Of a stretch of 64,000 nt of DNA, positions 1-64,000 are shown in pieces. This DNA comes from a virus (lineage: Duplodnaviria > Caudoviricetes). Numbering within the stretch: the stretch's first letter is position 1; each line of letters starts with the position of its first letter. Both the position numbers and the translations under genes were made by a program. The stretch spans positions 192,001 to 256,000 of the IMG/VR virus record IMGVR_UViG_3300033498_000048. The stretch is one strand, 5' to 3'. The notes below the pieces were generated by a model, which ran no database searches, was not told the DNA's origin, and saw only the letters and a list, made by a program, of their open reading frames with translations.

Positions 1-21
1 ATTTGAAATCACTGTCAGTAA

Positions 22-373
22 AAAGCTAATGCCAAACTTAGGTCTGACAATTTAACATATAATGGGATTGGATTTTTCGATTCGATTTATCTTGGTGCTA
101 TTAAACACTTAAATCCAGCAGCTACAGACGAACAATATGGCTGATGTGTATTTAGGATATATACCAGATTTAGACGTTTTTGTATCAGTATGGGACTTAT
201 ATGATGATAATACTTTGGGTAATGTTGTGTTTATAAAATTTATTGGTATTGGAAATGCAAAGGTAACTAAATTGCTTGATTTTGGAACATCAGTGTATAA
301 TAAAGATGGGAGCATATCGATACTTGAAAAAGAACTACACAACGATACGATAGTTGATTTTAAATTGGACTAA
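22..373 (+). pseudogene. Frameshifted hypothetical gene, paralog of 24469..24950 (5' part runs off the window)
   Basis: Frame 1 (22-144) reads SDNLTYNGIGFFDSIY and frame 2 (137-373) reads YLGYIPDLDVFVSVWD...GNVVFIK...GNAKV. Both match consecutive segments of the 24.5-kb paralog (PDN-LTYKGIEFFDTIY; YLGYLPKEDLFISGWD...GNLAFVK...GVAKV). Confidence 0.6.
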
Positions 374-376
374 GCT

Positions 377-625
377 ATGAAACAAATAACAAAATATTTA
401 CAAGAAACATTACAATTAATTCCAGATTGGGATTGTAATGATTACTATTATGGTGACTCAAATATAGAAGTTTTACACGATAAGGTTTGGATATGTATTC
501 AGCATATATATGGAGCGTATGTTGTTTTGATAGCCCCAATTAATGAAGCAGCTATAAAGAAAACATTACAAACCGAGGAAGATGTTATTGAATTATTTAA
601 TTCTGTTTCACTAATCATTTCATAG
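377..625 (+). CDS. Hypothetical protein
   Basis: 82-aa ORF directly after the previous gene; no recognised motif. Confidence 0.55.
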   Translation: MKQITKYLQETLQLIPDWDCNDYYYGDSNIEVLHDKVWICIQHIYGAYVVLIAPINEAAIKKTLQTEEDVIELFNSVSLIIS

Positions 626-1301
626 TCCATATTGGGTCAGTAAACACTAAATGAATTTTAGAGCCATTGTATCGCATCATAATATTATTTCCATGTACAT
701 CTGGTTTAAACTTTTTGAACAATGGCTCTAACAATCTAAGTGCATTTTTTAATTTTGGGTCTGGAGTATTAGTCATCATTAATTGTCTATAATTTGAATC
801 TTTAAATCTATTCCACATTGTTTTTATTGGGTCATAATAATCTTCAAATTCAATATCAGTTGGAACCAACCCTAAAACTTGTAACATCTTCAAAACTCGT
901 TCTGGTTCAAAATCCTTAATACTGTTTAGTTTTTCCATTGAAATTAATAATATTTGTTTGCCCTTATATTGTTTATATTCTAAGTTTTGTTGTAGGAATA
1001 TAACATCTTCTGCTGATAATTCAGCACGGTCATATAGTTTAAATCCACGCACTATTGGAAAATATGGATTATCTTGATGGTTAGAACACAATCGTAGAAA
1101 CTGAATTGATGGGTCATTATCTCCAACAACATTAACAACTTTTAAAACCGAGCTAGGTTGCGACTTCATTGAATATACAGTTGATTGTATGCCTGTTCCT
1201 AATACTTCCATATTAGGATTATTGAAGACTCCTGTTATTGGCTTATTTGACTTTGGAATCTCAATTTTCTTTTCTTTTAAGAATGTGTTAAATGTTAGCA
1301 T
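615..1301 (-). CDS. Protein-kinase-like (Ser/Thr/Tyr fold) protein with internal-head-protein-like N-terminus
   Basis: Gly-rich loop LGTGIQSTVY, VLKVV (catalytic Lys), catalytic loop DVHGNNIM, and TDP in the DFG position. N-terminus MLTFNTFLKE. Confidence 0.75.
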   Translation of the reverse strand: MLTFNTFLKEKKIEIPKSNKPITGVFNNPNMEVLGTGIQSTVYSMKSQPSSVLKVVNVVGDNDPSIQFLRLCSNHQDNPYFPIVRGFKLYDRAELSAEDVIFLQQNLEYKQYKGKQILLISMEKLNSIKDFEPERVLKMLQVLGLVPTDIEFEDYYDPIKTMWNRFKDSNYRQLMMTNTPDPKLKNALRLLEPLFKKFKPDVHGNNIMMRYNGSKIHLVFTDPIWTMK

Positions 1302-1303
1302 AG

Positions 1304-1770
1304 TTAATTCGGTGTTAAAAAATAATATGTATCTTCATTGTCATCAACAACCTTATCTAATTTCAGTCCAGGTATAAATTTACTAGCACTATTTGACAAT
1401 CTACTATATAACTTTACCCGACTAGGTTCATTATTAGCAGCACATAATCCAACATGATTAACATTGCCATTAGATTTCAAATATTGTCTGATTGCATCAA
1501 ATACAATTGAAAATATGTAAATTGAATCTGTGCCTGATGGTAACAATTTTGCTGTGAATTTTCCATCTTTATCGGTTCTATCAAATGATATATGCAAGTA
1601 GTTGTATCTGAAACTTTTTAGATTTTTCATGGAAAATAAAAGATACTCGAATTGTGTATTCTCCATCATCGTAAGAATATAGGGTAGAATCGCTACTCTT
1701 AATTTCGATAGAAAATTTTATGTCATTTGAATTTCATTTCTTTCAAATATTCATTGAACGGTAATATCAA
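1304..1770 (-). pseudogene. EPSRVKLY-family paralog 1, broken by two frameshifts
   Basis: TTG at 1770 gives MILPFNEYLKEMKFK*; a second frame gives SNDIKFSIEIK...YTIRVSFIF; the track ORF 1304..1669 supplies the C-terminus with ANNEPSRVKLY. The pieces are collinear with paralog 2297..2827. CATAAATA late-promoter-like motif at 1783-1790. Confidence 0.6.
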
Positions 1771-1791
1771 CTCAAAAATAATTATTTATGT

Positions 1792-2280
1792 TTAGTTACA
1801 TTTCAACAGATAATATTCATTATAATTGAAAGTTTTTTCTACTGAGTTTAAGTTGCGACTAAATTTTGTGATGTTTTTATATATTCTGTCATATAATTTC
1901 ACCCTGGATGGTTCATCTGCATCAGCCGAAAAAACAATATAATCGTGGTTTTTTGATTCAATTGAAATTACTTGGGTAACTAATGAAAGGATAATATATT
2001 CGCTATTATTGCTGTTGGTGATTTCGTATTCACCATTTGTTGAAAATTCAACTCCACAAACACGTTCATTATCCGAAAATCGTTTATTAAATATGTCGTT
2101 AAGTAAATTTATATCCATGCCAAAAAACTTAACTTGGATTATGATATTCCCATTCAATGGAATATCATAATTTATATGTCCATACTTAACATATCTTTTA
2201 AACTTAAAACCATTCAGGTTGTATCTGGTTAATGTTACCTCGGAAATATAATCTTTAAACTTTAACATTTTATTGTCCAC
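1792..2280 (-). CDS. EPSRVKLY-family paralog 2
   Basis: Motif FSADADEPSRVKLYDR; N-terminus MLKFKDYISE. Confidence 0.75.
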   Translation of the reverse strand: MDNKMLKFKDYISEVTLTRYNLNGFKFKRYVKYGHINYDIPLNGNIIIQVKFFGMDINLLNDIFNKRFSDNERVCGVEFSTNGEYEITNSNNSEYIILSLVTQVISIESKNHDYIVFSADADEPSRVKLYDRIYKNITKFSRNLNSVEKTFNYNEYYLLKCN

Positions 2281-2296
2281 ATTTGTTTTACGAATG

Positions 2297-2827
2297 TTAC
2301 TTGGAAAGGAAATACCATTTAGCCGAGTGACTGTTAATTATTCTCTTATTAGTGAATCCAGTTAAATATTTTTCTGCCTGTTTAAAAAACCTATCATACA
2401 ATTTTACTCTGCTAGGTTCACTAAAGTCGGCTGAAAACTCAATAGTTTCAACTTGTGAATTACCTTTTAAGTATTGTCTTAATGCCTCTAGTACGACTGA
2501 AAATATTGTAATAGCAGCACCACCACTTGGAATAATACCCCACCCTTCTTGGTCATCTCGCTTAAACGTAACATCCACCATATTTTCAATGAAAACTGGT
2601 ACATCCACCATATTTTCAGTGGAAACTGGTGCATCCATATGATAATCTTTGTATTTTTTGAAAAAACGGAAGGTTATCTTTAGTGGTATATCACCAATGT
2701 AACATTTGTAATAGGTGTTATTACCTGCTGATGTAATGGTAAAATCCATTTCCACACCAAGACTGAACGACATTTCATCCAATTTGTGTTGTTGTGTTAA
2801 TATAAACTGATTAAATGTCTTCATCAT
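2297..2827 (-). CDS. EPSRVKLY-family paralog 3
   Basis: Motif FSADFSEPSRVKLYDR; N-terminus MMKTFNQFIL; TATAAATA at 2845-2852. Confidence 0.75.
   Translation of the reverse strand: MMKTFNQFILTQQHKLDEMSFSLGVEMDFTITSAGNNTYYKCYIGDIPLKITFRFFKKYKDYHMDAPVSTENMVDVPVFIENMVDVTFKRDDQEGWGIIPSGGAAITIFSVVLEALRQYLKGNSQVETIEFSADFSEPSRVKLYDRFFKQAEKYLTGFTNKRIINSHSAKWYFLSK
2571..2630. repeat. 30-bp in-frame tandem duplication (ENMVDV twice)
   Basis: acatccaccatattttcaatgaaaactggt followed by acatccaccatattttcagtggaaactggt. Confidence 0.9.
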
Positions 2828-2931
2828 ACTAACCTAAAAACTATTATTTATATTAAATCATTTCAATATTATGTTGACTTGAGTAGCTTGTAGGTGTAAA
2901 TTGCACACAATAACAACAAAGGGCTTTAATC

Positions 2932-3297
2932 ATGTATGAAATTATTGTAGCAGTTGAACAAGGACACGATGGTGATGACCAATCAGAATTTCCAATAGAA
3001 ACATTGGAAATTGACCAATCAAAATCTTTAGATGAAGCTAATGAAAATGTACGCAGGATAAAAGCCTATGATGATTTTGCAGCTATCCACAACCATCCTC
3101 ACATATACAAAGATGAGTTAAATACTCCTCGACCAGATTGTATGACCGAAAATGGTGATTTATTATTGGTGTCTGGAGGTAAAATTGTGGTTGTACCATC
3201 ATGTGAGGTTGGCTTTGGTGGATATTATGATTGTATTATATCAATTGGTATATCGCTTCCATCAAATTTAAGAAAGGCATCGCAATCTAAAATTTAA
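2932..3297 (+). CDS. Hypothetical protein
   Basis: 121-aa ORF, preceded by an RBS-like AGGG and a sigma70-like TTGACT-17-TAAATT at about 2875-2903. Confidence 0.6.
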   Translation: MYEIIVAVEQGHDGDDQSEFPIETLEIDQSKSLDEANENVRRIKAYDDFAAIHNHPHIYKDELNTPRPDCMTENGDLLLVSGGKIVVVPSCEVGFGGYYDCIISIGISLPSNLRKASQSKI

Positions 3298-3317
3298 CTA
3301 TTCTTACAGGATAAATC

Positions 3318-3593
3318 ATGTCAAAAATAAAAATTCACACAATTAAAAAAGTTACAACATCGAGAATAAGCAACAGTCCAGACCGTGAATATACACAAGA
3401 GGGTACACTTGCCGAACTGATAGAGTATTATAGCTATACACTAGAAACGGGTAGAAGTTATGGACATGAACGTGGAAATAAAAAGATTAATGTTAAACCA
3501 AAAACAATAGGTACATTAATCACAAACCTCAACAATGCTGTAAACAACGTAGCCTCAGACGGGTACTCAATGACAACTTATGAATTAATCTAA
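3318..3593 (+). CDS. Hypothetical phage protein
   Basis: 91-aa ORF with AGGA RBS. Confidence 0.65.
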   Translation: MSKIKIHTIKKVTTSRISNSPDREYTQEGTLAELIEYYSYTLETGRSYGHERGNKKINVKPKTIGTLITNLNNAVNNVASDGYSMTTYELI

Positions 3594-3956
3594 TTGGTTG
3601 TGAGTTATATTCCATAGTAAGCTCACAATCAGTAATATGTATTAAACTAATAATCGGATTGGTTTATTGTAACCATGCAATGTGTTATTAGACAAGTCTG
3701 TGGTATTTACACAAAATACCTATTCCAATATAAAAACATCCAAGTTCATTATACGCTCAATAAATTTTGAATCTACAATTAACACTTTAAATATTCTAGG
3801 TTTTTTGAATATGTGCGAATTAATATTTTCATAGTTCGCATACAATCATCAAAAGAATCATATTGTCGTAAATATTGCGATTCCATACTCAACGTATATT
3901 CTAGCGAGCTAAGTTCTGTAATATCTTTATTAACAACTTTTCACGATGTTTATCCA

Positions 3957-5240
3957 TTAATCACATCTTGGAATCATACCTCTTATCCAATGTAACTCTG
4001 GTTCCACTTTATTCCTATCAATAGAATATGTTTTAATACCATCATTCCAAAATTCTTTTTTAGCAGCATTCGGTTTATTTTTCTTTAATCTTGGTTTCAT
4101 TCCTTTAATCCAATGTGATTCTGGTACGTCATCAACCGAAATAAAATAGTTTTTAATTCCATCGTTCCAATAAACCATTTCACCTGCTTTACGTTTTAAA
4201 TCCGAATTAACATTCCTTTCTAATCCACCCTCATTCCAACCATCTCCAGGATGTTCTTTAAATTTCTTAGTGATAATCCCATTATTGTAAGATTTTGACC
4301 CAATGTTAGCCTGTTTAGCTTTAATGGCATTCTCAATGTACATTCTAGTTAAAGCCTCAGTTTTTTTAGCTCCAAGGTTTAATAGCTTGACATCTGGATT
4401 ATCAGTAGTAGTCCAACCATAAGGTGTAATTCCATCTGGGTGATAATAAAATTGTTTTCCTGACATTGCTTGTGAGTGTTTCTTTTTTTCTATTACAAAT
4501 CGGTATTCACGGCTTTCTGAGTCCAAATATGGCATCCACCCTTGTGCTAAATATTCGTTTAAATCTATTTCATTAATTACAAACTTCTTATCAATATCAA
4601 GAAAGTACAATTTAATCTTTTTTAGATTATCTTTAGCGTTGCTCATTAATTGTTTGGATTCATTGGACATTTTATATCCCATATTATTTCCAACTAAATT
4701 TAGTTTTTTAATTAACGGACTATCTGTTTGTAAATAAAAACGATTACCAAGCTCGTCTTTATAAGTTGACTTATTCTTATGGAATTGTGAATGATATTTT
4801 TTTAGTGGAACTCTAATACTAGCTAGGTATCTTATTTGGACACAAGTAGGGATTAATCTATATGATAGTCTTGAATTGGTATTAGAATTGAAATTATATA
4901 GCATACAAAATAACGCATTAGTTTGTGAACCTTTATATGTTTTGTGTAACAATATGTGAGCTATAATGTGTTGTCTTGATGTTAGTTTAACTTTATTCCA
5001 ACTATGCAAATTGAAATTGGAATATTGTGGAAATAAGTCTTTTGCTTTAGGGCAAATGTGATGATATTCAACGTAATCATTTACATTTAACGATTCGTTA
5101 GCAATTTTACAATGATTTATTAATTTGATATATCTATTAAGATAATGTGAATTGTGTTTTTTTGAACTTAGAATGGTTTGTATGTCTTCCATTAATAACT
5201 TCCGTTTTAGTTTAGTGACTATACCGTAATTATAACACAA
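3957..5240 (-). CDS. Free-standing HNH homing endonuclease with C-terminal NUMOD-like repeats
   Basis: YVEYHHICPK...NKVKLTSRQHIIAHILL is an HNH-type motif. C-terminal repeats YNNG/WNDG...P...W..G occur three times. Start may be the ATG of MEDIQ. Confidence 0.8.
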   Translation of the reverse strand: MCYNYGIVTKLKRKLLMEDIQTILSSKKHNSHYLNRYIKLINHCKIANESLNVNDYVEYHHICPKAKDLFPQYSNFNLHSWNKVKLTSRQHIIAHILLHKTYKGSQTNALFCMLYNFNSNTNSRLSYRLIPTCVQIRYLASIRVPLKKYHSQFHKNKSTYKDELGNRFYLQTDSPLIKKLNLVGNNMGYKMSNESKQLMSNAKDNLKKIKLYFLDIDKKFVINEIDLNEYLAQGWMPYLDSESREYRFVIEKKKHSQAMSGKQFYYHPDGITPYGWTTTDNPDVKLLNLGAKKTEALTRMYIENAIKAKQANIGSKSYNNGIITKKFKEHPGDGWNEGGLERNVNSDLKRKAGEMVYWNDGIKNYFISVDDVPESHWIKGMKPRLKKNKPNAAKKEFWNDGIKTYSIDRNKVEPELHWIRGMIPRCD

Positions 5241-5276
5241 AAATAAGCCTGTAAAGACGAAAAACTTTACAGGCTT
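5236..5276 (-). terminator. Rho-independent terminator after gp23
   Basis: Perfect 12-bp stem aagcctgtaaag/ctttacaggctt with an 8-nt loop, followed by a U-rich run on the minus strand. Confidence 0.8.
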
Positions 5277-5303
5277 GTAAGTTATTGATTTACAACAACA
5301 ATT

Positions 5304-6485
5304 CTATAAAAGATTTGAAACTTTTATTTTCCGATAATATACGTTTTGATTAGCACTTAAGCTAGTGAATGGATTAGCGATAATCCCGTAACGGGTTTTG
5401 AAACCGATAGCAGGTTGGAACGAATCCACGCTAGTAGCTCTAACCATTTGCAATGGAACATAAGGACAATAGAACACACCTGCGTCATAAGCATTTGAGC
5501 CTTTATAGCCAACAACGTATGAATCTGAGCCTAAATATGGATCCACATATACTTTATACCGACCCATTTGACCAGCATAAGTAGTACCAGTAACATCGAC
5601 TTCTAGTGCAGTATTAGCTTGGAGGTTAGGGTTATAATCTAACAATCCAGCCATAACTAGAGCAGATGCAATATCAGCACCAGTAATTAAGATATTACCT
5701 TTACCACGTCTGGTTTCTGCTGCGATAGCATTAGCATCGCGTTCAATAGCAAACAATAGCCCTTTATACCGTTCTAAAGACCATCTACCATCTGAATCAG
5801 CTTGGAGGTTAAATGTACCAGGAACACCTGTCCATTGCGCTCCAGGTTTAGCAACAGAATAGATTTTACGGATAACTTCTCTGTTATTTTCAGCGATAAT
5901 TTCAGTGGATAAAATATTGCTTAATTCATTTTCGGCATCTAAACCATGTAAAGCTCTTAAATCTTGTGCTAACTCCATTGAGTAGTCAGCTCTTAATTGT
6001 CTAGTTTGTGCTGTAACCGAGGTTTTCTCGATTGTCATTGACATACTATTCCAAGCATCTGCTTCGCCATCTGCTGTAACTTTACCAGTTCCTGTTGAAT
6101 ACAATGGGTCGTATGGGTCTGTACCAACTTGTGTACCTGCTCCAGAGAAAGCAGAATCGGTTTCTTGGAACAATGCTTCAGCACCAGTTTTATTTGTGTA
6201 TCTAGCTCGCATAGCAAACACTAAACCAGTTGGACCAGTCATTGGTTGTACACCACAAACATCATAAGCAATTAGTTTTGGAGCCATCCGTCTTACCAAT
6301 GAGATAAGAATAGGATTCCATTGGTCTACGTTTCCAGTGTTAGATACGTTTGACACTTCATTCAAAAATCGTTCTTGATTTTCTAATAATTGTGCTGTTA
6401 CTTTTCTTCTATGTTCATCTAAAATAGGAGCAGCCTTTTCAGTGTTTAAAAGTCTATCCCATTTTTCAACTAATTGTGAACTCAT
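5304..6485 (-). CDS. gp23: Major capsid protein (T4 gp23 family)
   Basis: LISLVRR..P.LIAYDVCGVQPMTGPTGLVFAMR; YCPYVPLQM; FQPAIGFKTRYG. Confidence 0.98.
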   Translation of the reverse strand: MSSQLVEKWDRLLNTEKAAPILDEHRRKVTAQLLENQERFLNEVSNVSNTGNVDQWNPILISLVRRMAPKLIAYDVCGVQPMTGPTGLVFAMRARYTNKTGAEALFQETDSAFSGAGTQVGTDPYDPLYSTGTGKVTADGEADAWNSMSMTIEKTSVTAQTRQLRADYSMELAQDLRALHGLDAENELSNILSTEIIAENNREVIRKIYSVAKPGAQWTGVPGTFNLQADSDGRWSLERYKGLLFAIERDANAIAAETRRGKGNILITGADIASALVMAGLLDYNPNLQANTALEVDVTGTTYAGQMGRYKVYVDPYLGSDSYVVGYKGSNAYDAGVFYCPYVPLQMVRATSVDSFQPAIGFKTRYGIIANPFTSLSANQNVYYRKIKVSNLL

Positions 6486-6517
6486 TTGTTAAATCTCCTA
6501 AAAGTTTTTAATTGTTA

Positions 6518-6525
6518 TATTTATA
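6518..6525 (-). promoter_or_regulatory. T4-type late promoter TATAAATA upstream of gp23
   Basis: Exact consensus 33 nt upstream of the start. The same motif occurs at 2845, 9100 and 51592 (minus) and at 26676, 31950 and 56403 (plus). CATAAATA variants occur at 1783, 10638, 50206 and 62852. Confidence 0.8.
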
Positions 6526-6543
6526 ATTTAATTGAATTTGGAT

Positions 6544-7578
6544 TTACTTAAAACAATTAATATATCTGTTCATTTTGTCATGTTCCGAACCAGTGTTATT
6601 GGTAGGTGTAGTATTTACTTCATCAAACAAAGCCATTTTGATTATAGTTTCTGTATTGGATTCATTGATTAAACGTTTGTTAGTGTTAGTGTTAGCTTTG
6701 GCAACTGTTCTTGTTGGAGGTGAAACAACTTCTTCAATCATCAATTCAACACCACGCTTATATTCAGAATCATTTGAGAATCTCATATTTTCAACTAGAC
6801 TTTCAATTTTTTCTTTTTGTGTGTCAGTTAAATTTCGAGTTGTTTGTTCCAAAACCAACTTTCTATTTAATTCAGAGTTTTTACGTTTTATATTTGCCAT
6901 TTCAAGTAATACTTTATTATGCTCTGTAATACTTTCACCTAATTTGTGTTTTACATCATTGACAGTATTATCTGGATTCAATTGAAATAAATGTCTTGAA
7001 AAGGTTTCTTGTATATCAGCAAATACAGATTTCATATTTCTATAATCAACTGATTCAACCATAGCTTCCATGTTTTCAGAAATGAAATGAGAAACAACAT
7101 AATCCAAATATTGGTCAACTTCGTCAGTCAAGCTTTCAAGTACATATTCACCATAAGATTCAGCAGCTTCTGATAACTTTTGTTTTTCAGCTTCATATTC
7201 AGAACTTAAGTATTGTCCATACGCTTCTGCCTTTTCTGATATTGTTTTCTCAACATATTTTCCATAAGCATTTGCTTGTTCGGTCAATTTAGTGTGTTCC
7301 GATAACGCATAATCACTATATTCAGAAATATTGCTTTCTAAACCATTTAACTTGGAATCATATCCATTTTTAACATAATCTCCATAGGATTCACCTATTT
7401 TCTTTAATCGTTCAACTTCCTCTGTTAAATTGTGTATAGTTTCCTTATAAATGGATTGTTTTTCGGCAACACGTTCAGTTATAGCGGATTCTACCATTAA
7501 CCTTAAATTAACAAGAACATCATCTGAAAGATTGTTCTCACCTAAAAGTTGAGATACTTGTTCCTTTGTTATACTCAT
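6544..7578 (-). CDS. gp22: Prohead core scaffold protein (gp22)
   Basis: Lies between gp21 and gp23; acidic coiled coil; VDQYLDYVV and LTDTQKEKI.SLVE motifs. Confidence 0.85.
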   Translation of the reverse strand: MSITKEQVSQLLGENNLSDDVLVNLRLMVESAITERVAEKQSIYKETIHNLTEEVERLKKIGESYGDYVKNGYDSKLNGLESNISEYSDYALSEHTKLTEQANAYGKYVEKTISEKAEAYGQYLSSEYEAEKQKLSEAAESYGEYVLESLTDEVDQYLDYVVSHFISENMEAMVESVDYRNMKSVFADIQETFSRHLFQLNPDNTVNDVKHKLGESITEHNKVLLEMANIKRKNSELNRKLVLEQTTRNLTDTQKEKIESLVENMRFSNDSEYKRGVELMIEEVVSPPTRTVAKANTNTNKRLINESNTETIIKMALFDEVNTTPTNNTGSEHDKMNRYINCFK

Positions 7579-7589
7579 TTACATACCCC

Positions 7590-8249
7590 TTATTTAATAT
7601 TTGTTAAAACATAATCAAAGATTTGTCTTAAACCTTCGGTGTTTAATTGATTATTTCTACTCATGGTATTTATAGTTTTTTTGATTTCAGATTCGTGTTC
7701 TATTAACGAACCATTATTCCAATACCATTCTTTATTTTCCATTAGACCAGAAACTAAAGCGTCTGGAGCAGATGGGTCTGAAACAATATCAGCTGCTGTA
7801 ACTAGGAAAAAATCATCACATACAACTTTAACACCATTTTTTTCAGATAATGAACCCAAGCCTCTTGATGATACTCCAATTTGTACATTATCTTTCAGCA
7901 ATCCTTGAACAATTAAACCATTGGGTGTATCTAAAATTAAAGCTTTCCCTATATAATTATCACCATCTTCTATTAAACTAATAATTTTGTGTGATGCGTT
8001 TTTATAAGAAACAACTGGGGAATCAGGATGTTCCAATTCCCCACAAGCTCTATTGGTATTTACAAACTCTTTGATGTATCTCTGAACTTCATTTTTCATT
8101 ATATCTTTTGGATATAATCTACCATTCCGATTTTTAATATTAGATTGTAAGAATATTCCCCCAATATAATATCGTTTTAATCCAACTTCATTTTCTTCAA
8201 TTAGTATGTTAGTTGAGTCTAATTCAGTAGATTCTCTTAGTAATTTCAT
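7590..8249 (-). CDS. gp21: Prohead protease (gp21)
   Basis: GIFLQSNIKNRNGRLYP; ACGELEHP; GVSSRGLGS; DIVSDPSAPDA. Confidence 0.97.
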   Translation of the reverse strand: MKLLRESTELDSTNILIEENEVGLKRYYIGGIFLQSNIKNRNGRLYPKDIMKNEVQRYIKEFVNTNRACGELEHPDSPVVSYKNASHKIISLIEDGDNYIGKALILDTPNGLIVQGLLKDNVQIGVSSRGLGSLSEKNGVKVVCDDFFLVTAADIVSDPSAPDALVSGLMENKEWYWNNGSLIEHESEIKKTINTMSRNNQLNTEGLRQIFDYVLTNIK

Positions 8250-8258
8250 GTAAATTCC

Positions 8259-9068
8259 TTAACGGTACAATCCCATTTTTGCGCCCTTTTTACGAGTTTT
8301 TGATGCTTTCATAGCGGAACGATGTTTCTCAGATGAACTTTTGCTAGCAGCCAATCTTTGCATTTTTTTAGATGCTAATCTGGAAGCCATTTTATCTGCT
8401 CCAGTTTTAGTTGCTAACTTGCCATTTACGACCTTTTGGTTTTTACCGTGTTCTAATCGTTTTATGACCTTTCCACCTGCACCTAAATGACGACTAATCT
8501 TTTCGTCTAGGTGATAAGATTCACCCATCCAATCTTTCCATTCCATATTATCGACTTGTGCGCCCATATCAAAAGAGCCATCATCGTATGGAAACAAATC
8601 TACTGTGTAATTATCATATTCAGTTTCATCTATAACTCCAGTTATATCTGGGTTTAATTCAATGTCAAAAGTAAATGTATAATTACCATCATCATCAATG
8701 TCATCAATATCGACTTCAGTTGAATATCCTTTAAGTCTATCATTATAAGTTGCTCTCAATTCATAATCATAAACATCATCATCGGAATCAAGATAATCTG
8801 CAAAATCAAAAGCAGCTTGTTTATTCCTCAAATGTAATTCAATTATTCCATCTACATATGAACCAGAATCTGAACCGAAACCTCTAGCTGCAACTTGTAT
8901 TCTAGTAACAACTTCCATTTCTTCATCGGTATAAACTGACCCCTCTGTTATTGTTCGAGCTTTGCGAACCAATCTTTTTTCCAATTCACCTCGGATAGTG
9001 CTGTTAAATTCAATAGAGTTATTTTCTCTTAAATGTTTTTTAACATAATCTTTAAATTGTAGTAACAT
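8259..9068 (-). CDS. Probable prohead core protein (gp67/gp68 position)
   Basis: Lies between gp20 and gp21; acidic middle and Lys/Arg-rich tail; own TATAAATA at 9100-9107. Confidence 0.55.
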   Translation of the reverse strand: MLLQFKDYVKKHLRENNSIEFNSTIRGELEKRLVRKARTITEGSVYTDEEMEVVTRIQVAARGFGSDSGSYVDGIIELHLRNKQAAFDFADYLDSDDDVYDYELRATYNDRLKGYSTEVDIDDIDDDGNYTFTFDIELNPDITGVIDETEYDNYTVDLFPYDDGSFDMGAQVDNMEWKDWMGESYHLDEKISRHLGAGGKVIKRLEHGKNQKVVNGKLATKTGADKMASRLASKKMQRLAASKSSSEKHRSAMKASKTRKKGAKMGLYR

Positions 9069-9110
9069 ATTGTCTCCAGTGTAATATTAATCATTAATAT
9101 ATTTATAAAA

Positions 9111-10610
9111 TTATAATTCAGCTTCAGCAGCAATTGCATCAGCTTCTTCTTTTTGTTTGGTCATGTCTTCAATTTGTTTATCTGTGTATTTTAAAACTGT
9201 TTGTAATATCCATTTATAATCAAAATACTTACCAACGTATGGATCCATACTATCAATCAATCCAACTCGATTTGCTAATATCTCTGCTTCTTTATATTCA
9301 ACAAAATTATTATCTTCAGCATATATCCACTGAATTTGATTCTTCATAGTATTCCAATCATTTTCAGTTATTATATTTTTTAGTAACAATTGGCTTTTTA
9401 ATAAATCACCAATGATTCCATTAACAAACCGTTGTCTCAATCTATCAATAGACTTTTTAAATCTATATTCATCCCTATCAATTTCAACTGAACGACCAAA
9501 CATAAATGGGATTGCGCCATCCCTAGAAAAACGATTAAACGGAACACTTAACGATTTAAAAAACTTATCTTTAAAATACTCGACATCTTCTGTTACTCCA
9601 AGGTTTTCGCCTCCAGGTAATGTTTCGATTTCAGTTCCCTTACCATCACGTCTGGGAAGCCAAAAGTCTTCAACCATGCTTAATATATTTTTTCTATCAA
9701 CTATGTTTCCAGTTTTACTATCATAAACTAACTTGGTTTTAAAACGATTCATCATATCGTGAACGTATTGCTCGGCTTTGTTTTTTGGTAAATTACCAAC
9801 ATCAACGTATATAATTCTACGTTCTGGAGCGCGAGCTACTCGATATATAACAAGACTATCTTCCATTAGCTTTAAATTATTATATGGACCAATTGCTTTA
9901 TATAAGTATCCGATTACATCTCTTGTTTTTTTATTATACAGACCACTATCACAATATGACATGGAATCTGCTGATATTTTTAATCCAGAACCCAATTGAA
10001 CTTTCGATAATGTGTTAATATCATCATACCTTTCAACATAAACAAAATACTCAATTATTTTGTTAATATCTACAGTACCATTTGCGTCTGGTTGTGGAAC
10101 TTCCCTAATCTTTTTAATTTTTAATGGGTCTATTGGAATTATCTTTCTTATTCCAGATTTAGGGTTATCTTGGTCAAGTATTTTATAGATAAACAATCTA
10201 CCATCAATATACCAATCCATGAACAAATTAATTCCAGTATTATGAAAATCAATTATATTATATAAATTAACAAATTCAGTTTTTATTTTATCTTGTATAG
10301 TGGTTGATATGTCACAATCTGGTAAGAACATAATATCAAATGCTCGTTTTCCAACAACATCAAAGATAAACACTTCATTTCTTATTTCAGTTAATGCTAA
10401 ATCGACATCAGCCATTCTAGCCATATTGCGATAAGTGTTAATTAATTCGACTTCTGACTCTGGTATAGTAACTAAATTATAATCTTGAGCTACTATACCA
10501 TTCCCAGCTGCTCCAACCATTTCAGTGGACGGGTCATTTTCTAATTGAAATGTTTTTAATATTTCTTTTTTTGTATCTTTTTTATTAAATACCCAACCAA
10601 ACAATTCCAT
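9111..10610 (-). CDS. gp20: Portal protein (gp20)
   Basis: LMEDSLVIYRVARAPERRIIYVDVGNLPKNKAEQY; EDFWLPRRDGKGTEIETLPGGENLG. Confidence 0.98.
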   Translation of the reverse strand: MELFGWVFNKKDTKKEILKTFQLENDPSTEMVGAAGNGIVAQDYNLVTIPESEVELINTYRNMARMADVDLALTEIRNEVFIFDVVGKRAFDIMFLPDCDISTTIQDKIKTEFVNLYNIIDFHNTGINLFMDWYIDGRLFIYKILDQDNPKSGIRKIIPIDPLKIKKIREVPQPDANGTVDINKIIEYFVYVERYDDINTLSKVQLGSGLKISADSMSYCDSGLYNKKTRDVIGYLYKAIGPYNNLKLMEDSLVIYRVARAPERRIIYVDVGNLPKNKAEQYVHDMMNRFKTKLVYDSKTGNIVDRKNILSMVEDFWLPRRDGKGTEIETLPGGENLGVTEDVEYFKDKFFKSLSVPFNRFSRDGAIPFMFGRSVEIDRDEYRFKKSIDRLRQRFVNGIIGDLLKSQLLLKNIITENDWNTMKNQIQWIYAEDNNFVEYKEAEILANRVGLIDSMDPYVGKYFDYKWILQTVLKYTDKQIEDMTKQKEEADAIAAEAEL

Positions 10611-10658
10611 AAATTAATCTCCAATGTATATTACATCTATTTATGGTTTAATTTTGAA

Positions 10659-11213
10659 TTAAGTTGTAGTAGTAGTTTTCCACCAGTTAAATGCGAATGA
10701 CACCTCAAATTCTTCAACTGAGTTGTTGTTTTCATATCCCAATTCAATTGAACCTAAGCTAGTTGGAAATATTTGTTCAACTGTGTAGGTTTTAACTATA
10801 TTCCCCTCACGGTCTGTTTGTGATACAGCAGCAGTTGAATAATAATTAGATGGATTCATCCAACCTGGAATCGCAATATTACTTTCATGTCCATTAATTC
10901 TATCCATCCACTTTTCAAATGTATCTCTAACAATAAAATCGGTATCATTGATAACAGTTATAGTCCAATCTTCCCAAGTCCTATCACCTGCAACTTTTAC
11001 TTCACGTCCCATATATGGAACAGTTACTGCTTCCATTGTACTACTAGGAATGCTAGTGGCTTTACAAGTAAAACCTAATTTTGTTGGTGCGTATGCCGAG
11101 TTTACCTTTTGTGGAAATGTTAAAATCACTTCATATCGGTTTGGTCTAGCTCCACCACCTTTGAAGTTTGATACGAAATCCGCAACTCGTGGACTTTGTG
11201 TTACAGTAGCCAT
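10659..11213 (-). CDS. gp19: Tail tube protein (gp19)
   Basis: GGGARPNRYEV; VPYMGREVKVAGDRTWEDWTITVIND; EEFEVSFAFNWW. Confidence 0.97.
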   Translation of the reverse strand: MATVTQSPRVADFVSNFKGGGARPNRYEVILTFPQKVNSAYAPTKLGFTCKATSIPSSTMEAVTVPYMGREVKVAGDRTWEDWTITVINDTDFIVRDTFEKWMDRINGHESNIAIPGWMNPSNYYSTAAVSQTDREGNIVKTYTVEQIFPTSLGSIELGYENNNSVEEFEVSFAFNWWKTTTTT

Positions 11214-11232
11214 GTTTACTCCTTTATTTTGA

Positions 11233-11261
11233 TTAAGGAACGATTAATCAACGTTCCTTAA
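11233..11261. terminator. Stem-loop between gp18 and gp19
   Basis: ttaaggaacg-attaatcaa-cgttccttaa, a 10-bp perfect stem. Confidence 0.55.
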
Positions 11262-11274
11262 ACGTTAAATTTAA

Positions 11275-13539
11275 TTAAGCGACTTCATCAAACGAAATAC
11301 CTGACTTCGTAGCAACAAAGTTTAGTGTTATGTAATTAATACTTCTAGTTGGTTTAATCAAGATAGTAGCAATAAATTCACCTGTATCGACAACTTCTGG
11401 AGTATTATTGCTTTCATCACAAATTATTTTATATTCATAAATTCCACGTCTACCTTGAACTTCTCGTAAGAATGGTTCTACAATACCAACAAATTGAGTT
11501 CTTGAAAATCTATCATTAAACTCAAATAATTGGTAATTCGCACCTTTTGAAATAGTCAATTCTAATGCAATGAATAAACGTCTAACATTAATCCATTGAA
11601 ATGCACTCGCTTTAGCTTGTAATGTTTTATCACCAAATAATATAGTACCTTCACCTTTAAATGAAACTACTGGGTTAATGTTGTTTGGGTACAAACCATC
11701 CCTAGATTCTTTACTTGGATTATAAGCTAAACTAATAACATTTTTAATTTGACCCCTATTAAATCCAGCTGGAGACCACCATGAATCAAAGTCTTTATCG
11801 ACTAATGCACATAAACCAGCAACATCGGCATTTAATGGAGTCCATGTAGATTGACCAGTCCATTTATTGAATTGTAATTTCCAACCTGAATCCATTACAG
11901 CATAACTAGATGACCTATTAATCAAGTTACGTTTTGCTATAATTGCCAGTTTCGCATCTAATTGGTCTAATCCACGACATTCGTCCAAACTTGGACTAAA
12001 AAATGCAATACAATCTTTTCTAACTTCACAAATATTATCAATAACGTGTTGAATAACTAAATGGTTTGCATCACCCAATATCATCAAACTTGCTGATACT
12101 TTATCAGCATCTTTAAACATATTCCAGCCAGCAATTATATCGTCCGTTGTAATAGTTGTATCATTTGTTCCATTAGACAATTTAACATCATAATGTGATA
12201 ACAATGATTGGAAATTAACTGGAACATCACCAACTGGGTCAAAACAAGGTGTTCCCCACAACGCAGACGTATTATTGAAATTATTTAAATCAGACGTTGA
12301 CATTACAGCAGTTGCAATTGCACCAGTACCATTTCCAGTTATAGTTATTACAGGAGTCGAACCAGCAATATAACCAGACCCTGGATTTGTGATAGTAATT
12401 GCTGTAATTATTCCACCTACAATTACTGCCTCTGCTGTTGCTGGAATACCAGTAATTGGTATGTTGGTTCCAACAATATAATTAGATGGAGGTGCTATAT
12501 TAATCGTTGCTCCAGTATAGCCAGTTCCACCATTTGAAACACTAATTGATGATACACTGACATTACTATCTGAATATGTTAATGTAGCTGTTGCTCCAGT
12601 GCCTCCACCACCTGTCAATTGAATTGTAGGAGCAGATGTATAACCAGAACCCATATTTGTGATAGTGATTGAAGTAACTGTTGTATCATCAACTCCAACC
12701 TCAGTTCCCAAGTGTGCTGTTGCTATTAAACCAGTACCTGACCCACCAATAAAAGATACTACTGGAGCTGTTGTATAACCTGTCCCTGGATTTGTTATCG
12801 TAACTGTTCCAGATATAGACCCAGCTGGATTAAAATATGATGCTCGTGGTTTACCTAAGTATCTAACATATTTTGAGTCTTTGTTAATTACTGAGCCATA
12901 AAAACTAAAGGAATTATCTAAGCCTTTAGCATCAATAGATTTGCTTAAAAATTGGTAAGATTCAAGGACTTTACCTTTAGTGTTTGAGAATGTTCCAAAC
13001 TCATCAATAACAACGATATGAACTTCGTCATTGGTTGCTCCGATTGCTTTAGCGTATTCGCTAGTTCCTGGAGCGAAACTAAACAATGATTTATATTTCC
13101 AATTATGGAAAGTATGTGAGTCAGCTATACTAACTCGAATACCATTGCCTCGTCTTCCAGGATATATCGCTGCAAACTCAGCACTTGAATTTTGTAACGA
13201 TTCTTGGATTAAAAAGAAATGGCTTGAATTTTGTATTTGAACACCTGGACCATATGCAGTAGCATTTAAAGAATCTGTTACTACTCTAACCAGTGTTAAA
13301 TTTGATGAATAGTCTAGGAAGTTTGCAGCAGTAAACCACGATACCGTATTTTCAGGTGATGGTGTGTTGAATATTCCAACCAATTCTTGTTGTTTTGTTA
13401 CAGTTTTTAAATCAAATGCGGGACCCCAGTCAAACTGACCTACAACAGCTCCACCACTTGTACTAACTGCCGAATCGTATCCTGATAAGTTGTTTTCGTG
13501 TATCGACACTCCAGGGCTTAATCTATCTTCAGCACTCAT
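11275..13539 (-). CDS. gp18: Tail sheath protein (gp18) with a ~175-aa insertion of GxGY repeats
   Basis: LSPGVSIHE; GQFDWGP; WWSPAGFNRGQI; INVRRLF; FEFNDRFSR; KPTRSINYITLNFVAT. Confidence 0.97.
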   Translation of the reverse strand: MSAEDRLSPGVSIHENNLSGYDSAVSTSGGAVVGQFDWGPAFDLKTVTKQQELVGIFNTPSPENTVSWFTAANFLDYSSNLTLVRVVTDSLNATAYGPGVQIQNSSHFFLIQESLQNSSAEFAAIYPGRRGNGIRVSIADSHTFHNWKYKSLFSFAPGTSEYAKAIGATNDEVHIVVIDEFGTFSNTKGKVLESYQFLSKSIDAKGLDNSFSFYGSVINKDSKYVRYLGKPRASYFNPAGSISGTVTITNPGTGYTTAPVVSFIGGSGTGLIATAHLGTEVGVDDTTVTSITITNMGSGYTSAPTIQLTGGGGTGATATLTYSDSNVSVSSISVSNGGTGYTGATINIAPPSNYIVGTNIPITGIPATAEAVIVGGIITAITITNPGSGYIAGSTPVITITGNGTGAIATAVMSTSDLNNFNNTSALWGTPCFDPVGDVPVNFQSLLSHYDVKLSNGTNDTTITTDDIIAGWNMFKDADKVSASLMILGDANHLVIQHVIDNICEVRKDCIAFFSPSLDECRGLDQLDAKLAIIAKRNLINRSSSYAVMDSGWKLQFNKWTGQSTWTPLNADVAGLCALVDKDFDSWWSPAGFNRGQIKNVISLAYNPSKESRDGLYPNNINPVVSFKGEGTILFGDKTLQAKASAFQWINVRRLFIALELTISKGANYQLFEFNDRFSRTQFVGIVEPFLREVQGRRGIYEYKIICDESNNTPEVVDTGEFIATILIKPTRSINYITLNFVATKSGISFDEVA

Positions 13540-13845
13540 ATCTACTCCTTTAATAAGTATGTTTAATATTTTTATATTTATTAATTATCATATTTTGATT
13601 GACATTAATATGGAAATTGTTTATGATACTTTCATCTTAATCCAACTTGGAGTCATAATGAGTTTAACATACACACAAAAAGAACACTACAACACATCAA
13701 AGATACTATTAAACATAGATATGTTCCAATTGTAATTAAGTATAATAAAGCTACAATTAGAGCATTAGACCATAAAGGATATTTGAAAGTGAATTATGCC
13801 ACTGGGGTTATTACAACAACAGATTTGGGAAATGAACCAATTTAA

Positions 13846-14934
13846 TTATGTACCATCGCTGAAGAATCCAAATATTAAATGATTGGATTCTTCATTGTTT
13901 AAATAATTTTCACGCATTGACATTCTAGTGTCTAAATTTGTTAAATCGTAAAAATAGTCTTGACTTGTTAGCCATGCAAATATAACTAAGGTCATTACAA
14001 TATCATCGTGTTTACCACGTTCAGCTTCATAGGAAGTTCCCTTCTTAATAAACATAGTCAACTCTGTAATTGTATTGTAATCTACTAATTCTAAGGTATC
14101 ACTTTCAATTAGATTTTTTAATGTACTACATCCTATTAATTTGGTCTTTTTAGTTTGTCTTATTCCAACAATACTTGAATCTGTTATTATCGTATCTCCC
14201 TGCTTAGATTTTGATGTTAGCATATTTTCATATTCATATTCATAATACAATATGTTTGCTACTATTGTTCCAACACTATTGGATTCAATTACAATATAAG
14301 CATCATTATACTTTTTCGAGATGTGATATGATTCATCTGCAAACATAAAAGGAACAATTTGATTGTTCCTATAAACAGCAACTTGTTTATATCGCTTCTC
14401 AGTGACATCAATTATTGATATTACAGAATAGTCTTTGCCCATTCCCTCAGCAACATCAATAATTGAAATGTACGAATTACCTTGAATTGGATGCTCATAA
14501 ATGTATAAAGAATCGTTGATAACTTCTAATGGTTGTTTGTGGGTTAATTGTTGTAATTTCTTACCTGATATTAATGTACCAGAACTTCCAAGGAAATTAC
14601 AATTGTGACTGAGTATTCCATTAGTGTAATAAACACTATCTGTTCCAACATCAATTAAATCATACATTTCAATTGGAACATCTATCAGCTCTTTGTCAAT
14701 AACAAAACAACCATCCATATTAGTATCAACAAAATCACCTATAACCAACTCAATTGCCGTTTTTATTCCATCAATGGTAACTAATGGATGATTATCAGAA
14801 CATACCAAGTTAGTTCCATTAGAAAAACTTAACTTGATTTGCCTATCTTTGTTAATTTTATTAATCCCAATAAACGGTTCAAACCCATTAGGTGTTAAAA
14901 CTGTTAATTGTAAGTTGTTTGTTAATGTTGTCAT
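13846..14934 (-). CDS. gp17: Terminase large subunit piece 3: split-intein C-fragment 2 plus nuclease domain
   Basis: After ...TNGILSHN the sequence reads CNFLGSSGTLIS, IIDVAEGMGKDYS, IESNSVG and HDDIVMTL, all T4-like gp17 C-terminal motifs. Confidence 0.95.
   Translation of the reverse strand: MTTLTNNLQLTVLTPNGFEPFIGINKINKDRQIKLSFSNGTNLVCSDNHPLVTIDGIKTAIELVIGDFVDTNMDGCFVIDKELIDVPIEMYDLIDVGTDSVYYTNGILSHNCNFLGSSGTLISGKKLQQLTHKQPLEVINDSLYIYEHPIQGNSYISIIDVAEGMGKDYSVISIIDVTEKRYKQVAVYRNNQIVPFMFADESYHISKKYNDAYIVIESNSVGTIVANILYYEYEYENMLTSKSKQGDTIITDSSIVGIRQTKKTKLIGCSTLKNLIESDTLELVDYNTITELTMFIKKGTSYEAERGKHDDIVMTLVIFAWLTSQDYFYDLTNLDTRMSMRENYLNNEESNHLIFGFFSDGT
14602..14934 (-). mobile_element. Split intein C-fragment IntC2 (111 aa)
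   Basis: Begins with Met and has no block A. VLTPNGF; block B VCSDNHP; block F MYDLIDV; block G SHN with +1 Cys. Same layout as atypically split TerL inteins (AceL-TerL type). Confidence 0.92.
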
Positions 14935-14949
14935 TATTATTCCATATCG

Positions 14950-16299
14950 TTATATGACATTGCAATTCAATCTATTATTTGTTGGATATACTGAAACCTT
15001 ATCAATAACATGACTATCAATTATTATTGAGTGTATTGTTCTTCCTATAAACGATTGTTTGTTTAGCCTTTCAACATATATTTTAACCCCGTTTTGCGAC
15101 TCGACTGATTTCTTCAATCTGTGTTTTAGTGGACTCTTTAATACCATGCAATCACTCGTAATTCCATTATACAATTCAATTATTTTATTTAATATTTCAC
15201 ATCCAATTATACTTTTACCAACAACTATTGGAATAGTTAAATTTGAATTAAATGCTAAACTAATAGCAGCATCATATATTAAATTGTTTGATATTTCAAA
15301 ATCGCGAGTACAATATTCTGGAGTTTGACTATTGTTAATTAATTGATATAAATCTCCAAATGTAATATTGTTACAAATTGAATTTTCGGATTTAATTATA
15401 ACTTCGGTATTAGCGGAACAACAATCATATTCTTGTGAGAAATTTTGTGTCCCAATATTACTTTCGGTTGTTTGTCTCCACGCTTCATCGCGTTCTGGGT
15501 GGTCATACCACAAATATTTACTCCTAACAAACTCATTTCTACCCTGTTCAGATTCAATCCACAGTTTGTAAAACAAATTCATACCTTTTGGAGTAGACGT
15601 GATTATCACCTTAGTTGTTTTTCCAGATGATATTACTGGGTAGGTTGATTCAAAAAATTCAACATCATTGTCAATATGGGCGAACTCATCACAGTAGAGT
15701 GTTCCAACTGATTTACCCCTGATGGAACTTGATGATGTTGCTGCACTAAAACACTTTGAACCATTCGCCAGTGTGATACTTGTTTTGTTCCAAGTTACAA
15801 CTCCAGGTTTTAAAAACCAAGGCAACTCCTCAAACATCTTACATAAACGGTCTAATATTTCTGCGGAAGTAGCTCCCTTATTTGCTAATATTCCAATCGA
15901 CTTATTACTATTGAATATTGCCTCATATAACAAATAGGCTGCTGCTGTTGTTGTATTGTGACTTACTATTCCATTTGAATAATATTGGTGTGATTCAGAA
16001 TCAACTTCAACATCATACATATTCTCGTATTCAGTTGTATTAGTAATTGATATTACTTTTGATGTACCGTTAATAGTTTTAATCACATCACCAATTATTA
16101 AGTCTTTAACAAATACTTCGGAATTGTATTCTGACATTACTATATGCGTATCTGCACACTCTAATTTTGCTCCACAATCAAACTCAACAACCCATTTTTC
16201 ATACGGAACAGTTTTCATTACATTTGTACAATTTACCCAACCTTCTGGGGTAAATACTTCCCAATCTGTAATTGGAATAACCCTCTCAAACTTCCTCAT
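14950..16299 (-). CDS. gp17: Terminase large subunit piece 2: IntC1, ATPase core, IntN2 and a degenerate ATPase-like tail
   Basis: SHN|TTTAAAYLL...ILANKGATSAEIL...SIRGKSVGTLYCDEFAHI...IITSTPKGMNLFYKLW...QEYD|CCSANTEVII. Confidence 0.95.
   Translation of the reverse strand: MRKFERVIPITDWEVFTPEGWVNCTNVMKTVPYEKWVVEFDCGAKLECADTHIVMSEYNSEVFVKDLIIGDVIKTINGTSKVISITNTTEYENMYDVEVDSESHQYYSNGIVSHNTTTAAAYLLYEAIFNSNKSIGILANKGATSAEILDRLCKMFEELPWFLKPGVVTWNKTSITLANGSKCFSAATSSSSIRGKSVGTLYCDEFAHIDNDVEFFESTYPVISSGKTTKVIITSTPKGMNLFYKLWIESEQGRNEFVRSKYLWYDHPERDEAWRQTTESNIGTQNFSQEYDCCSANTEVIIKSENSICNNITFGDLYQLINNSQTPEYCTRDFEISNNLIYDAAISLAFNSNLTIPIVVGKSIIGCEILNKIIELYNGITSDCMVLKSPLKHRLKKSVESQNGVKIYVERLNKQSFIGRTIHSIIIDSHVIDKVSVYPTNNRLNCNVI
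15313..15423 (-). mobile_element. Split intein N-fragment IntN2 (about 30-37 aa)
   Basis: CCSANTEVIIK...ITFGDLYQL fits block A (C1xxxxT6xV8) and the I..LY signature of short IntN pieces. The C-terminal boundary is approximate. Confidence 0.85.
15955..16299 (-). mobile_element. Split intein C-fragment IntC1 (115 aa)
   Basis: VFTPEGW; block B LECADTH; block F MYDVEV; block G GIVSHN with +1 Thr. No block A. Confidence 0.92.
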
Positions 16300-16837
16300 T
16301 TATGATTCCATTTATCAACTTCAATGTATCACATTGGTCACTAGGTGTGTCATTATTTACTAATATAGTATTAGCAAAATTTGATTTTAATATATTGCGT
16401 ATTTTAGTTTTTCTACCCTTTAAGAATGTTTGATTTTGGTTACTACCTCTATCCAAATACCGTTTTTCCAAGTCTGTTGATTGTAAACATATAATATGTA
16501 AGGTTGTGTTTGCAATCTTAGAATAATACTCGAATAAACTAGATGACGATAACCTATCCCCTTCAAAAATAATTGTTGAATTTGTATTAATATCATCTAT
16601 TATAAATTCTTTAAATACTGGCATTACATTCATAGCCAACTTGTCTGTTCCAGAAAATGTTTCTGTTGGATTAGAGTAATCGCCAACTATTTTAACAACA
16701 CCAATATCATGGTACTTAACCAATTTCATATACTTCTTCATATCGGTTACATCAACGTTCAATGATTCAATTAACCGTTTCATTAAAGATGTTTTCCCAG
16801 TTCCAGGCTCGCCTATTATTGCTATCATTTTTTGCAT
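16286..16837 (-). CDS. P-loop nucleotide kinase of a base-hypermodification cluster
   Basis: IIGEPGTGKTS; IFEGDRL; RGSNQNQTFLKGRKTK. Overlaps both neighbouring genes. Confidence 0.75.
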   Translation of the reverse strand: MQKMIAIIGEPGTGKTSLMKRLIESLNVDVTDMKKYMKLVKYHDIGVVKIVGDYSNPTETFSGTDKLAMNVMPVFKEFIIDDINTNSTIIFEGDRLSSSSLFEYYSKIANTTLHIICLQSTDLEKRYLDRGSNQNQTFLKGRKTKIRNILKSNFANTILVNNDTPSDQCDTLKLINGIINEEV

Positions 16838-17973
16838 ACAAATCCCCTAAGTGATTGATTGTTTGTTTTGTAATAAGTATCATTATAATCATTTTTAAAA
16901 CAATCGTGTTCAAAGTTCAACATTACAACTTGACCCGTGTTCCTAAAATGATTTTGTTTGTCCTTGTGTACACCTTTACATCTTGGGTTATATTCAAATA
17001 GTAAATACTCAGGTAAGCAATTATGTCTAATATTCCAGAATAAATCAAAACGTTTATTCCATTTAATTTCAGCATATTTTATTCTATCGTGAAACATATC
17101 ATTATACACATTTGGATAACGTCTATTTTTCCTATACCACGATTTGTAGCAGCACAAGGTTGATTCTAATGTAAAATAATTTACATCATTAATATAATTT
17201 TCTTCCTTGAACCTACCAATACATTCGCTTAACAGTACACCACCTTCAATTGTTAATGCTTCAATAATACCTTTATCATATTTACCATCAAAATCTGGAT
17301 TAGATTGTGAATGCCAATCTAAATCGTCACGCCCCAATACCTTGCACAAACCATTCCTATGTGATTTACTACCATTCAAATCATGTAAAAACAATGAACT
17401 ACAGCAAATATTTAAGCCTATTATTTTCAAATATTCTAAATATGAAAATGTCGATAGTCTCCCGAATAAGTAAAACTTATCAATTACAGTTTTCCATACT
17501 GTATCAAAATTATCAAATTGGTTGTCGGTATTGCACATTGATGTGAAAAAATTATGTTGAGTATCGTATTTAGAGATTATTTCTTTATAATTTAGAATCA
17601 TATTCTCTAATTTATTTTTTACATATCTCCTATCTGTATCCCAACCAAACTTAGTATAGTTTTCTCTGAAAAAAACAGAAAATTTGTCAATATCGAGTGT
17701 GTTAAAATCACTAAAATTCTCAAACAAAATCCATGATGTAATAATATTTTGACAACAACCATTTAAAAACACCAACCAATATTGCTGCTCTATATTTAAA
17801 TTGTGTATTTTAATTAACTCTGGAATGACATAATACACTGCCCCAGGGTGTGATTTATATTTTAAATGGAATTGATAAAACCTAATAAATGTTTCACGCC
17901 GATATTTGTGTTCCCTGAAATCAGAACCAACAACCAAGTTTGAATCATTGTTGCTGTTAATTTTAAATACCAT
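16825..17973 (-). CDS. aGPT-Pplase2-like (alpha-glutamyl/putrescinyl-thymine pyrophosphorylase clade; amino acid:DNA transferase)
   Basis: HPGAVYY; DTDRRY; FGRLSTFSYLEYL; GSKSHRNGL; FTLESTLCCYKS; YPNVYNDM. Confidence 0.75.
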   Translation of the reverse strand: MVFKINSNNDSNLVVGSDFREHKYRRETFIRFYQFHLKYKSHPGAVYYVIPELIKIHNLNIEQQYWLVFLNGCCQNIITSWILFENFSDFNTLDIDKFSVFFRENYTKFGWDTDRRYVKNKLENMILNYKEIISKYDTQHNFFTSMCNTDNQFDNFDTVWKTVIDKFYLFGRLSTFSYLEYLKIIGLNICCSSLFLHDLNGSKSHRNGLCKVLGRDDLDWHSQSNPDFDGKYDKGIIEALTIEGGVLLSECIGRFKEENYINDVNYFTLESTLCCYKSWYRKNRRYPNVYNDMFHDRIKYAEIKWNKRFDLFWNIRHNCLPEYLLFEYNPRCKGVHKDKQNHFRNTGQVVMLNFEHDCFKNDYNDTYYKTNNQSLRGFVCKK

Positions 17974-19375
17974 AATTTGTTCCTGTAAAATATTGTAATA
18001 TAGGTTTATGATATTGCTCTAACCAATCTTTGCCATTATCTTTAGTTAGTAAGAACTCATACCACTCCCTAGCACATTCATAATTACCATCTTTTTCTAT
18101 TATATTACCAAAAGAATTTGTTCCAACTCCATTCCAACCTTTGATATTTGAATTGTTTTTCCTCAACTCAACAAATTCTTTTCGGGCTTGCTCATATTCA
18201 TATGTGCCTAGTGATAACATCCCTTCATGTAAAAATGCTATCACACTAACACGTTCAGCATCGGGTTCATGTAACACTATCTCAGTATTACCATGTAAGC
18301 CTTGCATATTATTGATTAATAGTAAATCGCGGGGTCTAATATCAATTGCATATCCAATTTCAGGTAATACTAAATGTCCACCAGAATAATTATCATTTTT
18401 GGATAATACACATAAATTAGCAAAACCTTGTTCCATGTTTGCTGGGTCATAATGTGCTGAGGTTCTGAAATTTTTATTTACAGTAATAGTGGTAAATGGT
18501 GTGTTAGGTACAATGAACTTATTATCTATTTTATCACAAGCTGCTAGTTGATTAGCATACCTAATTGGTAATAACTCTTTGAATAATTGTGCCAGCCTTT
18601 CTAAAAATGGAAAAGATAATTTAAATTTTTCATAGTTGTTTTTTGTGTATGCCGTTTCACGCCCAAACGGAATCCTTGGGTATCTATCATAATATCCAGC
18701 AACCCCAGAGTTTACAAAGTTTGCGTATATTGTTTTTGATATGTACGATTTAACCAATTTACAATTATCTACAATAGTTGTAAATTCATATTGTCCAGAC
18801 TTAATTGTACTAATTAATTCAAAATACCACAATTCAAAATTAAAATTATTTATAATAACTTTATTAGATATGTAAACTTTATCGGTATATTCTGGTTCAC
18901 TTTTATACACCTCAAATATTGATTCCAACTGTAATATTGTTTCAGTTGTAATTCTTTTACAATTAATTAAAATATCCAGTATAGAAAGTTCTTGTTTTGT
19001 TGCTCTGACCCTATTACCATGTAATCTAGTGTTTATTTTTCCACTAGCATTACCTCGATTATCTGTTGGAACTGCTGCGTCAGCCAACCCATCATACCCA
19101 GATTCAACTTCAGATTGAGTGAATGCGTTTTTTCTAAACTTGAATAGTATGTATTTTTCTGGATTTGAATTAACACACCTAATACAATCATCTTTTGTTT
19201 GGCAGTTATTACCTTTAGCATATTTTAATAACCCTCCAGGGTTACAAGAATCATATAGATATAAGTCGGTATCTTCAGTTATTAATGTGTGGTATGATGT
19301 ATCATCTAACCACTCCCTAACCAATTCTTGTTTGTTAGTATAATCTTTAATTGTTAAAACTATTTGTTTAACCAC
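17963..19375 (-). CDS. TET/JBP-family 2OG-Fe(II) nucleobase dioxygenase
   Basis: FTTITVNKNFRTSAHYD (HxD), GGHLVLPE, LHGNTEI (distal His), ERVSVIAF. Confidence 0.82.
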   Translation of the reverse strand: MVKQIVLTIKDYTNKQELVREWLDDTSYHTLITEDTDLYLYDSCNPGGLLKYAKGNNCQTKDDCIRCVNSNPEKYILFKFRKNAFTQSEVESGYDGLADAAVPTDNRGNASGKINTRLHGNRVRATKQELSILDILINCKRITTETILQLESIFEVYKSEPEYTDKVYISNKVIINNFNFELWYFELISTIKSGQYEFTTIVDNCKLVKSYISKTIYANFVNSGVAGYYDRYPRIPFGRETAYTKNNYEKFKLSFPFLERLAQLFKELLPIRYANQLAACDKIDNKFIVPNTPFTTITVNKNFRTSAHYDPANMEQGFANLCVLSKNDNYSGGHLVLPEIGYAIDIRPRDLLLINNMQGLHGNTEIVLHEPDAERVSVIAFLHEGMLSLGTYEYEQARKEFVELRKNNSNIKGWNGVGTNSFGNIIEKDGNYECAREWYEFLLTKDNGKDWLEQYHKPILQYFTGTNYGI

Positions 19376-19505
19376 ATCAATGCTCCTTGTTTTTGTGTAT
19401 TGTTGTAGTATTTATCACAATAATCAAACGCAACATTTATATTTACACTACCACAACAGTCTGCTAAAATTGTACATTTAAACGTATTAATTTGGAGTCA
19501 TCATT

Positions 19506-20063
19506 ATGTTTGGATTTATTGTTTCGGTATTGTTATTTGTGTTTTTATATTTTATGATACCAGATGATGGAGTAACTATTAAACCAGATGATGGAGTAAC
19601 TATTAAACCTGATATTGGAATATTTGAATCTGATTTAGATTGTATAAGTGAGGCTATTTACTTTGAAAGTAGGGGTGAACCAGAGAGAGGTCAACAACTT
19701 GTTGCGTGGTCAATTATCAACAGAAGTATTGTAACTGGATTAAGTATGTGTGAAGTGGTACATTACCCAATGCAATATTCATATAGGAATTGTATTAATC
19801 CAGATACAAACAAACCTATAAACGCAAAAGAATGGAACAAGATATTGAACAAAGTTTGTCCAGTATTAGTAATGTCGGATTTACAAAGCAAAGCAAACTC
19901 AGAAAGAATTGCAATGGAAGTTTTAGATGATTATAACTTACATGGAGCAACAGAAAACACAACACACTTTCACCATATTCGATTAGGTGGAGTTCGATAT
20001 GGTGGAACAAACTCACAACTTATTGGAAATCAATTGTATTATTCAGCTCCAGACGCACTTTGA
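19506..20063 (+). CDS. Cell wall hydrolase, SleB/Hydrolase_2 family, with N-terminal signal anchor
   Basis: CISEAIYFESRGEP; VAWSIINR; CEVVHYPMQYS; hydrophobic N-terminus. Confidence 0.85.
   Translation: MFGFIVSVLLFVFLYFMIPDDGVTIKPDDGVTIKPDIGIFESDLDCISEAIYFESRGEPERGQQLVAWSIINRSIVTGLSMCEVVHYPMQYSYRNCINPDTNKPINAKEWNKILNKVCPVLVMSDLQSKANSERIAMEVLDDYNLHGATENTTHFHHIRLGGVRYGGTNSQLIGNQLYYSAPDAL
19560..19607. repeat. Perfect 24-bp tandem duplication (PDDGVTIK twice)
   Basis: ccagatgatggagtaactattaaa repeated twice. Confidence 0.95.
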
Positions 20064-20073
20064 AAAATACAAA

Positions 20074-20102
20074 TTGACAGAAATCAGCTTTAGTCATAAA
20101 AT
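20074..20102 (+). promoter_or_regulatory. Sigma70-like promoter upstream of the primase-helicase
   Basis: TTGACA-17-TAAAAT. Confidence 0.65.
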
Positions 20103-20198
20103 AGCTTTAGCGAATGAGTATTAAATATATAATGAATGGAAGTGAACAAATACCCATGTGTTTAACCTTAAACCTTAAACTTTTGGATTGTAGATATA

Positions 20199-23096
20199 AT
20201 GGAAACAAGAACCTATACTCAAATATTGGAATTAGATGATTCAACAATTGCCAATAAAGCTTCAATGTGTGGAATCAATTGGGCTAATATCAGAAACTTA
20301 ATTATTCCACAAATTAACATGACCTTTCAAACTGATATTGAACTATCTAAAAAAGATAAAGGACGTGTTAAAGCTTGGATTCAATGTAAACAAGATGATA
20401 ACGGTAATTCATATCCGTTAATTACCTTCAATAATTTTAACGATGGTGGTATCAGTGAAACATATACTGGTATCACTGCTATACATGGAAAAAACAATAC
20501 TAAAAAAACACAATTAAATATCAATCCAGTCGTACAACAGCCAACACAGGCAACAAATCAATTGGACACTTATAACGAATTTCATTCTATATTTGGTACA
20601 CTTCCAACGGTATCAATCAATGATGTTACTTATTTAAATAATAAGGGATTATCAATGAAAGAAGTTCCGAATACATTGGATTTAAGACGTGGAGTTGATA
20701 GTTATAATAAAAAGTTTATTGCATTTCCATTGGTTAATGTACACAATGAAATTGTAGGCTATCAAAAAATCTATGATAAGAAATTCAAACACGGAAACAA
20801 ATTAAAAGATAAAATTGTAGTATTTAAACCAAACACAAAAAATGGTAGTTTTGCAATATTGGGAACAATTACCCAACACACGAAAGTCATTTATTTGTGT
20901 GAGGGTTTAGCAACAGCATTATCAGTTTATGAATCAACTAAAGTTCCAACTATCATTTGTTTAGATTTGGGTAATGTCCATAATGTAATGCAATTATTCA
21001 ATAGCCACGAATTGATATTGGCTATTGATAATGATTATAATTACATCCACGATACACTCGAAAACTTACCACACAATGCTAAAATCATTTTACCAACTTT
21101 AAATGATATGGGAAAATGTGATTATAATGATGTGTATGTTAAATGTGGAAAACAGGAAGTTAAAAAACAATTACTATTCACACATAGTTATATTAAGTTG
21201 AATAGTAAGAGATTAGACATTAATGGATTCAATAGTGGAGTAACCTTAATTAAATCGACATATGAAACAGGAAAAACCTATAATTGTATTCAATATGTCC
21301 GTAAAAATTCAAAATTGAGTGTGTTATATATTGCACATTTAATATCATTGTGTGACCAAGCTGCTACTAAGTTTGCTATTAAAAGTTATAGCAAAGTTAA
21401 ACAGGTTAGCAATGAAAAAAGAATGAGTATTTGTATCAATTCATTGTACAAGATTATTAAGAATAATGTTGTTCCAATATTTGATATTTTAATTCTTGAT
21501 GAAATTGAGCAATTACTTGAAAGACTTGCTAATTCAAGAGCCACCGATATAAGAAATAAGGAAATGATATTCCAAGTATTAGAATATCTTGTTAAAAACT
21601 GTCGACAAGTAATTTGTCTGGATGCTGATTTGAGTAAAGTAACACTTGATTTTATAGAAGCTATTAGAAATGGTGAATCATTCACAATATATGATAATTC
21701 ATATGTACATAAGAAAACGATGTATGTGTATGAGTCTGCTGAGGAAATAATCGAATTAACACAAGAAGCTGTTAATGCAAATGTTCCAACACTGTTTTGT
21801 ACAAACACGCTTAATAGAAGTGAAACCGTGTTTGAACAAATACAATGCTCAAATAAACGGGTAATTAACTCTAAAACTACATCAACGGATGATGTAATTG
21901 AGTTTTTAGAAGACATTGATGTTCATTGTCAACAGGATTTACTAACAATTTGTAGTCCTTCAATAAGCACTGGAGTTAGTATAGAATCTGGACATTACAA
22001 ACTTAATACTGGAATATTTGTTCATAATGTTAATACTCCATTAGATGTATTACAACAATTGGAACGTGATAGAAGAACATTAGACAAACACATTTTTATT
22101 AGTCCATATTCTAATAAAATTGACAATCCTAATTATTCAGATGCAACAGATTTCACATTAAAAATGATTAGTGCTAATGGTGAAATCGTCCATAGAAATA
22201 ATAATTATTCAAAACTGGTTAATAATGTGAATAATAAAAAGATTAAATTAATGTCAAACTTTAAAGGAACATTGTTAGACCTTGCTATAAGTAAAGGCTA
22301 CAATATCATAATGGTTGAACCCAAAATAACTCCAGAAGAAAAAACACGCATAAAAAACGAACAAAAACAAATAACCGAAACACTTGAAAAGGAAAGAATT
22401 GAAATGATTGTCACTTCTAATAAAATTGACGATGAAACATATTCTAATCTTAGGGATTTACAGATTATTACGGAAGATGAACGAGCTGAAATGTCCAGAT
22501 TTGAAATGGAAACATTTTACAACAAAGATATTTCAGAAAAATTAGTTAGATTTGATAATAAGGGTAAAACCAGAAAACAAATTAAATTGTTGCGTTTACT
22601 TAAACAAAACATTGACACAATAAAAGATAGACAGAAGTGGGCATTTAAAGATGTATTCATGGAAGATGTGGACTATAGCTATCTTAGATATACTTTGTAT
22701 TCCAAGTTATTCCACCACATTGGAATTGATATAGACACAATGCAAGTAATTAAAGAACAATATTCCCATAGTGATGCTTTAGATTTTTATAATTGGGTTG
22801 CAAAAAATAAATCAGCATTTTCAGTTGTTTGGTCTATACCAGATGAAAGTAAATTTAGTGCAAATCCGTTTAAATACATTGGCAATTTATTACAAAATTG
22901 TGGACTAAAACAATCCCGAAAATACCAAAAAGTAAATGGTGAAACTTTTACATATTACCAAGTATCACAAGCCTCTATTGACTCACTTGTGCAATATGTT
23001 AATAAATCAGTTGAACCAGGAACTGAAACAAAAAAAGATGTTCCCGTAAAAACAAAAAATAAGTTTGATGTACTAAACAATTCGACTCAATTATAA
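20199..23096 (+). CDS. TOPRIM primase fused to an origin-binding-protein-like SF2 helicase (CyRepA1/P4-alpha-like replication protein)
   Basis: IYLCEGLATALS, LAIDND and DYND (TOPRIM). LIKSTYETGKT (Walker A), ICINSL, LILDEIEQ (Walker B), SPSISTGVSI and LQQLERDR. Confidence 0.78.
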   Translation: METRTYTQILELDDSTIANKASMCGINWANIRNLIIPQINMTFQTDIELSKKDKGRVKAWIQCKQDDNGNSYPLITFNNFNDGGISETYTGITAIHGKNNTKKTQLNINPVVQQPTQATNQLDTYNEFHSIFGTLPTVSINDVTYLNNKGLSMKEVPNTLDLRRGVDSYNKKFIAFPLVNVHNEIVGYQKIYDKKFKHGNKLKDKIVVFKPNTKNGSFAILGTITQHTKVIYLCEGLATALSVYESTKVPTIICLDLGNVHNVMQLFNSHELILAIDNDYNYIHDTLENLPHNAKIILPTLNDMGKCDYNDVYVKCGKQEVKKQLLFTHSYIKLNSKRLDINGFNSGVTLIKSTYETGKTYNCIQYVRKNSKLSVLYIAHLISLCDQAATKFAIKSYSKVKQVSNEKRMSICINSLYKIIKNNVVPIFDILILDEIEQLLERLANSRATDIRNKEMIFQVLEYLVKNCRQVICLDADLSKVTLDFIEAIRNGESFTIYDNSYVHKKTMYVYESAEEIIELTQEAVNANVPTLFCTNTLNRSETVFEQIQCSNKRVINSKTTSTDDVIEFLEDIDVHCQQDLLTICSPSISTGVSIESGHYKLNTGIFVHNVNTPLDVLQQLERDRRTLDKHIFISPYSNKIDNPNYSDATDFTLKMISANGEIVHRNNNYSKLVNNVNNKKIKLMSNFKGTLLDLAISKGYNIIMVEPKITPEEKTRIKNEQKQITETLEKERIEMIVTSNKIDDETYSNLRDLQIITEDERAEMSRFEMETFYNKDISEKLVRFDNKGKTRKQIKLLRLLKQNIDTIKDRQKWAFKDVFMEDVDYSYLRYTLYSKLFHHIGIDIDTMQVIKEQYSHSDALDFYNWVAKNKSAFSVVWSIPDESKFSANPFKYIGNLLQNCGLKQSRKYQKVNGETFTYYQVSQASIDSLVQYVNKSVEPGTETKKDVPVKTKNKFDVLNNSTQL

Positions 23097-23258
23097 ATCA
23101 ATAGGTTAGCACTTACAACCGTTAAGGTATTATATAACTGTTCCAAATGCTAACTCGTTGTTTAATATACATAAAGTTGTAAGGTATATAAATCAATAGG
23201 TTAGCACTTACAAGTGATAGTTAATTATAAGACCAGTCAAAGTGCTAAGTCATTGATT
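23096..23258. repeat. Two 68-bp inverted-repeat units (20-bp arms, 28-bp spacer)
   Basis: 23096-23163 and 23191-23258. Arms resemble AATCAAYRRGTTAGCACTTR and its reverse complement. Confidence 0.85.
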
Positions 23259-23475
23259 ATTACATCATTGTCAATTATAACTGTATTTGGAATAACAATG
23301 ATGTAAATTACTTCTAAAGACCGATAATGGAGCAACTATATGTGACTATGTAAAATGTTTTTCGTGCGATAAAACACACTGGAGTGCAAATTAATGATGT
23401 TTTGTAGACTCAAGAATCATATTGATTCGGTTGAGAATACCCACACGCCTTAAGCAATTGAATCACAAGTTCGAG

Positions 23476-23504
23476 TTGACATTATAATACGAATTGTGTA
23501 ATAT
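23476..23504 (+). promoter_or_regulatory. Sigma70-like promoter
   Basis: TTGACA-17-TAATAT, followed by a GGAG RBS and ATG at 23534. Confidence 0.6.
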
Positions 23505-23533
23505 AACGTCAACTAAACCAACGGAGTATAAAC

Positions 23534-23722
23534 ATGGAACTAAAATTATACGTTTTGCGACACATAAGTGGAGCTTATATGACTAAATCAGGTGATGTTA
23601 ATAGAGGCAATCAAGCAGATATGGCAATATATACTAAACGACATTTTGCAGAGGCAAAGTTAAGACGGAATTTCACAGTGATTGAATTTGATGCACAATT
23701 AACTGAAGTAGGGATGAGTTAA
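23534..23722 (+). CDS. Hypothetical protein
   Basis: 62 aa, GGAG RBS. Confidence 0.6.
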   Translation: MELKLYVLRHISGAYMTKSGDVNRGNQADMAIYTKRHFAEAKLRRNFTVIEFDAQLTEVGMS

Positions 23723-24394
23723 ATGCGAATCATTAGACCTAATGGAATTACAGATTTATATGATTGTATGGCTGGTGTGTGTGGTATAGACCCATTAGTT
23801 ACATTAAAACACAAATCAAAATTTGACAAATGTACAATCACATCGAAAGGTGGCTTTAAATTACAAAATTTTAATTACATAAACAATATAGAAAATCCAA
23901 AAACAAGGACACAAATATATTACACTATTGTTGTTTGTGGAATACCATATGTTATTAGAAAACGTTTAATTGGCTATGAACGTAATACTTGGTCTCCAGA
24001 TAGACCAATGTTCGATAAAATGGTTATATCAAAAGAAGAGTTTTTGATGGAATTTGATAAACCATCATCCAAAATTGTTGATTATGCTGAATCACTAGAG
24101 AAGTATTCTCAACATTGGGTTGATTTTCATAAATTTTACAATTATCCAATTATGTTGTTAGAAAGCGAAACCTATGATAAAGTTAGAAGTGAATACAATT
24201 CAACTGTAAGTAGTGTTGTTCCTATGCTTAATGACTTTAAGTTCGCTCGTGTTAAATCCCCTATGGAATTATATCTCGAAATTCAAAGTTTTATGTTACA
24301 ATTGAAAAATACAAATGTTCCAGTGATTTTATCTGACTCCGACTTAGCAATTAAACACGGATTCAACAAACAGTCATTTAGAAAAAGAAAATGA
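23723..24394 (+). CDS. Hypothetical protein
   Basis: 223-aa ORF abutting the previous gene. Confidence 0.65.
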   Translation: MRIIRPNGITDLYDCMAGVCGIDPLVTLKHKSKFDKCTITSKGGFKLQNFNYINNIENPKTRTQIYYTIVVCGIPYVIRKRLIGYERNTWSPDRPMFDKMVISKEEFLMEFDKPSSKIVDYAESLEKYSQHWVDFHKFYNYPIMLLESETYDKVRSEYNSTVSSVVPMLNDFKFARVKSPMELYLEIQSFMLQLKNTNVPVILSDSDLAIKHGFNKQSFRKRK

Positions 24395-24468
24395 TAATGG
24401 CAATGTTTCCATTGGAAGCTAACAGAAAATAAATCAGTTGACTAAATACTTAATTTTTAATAGGAAAA

Positions 24469-24950
24469 ATGATGAAAACGTTTAAGCAATTTCTAGGTGA
24501 AGCAACAACAAGTTCATTCGGTATTTTTGACACAAAATACCTGGGTGTCAACGATGCTGAAAAAACAATTAGTGCAAACTATCCTGATAACCTTAACATA
24601 TAAAAGGTATCGAATTTTTCGATACGATTTATATGTCTGATATTATTAGAAAGGCTAGTGCTAAGTTGGACAAGTCAGGTCAAGAATCATATTTAGGTTA
24701 TTTACCCAAAGAAGATTTGTTCATATCAGGGTGGGACACATGGTCAGATGATGAGGAAGATGATTATAGAGATTTTAACCCCACCGAATCATTTAGTGGC
24801 AACTTAGCATTTGTTAAGGTAAATGATAAAGGTGTTGCCAAAGTTATTAATATCTCTGGTGACGCTGGTGATATGATGTACGGGAGTGGTGGTTCACTAA
24901 GTAAATTAAAGAAAGAATATCCTAACTTAGTTAATATTAGATTAGATTAA
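24469..24950 (+). pseudogene. Frameshifted internal-head-protein-like gene, paralog of 22..373
   Basis: ATG 24469 gives MMKTFKQFLGE...NYPDNLNI* (stop at 24603). Removing one C and one A in aaccttaacatataaaaggt restores PDN-LTYKGIEFFDTIY and joins the track ORF 24633..24950. Confidence 0.65.
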
Positions 24951-25108
24951 AATTGGGTTAGTTTGATGTACTTACGCATTTAACGTAATGTCTATCAACG
25001 AATTAGCAAATGGTAGCAGAATCTCGACTGTGAAAATTTAGTCCAACAAAAGAAGACTATGTAATTTGATTATACACAATTGATATTTTTATATACCTCC
25101 CTTACAAT

Positions 25109-25176
25109 AAACAACGAGTTAGCACTTGGAACGATTATGTAACTAATACCAGTTTCCAAGTGCTAACTCGTTAATT
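25109..25176. repeat. 68-bp inverted-repeat unit
   Basis: aaacaacgagttagcacttg-N28-caagtgctaactcgttaatt. Confidence 0.85.
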
Positions 25177-25198
25177 TCCAACTAATACATGGGGACAA

Positions 25199-25600
25199 AT
25201 GATGGCAGTATACACAGCTTCACAATTTGATGAAAAACTATTATTATCGACAATTAAAGCTATAGATTTTGTTAAAGCTGGAGGTGATATTGATGATTTT
25301 GATGGAATAGTTCATTCTAGCTTATCAGATAAACTAAATGATATTATTAATAGGCAAGAATTATTTTATATTATTCCAATTAGAAACACATGGGAAAAGA
25401 AACAATCTAACACTTTGAGCATTTTAAATGATACTATAACATTGTTACGATATGCTATGTTTACATCGGACTTATCTTGGAAAGATTTTAAAAAATTTGA
25501 TGTTGAAATGGCTGATTGTATCAGAAGTTGTGATAGAGAATATATAATTCAATTGTGTGTTAAATGGCTTCTATTTGCAGATTATTATGATTGCAATTAA
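25199..25600 (+). CDS. Hypothetical protein
   Basis: 133 aa, GGGG RBS. Confidence 0.6.
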   Translation: MMAVYTASQFDEKLLLSTIKAIDFVKAGGDIDDFDGIVHSSLSDKLNDIINRQELFYIIPIRNTWEKKQSNTLSILNDTITLLRYAMFTSDLSWKDFKKFDVEMADCIRSCDREYIIQLCVKWLLFADYYDCN

Positions 25601-25624
25601 CCTATTATCTAATAACCAAGAATC

Positions 25625-26203
25625 GTGAACACTAGAACTAGAATACAAACATCGAATAACTCATCAATCAATATCCACAAACAATTTTTAAATAATGATA
25701 CTGTTACATTTCTAATAAAGTATTATAAAAAATTACCATACTTCCAAGATAATTACAATTTTAATGGAAACATTGTTCAATCGCCAAGGTTGATTTGTTA
25801 TATGGGAGTTAAAAACTATTTTTACAGTGGAATTAACCATGTTCCAATTCCATTCGATAACATCACTAAAACACTATTGGATTTAATTGTGAAGTTATAT
25901 CCATACCAATATAACGGGTGTTTGATTAATTATTATAGAAATGGTAACGATTCTATTGGAATGCACACGGATAATGAATCGTGTATTGATTTATCCGTTC
26001 CAATTATAAATCTATCATTAGGTTCAAATCGAACACTAATTGTAAAGGATATTAAAACAAATGAAAAACACAAAATTCTAATGGAATCTGGTTCATTAAT
26101 TGGTATGATTGGTGATTTTCAACAAGATTGCATACACGGAATTGCAAAAGAAAAGAATATATTAACTCCTAGAATATCTATAACATTTAGAAGATTTAAA
26201 TGA
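25625..26203 (+). CDS. alkB: AlkB-family (ALKBH2/3-like) 2OG-Fe(II) dioxygenase
   Basis: PRLICYMG; CLINYYRNGNDSIGMHTD; NLSLG; IHGIAK; RISITFR. Confidence 0.9.
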   Translation: MNTRTRIQTSNNSSINIHKQFLNNDTVTFLIKYYKKLPYFQDNYNFNGNIVQSPRLICYMGVKNYFYSGINHVPIPFDNITKTLLDLIVKLYPYQYNGCLINYYRNGNDSIGMHTDNESCIDLSVPIINLSLGSNRTLIVKDIKTNEKHKILMESGSLIGMIGDFQQDCIHGIAKEKNILTPRISITFRRFK

Positions 26204-26680
26204 ATACACTCATAAACACTACGATATATCAGCTAGACAGAGTTTATCTCTTTTGTTTCCGCGAGTACCACAACATAAGTTACTATATGAGGACGACACT
26301 ATTGCTAGAATTTGTTTTAGCGATAGTATATCTGGATGTTTAAGTGCAATCTCTGATAAATCACCTTGTTTATATGTTTACAAGGTGGCACACGTTTATA
26401 AAAATACAAAATTTGTTTCTGATATTCCACAGTCACACAATTAAGCGAAATGGCTATTGGAATAAGCAATCGCGACCTAATAAAATATGAACGGGTTGAT
26501 GATGCACATATAACTAATGAGGTTTGGGTATGTGAACCAGTTGGGTTAAAATTGATTGGGGAGATTGTATTATGTGGAAGCTATACATCAATTCTAACAC
26601 ATAGATTTAATAATACAAAATATGATGAAAGTTGTGTTTCCAGATTTCATATTCAAAAATCAAGTCAACCTGAGATATAA
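26200..26680 (+). pseudogene. Split phage gene, ADP-ribosyltransferase-like (PRVP/RICFS family)
   Basis: YDIS..LFPRVP..EDDTIARICFSDSISGCL in one frame continues as VDDAHITNEVW in another. In-frame stop at 26442-26444 and no in-frame ATG for the first part. Confidence 0.5.
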
Positions 26681-26716
26681 ATATCATATCACAGTTAATA
26701 TTAATTAGGAGCAACA

Positions 26717-28309
26717 ATGTCATTTAGTACATTTAAAGGTTTTTTAAAAGAAGGTAGAGTTTCGTTATATGAAGCAATTAGGTTGGGGGATTTCAACAAA
26801 GCTTCTGTAATAATTGGCAAATACATAACACGGACAGTTTGTAAAACGTTTTGTTTACCCGAACCAGAGGTTGTTAAAAGTCGTGGAAAAGAATACATTG
26901 GAATTAGATATTTATTAGATGATGATAGGTCAATCAGATTAAATTGGCTTTCATCTATATCAGCAGCATCTAATCTAGTATCATTCGATTACTGGGATGG
27001 TAGTGGAGCAAAACAATTATTTCCGTCCCATCACATTGAGTTTGATGTAGACCAACAACGAACCCTAGTTAAATCATTGCCATTTATTAAAGATTTTTTG
27101 AATGGAAAGATTAAAGATAAGTCTGGATATTATGTTGATGATGATACTCTATCTGAATCACATAAAATAATTGATACTACGTTTTTGTCGGAGGCTGTAG
27201 TAACAGAAGATGATATTGTATATTCTATAAAAGGTATTATTGATGGATTATCACAAGGTGAAGACTTCTACAAACAATGCAAATCTCCAGATAGGTTGAA
27301 GTTGTATGGTAAGAATATGCGGAAAGTACAGGGGGCAATTAGAGAACTATATCCAATATTTTCCAAGTCTAAATATCCAATTGATAAACTATCAGATATT
27401 GATGTTAATTTGATATTAGATTCTGTTTTGGGTAGAAATGGTAAATCTACAACTGACGGAATAGATTTAATTAAATTTGATGTAACCCCTGGAACGCCAG
27501 AGGTTAGAGTTCCACAAGATAGTACATTAACCGATGTTGAAATTGAAAGAATCTCATATGAAGACCAATTAGAAGATTTAACAACATCAATTGGCTTACT
27601 ATTGGCAGGAGCATCACACGGATTGTTTATTACTGGCAGAGGTGGTACTGGTAAATCTGTTACTGTCAAACAAGCCTTGAATAATAATGGATTACAAGAA
27701 GGTGATGGTTATGTCAAGTTGAAAACAACTGCTACAACAGTTGGTATATATCAATTGTTATACAAATATCGCGACTCTGTGTTATTGTTTGATGATTCAG
27801 ATTCAATATTTACTGACCAAGCAACACGAAACATTTTTAAGGCTGCTACTGAGTCTGGTTCAGAAAAAAGAATGTTAATGTGGGACAAAAAATCTAGTGA
27901 TATTGTTGATTCTGATATATACGATGAAGATGACCCAGAATTTGATAGCAAATATCCAAATCGGTATGAATTTACTGGAAAAATAATATTCATATCAAAC
28001 CTTGAAATGGACAAAGTTGACCCAGATGGTGCATTGCGTACCAGAGGTAATATTTTCAATATATCGGCAACTAATGAAGAGATATATGAAAAGGCTGCAA
28101 AGATTATTATGTTCATTCCGTTGCGAGTTAATTACAATTTAGACAAACCAAAACGGTTAGAGATTCTTGAAGCTTTTGCTGCAAAAAAACGTATGGTAGA
28201 TACAGCAGACCTTAGAACATTTGAGCGAGCGTTAAATGATTCTGCTGCAATCTTATTGCAAGGTGGAGATGATAGTAAATGGAAAACGTGGATAATTAGA
28301 TACTGTTAA
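26717..28309 (+). CDS. AAA+ ATPase with long N-terminal domain
   Basis: GRGGTGKS; LLFDDSD; FTGKIIFISNL; ALRTRG. TATAAATA at 26676-26683. N-terminus MSFSTFKGFLKE. Confidence 0.85.
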   Translation: MSFSTFKGFLKEGRVSLYEAIRLGDFNKASVIIGKYITRTVCKTFCLPEPEVVKSRGKEYIGIRYLLDDDRSIRLNWLSSISAASNLVSFDYWDGSGAKQLFPSHHIEFDVDQQRTLVKSLPFIKDFLNGKIKDKSGYYVDDDTLSESHKIIDTTFLSEAVVTEDDIVYSIKGIIDGLSQGEDFYKQCKSPDRLKLYGKNMRKVQGAIRELYPIFSKSKYPIDKLSDIDVNLILDSVLGRNGKSTTDGIDLIKFDVTPGTPEVRVPQDSTLTDVEIERISYEDQLEDLTTSIGLLLAGASHGLFITGRGGTGKSVTVKQALNNNGLQEGDGYVKLKTTATTVGIYQLLYKYRDSVLLFDDSDSIFTDQATRNIFKAATESGSEKRMLMWDKKSSDIVDSDIYDEDDPEFDSKYPNRYEFTGKIIFISNLEMDKVDPDGALRTRGNIFNISATNEEIYEKAAKIIMFIPLRVNYNLDKPKRLEILEAFAAKKRMVDTADLRTFERALNDSAAILLQGGDDSKWKTWIIRYC

Positions 28310-28380
28310 TCCGTGTTTGATATATAATTGTGAAATGGAGACATGATGTCTCCATTTCACATATGGGGAGAATAAGAAAG

Positions 28381-35935: not shown

Positions 35936-36682
35936 CTATCCCACAAACCAATCTATGGGATATTGATAAGTGTTAATCAATTCATCTTCTAATACTTCAA
36001 GGTCAGATAACGCATCATCATACATTTGTCGTCCATTTAATGTCATACCAGATGGTAATTGGAATCCATCAAACTTAATCATATTTTGACCCCATTGTCG
36101 TTTGAATAATGCTATTACATATTTTTTTAACCACATATCATTCCAAACATTATCATAGTCGTCTGGATCCACAATTACTGTACATTCAATTGCAATATAT
36201 TGACCCAATCCAATTAAACTCCAATCAGCTTCTATAAACAATCTATTCATGTGTCTATTGAATCTAACTGGTTTCTCATAATTAAATAGCCAGTTTATTG
36301 TAGATAGGTATTCCATATTAACCATAAAGCTACCAAGCCCACCTCCATTTGTTGGCGAAGCCATTTGACTAATAACATCACTCATATAAGCTGTATATTG
36401 TAAATTGTTATTACTAAAACCACTACCCCCGTATGGAAATACCCTTAATATAGATAATACGTTATCTGAAATTGGAATATATTTGTTTGCTAAATCATTA
36501 TTGGAAATTTGATGTACAATGTAACTTTTTGCTGAACCATCTGAATGAAATTCCCAATACTTTTGTAAAGCCTCATCAATTCTATCATCAATTTGTTCAT
36601 CAGCAATGTTTATTTGTATAACGGGTGCGCCCAATGAACGCAACGCATAATCTACTAAGTCTTGTTTTGTACTAATTGCCAT
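35936..36682 (-). CDS. gp13: Neck protein (gp13)
   Basis: LRSLGAPVIQINIADEQIDDRIDEALQ; WLKKY..ALFKRQWGQNMIKF; LPSGMTLNG. Confidence 0.95.
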   Translation of the reverse strand: MAISTKQDLVDYALRSLGAPVIQINIADEQIDDRIDEALQKYWEFHSDGSAKSYIVHQISNNDLANKYIPISDNVLSILRVFPYGGSGFSNNNLQYTAYMSDVISQMASPTNGGGLGSFMVNMEYLSTINWLFNYEKPVRFNRHMNRLFIEADWSLIGLGQYIAIECTVIVDPDDYDNVWNDMWLKKYVIALFKRQWGQNMIKFDGFQLPSGMTLNGRQMYDDALSDLEVLEDELINTYQYPIDWFVG

Positions 36683-36684
36683 AA

Positions 36685-37092
36685 TTATCGTACTCCGAAG
36701 TCGTAAACTTGAATTTTACCTTTTTTGTTATAACCAACTTGATTACCATCAATAAATTTTACCCAACTTGGTAATTTATCTGAATCAACATTAATATCGA
36801 CCTTGACCATCAATAATACTGGAAAGTTTTTAATTAATACGATTTTAGCCGAAGCATAATCAGTCCAATCGGGTTTAAATCTAACCGAACTCTCGTATTG
36901 ATTATCATCAATACCATCATAATTGCGAGGAACTTTAAACACAAAGTTTTTAGACTTAAATGTACACCTATTCCTACCACAATCTGGTTCACCATACTTC
37001 TTAGATAACATTGATATTATTTCTTGAACCATAGGATAATCACTGTTGAAATATTCGTCTGTAATATACTCTGCAAAACTTTTTATGGTCAT
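36685..37092 (-). CDS. Minimal kinase-like protein with internal-head-like N-terminus
   Basis: GRNRCTF...VFKVP...NQYE; IDGNQVG...YDFG. N-terminus MTIKSFAEYITDE. Confidence 0.55.
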   Translation of the reverse strand: MTIKSFAEYITDEYFNSDYPMVQEIISMLSKKYGEPDCGRNRCTFKSKNFVFKVPRNYDGIDDNQYESSVRFKPDWTDYASAKIVLIKNFPVLLMVKVDINVDSDKLPSWVKFIDGNQVGYNKKGKIQVYDFGVR

Positions 37093-37193
37093 AAATTATT
37101 TACCTTTACCGTAGTTATAAATGTATTCTTTGTACATTTCAAGTAAATCTGAAATGTAATGGTTCGTTGTATCTGATATATAGCATAATCTAT

Positions 37194-37523
37194 TTAATGG
37201 ATGTTAATATTTGAATTTAATGGATGTACATTATATAAAACTTTGGTTTCAATATTGTTTGGTCCAACCATAATAACGGTATATGTATCGTCATTGCAAT
37301 AATATATGAAATCGCCATTATTATTTGGAATTACAGTTGCTTCCATATTATAATTACTATTAACAAATAATACCCTATCACATATTCCAGATGGAGTCAT
37401 TGCATTTCCACTAATTGAATGTGTCGAATATCCAACAATGTTTGGATTTCTGTTGTTTGTAGTATTCGTAGATAGATATTGGTGTAATGCTAAAACTACT
37501 GGATTTATTGTTAATATGTCCAT
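37194..37523 (-). CDS. Hypothetical virion-module protein
   Basis: 109-aa beta-rich ORF in the late operon. Confidence 0.55.
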   Translation of the reverse strand: MDILTINPVVLALHQYLSTNTTNNRNPNIVGYSTHSISGNAMTPSGICDRVLFVNSNYNMEATVIPNNNGDFIYYCNDDTYTVIMVGPNNIETKVLYNVHPLNSNINIH

Positions 37524-37524
37524 A

Positions 37525-38592
37525 TTAAGCTAACATCCTAGTATTCACTGGAAACCAAATATTGCGAAAATTACAATATGTCGGATTTACTCCAATCGAA
37601 TCTATAGTTGTATTAATAACATTAGGGTTTCCACAAAACTTAATATCAGAAACTTTACCAATTAAATATTTTAATGTTGTTGTTTCTGCTGTTAAGTATG
37701 TATTAAACAACCATTGATTTCCCTCTGAATCCCCACCAGCACTTAGATTATATCCAAAGTAATAACAACCTGAAATACCATCACCACTTGGAAATGCAGC
37801 ATTGGTATTTGCAGATGCTTTTACTATAGTCCAAATGATTGCTGTTGTATTTGTTCCATCTGGCATCCATGTGTTAAAAACTGGATTTACAGTTGAGCTT
37901 ACATTTGTAGAACCATTTAAATAAAAGTTCATATGGTTTGTTGAGTCTAACATTGATACTTGTGCTGCAATCGCGAATGGATAATCCTTTCCTTGATACT
38001 TTCCAACATCTGCTATTGGATATACCATTAATGCAGTGTGCATAATTAATAGTCCATTTAAAGTGATTAACGCATAAAAACTTCCATTATTGGTATTTGC
38101 AAATTGCCATTTGGTATTAGTTATAGCTGTTCGTACAAATATAGTATTGCTAATTAGGGTAATACCATTTGTACTTGTTGGAATCGTTGTAATTGAAGCA
38201 ACTCCAGTAGATGGTTTAACCCTATGGAAATACACGCTCCACTTGCTATAATCGGTTGTTGAACTTCCATGACAGTCTAGTATTAGCCAAACTCTGGACT
38301 GGTCTCCAAGGTAACTTCCGTTCAATCCTGCTACTATACCAACTGGACTTTTTAATAATAACCAAGACCTAGCTAACGAATTTGTATTCCAAGTAATATT
38401 GTTTAAATCTGTACCCCACAAGTCTAAATTTGCTGAATATGTAGTTCCATTTGAACAACCATCAATAGTCCAACCAGCTCCAATTAAAAATGTTTTCAAT
38501 TGGATGAACCACGATTGACATTGTTTTTGTAGAGTTGTTTGGTCTGTTGGTTCGGTATTTAATTGGAATGACCAAGTTTTATCATATGTCAT
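37525..38592 (-). CDS. Probable virion/tail-associated protein
   Basis: 355 aa, Thr/Asn/Gly-rich, in the structural operon. Confidence 0.6.
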   Translation of the reverse strand: MTYDKTWSFQLNTEPTDQTTLQKQCQSWFIQLKTFLIGAGWTIDGCSNGTTYSANLDLWGTDLNNITWNTNSLARSWLLLKSPVGIVAGLNGSYLGDQSRVWLILDCHGSSTTDYSKWSVYFHRVKPSTGVASITTIPTSTNGITLISNTIFVRTAITNTKWQFANTNNGSFYALITLNGLLIMHTALMVYPIADVGKYQGKDYPFAIAAQVSMLDSTNHMNFYLNGSTNVSSTVNPVFNTWMPDGTNTTAIIWTIVKASANTNAAFPSGDGISGCYYFGYNLSAGGDSEGNQWLFNTYLTAETTTLKYLIGKVSDIKFCGNPNVINTTIDSIGVNPTYCNFRNIWFPVNTRMLA

Positions 38593-38595
38593 ATA

Positions 38596-39156
38596 TTACC
38601 ACCCATGAGTAACTTGATTAGCTCGCAATTCATTAATAGCAGCAACTAAGCTAGTTTTGTCTGTAGTTGTTAATGTTGATAATACACCGTCCCTATTTGA
38701 TGATTCATTACTAACATTAGTTATATCTCCTGACAATGTTGCTTGAACTTCATTAATAGCCACAACTAAATTATTTTTATCTAATGTCGTTAGATTTGTT
38801 AATGTTCCAATCTTAGAGTTATAATTTACTATAACAGAATTAATAGCAGCAACTAAGTTATTTTTATCTGTGGATGTTAGGGTTGACAAATCTCCTGATA
38901 TTGTTTCAATATCACTTAGAACTTCATTAATGGCAGCAACTATATTCCCATTTGCTACTGTATTTAAGCTTGGTAACATCCCTATTTTTAACACCAATTC
39001 AATAATTGAATTAACAACACTTGTTTTATCGGATGTTGTTAGTGTTGATATTGTTCCAATATCATTTGTATTGTCATTTGTTTGGACTGAAATCGTATTT
39101 GACTTCACTCTCCACTGTTCAAATGTATCTGATGTGTTAATAATTATTAATGCCAT
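38596..39156 (-). CDS. Fibritin/whisker-like fibre protein with five ~25-aa repeats
   Basis: Repeat consensus IG.LS.LTT.DK..LVAAINE; N-terminal DTFEQWRVKSN; lies upstream of gp13 like T4 wac. Confidence 0.65.
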   Translation of the reverse strand: MALIIINTSDTFEQWRVKSNTISVQTNDNTNDIGTISTLTTSDKTSVVNSIIELVLKIGMLPSLNTVANGNIVAAINEVLSDIETISGDLSTLTSTDKNNLVAAINSVIVNYNSKIGTLTNLTTLDKNNLVVAINEVQATLSGDITNVSNESSNRDGVLSTLTTTDKTSLVAAINELRANQVTHGW

Positions 39157-39359
39157 TATTTAATCTCATTTAGTTTGGAAAACACTAAAGACATTTGTTT
39201 CTCTAGTGTATTTACTTTGTGTGACATTGTTAGTAGTTGGGATTCTAAATCACGCCGTTGTTTTGCTACATTATATTCATGGTCATTTATATTAATTATA
39301 CAACCAGATTGTTCATCCCTAACAAATCTCGAATCATCTTGAACTTTAACCCATGTCAT
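39156..39359 (-). CDS. Small conserved T4-like phage protein
   Basis: KVQD..RFVRD..SGCIININD.EY, followed by a coiled coil. Confidence 0.7.
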   Translation of the reverse strand: MTWVKVQDDSRFVRDEQSGCIININDHEYNVAKQRRDLESQLLTMSHKVNTLEKQMSLVFSKLNEIK

Positions 39360-42300
39360 GTTAATGCAATTACCTTTAAGTTTTTGAATTTTGGAGGATT
39401 TGATGTGTTTTTTGTTTTTCCAACAAGTTTAACTTTAACAGCTTTAAATGTTGCTGTTTTATTGTTCCACATAGTTGGTAGCACCTCACCTACAATAAAT
39501 TCTATATGTTGAAAATCATTGCTTGTAATTGATGTAAAGTTTTTCTTAAATTCAATAGGCATTAATATCCAATCTACATCATCAATGATTCTTGAATCTC
39601 CAATATTAAGGGTTTTTATATAAATGTCAAAATTAGAATACAATGGTTTACAAACTTCAACAATAATCTTCAATTCTATTGCTGAATTTTTCAATGTCAT
39701 TACTTTTGAAATATATTTATATGACGATATACCATTTCTATTATTTGTTTCTGGAATAAATCTATTTAATCCATTCGGAATAACATCATAAATATTAGCA
39801 TCAATATCGTTGTCAATTTTATTAGCTATACCAATTACACTTAATGAATTGATGTTAATTACTGGAGAAACATATTGATTATCACTATTAAATGTACCAA
39901 CAACTCCAATACTTTTACCAGTATTACCAAATACCCTAATTTCATTATAATCATTAGCAAACTTAAATGGTGAATTTAAATTAACCAATTCCCCAATCTT
40001 AAATGGAATATCATATTGTTTAATGTAATTTAAATTACTAAACAAATCGAATGATTGATGTCCAATACCAGATAATACCCATGAGTTAGTACAACCGTTT
40101 ATAATTGGGTTAGAACAACTAACCACAAACTTATCGTATTTCAAATTCAAGTTTAAATACACATTCAATTCAACTATTCCAGAAGTTGTTGCAGGGGTAC
40201 TAAGTTGGATTATAAATGAATTTATAGAATCAATTGAAACAATGGCAATATCGTTATTAAAATCCGTTGATGGAATACCATTAATATCAATAATTGATGT
40301 TGAATTACAAGTTCCAGTGATAGTGCTTATCGCTGAATTAAATGTTGTTGTACCACCAACAAACGAATCTGTAACATATCTATCAGTCAATTGTTGTGTG
40401 AAATTATTTACTGTAAATTGTTGTCCTATTGAAAAGTGTCCAGTAATATCACTCAATTGACAATCAATAGTTGATATGATAATTCCAGGTTTAATGTCAC
40501 TGATAGTACCAACACCTGTTGTTGTTGATATTCTTTGTCCTATAGAAAACTTGTCACTAATATTATTTAATGTGAAATTTAACCATATACCACTGGACAA
40601 ATCAAACTTGTAAATATCACCAATAGCAACTCCATGATTGCTTCTGTGTATTCTAACTAAGTTACTTCCAGATTGAGTTTCTATTGCATTCGACATTGAA
40701 TTATAATCCCGAACAACACGATTATTAAATGTCAATTGCATATTTGATGCTGTAAATATAGCTCGATTAATAGCATATTTCAAATCATAGTTTATTATCT
40801 CAGTCCACATATTGTTTTGTGATTTATATAATCCAGTTGATTCAAATTGTTTGTTAATTAATTTGTTAAATTGAATAACATCATATTGACCCAATTCACC
40901 TACCCATATTTTAGTTGAAGGCTTAACACTACTAATAACCATAGCATAATTATATCCAGCCTTTACATATACAGGATATAGCAATTTGAGTTCAGATTTA
41001 ACACTTGCGTTTGAACTTGTAATAATGTCCCTACCTTTGACATTACAACCACCTAACACATCATCTCCAGGAATACCTGTTCCATCAATAACATTTCTTA
41101 ATTCTAAACATACCATATCGTCTGGATGTATTGATTGGAAATATAGGCTTATTCCTGTAATATAACAATCAACATCAATTGAAAATGTTTGAGCTATAGG
41201 GTCTGGTGTGTTAGTATCATCTAATTGAATCGCGTGTTGTGTCGCACTTGTAAATGTATTTTGGTAAGTATTGACACTAGCCCATGTTCCAGCAGTCCAC
41301 AATATTGTTTCCGCACTGGTTTCTAACACGGCATTGTTTGTAACTTTAAATACTTTTGGACCACTCCTAAAACGTTCTTTAGGTAATTTGAACTCAAGTT
41401 TTACGTTACCTAAGTTATCAACAACTATATCATCTCCATAGTTGGTTTTTGTGTTTAATGGTCGACATAAATCAGATACATTGATACCATCAAAAAAGCA
41501 ATATACTTTTGTGTTTGGTTTTAGTCCAGTCGCGAAAACCTGGAATCGTTGTTTTTCAATGAGTGGACATACTTTTAATTGTGATTTAACATTTTCTTGA
41601 TTTTTATATATGTTATTTCCAATAGTTTGTGTATTAAGGTTGTTATTAACATCAATTAACCTAACAGCATTATCTGATTGTAAATTATTAGTATTGGTAG
41701 CCTCATTTAACCATTCCCACACATTAGATTCAATTCCAGCCAATCCAAGCTTGTTTATCGGAATTGAATCTAACCCGACTTTAGCATCAATAACAACTTT
41801 TGGGTCATTTTCTAAATCTGCCCAATTAGTGATATTTGGAACTATAATAGCCTTTCCAGTAATACTTGGAGTTGATTGTGTATTAATTACAATAGCTTCA
41901 CTTGCAAATGGTTGTGTGATAAATGGTTCATCATAATGATTTAACATGATGATATTTCCATATTGTTTATAGTTTGTACTATCACTTGGAATAAAATCAA
42001 AGTTCGCATTAAACATAGTATATTGTGGGACAACCTCATAATGAGTTCTATCAATTACACATTTAAACTCTGTATCATCTATTGCTGAATATCGAAAGCT
42101 ATTGAAACAATCTACCATAAACCCATTTTTATACAATTCAATTCCATTGATGTTTTTTATTGGAGTATCAACCAACCTACGTTCCAATGTGGTAAAATTT
42201 GTAAAGTTTTCTAATTCAGTTATTCTATTATCGAGTTTTCCAATATCACGCATTGTATATCGTTTATTTTCAATGAATGATGTTACTATATCTGTTTCTA

Positions 42301-44800
42301 TGTTATTCAAATATGCTGCAATTCTATATGAATAGATTGCCATTTCTGATAATACATCTAATTGTGGAGCAATAGGATTCTCGGCACTTATTCCAGGTTT
42401 TGAATAAATTGTTCCATTTTTATTTACTACCATCAAATCAGTTCTTGGTAAATAAAACTCAATGTCTGATATGAAAATTGAATTTAATGCAGGTTGAACT
42501 AAGCTAACAATTGAATTATCTAATACCAATGGTCTAAAATCTAAACAATCCCTTAAGTTATATAATTGGTTGTCAGATGTTTTAAATGATGGAATATCAC
42601 CATAATGATAGTTGTTATCAATGGTATTAACAATAGCAGAATAACTATCAACACTGAAAAAATGTCCAGTATCACTATGTTGGTAATACTCATATTCAAT
42701 TGTAAATCTAGCATCACCTAGAAATGGATAATTAGATGTTAGTGTAATTGGAACATATGCCCAATCTGTTTGTCCATTAGTCCATTTAAAATGTTTCGTT
42801 ACATCTGTTGATAGTGAATCATTTAAAGTTATTTTAACAATTTTATGTAAATCACTTTTAGTTAAATTAAAAGTAGTTCCATTTAATTGTTTATCTGATT
42901 CGGTTATTGCAACAAGAGATTTAGTTTTTTCAAACACATTACTATTTAAAACTGTATGGACTAATTGTACAACCTTTCCAGAGTTAGCCGAATTGCCAGT
43001 ATTTACTGTAATAGAATCTGCTGTTAATGAAATTGTATTAAAACCTAATGGAATATAATCAGTTCCCGATATTATATGAGCATATGTAGACCCTAAATCT
43101 AATGGTTGGAATGTTTCATTGGTTTGATTTACCCATGTGAATGCTCCAGCTGAATTTAATACACCGTGAAACTTTTTACGTTGTGAATAACTCATACTAC
43201 TTTGAGTTGAATTGTTTATATCTCGTAAGGATTTAACGTTTTTCTTTCCTAGATAATATACCAATGAACTTTTATCGGCATCGTAAATATTAGGCTTTCC
43301 AGTATAACTATCAACCGTTGGAACTAATAAGTGTTCACCAGAAACAAATATTCCAGATAAACATTTAACATCTTGATATTGTTTCCCTGGAATTAATTTC
43401 ATATCAACAAAATGAACTCTCCATGTGTGTCCAAATTCGTGTTCAAAGTCAGCCAATATATCAAAACCCTTTAATGTTCCTATCATATTACCAGTGGGTA
43501 AGTTGTTTACTGGAACACCATCATACAATGAAATTTCGATATTAGAAAATATACTCGTAACTTGTTCAGTTGGGTCATTTGGAACAACCTTTGTAACAAT
43601 CGCAGCCCCAGAAACCAATATATAATTTAATCCTCCAGTTCTATTCAAATAACTTTTTAGCTTTTTAGTTTCACGGGGTTTATCTATAATGACTTCAGTT
43701 TCACTGGTGTTTCTAACTTCATATCCTCTAACATACCCAGTTCCACCTCTAACTATTGCAACAAATTTACTTTCATCTCCACCATTATTAATGGTATATA
43801 CACCATTTGGGTCATTATCTGATTTAGCTAAATGCTCTTTAAATGATATTCCAAATTGTTTAGTTGTGTAGTTACCACTTTCATCATATGTTCGTCTAGC
43901 TAATATGTCCATAATATCAGAATACGCTGGAATATCATTAACGTACTTTATTTTACCATTTTTAACAATAGCCAGTGGAATAAATTTATCACCATCAACA
44001 AATTGTAAGCTTCTGATAACTGGTATCAACCTAACTCGTTCTCTATCAGCTCCTGGGGCTTGATAATTCGGATAACCAAGTGCATTATCTAATAGTGATA
44101 TGTCAGTGTCCGATGTCACTATATCTGATATGACATCAAAACCTACTTTATAGCTAGATGTATTTCTGGAATATTTGTCTGCTACTATTATTGATGGTAA
44201 AACATCAATAAACATACCATCAATGAAATAAGTTGAAGTTTGAATGTACCACAAACTACCATATCCAGTTGGAACTATATTAATAAATGATTGTGATTGG
44301 TTAGGACAAGATGGACACCTGATTTTAATTTTATATGAAACTATACCCAAATCATCAATTACATCTATGATTTCTCCATTTAAAAATACTGAAGTGTTAT
44401 TATCAATAGCCGTTTTAGTATATTTCACATAAACAGTATGTGGAGATTCATTTGTAGCATCACATACATAAATTATAGTTGCTTCGATACCAGATGTTGT
44501 ACCACGCAATAATGTTCCGTGTATTTTATTAATACTAACTAACTCAGAATCAAATGGACTTATACTTTCTAATGTAATATAATTCGCAACAACATATTTT
44601 GGAGGTGAACCCTTAACAGGTGAACCGTGTTTAAATATGTGCGATGAAAACCTATTCATTTGATTGTACAAAATGCTTTGTACTTGGTTTAATTCCCTAG
44701 CTTGAACTGGAACTTTTGGCTTAAACAAAACACTCACAAAATTCTTATTTGGATTGAAATCATCAAAATATGGTTGTTTGTTGTGGTTGTAGGTTGTCAT
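39356..44800 (-). CDS. Giant virion structural protein (DUF4815/VrlC-like)
   Basis: PYFDDFNPNKNFVSVLFKP..PVQARELNQVQS; LARRTYDESGNY; DFRP; RYTMRDIGKLDNRI; DPIAQTF. Confidence 0.85.
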   Translation of the reverse strand: MTTYNHNKQPYFDDFNPNKNFVSVLFKPKVPVQARELNQVQSILYNQMNRFSSHIFKHGSPVKGSPPKYVVANYITLESISPFDSELVSINKIHGTLLRGTTSGIEATIIYVCDATNESPHTVYVKYTKTAIDNNTSVFLNGEIIDVIDDLGIVSYKIKIRCPSCPNQSQSFINIVPTGYGSLWYIQTSTYFIDGMFIDVLPSIIVADKYSRNTSSYKVGFDVISDIVTSDTDISLLDNALGYPNYQAPGADRERVRLIPVIRSLQFVDGDKFIPLAIVKNGKIKYVNDIPAYSDIMDILARRTYDESGNYTTKQFGISFKEHLAKSDNDPNGVYTINNGGDESKFVAIVRGGTGYVRGYEVRNTSETEVIIDKPRETKKLKSYLNRTGGLNYILVSGAAIVTKVVPNDPTEQVTSIFSNIEISLYDGVPVNNLPTGNMIGTLKGFDILADFEHEFGHTWRVHFVDMKLIPGKQYQDVKCLSGIFVSGEHLLVPTVDSYTGKPNIYDADKSSLVYYLGKKNVKSLRDINNSTQSSMSYSQRKKFHGVLNSAGAFTWVNQTNETFQPLDLGSTYAHIISGTDYIPLGFNTISLTADSITVNTGNSANSGKVVQLVHTVLNSNVFEKTKSLVAITESDKQLNGTTFNLTKSDLHKIVKITLNDSLSTDVTKHFKWTNGQTDWAYVPITLTSNYPFLGDARFTIEYEYYQHSDTGHFFSVDSYSAIVNTIDNNYHYGDIPSFKTSDNQLYNLRDCLDFRPLVLDNSIVSLVQPALNSIFISDIEFYLPRTDLMVVNKNGTIYSKPGISAENPIAPQLDVLSEMAIYSYRIAAYLNNIETDIVTSFIENKRYTMRDIGKLDNRITELENFTNFTTLERRLVDTPIKNINGIELYKNGFMVDCFNSFRYSAIDDTEFKCVIDRTHYEVVPQYTMFNANFDFIPSDSTNYKQYGNIIMLNHYDEPFITQPFASEAIVINTQSTPSITGKAIIVPNITNWADLENDPKVVIDAKVGLDSIPINKLGLAGIESNVWEWLNEATNTNNLQSDNAVRLIDVNNNLNTQTIGNNIYKNQENVKSQLKVCPLIEKQRFQVFATGLKPNTKVYCFFDGINVSDLCRPLNTKTNYGDDIVVDNLGNVKLEFKLPKERFRSGPKVFKVTNNAVLETSAETILWTAGTWASVNTYQNTFTSATQHAIQLDDTNTPDPIAQTFSIDVDCYITGISLYFQSIHPDDMVCLELRNVIDGTGIPGDDVLGGCNVKGRDIITSSNASVKSELKLLYPVYVKAGYNYAMVISSVKPSTKIWVGELGQYDVIQFNKLINKQFESTGLYKSQNNMWTEIINYDLKYAINRAIFTASNMQLTFNNRVVRDYNSMSNAIETQSGSNLVRIHRSNHGVAIGDIYKFDLSSGIWLNFTLNNISDKFSIGQRISTTTGVGTISDIKPGIIISTIDCQLSDITGHFSIGQQFTVNNFTQQLTDRYVTDSFVGGTTTFNSAISTITGTCNSTSIIDINGIPSTDFNNDIAIVSIDSINSFIIQLSTPATTSGIVELNVYLNLNLKYDKFVVSCSNPIINGCTNSWVLSGIGHQSFDLFSNLNYIKQYDIPFKIGELVNLNSPFKFANDYNEIRVFGNTGKSIGVVGTFNSDNQYVSPVININSLSVIGIANKIDNDIDANIYDVIPNGLNRFIPETNNRNGISSYKYISKVMTLKNSAIELKIIVEVCKPLYSNFDIYIKTLNIGDSRIIDDVDWILMPIEFKKNFTSITSNDFQHIEFIVGEVLPTMWNNKTATFKAVKVKLVGKTKNTSNPPKFKNLKVIALT

Positions 44801-44808
44801 AATAATCC

Positions 44809-46353
44809 TTAAAATAAAATAACTAATTTAATATTCTCTTCCTCATTTATACTACGAGTTATCGCTTGAATATTACTTAAATATAATACATATCCACTAC
44901 CACGTTTAATTTTGTGTAATGGACTAATAACATCACTATAATCTGGATGACTTGGTCCAATATAATAATTTAAATATGCTGGAATACCATTTGAATCTAA
45001 CACATCGGTAATAATAGCAATTTGTCTATAATCACTTCCAACATCTGTTATTAAATGTGTATTGTTTTCCAATTTAACACTAATTAAAATGGCAGTTGCA
45101 TTTAACTCAGTAACCATATTATACCCATGACCGTTATATGGAGACATAATTGCCTTTGCAATACACCCAGATGTTCCAGCAATAATAAACACTTTAGCCC
45201 AAGTGTAATTTGTTCCATTAGAATTAACTGTTATAGCTGTTACAGTATTTGATTCTGATATTACTGGACTTGCTGTTGCTCCAGTTCCATCGCCTACAAT
45301 TAAAACAATCGCATCTGTATAGTTTGACCCAACCATATTTACATCTATGCTAGTAACTGTTCCTGTTGTTATATTTGCAGTTGCAGTTGCTCCAGTTCCC
45401 AATGCAGTAGTGTTTTTTATTATCGCAAATGTATCTGTAGTATATCCATTACCACTTTCTATAGCCAATACTTGTCTAATTTCATTTGTGTTTGTTTTTA
45501 TTACATTAACAACTACATTTGACCCAACTCCATCTATTGCAACTTCGGTATCTGCGAATGTTCCAATTTGTGTCAATATGCTGAATGTACTTATTCCATT
45601 AGTTTGTGCTGACTGTTGTATTGTCCATTGCTCACTACTATCATCTTGAATGAGGTATTTTACTGGAACATACCCTGTAGTTAAAAATGTTGCAGCATCT
45701 TGTGAGCTAATATTACCAAGATACTTCCAGCAATACCCGTCTGCTAACACTACAGGATTTATTCCTGTAGTTGTTGGTTTTGAAATACTAGGCGAATCGG
45801 TGTTATTATCAAGACATTTGTATATCTTTAACTCATCAGTAACAATGTAATACGGAGTTAAATACGGTGATTCAAAAGTGTCAACGTCTGGATTAAACTG
45901 ACTATACACAATACCTGAAGTCCAATCGTGTCTAATTGCCATCATTCTAACATCGTTACTTGTTATCTTTTTTAATGTAATGATATTGTTCATGGTTTTC
46001 AAATCACCTGAATTTGACATATCGGGTAAGGTTGGGGATGATTCATTAAACCAAGGCACTGGATTACCAATTGATAGGAACATATTTCCTTTGAATGTGT
46101 TATCTTTGATAACTTGTTCAATAAACATCCAATTCAAACTACCATCAGACATTGTTCCGCTAATATGTGTTGGAGTTATATTACCACTAATTCCAGCTGA
46201 CAATGCACAATATTTATTTGTTCCACTGATACAAACATTGCCTATTATATAATTTGTGTTTGATGTCCAAACATCTGGAGTTTTAGATTGTATTGTATTA
46301 ATAAAACTATTACAAGAAAAACCTCTAATATTTTGACTGAACTTTGCTGACAT
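44809..46353 (-). CDS. gp8: Baseplate wedge protein (gp8-like)
   Basis: RHDWTSG.VYSQF; YYIVTDELKIYKCLDNN; DGYCWKY; DYRQIAII. Confidence 0.82.
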   Translation of the reverse strand: MSAKFSQNIRGFSCNSFINTIQSKTPDVWTSNTNYIIGNVCISGTNKYCALSAGISGNITPTHISGTMSDGSLNWMFIEQVIKDNTFKGNMFLSIGNPVPWFNESSPTLPDMSNSGDLKTMNNIITLKKITSNDVRMMAIRHDWTSGIVYSQFNPDVDTFESPYLTPYYIVTDELKIYKCLDNNTDSPSISKPTTTGINPVVLADGYCWKYLGNISSQDAATFLTTGYVPVKYLIQDDSSEQWTIQQSAQTNGISTFSILTQIGTFADTEVAIDGVGSNVVVNVIKTNTNEIRQVLAIESGNGYTTDTFAIIKNTTALGTGATATANITTGTVTSIDVNMVGSNYTDAIVLIVGDGTGATASPVISESNTVTAITVNSNGTNYTWAKVFIIAGTSGCIAKAIMSPYNGHGYNMVTELNATAILISVKLENNTHLITDVGSDYRQIAIITDVLDSNGIPAYLNYYIGPSHPDYSDVISPLHKIKRGSGYVLYLSNIQAITRSINEEENIKLVILF

Positions 46354-46363
46354 TTAAACCTCT

Positions 46364-47986
46364 TTAAACTTGTATTTTTATTATTTCTGGGTCAATGGTT
46401 TTATAGTTTTTAATTCCAATAGAATATATTGAATCAAGGCTAATGTTTCCAAAATCTGATATTGTATATTTGAAAGTACCATCGAATTTGAAATATTCAA
46501 TGTTATTTATATCAAATAATAAACTATCGTTAATGTAATGTTGATTCTTAATTATTTCCATTGTTGAATTAACATCAATCATATCAATAGTTGGTAATAT
46601 CCTATTGATTTGTTTTGATATTAGTAACTCAATATCTATACCATTCAATTGGATTTCATCATTAATAATATGAACTTTAAACTTATTGAATCCTACTGGA
46701 TGTAATAATTCATCCACAATTTTATCAATCCGTGAATTGGAAATCGTACTGTGAACTTCATATGAATATTGTTGATATTTGTTTCCATCAAATATAATCG
46801 AACCATATCCAATAAACTTATTATCATTGATGTGTGTTAATTCAGTTTCATATACGCAATTGTGTAATTGAATATCGAGTATTGCAGAGTTACCATTATC
46901 AGTTAAAATACTAACACCAATAGAGTTTGTATTGGAACCCCAGTATTGTTCTTTGATGTCGAAACTCTTTATGCCACCAATTTCATTTGAATTACCAGTT
47001 AATATAGCACCATATCCACCAGATTTGCTATTAACAATTATGTCTGGAAAACTAATATAATCATAGCCAGAACTCCATAGTTTAATATTTGTTATTGTAC
47101 CAGCTTCATTAACACTAACAACTTCAGAATAGAAGCTATGTCCACTAATAGTTGGAATTGTAGTGATACTATCTCCAATAGAATAGCCATATCCACCATT
47201 TACAATATTAACACCTGTAATACCACCAGTAACAACGGACTTAACAACTATGTGTCCATTTATTGTAAACCCATCTAATAAAACAACATCACCGATTTTA
47301 TATCCAATTCCAGGATGTTTTATTTTTACGATTGGATGGTTTAATATTGTTTCAGTAACTGTTTCAGTGTTGTTCCAAATGTCAATTGATTCGCCTGGAA
47401 TATAACTCTTATTAATATTATTGATTAATATTTTGTAATAACATTCACCTTTAATATTAATTGGTGATATTTTATTAATAGTAGTTTCTATTCCACTAGA
47501 TTTACCTGTTACGATTGTGTTTAATAATACGGTATTGTATATGTGTTGGAATGAAATTGATTGAATTGAGTTTCCAGTAGTTAAAATCCATTGGTCTTTA
47601 TAATAGGTTGAATCACTTAAATTAAATACGTTATCACGTTGGTATTGTATATTAACATCAACGTCATATAAAATTCTATACAAATATTTAAAACTACTTT
47701 CACTTCCACGACTTAAATAAAAATCACGCAATGTGTGGACTAATAATTTTCTATCAATTAATGTTTTATGATTCCAACCTAATTCACTTATTATCAAATC
47801 AACATATGGCTCAATATCGTTATTAATTTCTAAGTTATCAGAATATTGTAATAATAATTGTATGTAATTACCATCCAATTCAAGCCATTTGTAAAAATCG
47901 ACTATTAATTGGAACGCACTAGGATAACCATATCGAATAAAGTTTGGTATCTTTGATTTTAATATTGGTACAATTGTTTTTCTCAT
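46364..47986 (-). CDS. gp7: Baseplate wedge initiator (gp7-like)
   Basis: DFYLSRGSESSFKYLYRILY; YQQYSY; LHPVG; GYGY repeats. Confidence 0.75.
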   Translation of the reverse strand: MRKTIVPILKSKIPNFIRYGYPSAFQLIVDFYKWLELDGNYIQLLLQYSDNLEINNDIEPYVDLIISELGWNHKTLIDRKLLVHTLRDFYLSRGSESSFKYLYRILYDVDVNIQYQRDNVFNLSDSTYYKDQWILTTGNSIQSISFQHIYNTVLLNTIVTGKSSGIETTINKISPINIKGECYYKILINNINKSYIPGESIDIWNNTETVTETILNHPIVKIKHPGIGYKIGDVVLLDGFTINGHIVVKSVVTGGITGVNIVNGGYGYSIGDSITTIPTISGHSFYSEVVSVNEAGTITNIKLWSSGYDYISFPDIIVNSKSGGYGAILTGNSNEIGGIKSFDIKEQYWGSNTNSIGVSILTDNGNSAILDIQLHNCVYETELTHINDNKFIGYGSIIFDGNKYQQYSYEVHSTISNSRIDKIVDELLHPVGFNKFKVHIINDEIQLNGIDIELLISKQINRILPTIDMIDVNSTMEIIKNQHYINDSLLFDINNIEYFKFDGTFKYTISDFGNISLDSIYSIGIKNYKTIDPEIIKIQV

Positions 47987-49779
47987 TAATATCGAACCTC
48001 AACTTTTACACTTGAAATGTTTACAATATTGTATAAGTATGTTTCAATATCAGGTAATTTTGGTTTAGCGTAAATAATGATTGTTCCATGTGTACCATAA
48101 TCTATTGAACTTGTAATGTTTTGTTCAATAATCAGTTTAATTAAACCTTTAACATAATCAATTTCACCTATTGGACTATTTACTATAACTGACTTTGTTA
48201 CACTATTAGAAATAAAAACACTACCACCAATATCGCTAGACAACACACAATCAATCCCACCATATTTAAATGTGGAACTTGTAATACTTTCATTACCATT
48301 TAATTGGTTTCCAAATGCTATTAAATATTGTGAAGAGCTTAAATATACAATATTAAATGATTTTGATATTGTTGATTCACTATAAATTCGTGATATGTAC
48401 AATTCACCATTTTTAATATAATCTAACAAATCAATATTGCTTAATCCACGTTCAAATTTACTTAAATGTGCTTTATTGTACACATTAACTTTATTTGAAA
48501 TTAGTTTTTGTATTTCGCCGTTTGATTTGTTTGTCATGGTTGGGTCAACTTTGACGTGTATTGATAATTGGACATCAATATATTCAGGGTCTATTAATTT
48601 AACATTAGTTCCTATTACACCATTTTGTGATAATAATTTGTTAATTTCTTGTTTCGCTGCTATGCCGATATTGTTGTTTAGTTTCGGCTTAATGCTAATG
48701 TATATTGAGCCATAATCTGGAGGAATGTTTTTTTCACCACCCCATATATTAATACTATCAATATCCCTATAAGTGTCTAATATTATGCTCTTATAATCAG
48801 ATTCAGTAACAACTCGTTTTTGTCGTTTGAAGTTTGCTGGAATATTAGTCCGCAAACTTTGAATTGACTCTGCATTGATTCCGCCACTTGATTTTTCTAT
48901 TATTGTTACTAAGAAGTTCAAATATGCACCTGTTGTACCAGCATCTAAAATAGATGGACGTTGATATGCCATTTTAGTACAACCGTTTCCATCTGGACCA
49001 GACGTGCTTAAATAAACCATTTCAATCATAGAATTATTTAATGGTTGATTACCAATAATGTTGTTTCCAAACATTATTTCATATAATCCCTCTATATTAG
49101 AGCTTAAATAAAACACTTTATCGTTTTTGTTAATATCAAAAACATCATTGACTAATATATATTCGTCCCTATTAGTTGAAGATGAGTCTGGATAAACATA
49201 TACTCGCAATGTTTCATAATCAATGTTAATATCATTAATTACAAATCTTTGGTTCTGAACATCGGATTTTACTATCATTTTCCATGATTTTAAACTTCCC
49301 TCATAAACGGTAAAGTGTGGAGATGTATAATAAACTTGTGTTCCATTAACTATTCTATTGTGACAAATAACATCTTCTAAATTGTAAAAAGTTCTTGAAT
49401 CATTTGACACGTTTATTCCAGATAACAAACTATATTTTGGAATAATTATGGTTTTGTTATCTGGTTCAGGTAAACTATCTAAATTTATTTGTAAACTAAC
49501 AACTGCTCTCGATGCACGTTTCCCCTTTGGTAAATACCCATTTAGTTTGGCTTTACTCATTAAGCTTTCGCGTTTTGTAGCTCCATCAATAAAGCTTTCC
49601 GTGTATGCCATTTTTATGTAATATCCCATATAATGTGCAATATATGCAAACAAATTCATTAATGAACTAATGCCACTAGCTTCAAAATTATAATCTGTGT
49701 AATAGCTTTTGGTTTTTAAATATGAAATAAAATTGGACTTTATCTCATCAAAATCTAATCCGTTTATTGGTAATTGCAT
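47986..49779 (-). CDS. gp6: Baseplate wedge protein (gp6)
   Basis: LDFDEIKSN; DYNFEASG; RVVTESDY; WGGEKN.PPDYG.IYISIKP. Confidence 0.95.
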   Translation of the reverse strand: MQLPINGLDFDEIKSNFISYLKTKSYYTDYNFEASGISSLMNLFAYIAHYMGYYIKMAYTESFIDGATKRESLMSKAKLNGYLPKGKRASRAVVSLQINLDSLPEPDNKTIIIPKYSLLSGINVSNDSRTFYNLEDVICHNRIVNGTQVYYTSPHFTVYEGSLKSWKMIVKSDVQNQRFVINDINIDYETLRVYVYPDSSSTNRDEYILVNDVFDINKNDKVFYLSSNIEGLYEIMFGNNIIGNQPLNNSMIEMVYLSTSGPDGNGCTKMAYQRPSILDAGTTGAYLNFLVTIIEKSSGGINAESIQSLRTNIPANFKRQKRVVTESDYKSIILDTYRDIDSINIWGGEKNIPPDYGSIYISIKPKLNNNIGIAAKQEINKLLSQNGVIGTNVKLIDPEYIDVQLSIHVKVDPTMTNKSNGEIQKLISNKVNVYNKAHLSKFERGLSNIDLLDYIKNGELYISRIYSESTISKSFNIVYLSSSQYLIAFGNQLNGNESITSSTFKYGGIDCVLSSDIGGSVFISNSVTKSVIVNSPIGEIDYVKGLIKLIIEQNITSSIDYGTHGTIIIYAKPKLPDIETYLYNIVNISSVKVEVRY

Positions 49780-50174
49780 TATCTAATCCTCTGAATCACA
49801 TAATTAAAAGTTTCTTGCCTATTCAAATTTAATATCTCATAAAATATTGTTATGTCATATGCGTTTCCATCTGGTAATAAAACAACCGTAACATCCATTA
49901 CCTTAATTCTAGGTTCAACTGCACCAATTAACCATTCAATTCTTGATTTTAATGTCGATGCAATTAATACAGATGGATTCTCAAATAACAATTCTTTGAT
50001 GTAATTCTTATATTTGCTATTGAATGGAACATCCCATATTTCCCATAAAAATATCGTGCGTAAGCTCCGTCTAATTGCTTCTTCATTTATTTTCGTTGTT
50101 ATGTCTCCAGTTAATGGGTGTATCGTCAATGATAAATCTACATCACGATATATTATTAAATCTGTGTTTTTCAT
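49779..50174 (-). CDS. gp25: Baseplate wedge subunit (gp25)
   Basis: YRDVDLSL..HPLTGDI..KINEEAIRRSL; EPRI. Confidence 0.93.
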   Translation of the reverse strand: MKNTDLIIYRDVDLSLTIHPLTGDITTKINEEAIRRSLRTIFLWEIWDVPFNSKYKNYIKELLFENPSVLIASTLKSRIEWLIGAVEPRIKVMDVTVVLLPDGNAYDITIFYEILNLNRQETFNYVIQRIR

Positions 50175-50284
50175 TTGGCATTATCTGGTTGTTATACTAA
50201 TTTCATATTTATGTGAATATAGTTGTTGACTAGGTATTTAATATTTTGTTATACTATTGACATTCAAATAGACTAGCTTATCAG

Positions 50285-50584
50285 GTGGGTGTTATGACAA
50301 CTTCAAAAGAATTTTTAAAAGCTATAAAAACCGAAATGAAAAAAAATGGTGGAGATGATTGGTCGGCAATAAACAAAGTAAGTTCCACAGTAAAACGTGG
50401 AGAAGAAGATGATTGGGATATTGCTAGACTGGCAATTATAGGATTAACATCAACACAAGCAGCACAAAAAGCTAAAGCAGCAGCAAAAAGAATTGAGAAG
50501 GAATTTAATTCAAAAGAAGTTCAAGGCTATTTAAAAGTAATGCACGGCTCAAAAGATTTTTATTCTAATAACGCTGTAGCTTAA
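50285..50584 (+). CDS. Hypothetical protein
   Basis: 99 aa, downstream of a TTGACT-18-TATACT promoter-like motif; true start probably the ATG of MTTSK. Confidence 0.55.
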   Translation: MGVMTTSKEFLKAIKTEMKKNGGDDWSAINKVSSTVKRGEEDDWDIARLAIIGLTSTQAAQKAKAAAKRIEKEFNSKEVQGYLKVMHGSKDFYSNNAVA

Positions 50585-50655
50585 AAAACCCGTCCGTCAG
50601 TGGCATCATAACTGGTAAAAAACAAGTAAAATAATAATTTTTAGGAGTAAACATC

Positions 50656-50841
50656 ATGTCAATATTCATACCATCCATAAAACACACAAACGGTTACATT
50701 GAGGTTTTTACAACAAAATATGGTGGGATGTTCTTTGACGACATAGTACACGCATCACTATATGTAAGCGACCATACCAATGAATTTTGGCATTGCACAT
50801 CAAAAGGAGTGGCTAAAAATAGAGCAAACGAAACTATTTAA
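50656..50841 (+). CDS. Hypothetical protein
   Basis: 61 aa, AGGAG RBS. Confidence 0.6.
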   Translation: MSIFIPSIKHTNGYIEVFTTKYGGMFFDDIVHASLYVSDHTNEFWHCTSKGVAKNRANETI

Positions 50842-50880
50842 AGCATTTTTTATTGAAGTTTAACATAAAGGAAATGTATC

Positions 50881-51045
50881 GTGGAAACATTTGAATATGT
50901 TGAAGGCTTTTTAGCAGCTAAAAATGATTTAATGTATGGTAGCAACCCATATCAAGACCCCGTAAAAAAATTGTCGTGGTCTAAAGGTCATAACGACTTT
51001 AGAGTAAAACAAAAAACAACAAAGTCGAAGAAAATAGCAAAATAA
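50881..51045 (+). CDS. Small ORF (54 aa) with an Rmf-like motif; absent from the ORF track
   Basis: GTG start 8 nt after AAGGA: VETFEYVEGFLAAKNDLMYGSNPYQDPVKKLSWSKGHND...; hairpin follows the stop. Confidence 0.5.
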   Translation: METFEYVEGFLAAKNDLMYGSNPYQDPVKKLSWSKGHNDFRVKQKTTKSKKIAK

Positions 51046-51123
51046 GCAAACTAGTGATAGGTTTGCTTATTTGAATGGAAATTGTATTCTGTCTAATACC
51101 AATCAAGCACACATAGCTCAAAA

Positions 51124-51558
51124 TTAAGGGCAAACAGCTCTCAGGATTCTCATTTGACCCGCAAGAATCTTGGGCGCACCATCTCCATTGGAAACTGTTT
51201 TTGAAGTTGTAAGAAATGAAATATAATACAGATTTCCTGCTGTTGCTGCATCGTGTAACCCAGCCCCGACAATAGTTCCCCAATTTGCGGAAGGAACACC
51301 GAAAACCAATTCTTGTAGGTTGCTATATTCAAGGTTAGCTCCAGATGGACCCTGCCAACCATTTGATGCTAATATTTGAACCCTAGCATAGTTAGTTCCA
51401 ACAGTTGATACTTCAACTCCTCCAGTACCATCAAGTGACGGAGTTGAGGTGAATAGTGAAACCCACAACGATGTTGGAGGAGTGAATACGGGGGTATTCT
51501 TTAATAAGTAGTCCATAGACTTCTGATAATAAAAATTTGATGTGGTACTAGATGGCAT
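51124..51558 (-). CDS. Phage tail/virion protein
   Basis: LWVSLFTSTP; GTNYARV; NWGTIVGAGLHDAATAGN; TATAAATA at 51592-51599. Confidence 0.8.
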   Translation of the reverse strand: MPSSTTSNFYYQKSMDYLLKNTPVFTPPTSLWVSLFTSTPSLDGTGGVEVSTVGTNYARVQILASNGWQGPSGANLEYSNLQELVFGVPSANWGTIVGAGLHDAATAGNLYYISFLTTSKTVSNGDGAPKILAGQMRILRAVCP

Positions 51559-52228
51559 TTTTTTTCTCCGTCATTAATAATAGTATTACTATATTTATAC
51601 AAACATTGACACGTTATATTTAATATTTTGGAGGTCCGATACGAGTTATTTAACAGAGGAAAGTTTGGGTTTACATTTGCATGAAATGTTCGGTGTAGAC
51701 TTTATACACAACAGAATAGTACAAAAATCGACCTGATTATAGGAATGACGCATTAAACCTAATAATTGAATTTGATGGATATAGACATTTTAATTCTACT
51801 GAAGTGATAACTTTAAAGATTCTGTATATGTGTAAATTTAGGTTACACTATAGTAGTAAAGTCATACTGGTATTAAAACGTTCTTTGAAAATACTTCATA
51901 GCTCATGTTGTCTGGAACAACATCTTTTGTTAATTGTGAATAGTATTTCACCGAGTTGTACACTTTATATACACTATTCCATTTACAGTTACAACTTTCA
52001 TGTTTTTACCATCAGCACCTTTAAACATTTTAGTCCGAACGCTATTATTTGTTGACATTTGTATTATCTCCACGTTTCGTTTTAAGATTGGAATTACATT
52101 GTAGTGCTTATTTTACACTAAACATTAAAACGATGTCAAATTTATTTTATCTAAATTAATGGACGTGTATCAAGTTCGGGTTTAATCACATGGAACAGTT
52201 ATCACCCCTTTGGAAATATGGTGAAATC

Positions 52229-52420
52229 TCATACTTGTTTACCATAATCAACATATCGTTGTTCTAAGTCAGATTCCCAATCTTTAATTGTTTCAACAAG
52301 TAAAGAATTATGACTTCTTTTGATGTCACGTTTTGCACCGTCAATTGCTTTAATAAGACCAGATTGTCTACGTTTTTCTTGGGCTATCAAATTAGCAATT
52401 TGTTGTTTGTTAGTTGTCAT
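52229..52420 (-). CDS. Hypothetical protein
   Basis: 63-aa coiled-coil ORF. Confidence 0.5.
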   Translation of the reverse strand: MTTNKQQIANLIAQEKRRQSGLIKAIDGAKRDIKRSHNSLLVETIKDWESDLEQRYVDYGKQV

Positions 52421-52476
52421 GTTGTTTCCAGGTATTGTAATTGATTCAAGTTATTGGAACATATAATAAAGTACCA

Positions 52477-52665
52477 CTACTCCTCGAAATATTCGTTTTT
52501 AACCACATTGTGGACCAATTGTCTGTTGATTGCACGTTCACGCTGCCTTGATAATAACTTATTAATGGAGCAATAGGCTTGCTGTGATAACGGTCTACGA
52601 GACCATAAATCACGCCCTTGATGTTGCGTTTTTTGATTTCTATGGTGTAATGTCCTAGCCATCAA
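52477..52665 (-). CDS. Small basic hypothetical protein
   Basis: 62 aa, GGAG RBS, Arg-rich. Confidence 0.55.
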   Translation of the reverse strand: MMARTLHHRNQKTQHQGRDLWSRRPLSQQAYCSINKLLSRQRERAINRQLVHNVVKNEYFEE

Positions 52666-52728
52666 GTTTTCTCCTAAATTATTCGTTTTTTGTCAATTAT
52701 AATTTGGTATAATGAAGCGTGGTTTCCA

Positions 52729-54279
52729 TCATTTGATTCTTTCTATCAAATTGATATATTCGGTTGTTTTGTTACCAACTACTAATCCCTTTGTTCTATT
52801 GTATAACAACGGCATTACTGGTTCTAAACATTCAATAAGGAATAAAAATAATCTAAAACAATCCGAACATACTTCATGGCTATTATCACTCAAATTCCAA
52901 GGTTTGTTGTTATCTATGTAACAATTGATAATGGTAGCATTACCTAATATTATTTTTATTGCCTCAGAGTATTTTAATTCTGTGTATTTATCGAATATGA
53001 TTTGTCTATCATTAATTATATGTTCATAAAACACAGTATCAGATATTTCTGATAATTGACTACCGAACTTATTATTTAATAACGCAATTGTTCGACTACC
53101 AATATTAATTAACTTTCCAATTAATTCATTGTTTATTTTAACAACAAAATCATCATAAGTAAAGTCTATATCATTAATAGTATCATCCAATTTATAAGCA
53201 AAATAAAAACGTAATAATTCTGGGTCATACTTATCACCGAATTTCTTCCCTGTAATAAAAGAGCCTTTTGATTTACTCATTTTATTTTTATTAACGGTTA
53301 AAAATCCATGCGTTGCTAATTTTGTTGGTAATCTATAATTATTACCTTTTAGTATAGCTACCCAAAATAATGCGTGAAAGTAAATAATATCTTTACCTAT
53401 AAATTGGATCAACTCAGTCGACTCTTCTCTCCAATCATTTTTATAATCCAGTCCGATGCCATCAAGATATTCCTTATGGCTTGAAATATATGCTATAGGA
53501 GCGTCAAACCACACATAAAAACATTTATCCAAATCTGGAATATCAAATCCAAAATATGGTTTATCCCTAGTCAAGTCCCAATCAAGTAATGGCTCATCAA
53601 ACCATTCTAATAATTTATCTTTTAATTGATTACTAATCGCTTTACTATCAATAAACTCCAATAAGGTATCTCTGAACGATTCAATGTTTAAGAAACAATG
53701 ACTACTTGATTTGTTGATAATACTATGAGTGCTTTCTTTGACTACAATCGGATTAATCAAATCAATAGCAGAATAAACACTTTGGCAGTTGTCGCAACCA
53801 TCACCCCATTGTGAATGACTCCCACATTTTGGGCATATCCCCTTGACTTCTCTATCAGATAAAAACTTCTTATCATACTCATCAAATAATTGTTTTACTT
53901 CTTTTTCTATGATATATCCGTTTGCTTTTAACGTATTGAAAAAGTCAATAGTTAATTTTTCATTTTCTTTAGAATTTGTACTAGAGAAAATATCAAAATT
54001 TACACCAAATTTTTCTAAATCAAATAAATGTTCATTTCTAATCTTATCAATATAATCAACTTCTGATAAGTTTTCGTTTTGAGAGCTGATAGTAATTGCT
54101 GTTCCATGTGAATCGGACGCACATATAAAATCAACTTCATATCCATCTAATCGTTTAGCTCTAACAAAAATATCCGATTGGATATATTCCAGTAAATGAC
54201 CCAAATGAATATCACCATTTGCATAAGGCAATGCGCTGGTTACAACTATTTTATTTTTCATATCTCTTTGTCCAAACAT
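52729..54279 (-). CDS. metG: Methionyl-tRNA synthetase (monomeric; no C-terminal dimerisation domain)
   Basis: TSALPYANGDIHLGH (HIGH); Zn knuckle CPKC..CDNC; YVWFDAPIAY; FIGKDIIYFHALFW; KMSKS. Start may be ATG 54261. Confidence 0.95.
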   Translation of the reverse strand: MFGQRDMKNKIVVTSALPYANGDIHLGHLLEYIQSDIFVRAKRLDGYEVDFICASDSHGTAITISSQNENLSEVDYIDKIRNEHLFDLEKFGVNFDIFSSTNSKENEKLTIDFFNTLKANGYIIEKEVKQLFDEYDKKFLSDREVKGICPKCGSHSQWGDGCDNCQSVYSAIDLINPIVVKESTHSIINKSSSHCFLNIESFRDTLLEFIDSKAISNQLKDKLLEWFDEPLLDWDLTRDKPYFGFDIPDLDKCFYVWFDAPIAYISSHKEYLDGIGLDYKNDWREESTELIQFIGKDIIYFHALFWVAILKGNNYRLPTKLATHGFLTVNKNKMSKSKGSFITGKKFGDKYDPELLRFYFAYKLDDTINDIDFTYDDFVVKINNELIGKLINIGSRTIALLNNKFGSQLSEISDTVFYEHIINDRQIIFDKYTELKYSEAIKIILGNATIINCYIDNNKPWNLSDNSHEVCSDCFRLFLFLIECLEPVMPLLYNRTKGLVVGNKTTEYINLIERIK

Positions 54280-54329
54280 TAACTCGTTATTTATTGTTAA
54301 TAATAGCTTTAAAAATTTGCATTATTAAG

Positions 54330-54758
54330 CTAAGACTTAATTAATTTATCAATTATATTGGTAAATTCTGATATTTTATTGTCACAGTCAGTTACCACAG
54401 CTTTTTTATAATCTTCCAATCTAGCCATTACTCCATTCAATAATTCAACATACTTTAACACACATTCTTCACGATTATCAAACACATAAACTGGATTACC
54501 AGTACGACTCTTATATCCAGTGTTATCGAATGGAGCGTGTATGGTTTTTGTCAGTTTGTCATTTTTTAATACAACAAAGTGACAAGAAGAATAATAAATA
54601 GTTTTTTTAGATAACGAATTATCTTGTATCAAAACTTGAACTGGTAAAACATTTCTTGCTGCATTTATGATACTTAAATCGGTTTTTCTATAATCACATA
54701 TCCAAACCTTTTCACCAGTCATTTTTCCACTGGTAATGTCTTCAATTTTAATTTGCAT
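54330..54758 (-). CDS. Hypothetical protein
   Basis: 142-aa ORF. Confidence 0.65.
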   Translation of the reverse strand: MQIKIEDITSGKMTGEKVWICDYRKTDLSIINAARNVLPVQVLIQDNSLSKKTIYYSSCHFVVLKNDKLTKTIHAPFDNTGYKSRTGNPVYVFDNREECVLKYVELLNGVMARLEDYKKAVVTDCDNKISEFTNIIDKLIKS

Positions 54759-54899
54759 TATTTACCACCAACTTTGGAGTTTGGTTAGTTAGAGACTTAG
54801 CACATTTTGATATTAAATCAACAGGTGTATTTCCAACTAGCGAAATGTAATCACAAATCCAAATATATTTACCCTGCTTATGTGTTGTGGTATCGCACA

Positions 54900-55259
54900 T
54901 TATTTAGTCCTATTACGAAGTTGCTTTAACCTAATTACTTCTAATTCAGCTTGTTTGATTTTACTATCAAGATTTTTTACTTGTTTCCTTGCAAGTTTAT
55001 AATCGCGCATAATGTCAATATATTCACTATACAATTTTGACATAGTATCACTCATATTACTGTGGAACGGGTCGATAACCAATCTATGTTCAAGATGTAG
55101 GTCAATATCTTTGTTGGTGTTTTGGATGAGTTTTGATGCAACAGACCCATCTTTAATGGCAGCTTCATACAACCTATATGCAAATCTCAACAACATTGCT
55201 AGCTTTTTATCAACCGTTTCTACGGATGTAACTCCTCTAATGGTTTGGGCTTTACTCAT
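54900..55259 (-). CDS. Hypothetical protein
   Basis: 119 aa, AAGGA RBS. Confidence 0.6.
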   Translation of the reverse strand: MSKAQTIRGVTSVETVDKKLAMLLRFAYRLYEAAIKDGSVASKLIQNTNKDIDLHLEHRLVIDPFHSNMSDTMSKLYSEYIDIMRDYKLARKQVKNLDSKIKQAELEVIRLKQLRNRTK

Positions 55260-55277
55260 ATCATTATCCTTTTTGTG

Positions 55278-55619
55278 TTAGTCTTCAATGTTCCAATTAT
55301 CAATAAAGTTTAATATTACCTTAACGAAGTCTTTAGTTTCATTGTATCTAAAACTCCGTGCTTTAATAGCGTACTTAATATCCCGTACTAAATTGCTTGC
55401 ATTGTGTTGGACTTCTTCAAGTAATTCAATTCGCTTTTCAAGTTTAGTAACCTCAGTTTGCACTTGCTCGAAATCTTCTAATTTACCCTCTAATTCTTCA
55501 ATCAAAGTACATTTCAATTGGTCTGGCAAATCTGCGTATTTGATGATTTCATCTATAGTGAAATTTACTGGCACATAAGTTGTCATGTCTATCCTAATTT
55601 TAAATATTGCACATTGCAC
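55278..55619 (-). CDS. Hypothetical coiled-coil protein
   Basis: Probable start at MTTYV with an AGGA RBS. Confidence 0.55.
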   Translation of the reverse strand: MQCAIFKIRIDMTTYVPVNFTIDEIIKYADLPDQLKCTLIEELEGKLEDFEQVQTEVTKLEKRIELLEEVQHNASNLVRDIKYAIKARSFRYNETKDFVKVILNFIDNWNIED

Positions 55620-55816
55620 AATAACAGTTTTCCAATAGCAGTCAGTTCAATACTTCCGAATGGACCCCTAATAATATAACCTTCTAATTCAAGTTGTTTT
55701 GCTTGTTTTATTGGCATTGTATAGCACGGAATATTACCTCTTTCCATCCCAGCTATTTGTTTTTTAAGATTTTTTATTGCTGATTCAGTTGCCATGTGAT
55801 TGACACTCGACTTCAC
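55589..55816 (-). CDS. Hypothetical protein
   Basis: Member of a run of overlapping small minus-strand ORFs. Confidence 0.45.
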   Translation of the reverse strand: MKSSVNHMATESAIKNLKKQIAGMERGNIPCYTMPIKQAKQLELEGYIIRGPFGSIELTAIGKLLLCNVQYLKLG

Positions 55817-56012
55817 ATTGTTGTGCTAAAAAATATCTCAATTCTGCTGCAATTTTATCAGCAGGATAACCAAGATTCCTTAGCCTGTTAAATTCGGTCA
55901 TTGCTGCGTGTGAGTCTATTGCTTCATCTAGCATTGTTTCAATTAAAATTTCTTTATTCGACATTACTATAACTCCATTTAAAAATATACTTGGATTAAA
56001 CCGTAGTACCAC
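55785..56012 (-). CDS. Hypothetical protein
   Basis: Probable start at MSNKE with a GGAG RBS. Confidence 0.5.
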   Translation of the reverse strand: MVLRFNPSIFLNGVIVMSNKEILIETMLDEAIDSHAAMTEFNRLRNLGYPADKIAAELRYFLAQQCEVECQSHGN

Positions 56013-56094
56013 CCACTTTCATCTTGACTTGCCACCTTAAACCCAGTTTAACAAGCTCTTTTTTAATTCTTCTAGTTCATATTTTGACATTATA

Positions 56095-56313
56095 TTATCC
56101 AGTAACTAACCTTGACATATCAGAAACTATTGCGTTATTGCGAATAAAATCAATAACATTGAATCTTTCGTTTGTGTCGTTAAATTCCAATGCGTCTTTA
56201 CGATTAAAAGTCCAGTAAACCTTTAAACATACAATACTTTTGACATATTTATAAACAGCACCACCAATTCCATGCTCGTCTTTCTCCAACACAGCATAAC
56301 CTATAATTGCCAT
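56095..56313 (-). CDS. Hypothetical protein
   Basis: 72 aa, AGGTG RBS. Confidence 0.55.
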   Translation of the reverse strand: MAIIGYAVLEKDEHGIGGAVYKYVKSIVCLKVYWTFNRKDALEFNDTNERFNVIDFIRNNAIVSDMSRLVTG

Positions 56314-56446
56314 CTTATCACCTTTATTATTGTTAGCGTTTCAATATTTGTGTACTATAACATGATATACAGTCTTAACGCAAGCTTTTATTTTCAAGTT
56401 AATATAAATAAATGTATCAATATGATTATTTTAAGGGGAACTACAA

Positions 56447-56620
56447 ATGGAAGGACAATGGCTTGGAGGTAAGGGTTCAACAACTAGACCTATGCAAGTA
56501 AACCGACAACAGTTTGAAGATAACTGGAACAAGATTTTCAACAAGAAACTGGATAATGCGAATAAATTAATTCCAGTAAATGAAACCATAGTGGAGATTG
56601 TAACAAATGACACAGTATAA
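56447..56620 (+). CDS. Small conserved T4-like phage protein (57 aa); absent from the ORF track
   Basis: MEGQWLGGKGSTTRPMQVNRQQFEDNWNKIF...; AAGGGG RBS; TATAAATA at 56403-56410. Confidence 0.75.
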   Translation: MEGQWLGGKGSTTRPMQVNRQQFEDNWNKIFNKKLDNANKLIPVNETIVEIVTNDTV

Positions 56621-56858
56621 AACATTTAAATCCTTTTGTGAGTCTGTAACAGCGTTGCCTATCTATTTTCTATGTGAAAAGTGTAAAGAATCAGGTATTC
56701 AGGAGTCTGATGAATTTGATATGGAGACTAAAACCTCTAGGCAAGAATATATTACAAAGGGACAAGATAAAATATTTTTAAAGAAAGTTTGTTATGAATG
56801 CAAATCTGAAAGTGGTGTAGACGAGAATTATTTAAAAGGGATACAATATAGTGGTTAA
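56607..56858 (+). CDS. Hypothetical protein with two CxxC pairs
   Basis: CEKC...CYEC; N-terminus MTQYKTFKSFCE. Confidence 0.6.
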   Translation: MTQYKTFKSFCESVTALPIYFLCEKCKESGIQESDEFDMETKTSRQEYITKGQDKIFLKKVCYECKSESGVDENYLKGIQYSG

Positions 56859-57453
56859 TGTTAAAAACATTAGGGTAAAATCATTTAATGAATATTTAAT
56901 GGAAAACAGTCCAATAATTAGAACTGAGTTAGACAAAGAAATACATTCTAACACAGCAACAAGCCAATTAAATGATATTCCAATTCCATCAATGAAAGAT
57001 GCAAAAAGTGGAGATTATAAAAAAAGCAGAATTAAAATAAATGGACTAATCATTGATATTGAAAATCCGTATGGTTCAGTTAGAAAAGGCATTAGCTCAA
57101 ATGGCGAATCGTGGGAAATTACGTTATCAGATAATTATGGTGAAATTAAGGGGTATGATGCTGCTGATGGAGATTATTTAGATATTTTCATTCGTCCACA
57201 TATGACACAAAAACAAGCAGATAATTTAAATGTCATTTATGTGATAGACCAATTGGATCCAACTACACATGGATTTGATGAACATAAAGTCGTATTTGGG
57301 TATGAAACAATCGAGGAATCTAAACGTGCATATCTAGCCAATTATAAATCAAATTGGACTGGATTAGGATATATCACTCCATTAACTATGACGATGTTTA
57401 AATATTGGATTAAAAATGAAGACTTAACACAACCATTAGTTTGGGGTAAATAA
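56851..57453 (+). CDS. Inorganic-pyrophosphatase-fold domain protein of the type seen in phage polyvalent proteins
   Basis: IDIENPYGSVRKG; YGEIKG...ADGDYLDIFI; VIDQ; FDEHKVVFGY; AYLANY. Confidence 0.8.
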   Translation: MVNVKNIRVKSFNEYLMENSPIIRTELDKEIHSNTATSQLNDIPIPSMKDAKSGDYKKSRIKINGLIIDIENPYGSVRKGISSNGESWEITLSDNYGEIKGYDAADGDYLDIFIRPHMTQKQADNLNVIYVIDQLDPTTHGFDEHKVVFGYETIEESKRAYLANYKSNWTGLGYITPLTMTMFKYWIKNEDLTQPLVWGK

Positions 57454-57834
57454 ATGTTTAAATCATTCAATGACTTCATACGATTAGAAGATACGAGCTT
57501 TCATTCAATAATGGCAAGGAACATAAAACCCACCAAACAAAAAACAGTTGATTTTGATGATATTAGCACTGGTTCAACCGTTAGATTAGTTGATATTGGA
57601 AATTACTTTTTATTAACTGGATTAGAAACACCTCCAGAAAATAGGGGTAAAGGTGGTGCTAAAAAAGTTATGCAACAGGCAATTCAATATGCGATTGATA
57701 ACGAAAAGAACATAGAATTATCGGTTATTCCTGACGATGATACAGACACTGAAACCTTAATAAAATTGTATTCTAGTTTTGGATTTAGAAAAACAGGACA
57801 ACCACATAACCATATGCGTTATATTACAATATGA
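57454..57834 (+). CDS. GNAT-family acetyltransferase
   Basis: LETPPENRGKGGAKKVM (acetyl-CoA motif A); LIKLYSSFGF. Confidence 0.85.
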   Translation: MFKSFNDFIRLEDTSFHSIMARNIKPTKQKTVDFDDISTGSTVRLVDIGNYFLLTGLETPPENRGKGGAKKVMQQAIQYAIDNEKNIELSVIPDDDTDTETLIKLYSSFGFRKTGQPHNHMRYITI

Positions 57835-58247
57835 AATCATTTAAAGAATATACAAACAATCCGATATTATATCACGGAACAACATCAAACTTCGATTTTG
57901 ATAAAGGTTTAATGGCAGGTGGAAATAAACAAACAACGTCCAACTTTAATGCCAGTAATGGTGAAATTTGGCTAACTTCAAATAGGGAAGTTGCGTTTGA
58001 GTATGCTATGATTGCATGGAAAACACTACAAAACTTTTCATTAACGCCGATTTTGATACAAGTTGATATTGATGTTAGCTTATCAGCAGACCAACCTATA
58101 GAACATGACCAAGTAGCGTTTTGTTTTGAATTAGATGTTATTCCAAAAAGTAAACTAAAGATGGTAAAGTTGACTCAAGCAGAATTAGCTAATTTCAAAA
58201 AACGATATGACCGAGAACTTAAAAATGGAAAATCAAAATTCAATTGA
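57831..58247 (+). CDS. ADP-ribosyltransferase-like protein
   Basis: ILYHGTTS; IWLTSNREVAFEYA; ILIQVDI. Confidence 0.6.
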   Translation: MKSFKEYTNNPILYHGTTSNFDFDKGLMAGGNKQTTSNFNASNGEIWLTSNREVAFEYAMIAWKTLQNFSLTPILIQVDIDVSLSADQPIEHDQVAFCFELDVIPKSKLKMVKLTQAELANFKKRYDRELKNGKSKFN

Positions 58248-58302
58248 TTTTCGTATGGTGTTTGTGTTATAGTACATAAAACATCATACTAATCACAACA
58301 TT

Positions 58303-58536
58303 ATGAAATCAAAACTAACCCAAGCTAAAGAATTATTTGACACAGGAAATTTGAATGGATGTTTAAAGATAGTTAAGACTTTTAGGTTAAGTTTAACTAA
58401 AGATGATTTGAAGGTGGTTTCCAGAACATATGAAATGCTGACAGGAAACCACAATTTTTACAATTCATTGGGCTTTGATGTGGACACTGAATTAGCTAAA
58501 GCTAACCAAATTTTGACCACAGTATTTAAATTGTGA
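58303..58536 (+). CDS. Hypothetical protein
   Basis: 77-aa ORF. Confidence 0.6.
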   Translation: MKSKLTQAKELFDTGNLNGCLKIVKTFRLSLTKDDLKVVSRTYEMLTGNHNFYNSLGFDVDTELAKANQILTTVFKL

Positions 58537-58773
58537 TTATTTGTCAACTTTATTTTCAATGAACTTTTGTACAGCTTTAGGTGCGAATGCTGCTAATAAG
58601 AACCCAAATGTCAAATATAATCCAACATCTGAATTGCTAGTGATGTGAACAATCGACATTTTCAAGGTTAAATATCCGAAAACGATTGATGCGATTAATG
58701 AAATAAACGACATCAGCCTCATTGAACTGTGGTTTCCGTTATCTTCTTGGAAGAATCCAATCTTTCTATACAT
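58537..58773 (-). CDS. Two-TM membrane protein (holin-like)
   Basis: SSMRLMSFISL...; two hydrophobic helices; KAVQKFIE tail. Confidence 0.6.
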   Translation of the reverse strand: MYRKIGFFQEDNGNHSSMRLMSFISLIASIVFGYLTLKMSIVHITSNSDVGLYLTFGFLLAAFAPKAVQKFIENKVDK

Positions 58774-58819
58774 AAATAGAGTTCCGTTAATATATTATAT
58801 AATTTTATTATTTATTATA

Positions 58820-60019
58820 TTAACTATTTAACTTTTGAAAAAATTGCAACAAATCTTCTTGTAATACTGAACATGGAATAGGATATTCAATATTATCAAG
58901 AAAATTGAGTTTAATATCTTGATTACAATCTGGTATAACTAAATCGAATAGTTTTCCAGCCAATACATAATCGAAATATTTAAATTCCAATGTATAATCA
59001 ATCCTACCTTTACGCAATAGGGCATCATCTAACTTAGTGTGGAAGTTGCTAGTCATTATAACTATAACATCTTCTTTACTATACAATCCGTCCAACACAT
59101 TCAATAGTGTAGATAAACTAACTGAATTGGTTAGACCAGCATTAGTTGAATTAATGTCCCGTTTTAATACACTATCACACACGGCATCAATGTCTTCTAA
59201 CAAAACAATTGAATCAGATGGAATATCAATAAACGCTGTAATAATTGACGAGTCAGTTAATGTTTTCAAATTGATTGAATAAATTGATTTTTTATATAAT
59301 GATGCTAATGCTAACACTAAACTCGTTTTACCAGTTCCAGGTGGACCAGTAAACAAATATCCCCTTTTATATAAAATTCCTCTATCTAAGTACCATTGTT
59401 TATTAATGTAGAAGTGTTCTATATCATCAAGCAACGATTGCTTATCATTATCTGGTAATACAATTGATTTAATATTGCGATAGTTCCTAGATGCAATTAT
59501 TCGCCATTCAGTAACATATGTGTGTATTGAAACTTGATTTCGACTTTTAGTTAAAACAGCAGCAACGAAATCATCAACTATATTTGGATCCCTACGAAAT
59601 AGAAAATACATTGTTATATCTTCAGGAGCTTTAAACATTCCAGTAGTTCGATTCGCCAATACTTTATAAAACAAAACTGGACGGTGTTTATACCAAAACC
59701 AATGTAACCCAGTTGAAAATGTAATATTACCAACATTTCCATGATAACCTGAAACATAATAATCATACAATTGAAGCCTTCTTGTATTAGATAGTAATCT
59801 ATTTTTTTCAATCCACAAACAAATATCATCAAACATATCGGTATTATTCCTAACCAACACTTCAACAGATAAAAAGTAAATTACCATTCGTTTTATTTGT
59901 GTTGGAATACCTTTTAACACATAAATCGCATATCCACATAGTGTAGCAACAACAGCACCAGAACTAAACATATTTGTTTGTACTTGATAGACTATCCATT
60001 CATAAACTTGTATCACCAT
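58820..60019 (-). CDS. BCS1-like AAA ATPase
   Basis: N-terminal TM, GLHWFWYKHRP (BCS1_N-like), WYLDRGILYKRGYLFTGPPGTGKTS, LLEDIDA, LSTLLNVLDG, LLRKGRID. Confidence 0.9.
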   Translation of the reverse strand: MVIQVYEWIVYQVQTNMFSSGAVVATLCGYAIYVLKGIPTQIKRMVIYFLSVEVLVRNNTDMFDDICLWIEKNRLLSNTRRLQLYDYYVSGYHGNVGNITFSTGLHWFWYKHRPVLFYKVLANRTTGMFKAPEDITMYFLFRRDPNIVDDFVAAVLTKSRNQVSIHTYVTEWRIIASRNYRNIKSIVLPDNDKQSLLDDIEHFYINKQWYLDRGILYKRGYLFTGPPGTGKTSLVLALASLYKKSIYSINLKTLTDSSIITAFIDIPSDSIVLLEDIDAVCDSVLKRDINSTNAGLTNSVSLSTLLNVLDGLYSKEDVIVIMTSNFHTKLDDALLRKGRIDYTLEFKYFDYVLAGKLFDLVIPDCNQDIKLNFLDNIEYPIPCSVLQEDLLQFFQKLNS

Positions 60020-60573
60020 TAGTAATTCCGTTTCTTTATTTTAATAATATCAATATCATTACCACACGATACGATGTGATTTCCAGCTGCTAATATTGCC
60101 ATTTTTAATTTATCATTTGTATTCAATTGTGTTTCAATATTTGTTAATACAAATAAAGCTCCTTCGGCAGTGATACCTCCACTACCAATTGCAGTGTAGG
60201 GTGAATTTAGTTCACATACTGACCAATCATCTTGGATTTCAAATATCTTTGACCGATAACAAATTATATAGTTACCACAACGCCCTTTACTATCGTTTTC
60301 AGTATATTTGTGTAATTCCAAACACCTGCGAATTTCTGGAATTAAATCTTGTATCATATAATCAATTGGGTTGCCTCTTGTGTCTTTTGGTAGTTCTAAA
60401 TGGTGGCTAATAATTTGTGTTGCTCTTAATGAACCCATAGAGCCTATTAACATTTTTCCTATTTTAAATACCTTTGAATGAACTAAAGTTGACCCAACAT
60501 GACCATTTGATATTAGTCGGTCTCCACCTAAATATAAGTGTGTTTTGTCCATTAATGCTGCTATACACGTCAT
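60019..60573 (-). CDS. Ntn-hydrolase, HslV/proteasome-beta-like peptidase
   Basis: N-terminal MTCIAA (Thr1 after Met removal); GGDRL; KVFK; IGSMGS; AIGSGG. Confidence 0.78.
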   Translation of the reverse strand: MTCIAALMDKTHLYLGGDRLISNGHVGSTLVHSKVFKIGKMLIGSMGSLRATQIISHHLELPKDTRGNPIDYMIQDLIPEIRRCLELHKYTENDSKGRCGNYIICYRSKIFEIQDDWSVCELNSPYTAIGSGGITAEGALFVLTNIETQLNTNDKLKMAILAAGNHIVSCGNDIDIIKIKKRNY

Positions 60574-60591
60574 ATAATCTCCTTATAATTG

Positions 60592-60659
60592 TTTTAAAAT
60601 AATAGCACTTGGAACAGTCTTATAATTAACTAACTGTTCCAAGTGCTAACCTGTTGATA
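60592..60659. repeat. 68-bp inverted-repeat unit, intergenic
   Basis: ..atagcacttg-N28-caagtgctaacctgttgat. Confidence 0.8.
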
Positions 60660-60660
60660 T

Positions 60661-61794
60661 TTACTTAATTAGTCCACGAATTAAAGATTCAAACTTACGA
60701 ATTTCTAGCTTTCTCAAATAAGCTGGAATATCTGTAATAGCACCCTTTTGATATGCAAAAACTATTCCAGATAAGTTTTGATTATCTTTCATTTTTAAGC
60801 CAAGTTCTTTTCCAGTTAATGTTTTAGTGTATTCAATAAGCGTGTCTAGTTTCTGTTGTAATCGCTTGTACGCTGTTTTTATGGTTGAGTGTAGCACTGT
60901 ATGCTCTTTGTACTTATCGAGCGATAGGAACGATTTGTGTGAGTTTGTACGCACTATTTCACACATTCTACGGAAATTGTCTTTATCTATTTGTGATTTT
61001 CGTTTGATGTATTCCTCATTTGATATGAATTTAGAAGTCCGCAACAGATTAATATTGTCGTATTGTGGACTCTTTATTTTCAACCGATTAAAATTAGAAT
61101 CACACGCAACATAACCTTCCATCTTAATTGGGTCAACCTCATTTAATTCCAATAAAATATCATTCAAGGTTGATTTTTTACCAGTTGCACATTCCCATGA
61201 AATACACAATTCACGTTTAGCACGTTCAATTGACACCTCTTTAAAAGTTTTAAGATTGCGAACACCAATAAGGGTAATGTTAGGTTCTGATACTTTAACC
61301 AAAAAGTCTTCTGATGGACGTTCCATTTCAAACATATAACAATGGTCTGTAAACTTTGGTAATTCGTATTTTTTCAACTTCCAAACTTTCCAGAAATAAT
61401 CATTCATTGTAATATCTAAACCCTTAATTTGTCCAGACGCATCAGGCATACCTTTAGATGCTACATTCCATTTTCCATCATACCAATACAATGTCATCAA
61501 TGAACCATCTAACTTTTTCCAATATGTACAATCATCAAAATCGAAAGTTTGTTTTCCCATTGGATTATAATCACTAAACCTAGTAAACGGAAATGATACA
61601 ACCTTCATTGTATTAGTATCAATTATTAATCCCCTACAATTATTAGTTATGTCATTCTTTGGTGTTTCCAATTGGTCATACATCAATTGTACTAAATTTG
61701 GATATAATATATGTCTACGCATTTTTAATGAATATGTAGCAACTAATGTTTCCAATGAATTTTTAATAATGTAATCAATAACGTTTAACATCAT
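60661..61794 (-). CDS. rnlA: RNA ligase 1 (T4 RnlA family)
   Basis: CRGLIID; FPFTRF; KKLDGSL (adenylation motif I); YMFEM; EGYV; RLKIKSPQY. Confidence 0.9.
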   Translation of the reverse strand: MMLNVIDYIIKNSLETLVATYSLKMRRHILYPNLVQLMYDQLETPKNDITNNCRGLIIDTNTMKVVSFPFTRFSDYNPMGKQTFDFDDCTYWKKLDGSLMTLYWYDGKWNVASKGMPDASGQIKGLDITMNDYFWKVWKLKKYELPKFTDHCYMFEMERPSEDFLVKVSEPNITLIGVRNLKTFKEVSIERAKRELCISWECATGKKSTLNDILLELNEVDPIKMEGYVACDSNFNRLKIKSPQYDNINLLRTSKFISNEEYIKRKSQIDKDNFRRMCEIVRTNSHKSFLSLDKYKEHTVLHSTIKTAYKRLQQKLDTLIEYTKTLTGKELGLKMKDNQNLSGIVFAYQKGAITDIPAYLRKLEIRKFESLIRGLIK

Positions 61795-61966
61795 AACCTC
61801 GTTTAGTTTGTTTAGGAAGGAACAGCACCTAAGCTATTACAGTCTTTGTAAAATATCTCAATGCGTTTTTTATTTGCATAATCATCTGCAACGTATAATA
61901 ACAATACTACACACAAATTAGTTCTACCAACTCTTGTTTTCTATATACCACATAACACCTCTTTAA

Positions 61967-62191
61967 TTAAAGTCTTCTAAAGTTGGAACATTTAACTGCG
62001 TGTGTTCCATCCAAGTAATGCTTTAGAACTGGCTTCATTTTTTTAAATTCTAAATGACTACAATTCACAATACTATCAATACAATTACAACACATTTCAC
62101 CATCTGGAAAATACTCAGGTAGTGTTCTATCAATGTAATTACCATCTCCAATTGTTTGATTACCCTCAAACACAAATTTAAGTTTTCTCAT
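61967..62191 (-). CDS. Small Cys-rich hypothetical protein
   Basis: 74 aa, CCNC..C..C, downstream of a consensus sigma70 promoter. Confidence 0.55.
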   Translation of the reverse strand: MRKLKFVFEGNQTIGDGNYIDRTLPEYFPDGEMCCNCIDSIVNCSHLEFKKMKPVLKHYLDGTHAVKCSNFRRL

Positions 62192-62220
62192 AATGTAATT
62201 CCACGAATATCAATTTAGTA

Positions 62221-62249
62221 ATTATAAATGTACACACTAACAATGTCAA
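62221..62249 (-). promoter_or_regulatory. Consensus sigma70 promoter abutting the first repeat unit
   Basis: Minus strand TTGACA-17-TATAAT. Confidence 0.8.
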
Positions 62250-62824
62250 TCAATAAGTTAGCATTAAGTAATTAATAATAGCGTCCAAGTGCTATCTTAT
62301 TGATATTATTAGTGTATGACTACTCCAACTAAATCAACGACTTAGCACTTGCATAGAGTATTAGTTATATAACCGTTCTAAATGCTAACCTATTGATTTT
62401 GTTACATATCACCTAAAATATTAAGAATCAACAAGTTAGCACTTGTAGCCATTAGGTAATTAATAACACCATCCAAGTGCTAAGTCATTGATTTTGTATA
62501 ATTGACAAGAATGTATGGATTTAACCGTAAATCAACAAGATAGCACTTGCAGCTTGGTATTAATTATATAACTGTTGCAAGTGCTAACTTATTGATTTTG
62601 TTATTGGCTATTAAAACAATTAAGAATCAAGTGGTTAGCACCTATTGGTATCAAGTGGTTACTATTGTCAATAAATTGAGTAAAATGACCTAGTAATTAC
62701 AGTTACACTACAAACAATAGGTTAGCACTTGCAGTGTGTTATTAATTACTTAATGGCTACAAGTGCTAACTTATTGTTTTATATACAACACATAAACACA
62801 CCTAAATCAATGACTTAGCACTTG
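62248..62824. repeat. Array of inverted-repeat units: five complete, plus two left arms
   Basis: Units at 62248-62305, 62332-62398, 62426-62493, 62530-62597 and 62712-62779; lone arms at about 62626 and 62805-62824. Confidence 0.9.
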
Positions 62825-62889
62825 GACGGATTAGCTGAAATTGGTAAACAACATAAATACCATTTTAGTTAAATTAGGGGATACAGATT

Positions 62890-63469
62890 ATGTTACTAAG
62901 TTTTAATGAATATTTGTTATCTGAGGCATACATTAACCTGATAGGTGATGACGCTAAAAAACAAAACTACGTTGATGCTGTTTGGAATATGTTACAAATA
63001 TCTTATGAGAGGATTGGTGGAATACATGATTATGGGTTTAAAGATAAACAGAATATGATTACCAATATAAATTTTTGGAAATAGCTACTAAAGATGGTAA
63101 ACCTGTAGCAGTTGCAATGTATAAAGATTCTGGAGGCAGAAAAAATTAGTTGCGTATGGAACTGATAAGTCCACAGTAGGAAAAGCAAAGATAGTTGATA
63201 TTATTAAGGCAGATATGACCAGAAGTTATATGGAACTATCTGGTGCAACTGTGACAATATTAATGAATAACATTGAGTGGAATCAATTGAAAGATTATAC
63301 ATTCACTCCAGAGCAAGCTGAAAAATTGCTAGGAAAGGATATTACACCAATAAGTCAACTACCATCAATTCCATAAGATGCGAAATTAACGTTGGCATTG
63401 TTTGAATATGGGTACATAAGAAAGATTGGTAGTGATTTACATTTTAAAGTTATGTTTGGTAAAATCTAG
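62890..63469 (+). pseudogene. Internal-head-like gene broken by two frameshifts and an in-frame TAA
   Basis: MLLSFNEYLLSE...NFWK, then IATKDGKPVAVAMYKDSGGRK, then LVAYGTDK...PSIP*DAKL...VMFGKI*. The shifts fall in A-runs. CATAAATA at 62852-62859. Confidence 0.65.
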
Positions 63470-63990
63470 CATCTGTCCGATGGTATATTCCAGTGTTTCA
63501 TAAAAGTCTTTAATGATATTTAATACGGGTGAAATGTTACTAAACCTATGGTTTCCACCATTAAATACAATTGTTCTAAATGAATTGCTATATCTGTTGT
63601 TTGTAGTAATTGAATTAATTAACTCATCACCTAGGTTTAGTAATAAAAGACCAATTCCAGTTGATTTAAATTGGTCTTTATAAAATTGTATCTGGTATGC
63701 ACAATTCAAACAAAGTAATATTAGGTTCAATTGCTGGATTTAACATAACAAATGGAATATCTAAAATATTACCTAATCTGTTTGCATAGAATCCCACCCA
63801 TTGAAGTTCCGACCAACAAGTCGGGCTTCATGTCTATTATTGCAGATTCAAGCATTGTTGTAATGTGTTCTATGGAATTAGAATAATCTATTGTAACTCC
63901 ACAAACATCTCCAATAGCCATTAAAGACTTCACTTTATCGCTACTTTGGTCATAAAACGAACCATAGCCATGAATGTACATTATTTTCAC
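63437..63990 (-). pseudogene. YqiA/UPF0227-type alpha/beta-hydrolase (esterase) broken by two frameshifts
   Basis: YIHGYGS...GTSMGG, then FYANRLG...MLNPAIEP, then LLLNLGDE...GGNHRF, read in three different frames. Confidence 0.7.
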
Positions 63991-64000
63991 TTAAAACTCG

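Follow-up and report, generated by a model that had tools for sequence, protein, structure and literature searches.

The window analysed here, a stretch of 64,000 nucleotides belonging to the 305,782-bp genome (~31% G+C) of an uncultured T4-like phage, raises the question of why 14 of its genes begin with one short leader that is found on unrelated folds. By analogy with T4, we consider it likely that the capsid-targeting system of that phage accounts for this leader and that it has been extended, in this distant relative, to about 23 genes across the genome, 14 of them in the window.

A shared N-terminal leader and its enrichment

All 14 N-termini listed in a preliminary description of this DNA translate as they were written there, and they share with the leaders of the T4 internal proteins (MKTYQEFIAE in IPII and IPIII, MKTFKEFTS... 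in IPI; NC_000866) a length of about ten residues, with two aromatics three apart followed by aliphatic-x-Glu; MKTFKQFLGE, MKTFGQFLSE and MLSYQNYIRE are among the T4-like examples in this phage. In the T4 IPIII leader, residues 4 and 7 have been mapped to targeting and residues 8 and 10 to processing (PMC9026906), and these are the same four positions that are conserved here. We scanned the 467 ORFs of 50 aa or more over the full 305,782 bp, and a strict motif, M-x(1-4)-[FY]-x-x-[FY]-[ILVMCF]-x(1-2)-E, matches 12 called ORF starts, compared to 0.60 ± 0.78 (maximum 4) when residues 2-20 are shuffled 1,000 times with the composition of each N-terminus kept, and only one of 1,417 internal Met-anchored positions. 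A related form, F-x-x-[FY]-[ILVMC] with F at residues 3-7, is found 18 times against 3.1 expected (Poisson p = 5.5e-9). The loose motif of the preliminary description, M-x(1-8)-F-x-x-[FY], occurs 33 times versus 15.9 ± 3.8 in shuffled N-termini (maximum 30) and is therefore just about 2-fold enriched.

The codons at the conserved positions vary (TTT/TTC/TAT/TAC for the aromatics; TTA/CTA/TTG/ATT/ATA/GTT for the aliphatic; GAA/GAG for Glu), and the conservation is therefore at the protein level. The orthologue leaders that we observe in other metagenomic phages are retained at 31-40% sequence divergence. The offset of the leader from Met varies in a manner that lies outside the T4 data, with the first aromatic at residues 4-7 and once at residue 12, and the motif in the 56607 and 56851 leaders lies 3 and 8 residues deeper, respectively, than in the others. 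In three of the 14 window leaders (2827, 9068 and 57831), the aromatic pair is not immediately followed by [ILV]-x-E. Three tagged genes, 1770 and 24469 in the window and G000 54315 outside it, are broken, and thus not all of the tagged genes are functional.

Short sequence elements had been noted just upstream of several tagged ORFs, and we find them there: TATAAATA, which we take to be the T4 late-promoter consensus, lies 25-41 nt upstream of 2827 (-25), 9068 (-39) and 26717 (-41), and CATAAATA lies upstream of 1770 (-20) and 62890 (-38). Genome-wide, TATAAATA is observed within 100 nt upstream of 6 of 20 tagged genes and of 18 of 447 others (Fisher p = 2.3e-4), so that just six of these 20 have an element of their own.

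Head machinery and the genes beside it

A T4-type head module is directly observed on the minus strand of the window. It encodes the major capsid protein gp23 (5304-6485; PF07068, 425 bits), 33% identical to T4 gp23 and 59-62% identical to the nearest cultured T4-likes, with FLNE↓V predicted as its maturation site, where T4 has FLTE↓A; a gp22-type head scaffolding core protein (6544-7578; BLASTP to T4 gp22, 3.5e-10; phrog_237, 3.4e-24), on which the leaders would be expected to dock if the T4 analogy holds; the gp21 prohead serine protease of family S77 (7590-8249; PF03420, 131 bits, above cut-off), 41% identical to T4 gp21 with intact His and Ser motifs (GELxHP, GVSSRGLGS) and, by the same analogy, the enzyme expected to remove the leaders; and the portal protein gp20 (9111-10610; 37% identity to T4 gp20, E = 3e-105).

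Five tagged genes lie near this cluster, all on the minus strand. The 228-residue product of 615-1301 (leader MLTFNTFLKE) is a T7 gp0.7-like protein kinase (phrog_15752, E = 5.5e-8), which for this gene supports the kinase proposal of the preliminary description, with a full-length paralogue of 34% identity at G000 281376-282059 that starts MLSYQNYIRE. The genes at 1304-1770, 1792-2268 and 2297-2827 are confirmed as a GNAT-like DUF6934 trio. The last of these encodes a 176-residue DUF6934 protein identified by an Atlas feature match (score 0.95, with 210 features common to DUF6934 clusters), with a GNAT-like fold (TM about 0.5 to GNATs) and a long, IPI-like leader, MMKTFNQFILTQQHKLDE; 1792-2268 (158 aa, leader MLKFKDYISE) is its paralogue; and 1304-1770 is a broken gene in which a TTG start and the leader MILPFNEYLKE are followed after 15 codons by two frame changes, the body at 1304-1669 being a DUF6934-type paralogue that matches 2297-2827 with E = 5e-22. 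The fifth gene, 8259-9068 (269 aa, leader MLLQFKDYVKKHLRE; phrog_33445), had been counted among the host-modifying enzymes but is probably a prohead core protein instead, since its slot between portal and protease is that of genes 67 and 68 in the T4 gene order.

Domains carried by the tagged proteins

In the gene at 24469-24950 (plus strand, leader MMKTFKQFLGE), a -1 frame change near 24597-24600 separates a 44-aa head from a 105-aa ORF, and the gene has no family match in domain and phrog profile searches. The 530-residue product of 26717-28309 (plus strand, leader MSFSTFKGFLKE) carries a C-terminal P-loop NTPase (phrog_1250, 1.8e-26); this name suits it better than the AAA ATPase of the preliminary description, matches to AAA_16 and DUF927 being weak and below cut-off.

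The gene at 35438-35932 (minus strand, 164 aa, leader MYNTFENFLIEE) is predicted to encode an ADP-ribosyltransferase (ART) fold of the Tpt1/DarT type. Its AF2 model (pLDDT 89.9) returns Tpt1/KptA and DarT as the top PDB matches in Foldseek, and sets the leader apart as a helix of lower confidence (residues 5-13), the domain itself beginning at residue 22; Y24, H25, S50 and E101 are invariant, in the motifs H...S-T-T...E-x-E. Leaders are present in most of the 104 homologue clusters of this family, hydrophobic-x-E occurring in the leader of 78 of 93 N-terminal-domain homologue clusters and, in 52 clusters, at a distance of exactly 7 residues from the conserved YH that follows. The gene is flanked by the neck genes gp13 (35936-36682, phrog_211) and gp14. 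Upstream of gp13 is a further tagged gene, 36685-37092 (minus strand, 135 aa, leader MTIKSFAEYITDE), whose Atlas structure has a TM of 0.53-0.61 to APH and protein kinases, which we take as a lead only toward a small kinase-like fold. In a T4-like contig of 167 kb, the neck locus that holds 35438-37092 here is occupied by an uninterrupted row of five leader genes, between gp14 and gp15.

On the plus strand, four tagged genes run from 56607 to 58247. The first, 56607-56858 (83 aa, leader MTQYKTFKSFCE), encodes a Cys-rich, zinc-ribbon-like protein with a match to BSD2_CRD below cut-off, and its orthologue in L092 starts MRFRTFQAFNE. The second, 56851-57453 (200 aa, leader MVNVKNIRVKSFNEYLME), is an InPase of the polyvalent-protein type (PF18823, 143 bits; E = 5e-42), which confirms the PPase-like protein of the preliminary description; its orthologues start MKQTFKEYFDE or MNQTFEEYLAE, or in one case carry MKIKTFKSFVSE internally. 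The third, 57454-57834 (126 aa, leader MFKSFNDFIRLE), is a probable GNAT acetyltransferase from profiles, with Acetyltransf_1 at 20.9 bits against a cut-off of 20.7, eight other GNAT models and phrog_1249 (1.3e-6), so that the earlier GNAT assignment is supported at threshold. The fourth, 57831-58247 (138 aa, start MKSFKEYTNN), is a possible ART (ART-PolyVal, E = 0.0056, below cut-off) that keeps the aromatic pair but has [ILV]-x-E nowhere in the protein; an orthologue of 69% identity starts MMKFTQFLSE. Of the ART-like proteins described earlier, then, 35438-35932 is confirmed by its modelled fold and 57831-58247 is only weakly indicated. The last tagged gene of the window, 62890-63084 (plus strand, 64 aa, leader MLLSFNEYLLSE), has no family match in domain and phrog profile searches; several tagged small proteins without an assigned fold are among the cargo. 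Outside the window, a tagged 2H/Acb1-like phosphoesterase has two HxT motifs. From the domains observed, the cargo appears to consist mostly of single-domain enzymes: a kinase, the ART fold, an InPase, a GNAT, DUF6934 proteins and a P-loop NTPase.

Alternative explanations

The leader may load proteins and be cleaved, and yet most of the cargo may be head-assembly or DNA-condensation proteins like T4 gp67, gp68 and IPIII, not injected enzymes. The position of 8259-9068, exactly at the T4 core gene slot, speaks for this, as do the head-assembly defects of T4 IPIII mutants (PMC9026906) and the several small tagged proteins without an enzyme family match. We regard it as unlikely, however, given at least six tagged proteins with enzyme domains and catalytic motifs (InPase, ART fold with H/S/ExE, 2H with two HxT, kinase, GNAT and P-loop), with InPase and 2H both domains of predicted injected proteins (PMC5512222).

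A purpose other than head packaging, as a propeptide that inactivates its protein in zymogen-like fashion or as a tag for membrane, tail or baseplate, seems improbable. Two tagged genes do lie among neck genes and others near tail genes, and it would be reasonable for a toxic ART or kinase to be held inactive in the cell that makes it, but the near-neck position is common to the leader-gene array of another T4-like contig, the leader is a short amphipathic helix that is neither a signal peptide nor a transmembrane segment, and it corresponds at each position to the T4 sequence that suffices to load foreign proteins into the head (PMC9026906; PMC3012670). It is scarcely credible that the leader is unrelated to the capsid, as an RNA- or codon-level feature of efficient translation initiation at high AT content or as an accident of composition: residues with AT-rich codons (K, F, N, Y, I) abound in the leaders of this genome of ~31% G+C and the loose motif only about doubles its shuffled count, but composition-preserving shuffles give 0.6 strict matches versus 12, conserved positions use synonymous and near-synonymous codons, orthologues in other phages retain the amino-acid pattern while the remaining residues differ, and the motif is absent from ~95% of the genes of this phage.

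Proposed mechanism

A T4-style capsid-targeting leader on a modular set of enzymes, the central proposal of the preliminary description, is supported by the head machinery, the T4-mapped positions and the orthologue leaders. By analogy with T4 IPIII, the two leader aromatics would dock the protein on the gp22-based scaffolding core during prohead assembly, the gp21 serine protease would then cleave the leader after Glu, and the mature protein would remain in the head alongside the DNA and enter the host with it. With a T4-like leader at the start of about 23 proteins that are for the most part unrelated to one another and in several cases enzymes, it is probable that a ready-made protein kit is injected with the phage DNA. 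We infer docking, cleavage, packaging, injection and action on the host, that is, every functional step, from T4, a distant relative by gp23 identity (33%) of a phage known from sequence. The mechanism is already known from T4; what appears to be new is its scale and cargo.

Comparison with known systems

Like the T4 internal proteins, the tagged proteins share one leader though otherwise unrelated, and the phage has in common with T4 an S77 protease, a gp22 scaffold, a gp23 shell and the T4-type late-promoter consensus upstream. Unlike T4, with three such genes, this phage has about 23, with a varying offset from Met, and in contrast to the small basic IPs of T4 its cargo is mostly enzymes, and many of the tagged proteins would, once matured, be acidic to neutral (predicted pI 4-7). 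No homologue of mature IPI, IPII or IPIII was found in this phage.

T4 Alt, an ADP-ribosyltransferase, is packaged in the head, processed by gp21 and injected with the DNA, and provides the precedent for enzymatic cargo. The ART-superfamily protein here would by analogy also be head-loaded and delivered to the host, but it is small (164 aa), has its nearest matches in Tpt1/KptA and DarT, whose substrates are nucleic acids, and carries a canonical IP-type leader that Alt (MELITELFDE) lacks; BLASTP finds no Alt homologue in this phage. The ejection and inner-body proteins of phiKZ-like phages and SPN3US are processed by a T4-related prohead protease, and many head-internal proteins, a related protease that cuts after Glu and delivery to the host are features predicted here as well. 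Those phages present a different capsid lineage context, whereas a bona fide T4 head module is found here, and we know of no IP-type N-terminal CTS consensus reported for them.

Packaging in the virion and early delivery are predicted for phage polyvalent proteins, e.g., those of the P1 DarB type, and InPase and 2H domains are typical of them (Iyer, Burroughs, Anantharaman and Aravind 2017; PMC5512222). This phage has in common with them a strongly matching InPase, a 2H phosphoesterase, a GNAT beside the InPase and possibly ART-PolyVal. Polyvalent proteins, however, join 2-15 domains in one polypeptide (PMC5512222), whereas here each such domain has a small gene and a leader to itself, as in the stretch 56607-58247 with its Cys-rich, InPase, GNAT and possible ART genes.

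The leader is strongly enriched and matches the four mapped T4 positions

We find that all 14 N-termini proposed in the preliminary description to resemble the T4 capsid-targeting sequence (CTS) are present in the window, each with [FY]-x-x-[FY] near its start. Across the 467 genomic ORFs of >=50 aa, the loose pattern first proposed exceeds shuffled N-termini only ~2-fold (33 observed vs 15.9 +/- 3.8), while the tighter M-x(1-4)-[FY]-x-x-[FY]-[ILVMCF]-x(1-2)-E is found 12 times vs 0.6 +/- 0.8 (maximum 4 in 1,000 shuffles) and at just 1 of 1,417 internal Met-anchored positions. F-x-x-[FY]-[ILVMC], with F at residues 3-7, is likewise overrepresented (18 observed vs 3.1 expected, p = 5.5e-9). Codons at the conserved leader positions are mixed, which points to selection on the peptide. 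With alternative starts and short ORFs counted in, there are ~23 leader genes genome-wide, 14 of them in the window.

In T4, IPII and IPIII share the N-terminus MKTYQEFIAE, and IPI begins with MKTFKEFTSTTTPVSTITE (read from NC_000866); the leaders here include MKTFKQFLGE, MKTFGQFLSE, MLSFKQYLAE and MFKTFKSFIME. In T4 IPIII, the first 10 residues are enough for head loading, with targeting set chiefly by residues 4 and 7 and processing by residues 8 and 10, and gp21 cuts after Glu (PMC9026906). The conserved positions in our leaders are those same four: aromatic, aromatic, aliphatic and Glu. The aliphatic-x-Glu follows straight after the second aromatic in 11 of the 14 window leaders; in the genes starting at 2827 and 9068 an L-x-E comes later, at residues 16-18 and 13-15, respectively, as it does further on in T4 IPI, and the leader of gene 57831 (MKSFKEYTNN) lacks it.

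As a possible sign of late expression alongside the head proteins, the T4 late-promoter consensus TATAAATA lies within 100 nt upstream of 6/20 tagged genes compared to 18/447 others (p = 2.3e-4), and some other tagged genes are placed inside structural operons. It occurs 45 times on both strands of the whole genome vs ~137 expected, an estimate from base composition alone; this scarcity fits selection against stray late promoters.

The head module belongs to a distant T4-superfamily phage

The virus record (G000) is 305,782 bp long with terminal repeats and a G+C content of ~31%; the window comprises its bases 192,001-256,000, with no tRNA genes in these 64 kb. The head module is encoded on the minus strand and consists of portal gp20 (9111-10610; 37% identical to T4 gp20, E = 3e-105), a 269-aa gene between portal and protease (8259-9068), prohead protease gp21 (7590-8249; Pfam S77 PF03420, 131 bits), a gp22-type scaffolding core protein (6544-7578) and the major capsid protein gp23 (5304-6485; PF07068, 425 bits). 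The 269-aa gene carries a leader and occupies the position of T4 core genes 67 and 68; its product is a prohead core protein more probably than an effector. Genes gp13, gp14 and gp15, of the neck and tail, are found at 33905-36682. Directly downstream of gp23 is a 427-aa HNH homing endonuclease (3957-5240, minus strand; phrog_655, phrog_12434), placed much like segD in T4, next to gp23. We detect no separate vertex protein; in a BLASTP search of this genome, T4 gp24 matches gp23 alone.

The capsid protein shares 33% identity with T4 gp23 and 59-62% with its nearest cultured counterparts, those of Acidovorax ACP17 and the Stenotrophomonas Smp14 group, and the best 80 loci in IMG/VR contigs are all <=58% identical, making this a lone, very large and distant member of the T4 superfamily. 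A megablast search with 20 kb of the window reveals no close cultured relative. The protease shares 41% identity with T4 gp21, and the alignment keeps the GELxHP (GELEHP here) and GVSSRGLGS segments, which hold the catalytic His and Ser in T4 gp21. Together with FLNE/VSN in gp23, at the place of the T4 maturation site FLTE/AEIGG, these features make it likely that gp21 has retained the cleavage specificity of T4.

The predicted cargo is mainly enzymatic

The tagged proteins carry one recognizable domain each, and Pfam gives no match for 9 of the 20 scanned; many of the predicted mature products are not basic. The proposed cargo of kinases, ART-like proteins, a GNAT, a PPase-like protein and an AAA ATPase is largely borne out, with differing certainty. 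The PPase-like protein is firm, as 56851-57453 contains an InPase domain of the polyvalent-protein type (PF18823, 143 bits vs a cut-off of 26.8). Also supported are the GNAT at 57454-57834 (at the Pfam threshold; phrog_1249, 1.3e-6) and a T7 gp0.7-like kinase at 615-1301 (phrog_15752, 5.5e-8), a paralogue of which, outside the window, starts MLSYQNYIRE; the small kinase-like fold at 36685-37092 is a lead only. What stands of the AAA ATPase is a supported P-loop NTPase at 26717-28309 (phrog_1250, 1.8e-26). We further find support for DUF6934, with a GNAT-like fold, at 2297-2827 and in two tandem paralogues, and a Cys-rich protein is encoded at 56607-56858.

For one of the two ART-like proteins, the ART fold is firm from a structure model. 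The family profile of 35438-35932 reaches only E = 0.12 to Tpt1 against PDB sequences, and a fold search was thus needed. The AF2 model (pLDDT 89.9) returns Tpt1/KptA (E = 1.2e-4) and DarT as top Foldseek matches, with TM 0.42-0.51, and the family invariants are Y-H, S-T-T and E-x-E. By its modeled fold and conserved NAD-site motifs, this putative enzyme belongs firmly to the ADP-ribosyltransferase superfamily, nearest Tpt1/KptA and DarT. The second, at 57831-58247, matches ART-PolyVal at E = 0.0056; its single-sequence AF2 model is unusable (pLDDT 43) and hhalign to the ART-like family profile aligns the N-terminus alone, with a probability of 1.8%, so that this assignment stays a weak lead.

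Outside the window, a 206-aa 2H phosphoesterase with the leader MFKTFKSFIME (G000 1068-1688, stretch L006, plus strand) scores above the Pfam Acb1 (anti-CBASS) cut-off (29 vs 27 bits), contains two HxT motifs (H83, H161) and is possibly packaged in advance to break down cyclic nucleotides. The gene that follows it, at 1698-2195, has the leader MLSYTEFILE.

Orthologues keep the leader while their surroundings change

In other metagenomic phages the leader is kept in orthologues, with the surrounding sequence changed. InPase orthologues of 60-67% identity start MKQTFKEYFDE or MNQTFEEYLAE, and one has MKIKTFKSFVSE inside, at the likely true start; the orthologue of the Cys-rich neighbor starts MRFRTFQAFNE. 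The 57831-58247 orthologue (69% identical) starts MMKFTQFLSE; the copy here has lost the cleavage part of the leader and kept the aromatic residues. The ART-like family of 35438-35932 comprises 104 clusters at 50% identity, and in 93/103 homologue clusters the domain starts directly after a short leader; of those 93, 78 have hydrophobic-x-Glu in the leader, and in 52 its distance to the invariant Tyr-His that follows is exactly seven residues. The flanks of the head module in the best 80 IMG/VR gp23 loci (~800 kb) contain only 2-3 plausible leader genes, too few for an orthologue test from those loci. Two paralogues in stretch L010 of the record (G000 277133-277609 and 278293-278604, minus strand) are 53% identical; one starts MKTFGQFLSE, whereas QLIESLGYMKTYIKTG, without the aromatic pair, aligns there in the other, a natural copy whose leader is degenerate.

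Leader genes also recur at a neck locus. In L094, a T4-like ENA contig of 167,449 bp, five consecutive leader genes lie between gp14 and gp15 (6881-10510), with the leaders MKTFKCFLNE, MKRFKEFLIE, MKRFKEYLME, MKRFKEYLSLNE and MKTFKQFILE, and the last of these is a homologue of 35438-35932. Both 35438-35932 and 36685-37092 lie at this neck locus in our phage, and the locus appears to be a hot spot for cassettes of tagged cargo.

Alternative origins of the leader and of broken tagged genes

A common leader could reflect common descent of the genes that carry it, and some paralogy is present: a trio starting at 1304, 1792 and 2297, and three pairs, each a tagged gene and a paralogue elsewhere in the genome. 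This is too little paralogy for shared ancestry to be the source of the leader, and we rule it out; the leader sits on distinct, otherwise unrelated families and folds.

Three tagged genes are broken. Gene 1770 is interrupted by two frame changes and gene 24469 by a -1 shift. Programmed frameshifting at the latter is ruled out because the overlap, AAC ATA, does not form a slippery heptamer, and a pseudogene or assembly indel is more likely. At G000 54315-54479 (L007:816-980, plus strand) a 54-aa tagged head of a NinI-like metallophosphatase reads MLSFKQYLAE...FVVGDIHG before a stop, and none of the three forward frames continues it over the following 1 kb. The three breaks reflect either pseudogenes or assembly errors.

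Around genes 24469 and 26717 are a 965-aa Toprim-containing protein (20199-23096), a 2OG-Fe(II) oxygenase (PF13532; 25625-26203) and an N6/N4 DNA methylase (PF01555; 28330-29097), all on the plus strand. An AAA-type ATPase (58820-60019; phrog_7485) and a homologue of RNA ligase/tail-fibre attachment catalyst (60661-61794; phrog_562), both on the minus strand, lie between the 56607-58247 array and gene 62890, an order shared with L092, a contig of another phage in which the ATPase orthologue contains BCS1_N plus AAA.

Discussion

The mechanism is the T4 capsid-targeting system, already known, and sequence evidence supports this assignment well; docking, leader cleavage, packaging and ejection here are predictions by analogy with T4. 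What is new is the size of the tagged set, ~5% of genes, its mainly enzymatic cargo, and the conservation of the leader, including all four mapped residues, at such a distance from T4. More tentatively, and as a reading we put slightly short of probable, the T4 leader could be an ancient, portable address label across the T4 superfamily. Its use here would be extreme, marking a pre-loaded arsenal of ~20 separately tagged single-domain effectors (among them a nucleic-acid-type ART, kinase, InPase, GNAT and a 2H/Acb1-like phosphoesterase that could break down cyclic-nucleotide immune signals as soon as it arrives), i.e., unbundled polyvalent proteins, with cassettes swapped at fixed hot spots, the gp13-gp15 neck locus among them.

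Should these proteins be packaged, internal proteins that are injected would extend beyond the few small inhibitors of T-even coliphages to a general T4-type way of delivering dozens of ready-made enzymes, active before phage gene expression. Metagenomes could then be searched, with the leader as a simple sequence marker, for counter-defence and takeover proteins of the first minute, such as the tagged 2H/Acb1-like enzyme and the members of the tagged ART family (>100 clusters). Packaging would also suggest that the T4 tag works across very distant relatives, of use for protein delivery by engineered phages.

The T4 internal-protein system and our phage share the leader of ~10 residues, the S77 protease, gp22 and gp23. 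BLASTP finds no homologues of mature T4 IPI, IPII or IPIII in the genome and no match to T4 Alt at E <= 0.01 among the ORFs, so that sequence homology to Alt, of the Alt/ModA/ModB ART family, is missing. Polyvalent proteins, for which packaging was predicted, include InPase and 2H among their domains, with GNAT found beside InPase (PMC5512222). They share InPase (PF18823) with our phage, and ART-PolyVal at only E = 0.0056, but combine 2-15 effector domains per polypeptide (Iyer et al. 2017), in contrast to one per protein here, where the Cys-rich, InPase, GNAT and possible ART proteins of 56607-58247 come from separate small genes that all have their own leaders. According to reviews, the internal proteins of T-even phages differ widely and conserve the CTS alone (PMC3012670), and the CTS is possibly a general route by which T4-like phages load proteins (PMC9026906).

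Follow-up and report, generated by a model that had tools for sequence, protein, structure and literature searches.

Inteins that are split just past motif N1 were first noted in a terminase by Dassa et al. in 2009 (PMC2677866), and the same type of split is known from the AceL-TerL and GOS-TerL inteins (PMC11766414). The N-terminal half of these inteins (IntN) measures 25 to 37 amino acids and the C-terminal half (IntC) 104 to 122 amino acids (PMC2677866, PMC11766414), and because the IntN is so short, atypically split TerL inteins serve in protein labeling. They have been described as low-affinity inteins (PMC11766414), and the IntN described for AceL-TerL and GOS-TerL ends soon after its docking segment. 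In the fractured genes reported by Dassa et al. (PMC2677866), an N-extein with its IntN and an IntC with its C-extein lie on either side of a slot that contains a free-standing homing endonuclease gene, and mobile endonuclease genes are known to settle in this slot between the intein halves (PMC2677866). Other inteins carry a nested homing-endonuclease domain, located between motifs N4 and C2 (PMC2677866), which lies inside the intein unit and is removed together with it.

Here, we describe a phage terminase locus that shares most of these features and departs from them in the contents of the slot. Its second intein resides in the same host protein as AceL-TerL and GOS-TerL, is likewise split past motif N1, has an IntN of 29 aa (IntN2) and an IntC of 111 aa (IntC2) and, as in those inteins, begins with Cys1 or Ser1 (here Cys1) and ends in HN followed by Cys+1. 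Unlike the described IntN, however, IntN2 runs in frame into a domain of 128 aa (194 aa in a relative), hereafter called the tail. The layout is that of the fractured genes, and the locus, read from its gene order, is a fractured gene minus its endonuclease: the slot is occupied by a host-gene fragment, fused to IntN2 and not free-standing. As with a nested endonuclease, the extra domain would lie inside the intein unit and be removed with it, but its insertion point follows motif N1, the domain is no nuclease, and the intein that carries it is split. In the literature searched, a domain derived from the host gene has not been described on the short IntN of any atypically split TerL intein.

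Results

Organization of the terminase locus

The window analyzed here, a stretch of 64,000 nucleotides, comprises bases 192001 to 256000 of a virus record from a microbial-mat sample, which is 305,782 bp long and has direct terminal repeats; all positions below are those of the window. The genome is complete, with terminal repeats present, and contains a single match to the Pfam family Terminase_6N. Its T4-type terL is broken into three pieces, all on the minus strand, with pieces 1 and 2 lying 14 kb apart. Piece 1 (30177..30948) was located by tblastn with the TerL of phage ACP17, together with the ORFs and the sequence. Exon 1 of this piece has its limit at 30610, with SRQMG as its last residues (tblastn and ORFs), and it is followed by a group I intron at about 30300-30609 (Rfam RF00028, 56.1 bits, cut-off 50) and by an exon 2 that, from ORFs and sequence, consists of a Lys and a tail-less 39-aa IntN1.

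Piece 2 is the 449-aa translation P0001 (ORF 14950-16299). Residues 1 to 115 (15955..16299) are IntC1, the long C-terminal half of the atypically split intein 1, which aligns with IntC2 and with the IntC of relatives, gives a weak Pfam Intein_splicing match at residues 80 to 115, and has SHN as its last residues, followed by Thr+1. The true TerL ATPase extein comes next (residues 116 to 292; 15424..15954; Terminase_6N at 83 bits and 59% identity to phage ACP17 TerL) and begins just past Walker A, includes Walker B (LYCDE) and the C-motif, and ends in QEYD. Directly after QEYD stands IntN2 (residues 293 to 321; 15337..15423), which reads CCSANTEV...GDLYQLI, has Cys at position 1, contains only motif N1, and agrees in position and motif with the IntN of relatives. 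The remainder of the ORF, in frame behind IntN2, is the tail (14953-15336, minus strand). It consists of a linker (residues 322 to 339; 15283..15336) that is partly kept in a relative (C..FEI), a TerL-ATPase-like core (residues 340 to 439; 14983..15282) with DS in place of the Walker B DE, and ten final residues, which together with the TAA stop (14950-14952) occupy 14950..14982. The segment singled out by the earlier note, 14950-15312, corresponds to P0001 residues 330 to 449 plus the stop.

A 15-nt spacer (14935..14949) leads from the tail to piece 3; a read-through translation shows it as five sense codons that continue the frame of the tail, and GGA is found in this region, 7 to 9 nt ahead of the ATG of the IntC2 gene. 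Piece 3 is the 362-aa translation P0002 (ORF 13846-14934). Its residues 1 to 111 (14602..14934), recognized by alignment with other IntC, are IntC2, which carries the block B His (CSDNH) and closes with YYTNGILSHN, the final ILSHN being followed by C. The TerL nuclease extein (13846..14601; Terminase_6C at 61 bits, and the junction sequence) starts with CNFLGSSGTL and runs to its stop. Between IntN2 and IntC2 there are only the tail, the TAA stop, and 15 nt, with no free-standing homing endonuclease gene. A scan for promoters and terminators from 13600 to 17000 gave nothing above chance level.

The tail is a diverged paralogue of the TerL ATPase

From pairings made by eye, the earlier note had taken the tail for a degenerate duplicate of the terminase ATPase fused behind IntN2. 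When residues 325 to 449 were compared with residues 116 to 305 by BLASTP, residues 340 to 439 paired with residues 123 to 221 (26% identity, 48% positives, E 5e-8), and the pairings seen by eye, including the change of DE to DS, were reproduced. The matched stretch of the ATPase is the core of a T4-type TerL, beginning with the helix that follows Walker A and extending to the Walker B strand. The Smith-Waterman score of the tail against its own ATPase was 82, compared to 27.9 +/- 4.6 in 2000 composition-preserving shuffles (z 11.7, Gumbel p 1e-7), and the control scores were 26 against IntC1 and 43 against the nuclease piece P0002. An HMM built from the ATPase segments of 79 relatives, with the phage's own segment excluded, matched the tail at 19.4 bits (E 3e-8). 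In hhalign, the two tails now known, aligned against IntC1 plus the ATPase, gave a probability of 89% (E 2.5e-6), with an alignment that begins two residues past the intein-1 +1 residue. The TerL family PHROG 5989 matched the relative's tail at E 1.2e-5 and the tail of this phage at 0.042. A tblastn search of the entire 306-kb genome, with the tail as query, returned, besides the tail itself, only the true ATPase (E 8.5e-5), while at the DNA level no similarity between tail and ATPase is left anywhere in the genome. Both the pairwise and the profile comparison proposed as a check in the earlier note yielded a significant self-alignment, and residues 340 to 439 are confirmed as a genuine, very diverged paralogue of residues 123 to 221 of the same ORF.

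The G+C content of the genome is about 31% and the identity just 26%, and a chance resemblance within an AT-rich, low-complexity frame could on these grounds be suspected. It is ruled out by the shuffles, by independent profiles and a second tail sequence (E values from 1e-5 to 3e-8), and by the predicted fold, which agrees; we regard chance as a vanishingly improbable explanation.

Predicted fold and loss of catalytic residues

The structure predictions, also proposed in the earlier note, gave a TerL-like fold for the tail. A single-sequence ESM Atlas model of P0001 reached, over residues 329 to 449, TM scores of 0.70-0.74 (query-normalised) to models of Terminase_6N. A feature-based search of the ESM Atlas gave matches below 0.9, which count as leads only, and with the relative's tail the same search gave no usable match. 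An alignment-guided AF2 model of the tail had a pLDDT of 79 and T4 gp17 (2O0J, 2O0H, 3CPE) as its best PDB matches; this model was built with the homologue alignment and is not independent of the homology claim. Single-sequence AF2 of residues 306 to 449 was unusable (mean pLDDT 33), and a predicted complex of the tail with the true ATPase extein, scored at 0.00, counts neither for nor against an interaction.

The Walker A P-loop (RQxGKT/S) is absent from the tail, in which detectable homology starts past the P-loop. Walker B reads IIIDS in this phage and AIVDS in the relative, compared to LYCDE in the true extein, so that the catalytic Glu is gone. Among the 38 family-conserved positions, defined as at least 90% conserved in 52 real ATPase segments, 11 are kept in the tail, which is no more than its overall identity. 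Pfam returned no family at E <= 1 for residues 325 to 449, and none for the relative's tail. Given the missing Walker A, the DS in place of DE, and the loss of most conserved positions, a tail of this sequence cannot have ATPase activity. Of the features of an ASCE core, common descent and the predicted fold are found in the tail, and the core is present just in part. Compared to the ATPase domain of T4 gp17, to which it is homologous, and similar in predicted fold, over the stretch that begins with the post-Walker A helix and closes with the Walker B strand, the tail is without the P-loop strand, Walker A, and the catalytic Glu, and the copy of this phage is also without the C-motif strand. 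Relative to Terminase_6N, it falls below the Pfam threshold and represents a fragment of the fold, not the entire domain.

A second phage carries the tail

An exhaustive phmmer search of 1.84e9 representative proteins, with residues 330 to 449 as query, returned one cluster, P0004/P0005 (E 2.3e-25). P0005 is a 99% twin of P0004, and the two come from two 1.8-kb ENA contigs (samples ERZ27277814 and ERZ28612979). The ORF of P0004 starts with a third IntC-like element, located within Walker B between LY and CDEF, and continues through the C-terminal half of the ATPase and IntN2 into a tail of 186-194 aa. Its identity to the phage studied here is 86% in the extein, 36% in IntN2, and 48% in the tail. 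The two tails differ by one in-frame indel, both have DS, and both frames are open. Compared independently with the true ATPase, the relative's tail scored a z of 8.1 against shuffles, and it keeps an aligned RG motif at a family-conserved Arg. The match of the PHROG TerL profile to the relative's tail extends to tail residue 154, which suggests a C-terminal shortening of the tail of this phage (128 aa, compared to 194 aa). For the 66 aa by which the relative's tail is longer at the C-terminus, no significant Smith-Waterman match to the remainder of the ATPase or to the nuclease piece was obtained.

Other searches added no further tail: among 50,697 phage records, tblastn with residues 306 to 449 as query had no match at E <= 1, word-indexed protein searches with the tail regions of P0001 and P0004 returned only P0001, P0004, and P0005, viral and metagenome contigs had no match to the tail, to the relative's tail, or to their alignments, and a degenerate DNA pattern for GRTI..DS.VID had 0 matches in viral contigs.

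The earlier note had remarked that the frame of the tail is still open despite heavy divergence, and the same holds for the second phage. We simulated neutral evolution of the tail DNA, using the base composition of the genome and a simple mutation model; at 49% amino-acid identity, both lineages were free of stops in 12 of 4000 runs. When stops were forbidden in the simulation, mismatched residues had a mean BLOSUM62 score of -0.61 +/- 0.21, compared to -0.05 observed, a value reached by 4 of 1045 runs (p about 0.004); these selection tests use amino acids alone and one independent relative. In a tree, the two tails formed a clade, with a saturated stem and with terminal branches that measure about 1.0 substitutions per site. 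The tail has evolved roughly ten times faster than the extein (about 1.0 per site compared to 14% extein differences), and the constraint on it would therefore be weak.

Intein 2 and the contents of its slot

Both inteins of this phage are split just past motif N1, and intein 2 is located at the ATPase/nuclease junction (site b). Among 80 related terL loci from IMG/VR, 20 carry an intein at site a, at site b, or at both. At site b of L003 and L005, the IntN ends after about 25-30 residues and the IntC follows nearly at once, with no tail. In other loci a free-standing gene fills the slot, with GIY-YIG-like motifs in L010, L013, and L048, with an HNH-like motif in L015, L030, and L075, and as a Vsr-like gene of 385 aa in L057, where the endonuclease types were assigned by eye from motifs. 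The same slot is, in nine other locus types, either empty or occupied by a free-standing endonuclease gene. The IntN in L003, L005, L010, L013, L015, and L030 measures 25-54 aa and has the position and motif of IntN2. By each feature checked in the sequence, intein 2 belongs to the family of atypically split TerL inteins.

One of the two explanations put forward in the earlier note saw the tail as a fossil left by the recombination in which the gene was split. L003 and L005 have the same atypical split at the same site and no tail, the seven loci listed above have it together with free-standing endonuclease genes, and intein 1 of the same phage is split alike and has no tail; the tail is therefore a poor fit for a scar of the splitting event, and this explanation is not supported.

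A 478-nt freshwater metagenome contig (run X2, found again as X3) represents a related allele without the intein. It matches 14444-14598 with 2 differences and 15421-15695 with 25, joins 14598 to 15421, and skips 822 nt. This length equals 157 + 1 + 5 + 111 codons, i.e., IntN2 with the tail, the stop, the five spacer codons, and IntC2, all of which are precisely absent from the intein-less allele. The joint is ambiguous by 5 nt, since ATTGT is common to both junctions. The relative reads an uninterrupted QEYD-CNFLGSS, and its nuclease-side flank is 99% identical, its ATPase-side flank 91%. As a close relative joins the exteins minus exactly these 822 nt, the tail is part of the intein unit, and this supports the inference that it is lost from the protein on splicing. 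The tail is thus intein cargo that should leave on splicing, in line with the expectation in the earlier note that it departs with IntN2.

Discussion

The reading that we favor, and hold to be probable though well short of certain, is that the tail is a catalytically dead, partial paralogue of the TerL ATPase, carried as cargo of intein 2 and kept as a weakly constrained passenger domain. The tail would be translated in frame with the 29-aa IntN2, in the slot between the halves of intein 2. IntN2 would dock on IntC2, the exteins would be ligated, and IntN2 and the tail would be released together as a by-product. The copy would be older than the split of this phage from its one freshwater relative, with a TerL of the same clade as its source, and would have diverged fast at first and come under weak purifying selection afterwards. 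The likely constraint is that the appendage, a half-Rossmann unit, remains soluble and able to fold, so as not to interfere with splicing of the only terminase gene, and, in addition, that ribosomes are kept running to the start of IntC2, 15 nt downstream; an enzymatic role is an unlikely source of the constraint. Against a passenger under constraint stand the relatives L003 and L005, which show that the intein family manages without a tail, and the shorter tail of this phage, a possible sign that decay is still under way. Moreover, both splicing and the release of the tail are steps that we infer, and only one independent relative is known.

The same two points, a family that works without the tail and a copy that is C-terminally shorter than the relative's, would also suit a neutral fossil, i.e., a dead remnant of a duplication that drifts and whose open frame is due to luck or to a very recent history. 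The loss of Walker A, of the catalytic Glu, and of 27 of the 38 family-conserved positions, the lack of a Pfam match, and the very fast evolution point the same way. However, the frame is open in two lineages whose tails are 48% identical and differ by a single in-frame indel, frames free of stops in both lineages were rare in the neutral simulation, the replacements are more conservative than neutral ones, and the tail is better conserved than the functional IntN2 (48% compared to 36%). We consider a neutral fossil improbable, and a weakly constrained passenger domain fits the sequences better. Of the second explanation in the earlier note, a retained pseudo-ATPase that acts as a solubility tag or regulator, retention is favored by the second phage, the open frame, and the conservative replacements; an active role is another matter. 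As a helper or gate, the pseudo-ATPase would have a positive role before it is removed by splicing: as a basic appendage it could guide IntN2 to IntC2, both of which are acidic, it could be a chaperone for ATPase fragments that are still incomplete, or it could cover the motor interface as long as the nuclease domain has yet to be ligated. Retention under constraint in two phages and the RG motif kept in the relative at the conserved Arg would agree with this, as would the description of TerL-type atypical split inteins as low-affinity (PMC11766414). So would the charges: over the homologous stretch, the tails have net charges of +4 and +7, outside the range of the 52 real segments (-5 to +2, mean -2.3), and the IntC2 of this phage has a charge of -9 and its IntN2 of -2, unlike L003 and L005, where an acidic IntN2 is paired with a basic IntC2. 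In L013, however, the IntC2 is equally acidic (-9) and the IntN neutral and tail-less, which rules out charge complementarity as a rule, and most members of the intein family have no tail. Because of L013 in particular, we hold a helper role to be unlikely. The more specific proposal that the tail is a pro-domain, removed by splicing, that aids or gates assembly of the multi-piece terminase by steering IntN2 or by masking the ATPase interface in the middle piece is one to which we give little credence.

A weakly constrained passenger domain at this position has implications for the inteins themselves. The case suggests that nature tolerates a domain of 128-194 aa C-terminal of a short IntN, with a protein of 292 aa on its other side. 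An IntN cargo of this size bears on how the short fragment enters the IntC, by threading or by the IntC folding around it (PMC11766414), and on the feasibility of placing tags or cargo at that position. It would also be a new kind of slot content, in that the endonuclease slot of a fractured gene can apparently capture a piece of the host gene, which then persists as a pseudo-enzyme domain.

As to where the tail came from, its best Smith-Waterman scores were those against its own ATPase (82) and the ATPases of L008 and L009 (84 for L009), a range of 82-84 compared to a mean of 58, and in the tree the clade of the two tails attaches at the group of L008, L009, and this phage, at a point that is unsure because the stem branch is saturated. 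The segment could have been captured from the terL allele of another phage when an endonuclease drove recombination at the intein locus. Mobile endonuclease genes are known to settle in the slot (PMC2677866), the unequal flanks of the intein-less relative (99% compared to 91%) are such as recombination would leave, and the tail scores as high against L009 as against its own ATPase. Yet no closer donor was found in the 1.84e9 representative proteins or in the phage records, and the saturated stem leaves the attachment unsure; we regard a foreign origin as doubtful. This alternative is about origin only and is compatible with the tail being a passenger domain. The linker (residues 322 to 339) was considered as a relic of an IntC end or of Walker A and showed no significant similarity to either: against the block G ends of IntC, p was 0.12-0.21 and the hhalign probability 0.1%, and against the Walker A strand there were low-confidence columns only and no G-K-T. 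Over their final 30 nt, IntC1 and IntC2 share 83% identity, and for this reason an origin by recombination between the two paralogous inteins is conceivable.

Possible recombination signs at the intein 2 site and reading frame of the tail

A terL allele without intein 2 was found on a contig from a freshwater metagenome (run X2/X3), which aligned to 14444-14598 and 15421-15695 and thereby skipped IntN2, the diverged ATPase-like tail, and IntC2. Next to the empty site, the nuclease flank was 99% identical but the ATPase flank only 91%, and this inequality looks like a recombination or co-conversion boundary at the intein site. Further contigs from X2 covered IntC1, with identities of 97 to 99%. 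The final 30 nt of IntC2 (14602-14631) and IntC1 (15955-15984) had 83% DNA identity, and this short homology could allow recombination between both intein sites.

The ORF carrying the tail and the IntC2 ORF share a frame and are separated by a single TAA and five sense codons (14935-14952). Given this minimal in-frame gap, read-through would yield an unbroken intein into which a domain is inserted. The shared frame may, however, be due to chance, since the two corresponding ORFs lie in different frames in the related terL locus L003. The positive net charge of both known tails is a derived trait, with +4 for the tail at 14983-15282 and +7 for residues 256-353 of P0004, the closest relative, compared to -5 to +2 for the same columns of 52 real ATPase segments.

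Endonuclease-like ORFs and further insertions in terL

In related terL genes, the IntN/IntC slot, i.e., from the ATPase end to IntC2, has been invaded repeatedly. Differing free-standing endonuclease genes (GIY-YIG-like, HNH-like, and Vsr-like, from motifs read by eye) were seen in this slot in L010, L013, L015, L030, L048, L057, and L075. At the other intein, the end of the IntN1 exon is overlapped by a convergent 377-aa ORF (29072-30205, plus strand) with a ROS/MucR-type zinc-finger match (E = 1.6e-4). Compared by eye, its N-terminal part resembled a Vsr-like endonuclease ORF located immediately upstream of IntC1-terL in L004, and the 377-aa ORF probably represents the endonuclease of intein 1 in a displaced position.

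A group I intron (Rfam RF00028) was assigned to 30300-30649 on the minus strand, one codon ahead of the IntN1 insertion site in terL. The RF00028 match (30347-30649) scored 56.1 bits, and the whole-window scan at default gathering did not detect the intron. From the sequence, we infer the splice sites ggT/...G/aaa, whose joining would restore SRQMG-K.

In P0004 and its near-identical twin P0005 (ENA contigs, 1.8 kb), a third IntC-like element was found within the ATPase, inserted at LY/CDEF (Walker B) and ending in ISN/C without the penultimate His. With this element, terL would be in at least four pieces there.

Genes upstream of the terL middle piece

Immediately upstream of the terL middle piece (P0001), genes for a Tet/JBP dioxygenase (PF12851, E = 3e-25), an amino acid:DNA transferase (PF18724, E = 1e-22), and a P-loop nucleotide kinase (PF18751) were identified within 16286-19375 on the minus strand. 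As a group, these three genes resemble a cassette for thymidine hypermodification. The kinase gene and the start of P0001 overlap by 14 nt.

Follow-up and report, generated by a model that had tools for sequence, protein, structure and literature searches.

Three overlapping genes were found on the minus strand of the window, i.e. the whole stretch of 64,000 nucleotides that was analysed, which belongs to the complete genome (305,782 bp, with terminal repeats) of a T4-like jumbo phage. The phage is uncultured and is known from a microbial mat metagenome; among sequencing runs, a metagenome that is probably its source and two DNA runs with weak matches were found, and none of RNA. The first gene (17963-19375) codes for a long-form TET/JBP (5mYOX) dioxygenase of 470 aa, a predicted thymine-in-DNA hydroxylase. 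It is followed by the gene of an amino acid:DNA transferase (AADT, a clade-2 aGPT-Pplase) of 382 aa (16825-17973) and by that of a P-loop kinase (Ploopntkinase3) of 183 aa, a predicted 5-hmdU DNA kinase (16286-16837). The successive overlaps are 11 and 13 nt, and the kinase frame covers the ATG of the next open reading frame (14950-16299, minus strand), TerL piece 2, by 14 nt. The ORF coordinates confirm the arrangement described in an earlier note on this DNA, in which three overlapping genes end 14 nt inside TerL piece 2.

Reading frames, promoter and terminase

The TET gene starts at the GTG codon at 19375, giving an N-terminus in agreement with those of its homologs, and an AAGGAG ribosome-binding site (19383-19388, minus strand) was read 7 nt before this codon. 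In the AADT, residues L13, G16, D18 and F19 are invariant among homologs, so that translation must start before residue 13, and the sole qualifying codon is the ATG at 17973. The kinase ATG at 16837 is preceded by AGGGGA; an alternative ATG is present at codon 4, where the overlap with the AADT stop is retained as ATGA.

The terminase is split. TerL piece 2 (Terminase_6N, 2.7e-23) is composed of an intein C-part, the ATPase extein and an intein N-part, and its translation opens with the intein C-part ending in ..SHN, directly followed by TTT. TerL piece 3 (13846-14934, minus strand) carries, according to its translation, an intein C-part and the nuclease extein (Terminase_6C, 1.4e-16; weak Intein_splicing match). 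An alternative genetic code was considered as the cause of the split TerL and was rejected, since long ORFs already cover 92% under the standard code.

A late-promoter-like motif, GATAAATA, lies at 19409-19416 (minus strand), 33 nt upstream of the TET start codon. The ATAAATA heptamer is rarer than chance in the window (27 observed, 65.7 +/- 7.3 expected), and 10 of the 27 sites sit 17-35 nt upstream of start codons, among them those of the portal (27 nt), the sheath (35 nt) and TET (33 nt). An exact TATAAATA also occurs within the TET gene (18847-18854, minus strand), either by chance or as a possible internal late promoter serving the AADT, the kinase and TerL pieces 2 and 3. No terminator-like site was found between TET and TerL piece 2. 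The proposal of a late modification, which had been drawn from the coupling to the packaging genes, is made plausible by GATAAATA upstream of TET; the argument of the TerL overlap is weaker. The adjacency to the terminase is not conserved in the relatives of the TET. Among 80 IMG/VR loci harbouring a TET of this family, none has a terminase adjoining the TET gene. In the published survey of phage 5mYOX, terminases are among the neighbours in 19% of contigs (PMC13229309). The overlap with the terminase should reflect a common late transcription, without demonstrated mechanistic tie to packaging.

Families and active sites of the three enzymes

The TET protein matches Pfam Tet_JBP PF12851 with 88.7 bits (cut-off 34.9; E 3.3e-25) and phrog_24024 at 1.8e-106. 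Its HxD...H...R motif is intact: the Fe(II) triad H308, D310 and H361 and the 2-oxoglutarate-binding R375 are invariant in an alignment of 35 homologs. The protein also carries a Cys4 cluster (C44/C58/C64/C67). The AF2 model (pLDDT 84) has the double-stranded beta-helix fold of the TET type: in structural alignments it was superposed on hTET2 with Z 19.7 (rmsd 3.8, 272 aligned residues) and on NgTET1 with Z 18.5, whereas AlkB-type enzymes scored lower (Z 12-14). Residues 1-105 are part of the TET core, residues ~120-215 form a helical insert of ~100 aa without recognisable fold (best structural match Z 4.9), and the model ends with a C-terminal helical extension. The ~230 residues preceding the Pfam match had been considered as a fused ParB-like or DNA-binding domain; this was rejected, as they have no Pfam match and include, with residues 1-105, a segment of the TET core, and the N-terminal 230 aa showed no similarity to the mycobacteriophage ParB-like gp1. 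At least 1430 homologs of this TET were found, under clear purifying selection. As far as could be established, the long-form family (about 460 aa, phrog_24024) is large and apparently without biochemical assignment. Some phage TET clades were inactive in E. coli (Burke et al., PMC8256090).

The AADT matches PF18724 (ADDT) with 81.2 bits (cut-off 26.2; E 1.2e-22; profile positions 13-188 of 232) and phrog_3271 at 1.2e-69. Residues E270 and C274 are invariant across 27 homologs and are aligned with the E..C of the ViI-type AADT of Klebsiella phage May (32% identity, 2e-32) and, pairwise, with that of M6 gp51. This Glu/Cys pair of the active site is essential in AADTs (Lee et al., PMC8989533). 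The solved structure of PaMx11 gp46 (8Z2M) was reached neither by the AADT sequence nor by the profile of its 27-member family. The 1229 homologs of the AADT are also under clear purifying selection.

The kinase matches PF18751 (Ploopntkinase3) at 2.1e-7, its 31.1 bits being just above the cut-off of 27, and phrog_800 at 3.2e-11. This PHROG also includes, at 2e-39, M6 gp54, which is an experimentally shown 5-hmdU DNA kinase; the direct pairwise match between both proteins is weak (4e-4). The kinase falls outside the Pfam families of the characterised kinases, PF18748 (M6 gp54) and PF18747 (ViI type), PF18751 being the only one matched. Its motifs are conserved in 34 family members: the Walker A G9-E-P-G-T-G-K15-T, F61-x-GTD65, the Walker B-like E92-G-D-R95 and R126/R130. 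The phrog_800 label 'terminase small subunit' was rejected as a sign of a packaging role, as it derives from the RefSeq annotation of M6 gp54. A search against NCBIfam gave no specific match. The three family assignments proposed in the earlier note were verified by these profile searches, whose matches greatly exceed chance level, and the catalytic residues are present in the sequence.

Proposed pathway and alternative routes

TET, AADT and kinase each occur only once in the complete genome. Neither a PF00145 C5-MTase nor a homolog of the C5-MTase of phage Melnitz was found in it, both visible phage methylases being of the N6/N4 type. It also yielded no ThyA-like dUMP hydroxymethylase, no dTTPase and no match to ParB PF02195, a profile which a very divergent ParB may escape, as the mycobacteriophage gp1 itself has no Pfam match. 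For the tailoring enzymes of the compared cassettes (GATase, amidoligase-like, acetyltransferase and the genes flanking ViI-type AADTs), no homolog was found genome-wide. Two other genes bear on the fate of the base. A TET-associated glycosyltransferase (TAGT) of 387 aa (PF20691, 9e-40) is encoded at G000:187104-188267, 22 kb from TET, and an atypical tandem Thy1-family protein of 437 aa at G000:129701-131014. The N-terminal half of the latter matches Thy1 (3e-12) without the RHR motif; the sole RHR is located in the unmatched C-terminal half, without the usual downstream serine. Regarding the enzymes that could supply the modified base elsewhere in the genome, a C5-methyltransferase and a ThyA-like hydroxymethylase were not found and the atypical Thy1-family protein is present, its product, dTMP or another, not being readable from sequence.

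The lack of a C5-MTase, a ThyA-type hydroxymethylase and a ParB in the complete genome favours a route from T to 5hmU, then to 5-phosphomethyl-dU and finally to an amino-acid or amine adduct. On this sequence evidence, we consider it likely that the three genes are expressed late, as one operon, and hypermodify thymine in already polymerised phage DNA. As suggested by its family, its active site and the genome context, the TET/JBP enzyme would hydroxylate, with Fe(II) and 2-oxoglutarate, the 5-methyl group of thymine in DNA to give 5-hydroxymethyluracil. The P-loop kinase, judging from its family, would then phosphorylate the hydroxyl of 5hmU, yielding 5-phosphomethyl-dU. The family of the AADT and its Glu/Cys pair point to a last reaction in which Cys274 should attack C6 with departure of the phosphate, leaving an exocyclic methylene to which the enzyme would add an amino acid or an amine nucleophile. 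Because no homolog of a tailoring enzyme was found genome-wide, the product is probably a simple amino-acid-thymine adduct. The donor is not inferable, since the nearest characterised relative of the AADT is only 32% identical. The view that sequence does not allow a prediction of the final base is upheld. The likely purpose of the modification is the shielding of virion DNA against host nucleases.

The TAGT may divert some 5hmU to a sugar-bearing, base-J-like base. A predominance of this sugar branch, in which most 5hmU from TET would be glycosylated and the kinase and AADT would act on a subset of sites or both marks would coexist, is rather unlikely. Besides the presence of the TAGT in this genome, the idea draws on a related locus (L008) in which TET is paired directly with GT1 and TAGT, on another (L047) in which TET, GATase, AADT, kinase and TAGT form one operon, and on the fact that glycosyltransferases are the commonest neighbours of phage 5mYOX (31%; O'Toole et al., PMC13229309). 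However, the TAGT lies here outside the operon, a TAGT occurs within 10 kb of TET in only 2 of the 80 related loci, and it is the kinase and AADT genes that are coupled physically and translationally to TET. The sugar and kinase/AADT branches can, moreover, coexist.

The same neighbourhoods, counted within 10 kb of the 80 related TETs, contain an AADT in 39 cases, a kinase in 32 and a GATase_6 in 42; the kinase is also present in 30 of the 39 AADT-bearing loci, and one locus (L076) shows the identical order TET-AADT-kinase. As the GATase_6 of 42 of the 80 relatives is missing here, the minimal cassette may need a host factor or may make a different product.

The post-replicative route had been proposed earlier for either T or 5mC; its thymine branch is favoured, as no C5-MTase or ThyA-like enzyme was found in the complete genome, and its cytosine branch is disfavoured. 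In the latter, 5mC made by the host or by an unrecognised phage methylase would be converted to 5hmC before phosphorylation and substitution. Phage TET clades A/B do take the cytosine route (Burke 2021, PMC8256090), TET enzymes accept both 5mC and T, and the Methylophilales phage Melnitz carries a C5-MTase together with a TET and a homologous kinase. Yet the PF00145 and Melnitz-type searches and the N6/N4 type of both methylases argue against it, the characterised AADTs use 5-PmdU as substrate (PMC8989533), and C5-MT co-occurs with only 6% of the mined 5mYOX pathways (O'Toole et al., PMC13229309). We regard this route as improbable.

A supply of 5hmU before replication has little probability as well. 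The Thy1-like protein would then make 5-hydroxymethyl-dUMP, 5hmU would enter the DNA at replication, and the TET would play a supplementary or a site-specific, regulatory role. This reading is compatible with the atypical tandem structure of the Thy1-like protein, with the sequence selectivity of phage T-dioxygenases and with the Thy1-family hydroxymethyluridylate synthase hypothesised in phage SP-15 (PMC5977210); that precedent is, however, itself a hypothesis. The genome is without dTTPase or known ThyA-type dUMP hydroxymethylase, direct incorporation of 5hmU would make the TET heading the operon superfluous, and the cassette resembles those without hydroxymethylase described by Lee et al. 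(PMC8989533). It is very improbable that the three genes have lost their activity and persist as relics, or that their products have a substrate other than DNA: nothing direct speaks for it beyond a TET C-terminal tail unlike the conserved tail of its relatives, whereas the three frames are intact, all catalytic and family-invariant residues, the ribosome-binding sites and the gene overlaps are kept, and purifying selection acts on the TET and AADT homologs.

Comparison with known cassettes and C-terminal tails

This type of cassette is already published (Lee 2021, PMC8989533; O'Toole 2026, PMC13229309), and the same deduction of post-replicative thymine hypermodification was made by Lee et al.; the locus adds a further example to a known system. 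Contigs with TET_JBP, 5-HMUDK and aGPT-Pplase2 but without dUMP hydroxymethylase were reported by Lee et al. (NAR 2021/22, Fig. 2, sequences 22-25; PMC8989533). By description, the three families occur together there as they do here, where no hydroxymethylase of the ThyA type was found, and the deduced logic is the same, a T oxidation in situ followed by the kinase and an amino-acid transfer. In contrast to these contigs, the cassette lies here in a 306-kb T4-like jumbo phage, in a predicted transcription unit with an intein-fractured TerL. Compared with the known cassettes, it is reduced to a minimum of three genes without extra tailoring enzymes.

Thymine dioxygenase activity has been demonstrated for phage enzymes: T within DNA is oxidised by phage 5mYOX, some of which have links to kinases and AADTs (O'Toole et al., PNAS 2026, PMC13229309). 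Two clades are distinguished, the ParB-dependent C1, described with P-loop kinase and AADT, and the ParB-independent C2 (PMC13229309). The present TET resembles these T-dioxygenases by the lack of a neighbouring C5-MTase and, as in clade C1, by its linked P-loop kinase and AADT. It differs by its size, 470 aa with the Cys4 loop, the helical insert and the C-terminal extension against ~290-300 aa in the assayed enzymes, and the co-located ParB-like activator of the ParB-dependent subclass was not found in this genome. The 5mC-dioxygenase clades A/B of Burke 2021 have an adjacent C5-cytosine methyltransferase, unlike this genome, where none was found.

The mycobacteriophage left arm, as in phage Prince (PQ184799), encodes the ParB-like gp1, the thymidine hydroxylase gp2, gp3, the kinase gp4 and the terminase gp5. 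The order TET, AADT, kinase, terminase is identical in both phages, with 36% identity between the AADTs (gp3 in Prince) and 25% between the kinases (3e-11). The Prince TET belongs to phrog_6059 and shares with the phrog_24024 enzyme 23% identity over 120 aa only; Prince has a ParB-like gene and a terminase of another type, whereas no ParB was found here. With Pseudomonas phages M6/PaMx11 and Salmonella phage ViI, which combine 5-HMUDK and AADT (glycine or serine), the cassette has in common the PF18724 AADT with its essential Glu/Cys motif, and the kinase shares its PHROG with M6 gp54; the kinases of the M6/ViI type are PF18748/PF18747 and the present one PF18751. In those phages, a dUMP hydroxymethylase supplies 5hmdU prior to replication, and further tailoring follows by PLP, radical-SAM, FAD or acetyltransferase steps. 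The complete genome gives an example of a predicted TET-seeded thymine hypermodification cassette reducible to three genes, existing in a T4-like jumbo phage without detected ParB, C5-methylase or ThyA-type hydroxymethylase. The locus offers a small and clean construct to reconstitute a fully post-replicative pathway and to identify the amino acid moved by this AADT lineage.

The C-terminal ends of the TET family deserve attention. In all 19 related loci with both ends readable, SLExFF(G) terminates both the TET and the DNA polymerase of the same phage; this peptide is the known sliding-clamp-binding epitope. The polymerase-like tail suggests a testable way for modification enzymes to find newly made DNA. 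We tentatively suggest, from these sequences, that the long-form family (phrog_24024) could constitute a third class of phage thymine dioxygenases, self-sufficient and working tethered to the gp45 sliding clamp, a possibility to which we give less than even credence. If true, base hypermodification would take place in physical linkage with the clamp of replication or late transcription rather than free in solution. A complex prediction of the gp45 clamp with the C-terminal 58 residues of the AADT gave a score of 0.00, with a low-confidence partner (pLDDT about 30). In the jumbo phage, the tails of the TET and of the polymerase have both diverged, that of the TET differing from those of its relatives, and the sequences read ...SSLIKFKTNI for the polymerase, ...QSLRGFVCKK for the AADT and ...QSLLKFVSH for a glycosyltransferase.

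Organisation of the operon and its junction with the terminase

The three genes were found on the minus strand of the window in a compact order: a TET/JBP dioxygenase gene (17963-19375), an amino acid:DNA transferase (AADT) gene (16825-17973) that overlaps it by 11 nt and a P-loop kinase gene (16286-16837) that overlaps the AADT gene by 13 nt. The kinase ORF in turn reaches 14 nt into the terminase ORF 14950-16299, at the ATG of the latter, which confirms the overlap into the second piece of the large terminase (TerL) described in the earlier note. The three start codons are backed by ribosome-binding sites and by the conserved N-termini of the homologs, and each gene is present in a single copy. 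The genome (305,782 bp, direct terminal repeats, completeness rated 100%), of which the window spans bases 192,001-256,000, has a GC content of ∼30%, long ORFs cover 92% of it under the standard code and it carries a T4-like gene set (gp20 portal, gp19 tube, gp18-type sheath and gp17-type terminase). Its DNA was strongly matched by sequencing runs of a microbial mat metagenome only, and by no RNA run. An AlkB-like 2OG-Fe(II) oxygenase (25625-26203(+), PF13532 3.5e-21) lies a few kb away on the opposite strand.

The terminase had been described as fractured, and this was borne out: it is in three pieces, of which pieces 2 and 3 bear intein ends. ORF 14950-16299 (piece 2) codes for the ATPase part (Terminase_6N 2.7e-23) and opens with an intein C-part ending in ..SHN, after which TTTAAAY supplies the rest of the Walker A motif. 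Piece 3 (13846-14934) is in the same frame, separated by one stop codon located inside a second intein, and contains the nuclease part behind the intein end ..SHN|CNFLGSSG. The insertion sites are Walker A (GK|TTT) and QEYD|CNFLGSSG. A weak match to piece 1 was detected at about 30589-30948(-), 14 kb away past plus-strand genes.

No terminator-like site was found between the TET gene and the terminase pieces. The heptamer ATAAATA is strongly depleted in the window, 2.4-fold (27 copies, for example at 10638, 13575, 19409 and 50206, all minus, versus 65.7 +/- 7.3 in shuffles), and 10 of the 27 precede a start codon by 17-35 nt. Motifs of this type precede the portal gene by 27 nt, the sheath gene by 35 nt and the TET gene by 33 nt (GATAAATA). 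These sites are consistent with a T4-type late promoter whose first base varies, and their position and form make a late transcription of the operon plausible. An exact TATAAATA within the TET gene (18847-18854) is a candidate promoter that could also feed the downstream genes. As for the proposal that coupling to the terminase reflects late modification, the overlap is real and late transcription plausible from the motif, but the evidence does not extend beyond a shared late expression.

Catalytic signatures of the three enzymes

The 470-aa TET protein was assigned to Pfam Tet_JBP (3.3e-25) and to phrog_24024 (1.8e-106). Across 35 aligned homologs, the residues of the iron triad (H308, D310 and H361) and the arginine that binds 2-oxoglutarate (R375) are invariant, and four cysteines between positions 44 and 67 are almost so. 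The AlphaFold model (pLDDT 84) aligned with human TET2 over 272 residues (Z 19.7) and with Naegleria TET1 (Z 18.5), well above AlkB-type enzymes (Z 12-14). Since this alignment begins at residue 1, the N-terminal strands belong to the TET core. The extra length is made of the Cys4 loop, modelled with low confidence, a confidently modelled helical insert (∼120-215) for which no recognisable relative was found (best structural match Z 4.9) and a helical extension at the C-terminus. All 1430 homologs at E <= 1e-5 are long-form, the closest being 50% identical.

The AADT (382 aa) matches PF18724 (1.2e-22), the amino acid:DNA transferase family formerly named aGPT-Pplase clade 2. Its E270 and C274, invariant among 27 homologs, align with a Glu and a Cys both in M6 gp51 and in the ViI-type enzyme of Klebsiella phage May, to which the AADT is 32% identical (2e-32). 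In M6 gp51 and ViI gp247, the conserved cysteine and the adjacent glutamate are essential (Lee et al., PMC8989533). The AADT has 1229 homologs, the closest being 61% identical.

The kinase (183 aa) was assigned to Ploopntkinase3 (31.1 bits, threshold 27) and phrog_800 (3.2e-11), and retains Walker A, F-x-GTD, EGDR and two arginines, all conserved in 34 relatives. M6 gp54, a 5-hmdU DNA kinase shown by experiment, matches phrog_800 at 2e-39 and also Pfam 'HMUDK_HMUD1'. The Pfam family of the present kinase is a sister of those of the characterised kinases, and 5-hmdU in DNA is its presumptive substrate. Phrog_800 is labelled 'terminase small subunit', like M6 gp54 in RefSeq (NC_007809); this label was rejected as a legacy error because the group contains gp54. 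The mislabel has spread from gp54 to phrog_800 and several phage records (Cr30, Quesadilla). Profile assignment of each gene therefore agrees with the families first proposed, and the interpretation of the cluster as a DNA hypermodification cassette is supported.

Predicted modified base and relatives of the cassette

The complete genome was searched for a C5-methyltransferase or a dUMP hydroxymethylase, as the earlier note had suggested. It contains no match to C5-cytosine methyltransferases (PF00145), nor a homolog of the one accompanying TET in Methylophilales phage Melnitz. Both methylases found are of the N6/N4 type, one a few kb from the operon on the opposite strand (28330-29097(+), PF01555 4e-45) and the other, with an NPPF motif, at G000:279.5-280.3 kb (G000 being the whole record). 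The ThyA family, to which the known dUMP and dCMP hydroxymethylases belong, has no member in the genome. Together with the single copies of TET, AADT and kinase, these findings make thymine in DNA the favoured candidate for the TET substrate. A caveat is an atypical tandem Thy1 (ThyX)-family protein (437 aa, G000:129701-131014(-)), whose N-half matches Thy1 without the ThyX-type RHR motif and whose C-half has RHR, lacks the usual serine and has no Pfam match; in phage SP-15, a Thy1-family hydroxymethyluridylate synthase was hypothesised, not demonstrated (PMC5977210). A stand-alone TET-associated glycosyltransferase (TAGT; 387 aa, G000:187104-188267(+), PF20691 9e-40), 4.9 kb before the window start and 22 kb from TET, could open a second, sugar branch from 5-hydroxymethyluracil.

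Contigs with TET/AADT homologs are T4-like, and the modules following TET vary: GATase_6, an amidoligase-like protein, an acetyltransferase, AADT and kinase; an uncharacterised 367-aa protein, AADT, kinase and a second oxygenase; or glycosyltransferases, TAGT among them. Within 10 kb of TET in 80 IMG/VR loci, we counted at least 39 AADT, 32 kinase, 42 GATase_6 homolog, 2 TAGT and 4 terminase neighbours, the true numbers possibly being higher as many contigs are short; the terminase adjoins the cassette in none of the 4. In one relative (L076), TET, AADT and kinase adjoin one another directly, as they do in the present genome, in which the accessory genes of the other cassettes have no homolog. 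In cultured mycobacteriophages (e.g. Prince), the order is ParB-like, thymidine hydroxylase, AADT, kinase, terminase; the AADT and kinase of these phages are homologs of the present ones, whereas their TET belongs to a different family and the present genome lacks ParB.

Kinase, AADT and tailoring steps were reconstituted for M6, ViI and PaMx11 by Lee et al. (PMC8989533), who also described metavirome contigs where a TET_JBP protein stands in for dUMP hydroxymethylase and reached the inference that the earlier note drew for this cluster. Phage TETs were shown to act on 5mC, and one on T (Burke et al., PMC8256090). Oxidation of T in DNA was shown for phage 5mYOX (TET/JBP-class) enzymes, which are about 290-300 aa long and comprise ParB-dependent and ParB-independent subclasses, kinases, AADTs and GATases being linked to the former and terminases occurring in 19% of contigs (O'Toole et al., PMC13229309). 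The present locus is a further example of an already described pathway type and its novelty is modest; it differs by a long-form TET without ParB, a minimal gene set, a separate TAGT, a jumbo T4-like genome and a position ahead of a fractured terminase.

C-terminal tails resembling clamp-binding epitopes

The most interesting lead is a tail pattern across the wider TET family. Among 35 long-form TETs, 31 end in [S/N/G]-[L/I]-[E/D]-x-[F/L]-[F/Y/M], and in all 19 related IMG/VR loci (within L021-L098) with both ends readable, the SLExFF(G) peptide that closes TET also closes the DNA polymerase encoded on that contig. It is known that gp43, gp55 and gp33 bind the gp45 sliding clamp through hydrophobic-acidic C-termini (PMC2988020), and the SLExFF(G) end of the polymerase corresponds to this gp45-binding epitope. 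The TET of the present phage falls outside the divergent S-L-x-[K/G]-F tail shared by its polymerase (G000:166144-167226(-), ...SSLIKFKTNI), its AADT (16825-17973(-), ...QSLRGFVCKK) and a glycosyltransferase (G000:14237-15406(+), ...QSLLKFVSH); as a background rate, 9 of 429 frames carry [ST]LxxF within their last 13 residues. Complex prediction of the 58 C-terminal AADT residues with the clamp gave a score of 0.00 (partner pLDDT about 30), which speaks neither for nor against binding. The polymerase, of family B, is itself intein-split (G000:166144-170653(-)), with two ORFs bearing intein ends and a 351-aa endonuclease-like ORF between them, the same 'fractured gene' arrangement as in the terminase.

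Follow-up and report, generated by a model that had tools for sequence, protein, structure and literature searches.

A dispersed 68-bp inverted-repeat element with a fixed 28-nt centre in the intergenic regions of a T4-superfamily jumbo phage

The DNA analysed here, referred to as the window, is a 64-kb stretch (G000:C1:192001-256000) of the phage genome under study (G000), a 305,782-bp virus record with terminal repeats that comes from a microbial mat sample; positions are those of the window unless marked G000. The genome has a GC content of ~31%, and its tail sheath shares 41-46% identity with the sheaths of T4-superfamily myoviruses, indicating a T4-superfamily jumbo phage. Searches of cultured phages with megablast and blastn found no close relative. 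In the window, a gap of 698 bp (62192-62889) separates divergent genes: on the minus-strand side lie a 74-aa gene (61967-62191) and then rnlA, an hslV-like gene and an AAA ATPase gene, and on the plus-strand side there are small ORFs. A promoter at 62249-62221 (minus strand) drives the 74-aa gene and the rnlA operon. The gap contains an array of a 68-bp inverted-repeat unit, made up of two 20-bp arms and an AT-rich centre, that also occurs elsewhere in the window. The features that bear on the unit are as follows.

20199..23096, plus strand: primase-helicase, 965 aa, with a Toprim primase, an SF2 helicase (UL9-like) and a winged-helix-like C-terminal domain
23096..23258, unstranded: two tandem units (23096 and 23191) with a 95-bp period and 28-nt spacers; they start at the last stop-codon base of the primase-helicase gene
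25109..25176, unstranded: single intact unit with a 28-nt spacer, between two plus-strand genes
60592..60659, unstranded: operon-internal unit with a 28-nt spacer and a degenerate outer left arm, between the rnlA stop codon and the ribosome-binding site (RBS) of the hslV-like gene
62221..62249, minus strand: sigma-70 promoter (TTGACA, 17 nt, TATAAT), 12 of 12 consensus matches; the -35 hexamer overlaps the edge of unit 1
62248..62305, unstranded: unit 1, decayed, with an 18-nt spacer; by alignment, a 10-nt deletion cuts from the end of the left core into the centre
62332..62398, unstranded: unit 2, decayed, with a 27-nt spacer (1-nt deletion) and poorly matching outer arms; its predicted fold (z -1.4) is no better than those of shuffles
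62426..62493, unstranded: unit 3, intact, 28-nt spacer
62494..62529, plus strand: linker with TTGACA 8 nt past the end of unit 3; there is no usable -10 hexamer before unit 4, and no promoter was called
62530..62597, unstranded: unit 4, intact, 28-nt spacer
62625..62644, plus strand: solo arm with the IHF-consensus part and the core, without a partner arm
62712..62779, unstranded: unit 5, intact, 28-nt spacer
62805..62824, plus strand: solo arm; the start of the plus-strand gene at 62890 is 65 nt downstream

The array comprises three intact units (62426, 62530 and 62712), two decayed units and two solo arms. A sequence-only reading of the window had listed the units with spacers of 28 nt at 23096, 23191, 25109, 60592, 62426, 62530 and 62712, and shorter ones of 27 nt (62332) and 18 nt (62248), all of which we recovered, and it had missed the two solo arms (62625-62644 and 62805-62824). 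It had also placed the first unit against a consensus sigma-70 promoter; indeed, the promoter is a perfect match that overlaps the first bases of unit 1. By contrast, the 18-bp spacer, which had been taken for a variant shorter by one helical turn, belongs to a 10-nt deletion derivative lacking the end of its left core when aligned with the other units, and the 27-nt copy is likewise decayed. Two minor features flank the solo arms. Directly after the last of them, and ~32 nt upstream of the start of a 64-aa gene at 62890, CATAAATA (62851-62858, plus strand) matches the T4 late-promoter motif TATAAATA at 7 of 8 positions. Beside the other, a 12-nt arm piece (ATCAAGTGGTTA) recurs as a direct repeat 25 nt downstream (62626-62662, plus strand), which looks like a scar of slippage or recombination.

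Our scan for half-sites used the 20-nt consensus of the sequence-only reading and allowed up to three mismatches. It found 18 half-sites in the window against 0.21 expected, a count reached in none of 100 shuffles, and the whole genome contains 83 convergent core pairs; the element is thus the dispersed inverted-repeat family that had been claimed, and it is real and strongly non-random. The spacer, measured as the distance between the 10-nt cores of paired arms, is exactly 28 nt in 72 of the 83 pairs, and sequence conservation falls to background precisely at the ends of the 68-bp unit. The units are spread over 37 intergenic regions, taking up about a quarter of the larger intergenic regions of the phage, and 82 of the 83 fall outside any called ORF despite a coding fraction of 84%, such that the intergenic placement noted for the window holds genome-wide. 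There are no units in the structural block at G000 220-240 kb. Successive units are most often 94-96 bp apart, and their flanks fall into a few linker families that are related as inverted rather than direct repeats. On 24 of 166 sides, TTGACA is found 7-9 nt beyond the unit, in most cases with no -10 hexamer, and a complete outward sigma-70 promoter, counted when it scored at least 10/12 within 45 nt of the unit end, is found on 14 of 166 (~8%). Conservation also has a helical periodicity, a modest 10-bp peak that carries no weight in our conclusions. Outside the window, four units occupy a divergent intergenic region of 1,042 bp beside a gene for a DnaB/gp41-type helicase (G000:C1:161668-164100), the second array that adjoins a replication gene.

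The centre of the unit was expected to be conserved in length and variable in sequence around a TAATTA-like tract. Conserved length and TAATTA centring both stand, but the sequence is not variable: the centre has its own conserved, mostly asymmetric consensus around TAATTA, in one orientation in 38 cases and in the other in 34, together with a more symmetric subtype. Its polarity is independent of the direction of flanking genes, and its type shows no linkage to arm variants or flanks. In 26 of 34 cases (p = 0.003), the centres of neighbouring units have the same polarity, which points to growth of the arrays by tandem duplication, and one pair of tandem units is identical in sequence. The sequence-only reading had preferred a conserved geometry to simple duplication; our data argue for the geometry, with duplication as a contributor. 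A reading of the centre or arms as sigma-70 or MotA-type promoters was rejected, since the spacings misfit and centre polarity ignores gene direction; searches that control genomes cannot validate gave no match in the phage to AsiA or to the MotA C-terminal domain.

A relative is represented by an ENA contig (L131) whose RnlA is 64% identical to that of the phage and whose neighbouring proteins are 46-80% identical. L131 has two tandem units with a 95-bp period, in which the arms and the 28-nt spacing are kept (2 of 2) and the centre is different. These units sit between a promoter (TTGACA, 17 nt, TACAAT) and the RBS of the operon, and hence in the mRNA leader; the position of the promoter differs between the two genomes, being between array and gene in the phage and upstream of the units in L131. 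To the right of the units the phage and L131 are colinear, whereas to the left the L131 genes match G000 240.7-242.2 kb, 12 kb off and inverted. By sequence comparison, a rearrangement breakpoint between the phage and L131 therefore abuts the array. Comparing 50175-62250 with L131:1-8238, we observed a ~12-kb block (G000 242.2-254.2 kb) that is inverted or translocated and has one end at the array. The opposite breakpoint (50175-50284) is a divergent promoter region with no unit, such that a simple unit-to-unit inversion relative to L131 is not supported. At the rnlA/hslV junction, a unit is present in the phage and absent from L131, with no target-site duplication; the link of units to rearrangements and indels rests on these two events. 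Freshwater metagenome contigs from three other studies, with ~90% nucleotide identity in genes, have the same arms and centres, but break at the repeats, so the arrangement of arrays cannot be read from them. The element is absent from three contigs with RnlA relatives at ~48% identity (L132-L134).

The 20-nt arm reads WATCAA-NNNN-TTA-GCACTTG. Its outer 13 nt correspond to the IHF consensus WATCAANNNNTTR (PMC9452768, PMC10380432), with the variable block of the arm coinciding with the NNNN of the consensus, and 148 of the 221 matches to this consensus in the genome (~68 expected) are arms. The variable block is not fully free, being mostly T-R-R-S. Within the arm, conservation is strongest in the inner core, (G)TTAGCACTTG, whose GCAC, the most conserved bases of all, lies outside the IHF consensus. 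Two further motifs resemble parts of the arm. The unit core GTTAGCAC matches Box 1 of the herpesvirus origin-binding protein OBP (GTTCGCAC) at 7 of 8 positions with the same layout, which is a resemblance only, and the half-site TTAGCACT matches the half-site of CIRCE (consensus in PMC3179173) at 8 of 9 positions, the halves in both cases forming an inverted repeat. We rejected a CIRCE/HrcA operator (TTAGCACTC, 9 nt, GAGTGCTAA) because its spacer is 9 bp and that of the units is 28-30 bp and never 9, and the phage has no HrcA gene. We regard the IHF, CIRCE and OBP matches as leads rather than identifications, since a 20-nt arm can fit such motifs by chance.

We tentatively propose as the best reading, at a little short of an even chance, that proteins bind the 68-bp unit as a dyad-symmetric boundary module, which doubles as a recombination patch. 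The unit would be a double-stranded DNA site read by proteins rather than a folded RNA. Each 20-bp arm would be a composite half-site, with the outer 13 bp for the host DNA-bending protein IHF and the inner core probably read by a second factor, and the fixed 28-bp AT-rich centre would set the geometry from arm to arm. Stacking at 94-96 bp, or about nine helical turns, may build phased nucleoprotein platforms, such as the array at 62248-62824, that would separate the transcription units of early, small-gene regions. The ~160 near-identical arms may also act as homology patches for the phage recombination system, through which units are duplicated in tandem, gained or lost and rearrangement breakpoints arise, as has been suggested for PeSL cassettes in T4-type phages. 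Several observations count against a protein-binding site. The phage genome encodes no HU/IHF-family protein, and the scheme presupposes a host that has IHF. Moreover, the position of the promoter varies between the phage and L131, units fill gaps between convergent genes as terminators do, and transcribed units fold.

The last of these observations raise the possibility, which we consider unlikely, that the units act as RNA hairpins, which might terminate or attenuate transcription, be processed by RNase III or stabilise mRNA, in the manner of the PeSL stem-loops or the RNase III sites of T7. At about 20 bp, the arms are long enough for RNase III. Intact units have predicted RNA folds of -20 to -31 kcal/mol (z -4 to -7; genome-wide mean about -24); two units exactly and wholly fill gaps between convergent genes (G000 15417 and 120785); and the unit at 60592 and those of L131 are certainly inside transcripts. 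PeSL stem-loops have been shown to terminate transcription (PMC2839356). However, if selection acted on an RNA structure, the arms would be expected to covary. In the variable arm block, Watson-Crick pairs number 174 of 288, against 169.6 +/- 7.4 expected when left and right arms are shuffled among units (positions 7-10 against 59-62), indicating no compensatory variation, and an arm has on average 3.1 non-pairing positions out of 20. In co-directional contexts the sense strand has 61 G-U and 46 A-C pairs, and hence no RNA-strand bias. There is no U-tract, as five or more T fall within the following 8 nt on just 24 of 166 sides; no terminator-like sites were found; and a search of Rfam gave sub-threshold microRNA-hairpin noise, with no family above noise. 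The sequences of the arm and of the 28-nt "loop" are conserved, and the loop occurs in both orientations whatever the direction of transcription. The phage genome encodes no RNase III. Lastly, unit 60592-60659 ends 12 nt ahead of the RBS of the hslV-like gene, which leaves no room for a promoter, such that the downstream genes, like those behind the L131 units, depend on read-through.

With neither covariation, strand bias nor U-tract, and with units inside an operon and a leader, selected hairpins and simple terminators are both unlikely. We therefore rejected an intrinsic bidirectional terminator, for which a G/C-rich stem followed by a U-tract is lacking, and a structured RNA family, for which there are neither compensatory changes nor an Rfam match. 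The proposal of the sequence-only reading, a two-site protein-binding geometry, is favoured by the sequence pattern over a hairpin selected for its structure, given the regular spacing (72 of 83 genome-wide and 2 of 2 in L131) and the lack of covariation and strand bias. That reading had named two outcomes that would count against it, random spacer lengths in a larger sample and copies that are simply bidirectional terminators. We found neither: the spacer is exactly 28 nt in most units genome-wide and in both L131 units, and, in sequence terms, the missing U-tract, the operon-internal unit and the two leader units do not fit terminators. A side effect of transcribed units at the RNA level is likely, although it is not what the sequence pattern records.

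A second alternative is that the units have no selected function of their own and form a palindromic repeat that is selfish or passively spread, either in the manner of a MITE or REPIN or by homologous recombination alone. We consider this distinctly unlikely. The many copies in both orientations are consistent with it, as are the locus that is filled in the phage and empty in L131, the shared polarity of tandem neighbours and the two identical units, the decayed copies and solo arms of the array, and the breakpoint at the array. On the other hand, there is no target-site duplication, the flanks are inverted rather than direct repeats, and a Y1/RAYT transposase (PF01797) was not found in the phage genome. 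The avoidance of coding sequence by all but one unit, and the lack of linkage between centre type and arm variants or flanks, also count against passive spread. Moreover, L131 retains both the arms and the strict 28-nt spacing despite a diverged centre, which argues for constraint; we take the geometry of the unit to be under constraint.

A third alternative, very unlikely in our view, is that the units are small origin-like sites, in which inverted GTTAGCAC boxes, outer IHF sites and an AT-rich unwinding centre are read by the UL9/OBP-related primase-helicase. An initiator box, an IHF site and an AT-rich centre make up the classic layout of an origin. The primase-helicase gene adjoins two tandem units, and the only PDB sequence matches of its helicase are to HSV-1 OBP (UL9; E 0.002; phage aa 348-495 against OBP 87-243), which is thus its best solved relative; its homologues match the Pfam family Herpes_ori_bp. 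We observed such homologues in islands of gammaproteobacterial MAGs, including those of Methylomonas and Methylomarinum. When an AF2 model of aa 707-944 (pLDDT 95) was compared with 48,161 chains, a single match reached a Z of at least 5, the DNA-binding domain of OBP (OBP 547-830; Z 6.5, which is below the level treated as reliable; rmsd 5.3 A over 166 residues), such that homology to this domain is only suggested. OBP Boxes 1 and 2 form an inverted pair separated by an AT-rich spacer, the length of which is critical (PMC12543377); the boxes of the unit are arranged in this way too, with the 7 of 8 match to Box 1 given above. However, the box match was spotted post hoc, the sequence profile of the C-terminal domain fails to reach OBP, and Foldseek against the PDB gave nothing below 1e-3. 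Nor is GTTNGCAC enriched at the loci of seven homologues (12 observed, 7.6 expected). The spacer of oriS is 18 bp and that of the units 28-30 bp, and no equivalent of the Box 3 hairpin was identified in the units. The genome also encodes a DnaB-type helicase. Herpes simplex virus has three origins per genome, and ~83 units in 37 regions are far above any known origin set.

We regard the primase-helicase as a speculative and weak candidate for the factor that binds the core box, and the stronger claim, that the units are miniature replication origins or helicase-loading sites for a primase fused to a UL9/OBP-like helicase and DNA-binding domain, as highly improbable. If the units were origins, a jumbo phage would fire from dozens of them, and the OBP/oriS system of herpesviruses would gain a counterpart in phages. 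Protein binding, RNA hairpins, selfish spread and OBP-like initiation are not mutually exclusive.

Returning to the protein-binding boundary module, we compared the units with known repeats; our literature search found no description of the 68-bp element. The nearest described phage system is the PeSL (or PmSL) cassette of T4-type phages (Arbiol 2010, PMC2839356; Comeau 2014, PMC4122927). Like PeSLs, the units are conserved intergenic repeats in a T4-superfamily phage that occur among small early genes but seldom in structural blocks, some copies adjoin sigma-70-type early promoter elements, and both are found at indels or rearrangement points between relatives. PeSLs, however, consist of a short G/C-rich terminator stem-loop fused to a complete promoter, RBS and start codon, whereas the units are 68-bp dyads with AT-rich, conserved 20-bp arms, a fixed and conserved 28-nt centre and no U-tract, and form ORF-free tandem arrays with a 95-bp period. 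The units share with PeSLs an intergenic position in plastic, small-gene regions and an occurrence at indels between relatives (two events). We rejected a classic PeSL cassette, since a complete promoter is present on just 14 of 166 sides, with unit 1 among the few that fit, and there is no G/C-rich terminator stem.

By analogy, the units appear closer in function and build to the IHF-carrying BIME-1/RIP and Correia repeats. Both the BIMEs of E. coli and the Correia elements of Neisseria carry IHF sites (PMC3184786). BIME-1 (RIP/RIB) and other REP elements are, like the units, dispersed intergenic palindromes with an IHF consensus in ordered clusters, and have been proposed to act as boundaries of nucleoids or transcription units and as recombination sites (PMC3184786). 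BIME-1 has one IHF site between two inverted REPs, whereas the unit has an IHF-like motif in each arm, and REPs belong to bacterial genomes and the units to a phage genome. Membership of the REP/BIME (REPIN) class was rejected: the arms are neither self-palindromic nor small GC-rich hairpins, they lack the GTAG/CGTC tag, and the phage genome has no RAYT (PF01797). Correia elements (CREE) are also small inverted repeats that contain an IHF consensus and carry outward-facing promoter elements at the ends. Like the units, they form hairpin RNAs when co-transcribed, and their presence varies from one related genome to the next (PMC3184786). They differ in being 104-157 bp long and transposon-like, with a TA target duplication; the units have far stricter spacing. 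A Correia-type MITE was rejected because, inverted arms notwithstanding, there is no target-site duplication at the filled/empty site.

To our knowledge, dispersed palindromic repeats with sites for architectural proteins, such as REP/BIME and Correia, are a bacterial phenomenon, and only the simpler PeSL cassettes have been described in phages. A two-box element with such strict spacing, and conserved in relatives, points to a hitherto undescribed level of phage genome organisation, in which boundary, regulatory or initiation sites may double as recombination linkers. It may help to explain how blocks of small early genes are insulated and reshuffled in very large phages. Being short, the element can be synthesised with ease, and it has candidate partners in IHF and the OBP-like C-terminal domain, such that these ideas are directly testable even though the phage is uncultured.

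Searches beyond the relatives described above gave little. Queries with the tail sheath and RnlA found nothing close in the viral contig collection, and a scan of viral contigs for the exact pattern gave four chance matches inside genes and, with a stricter pattern, none; the same scan of genome contigs gave no match. In metagenome contigs there were more than 100 pattern matches, all of which we rejected as copies of an unrelated, high-GC hairpin of TTAGCAN repeats, none with the outer arm motif. This hairpin (L026-L130, GC 55-61%), whose arms are tandem repeats and whose spacers are ~30 nt, is widespread in soil and peat metagenomes. One further observation concerns the genes to the left of the array rather than the array itself: the operon at 58820-61794 (minus strand), which is conserved and syntenic in L131, encodes an RnlA-like RNA ligase of the T4 type together with a peptidase of the HslV family and a BCS1/AAA ATPase, suggestive of an HslVU-like protease module encoded by the phage.
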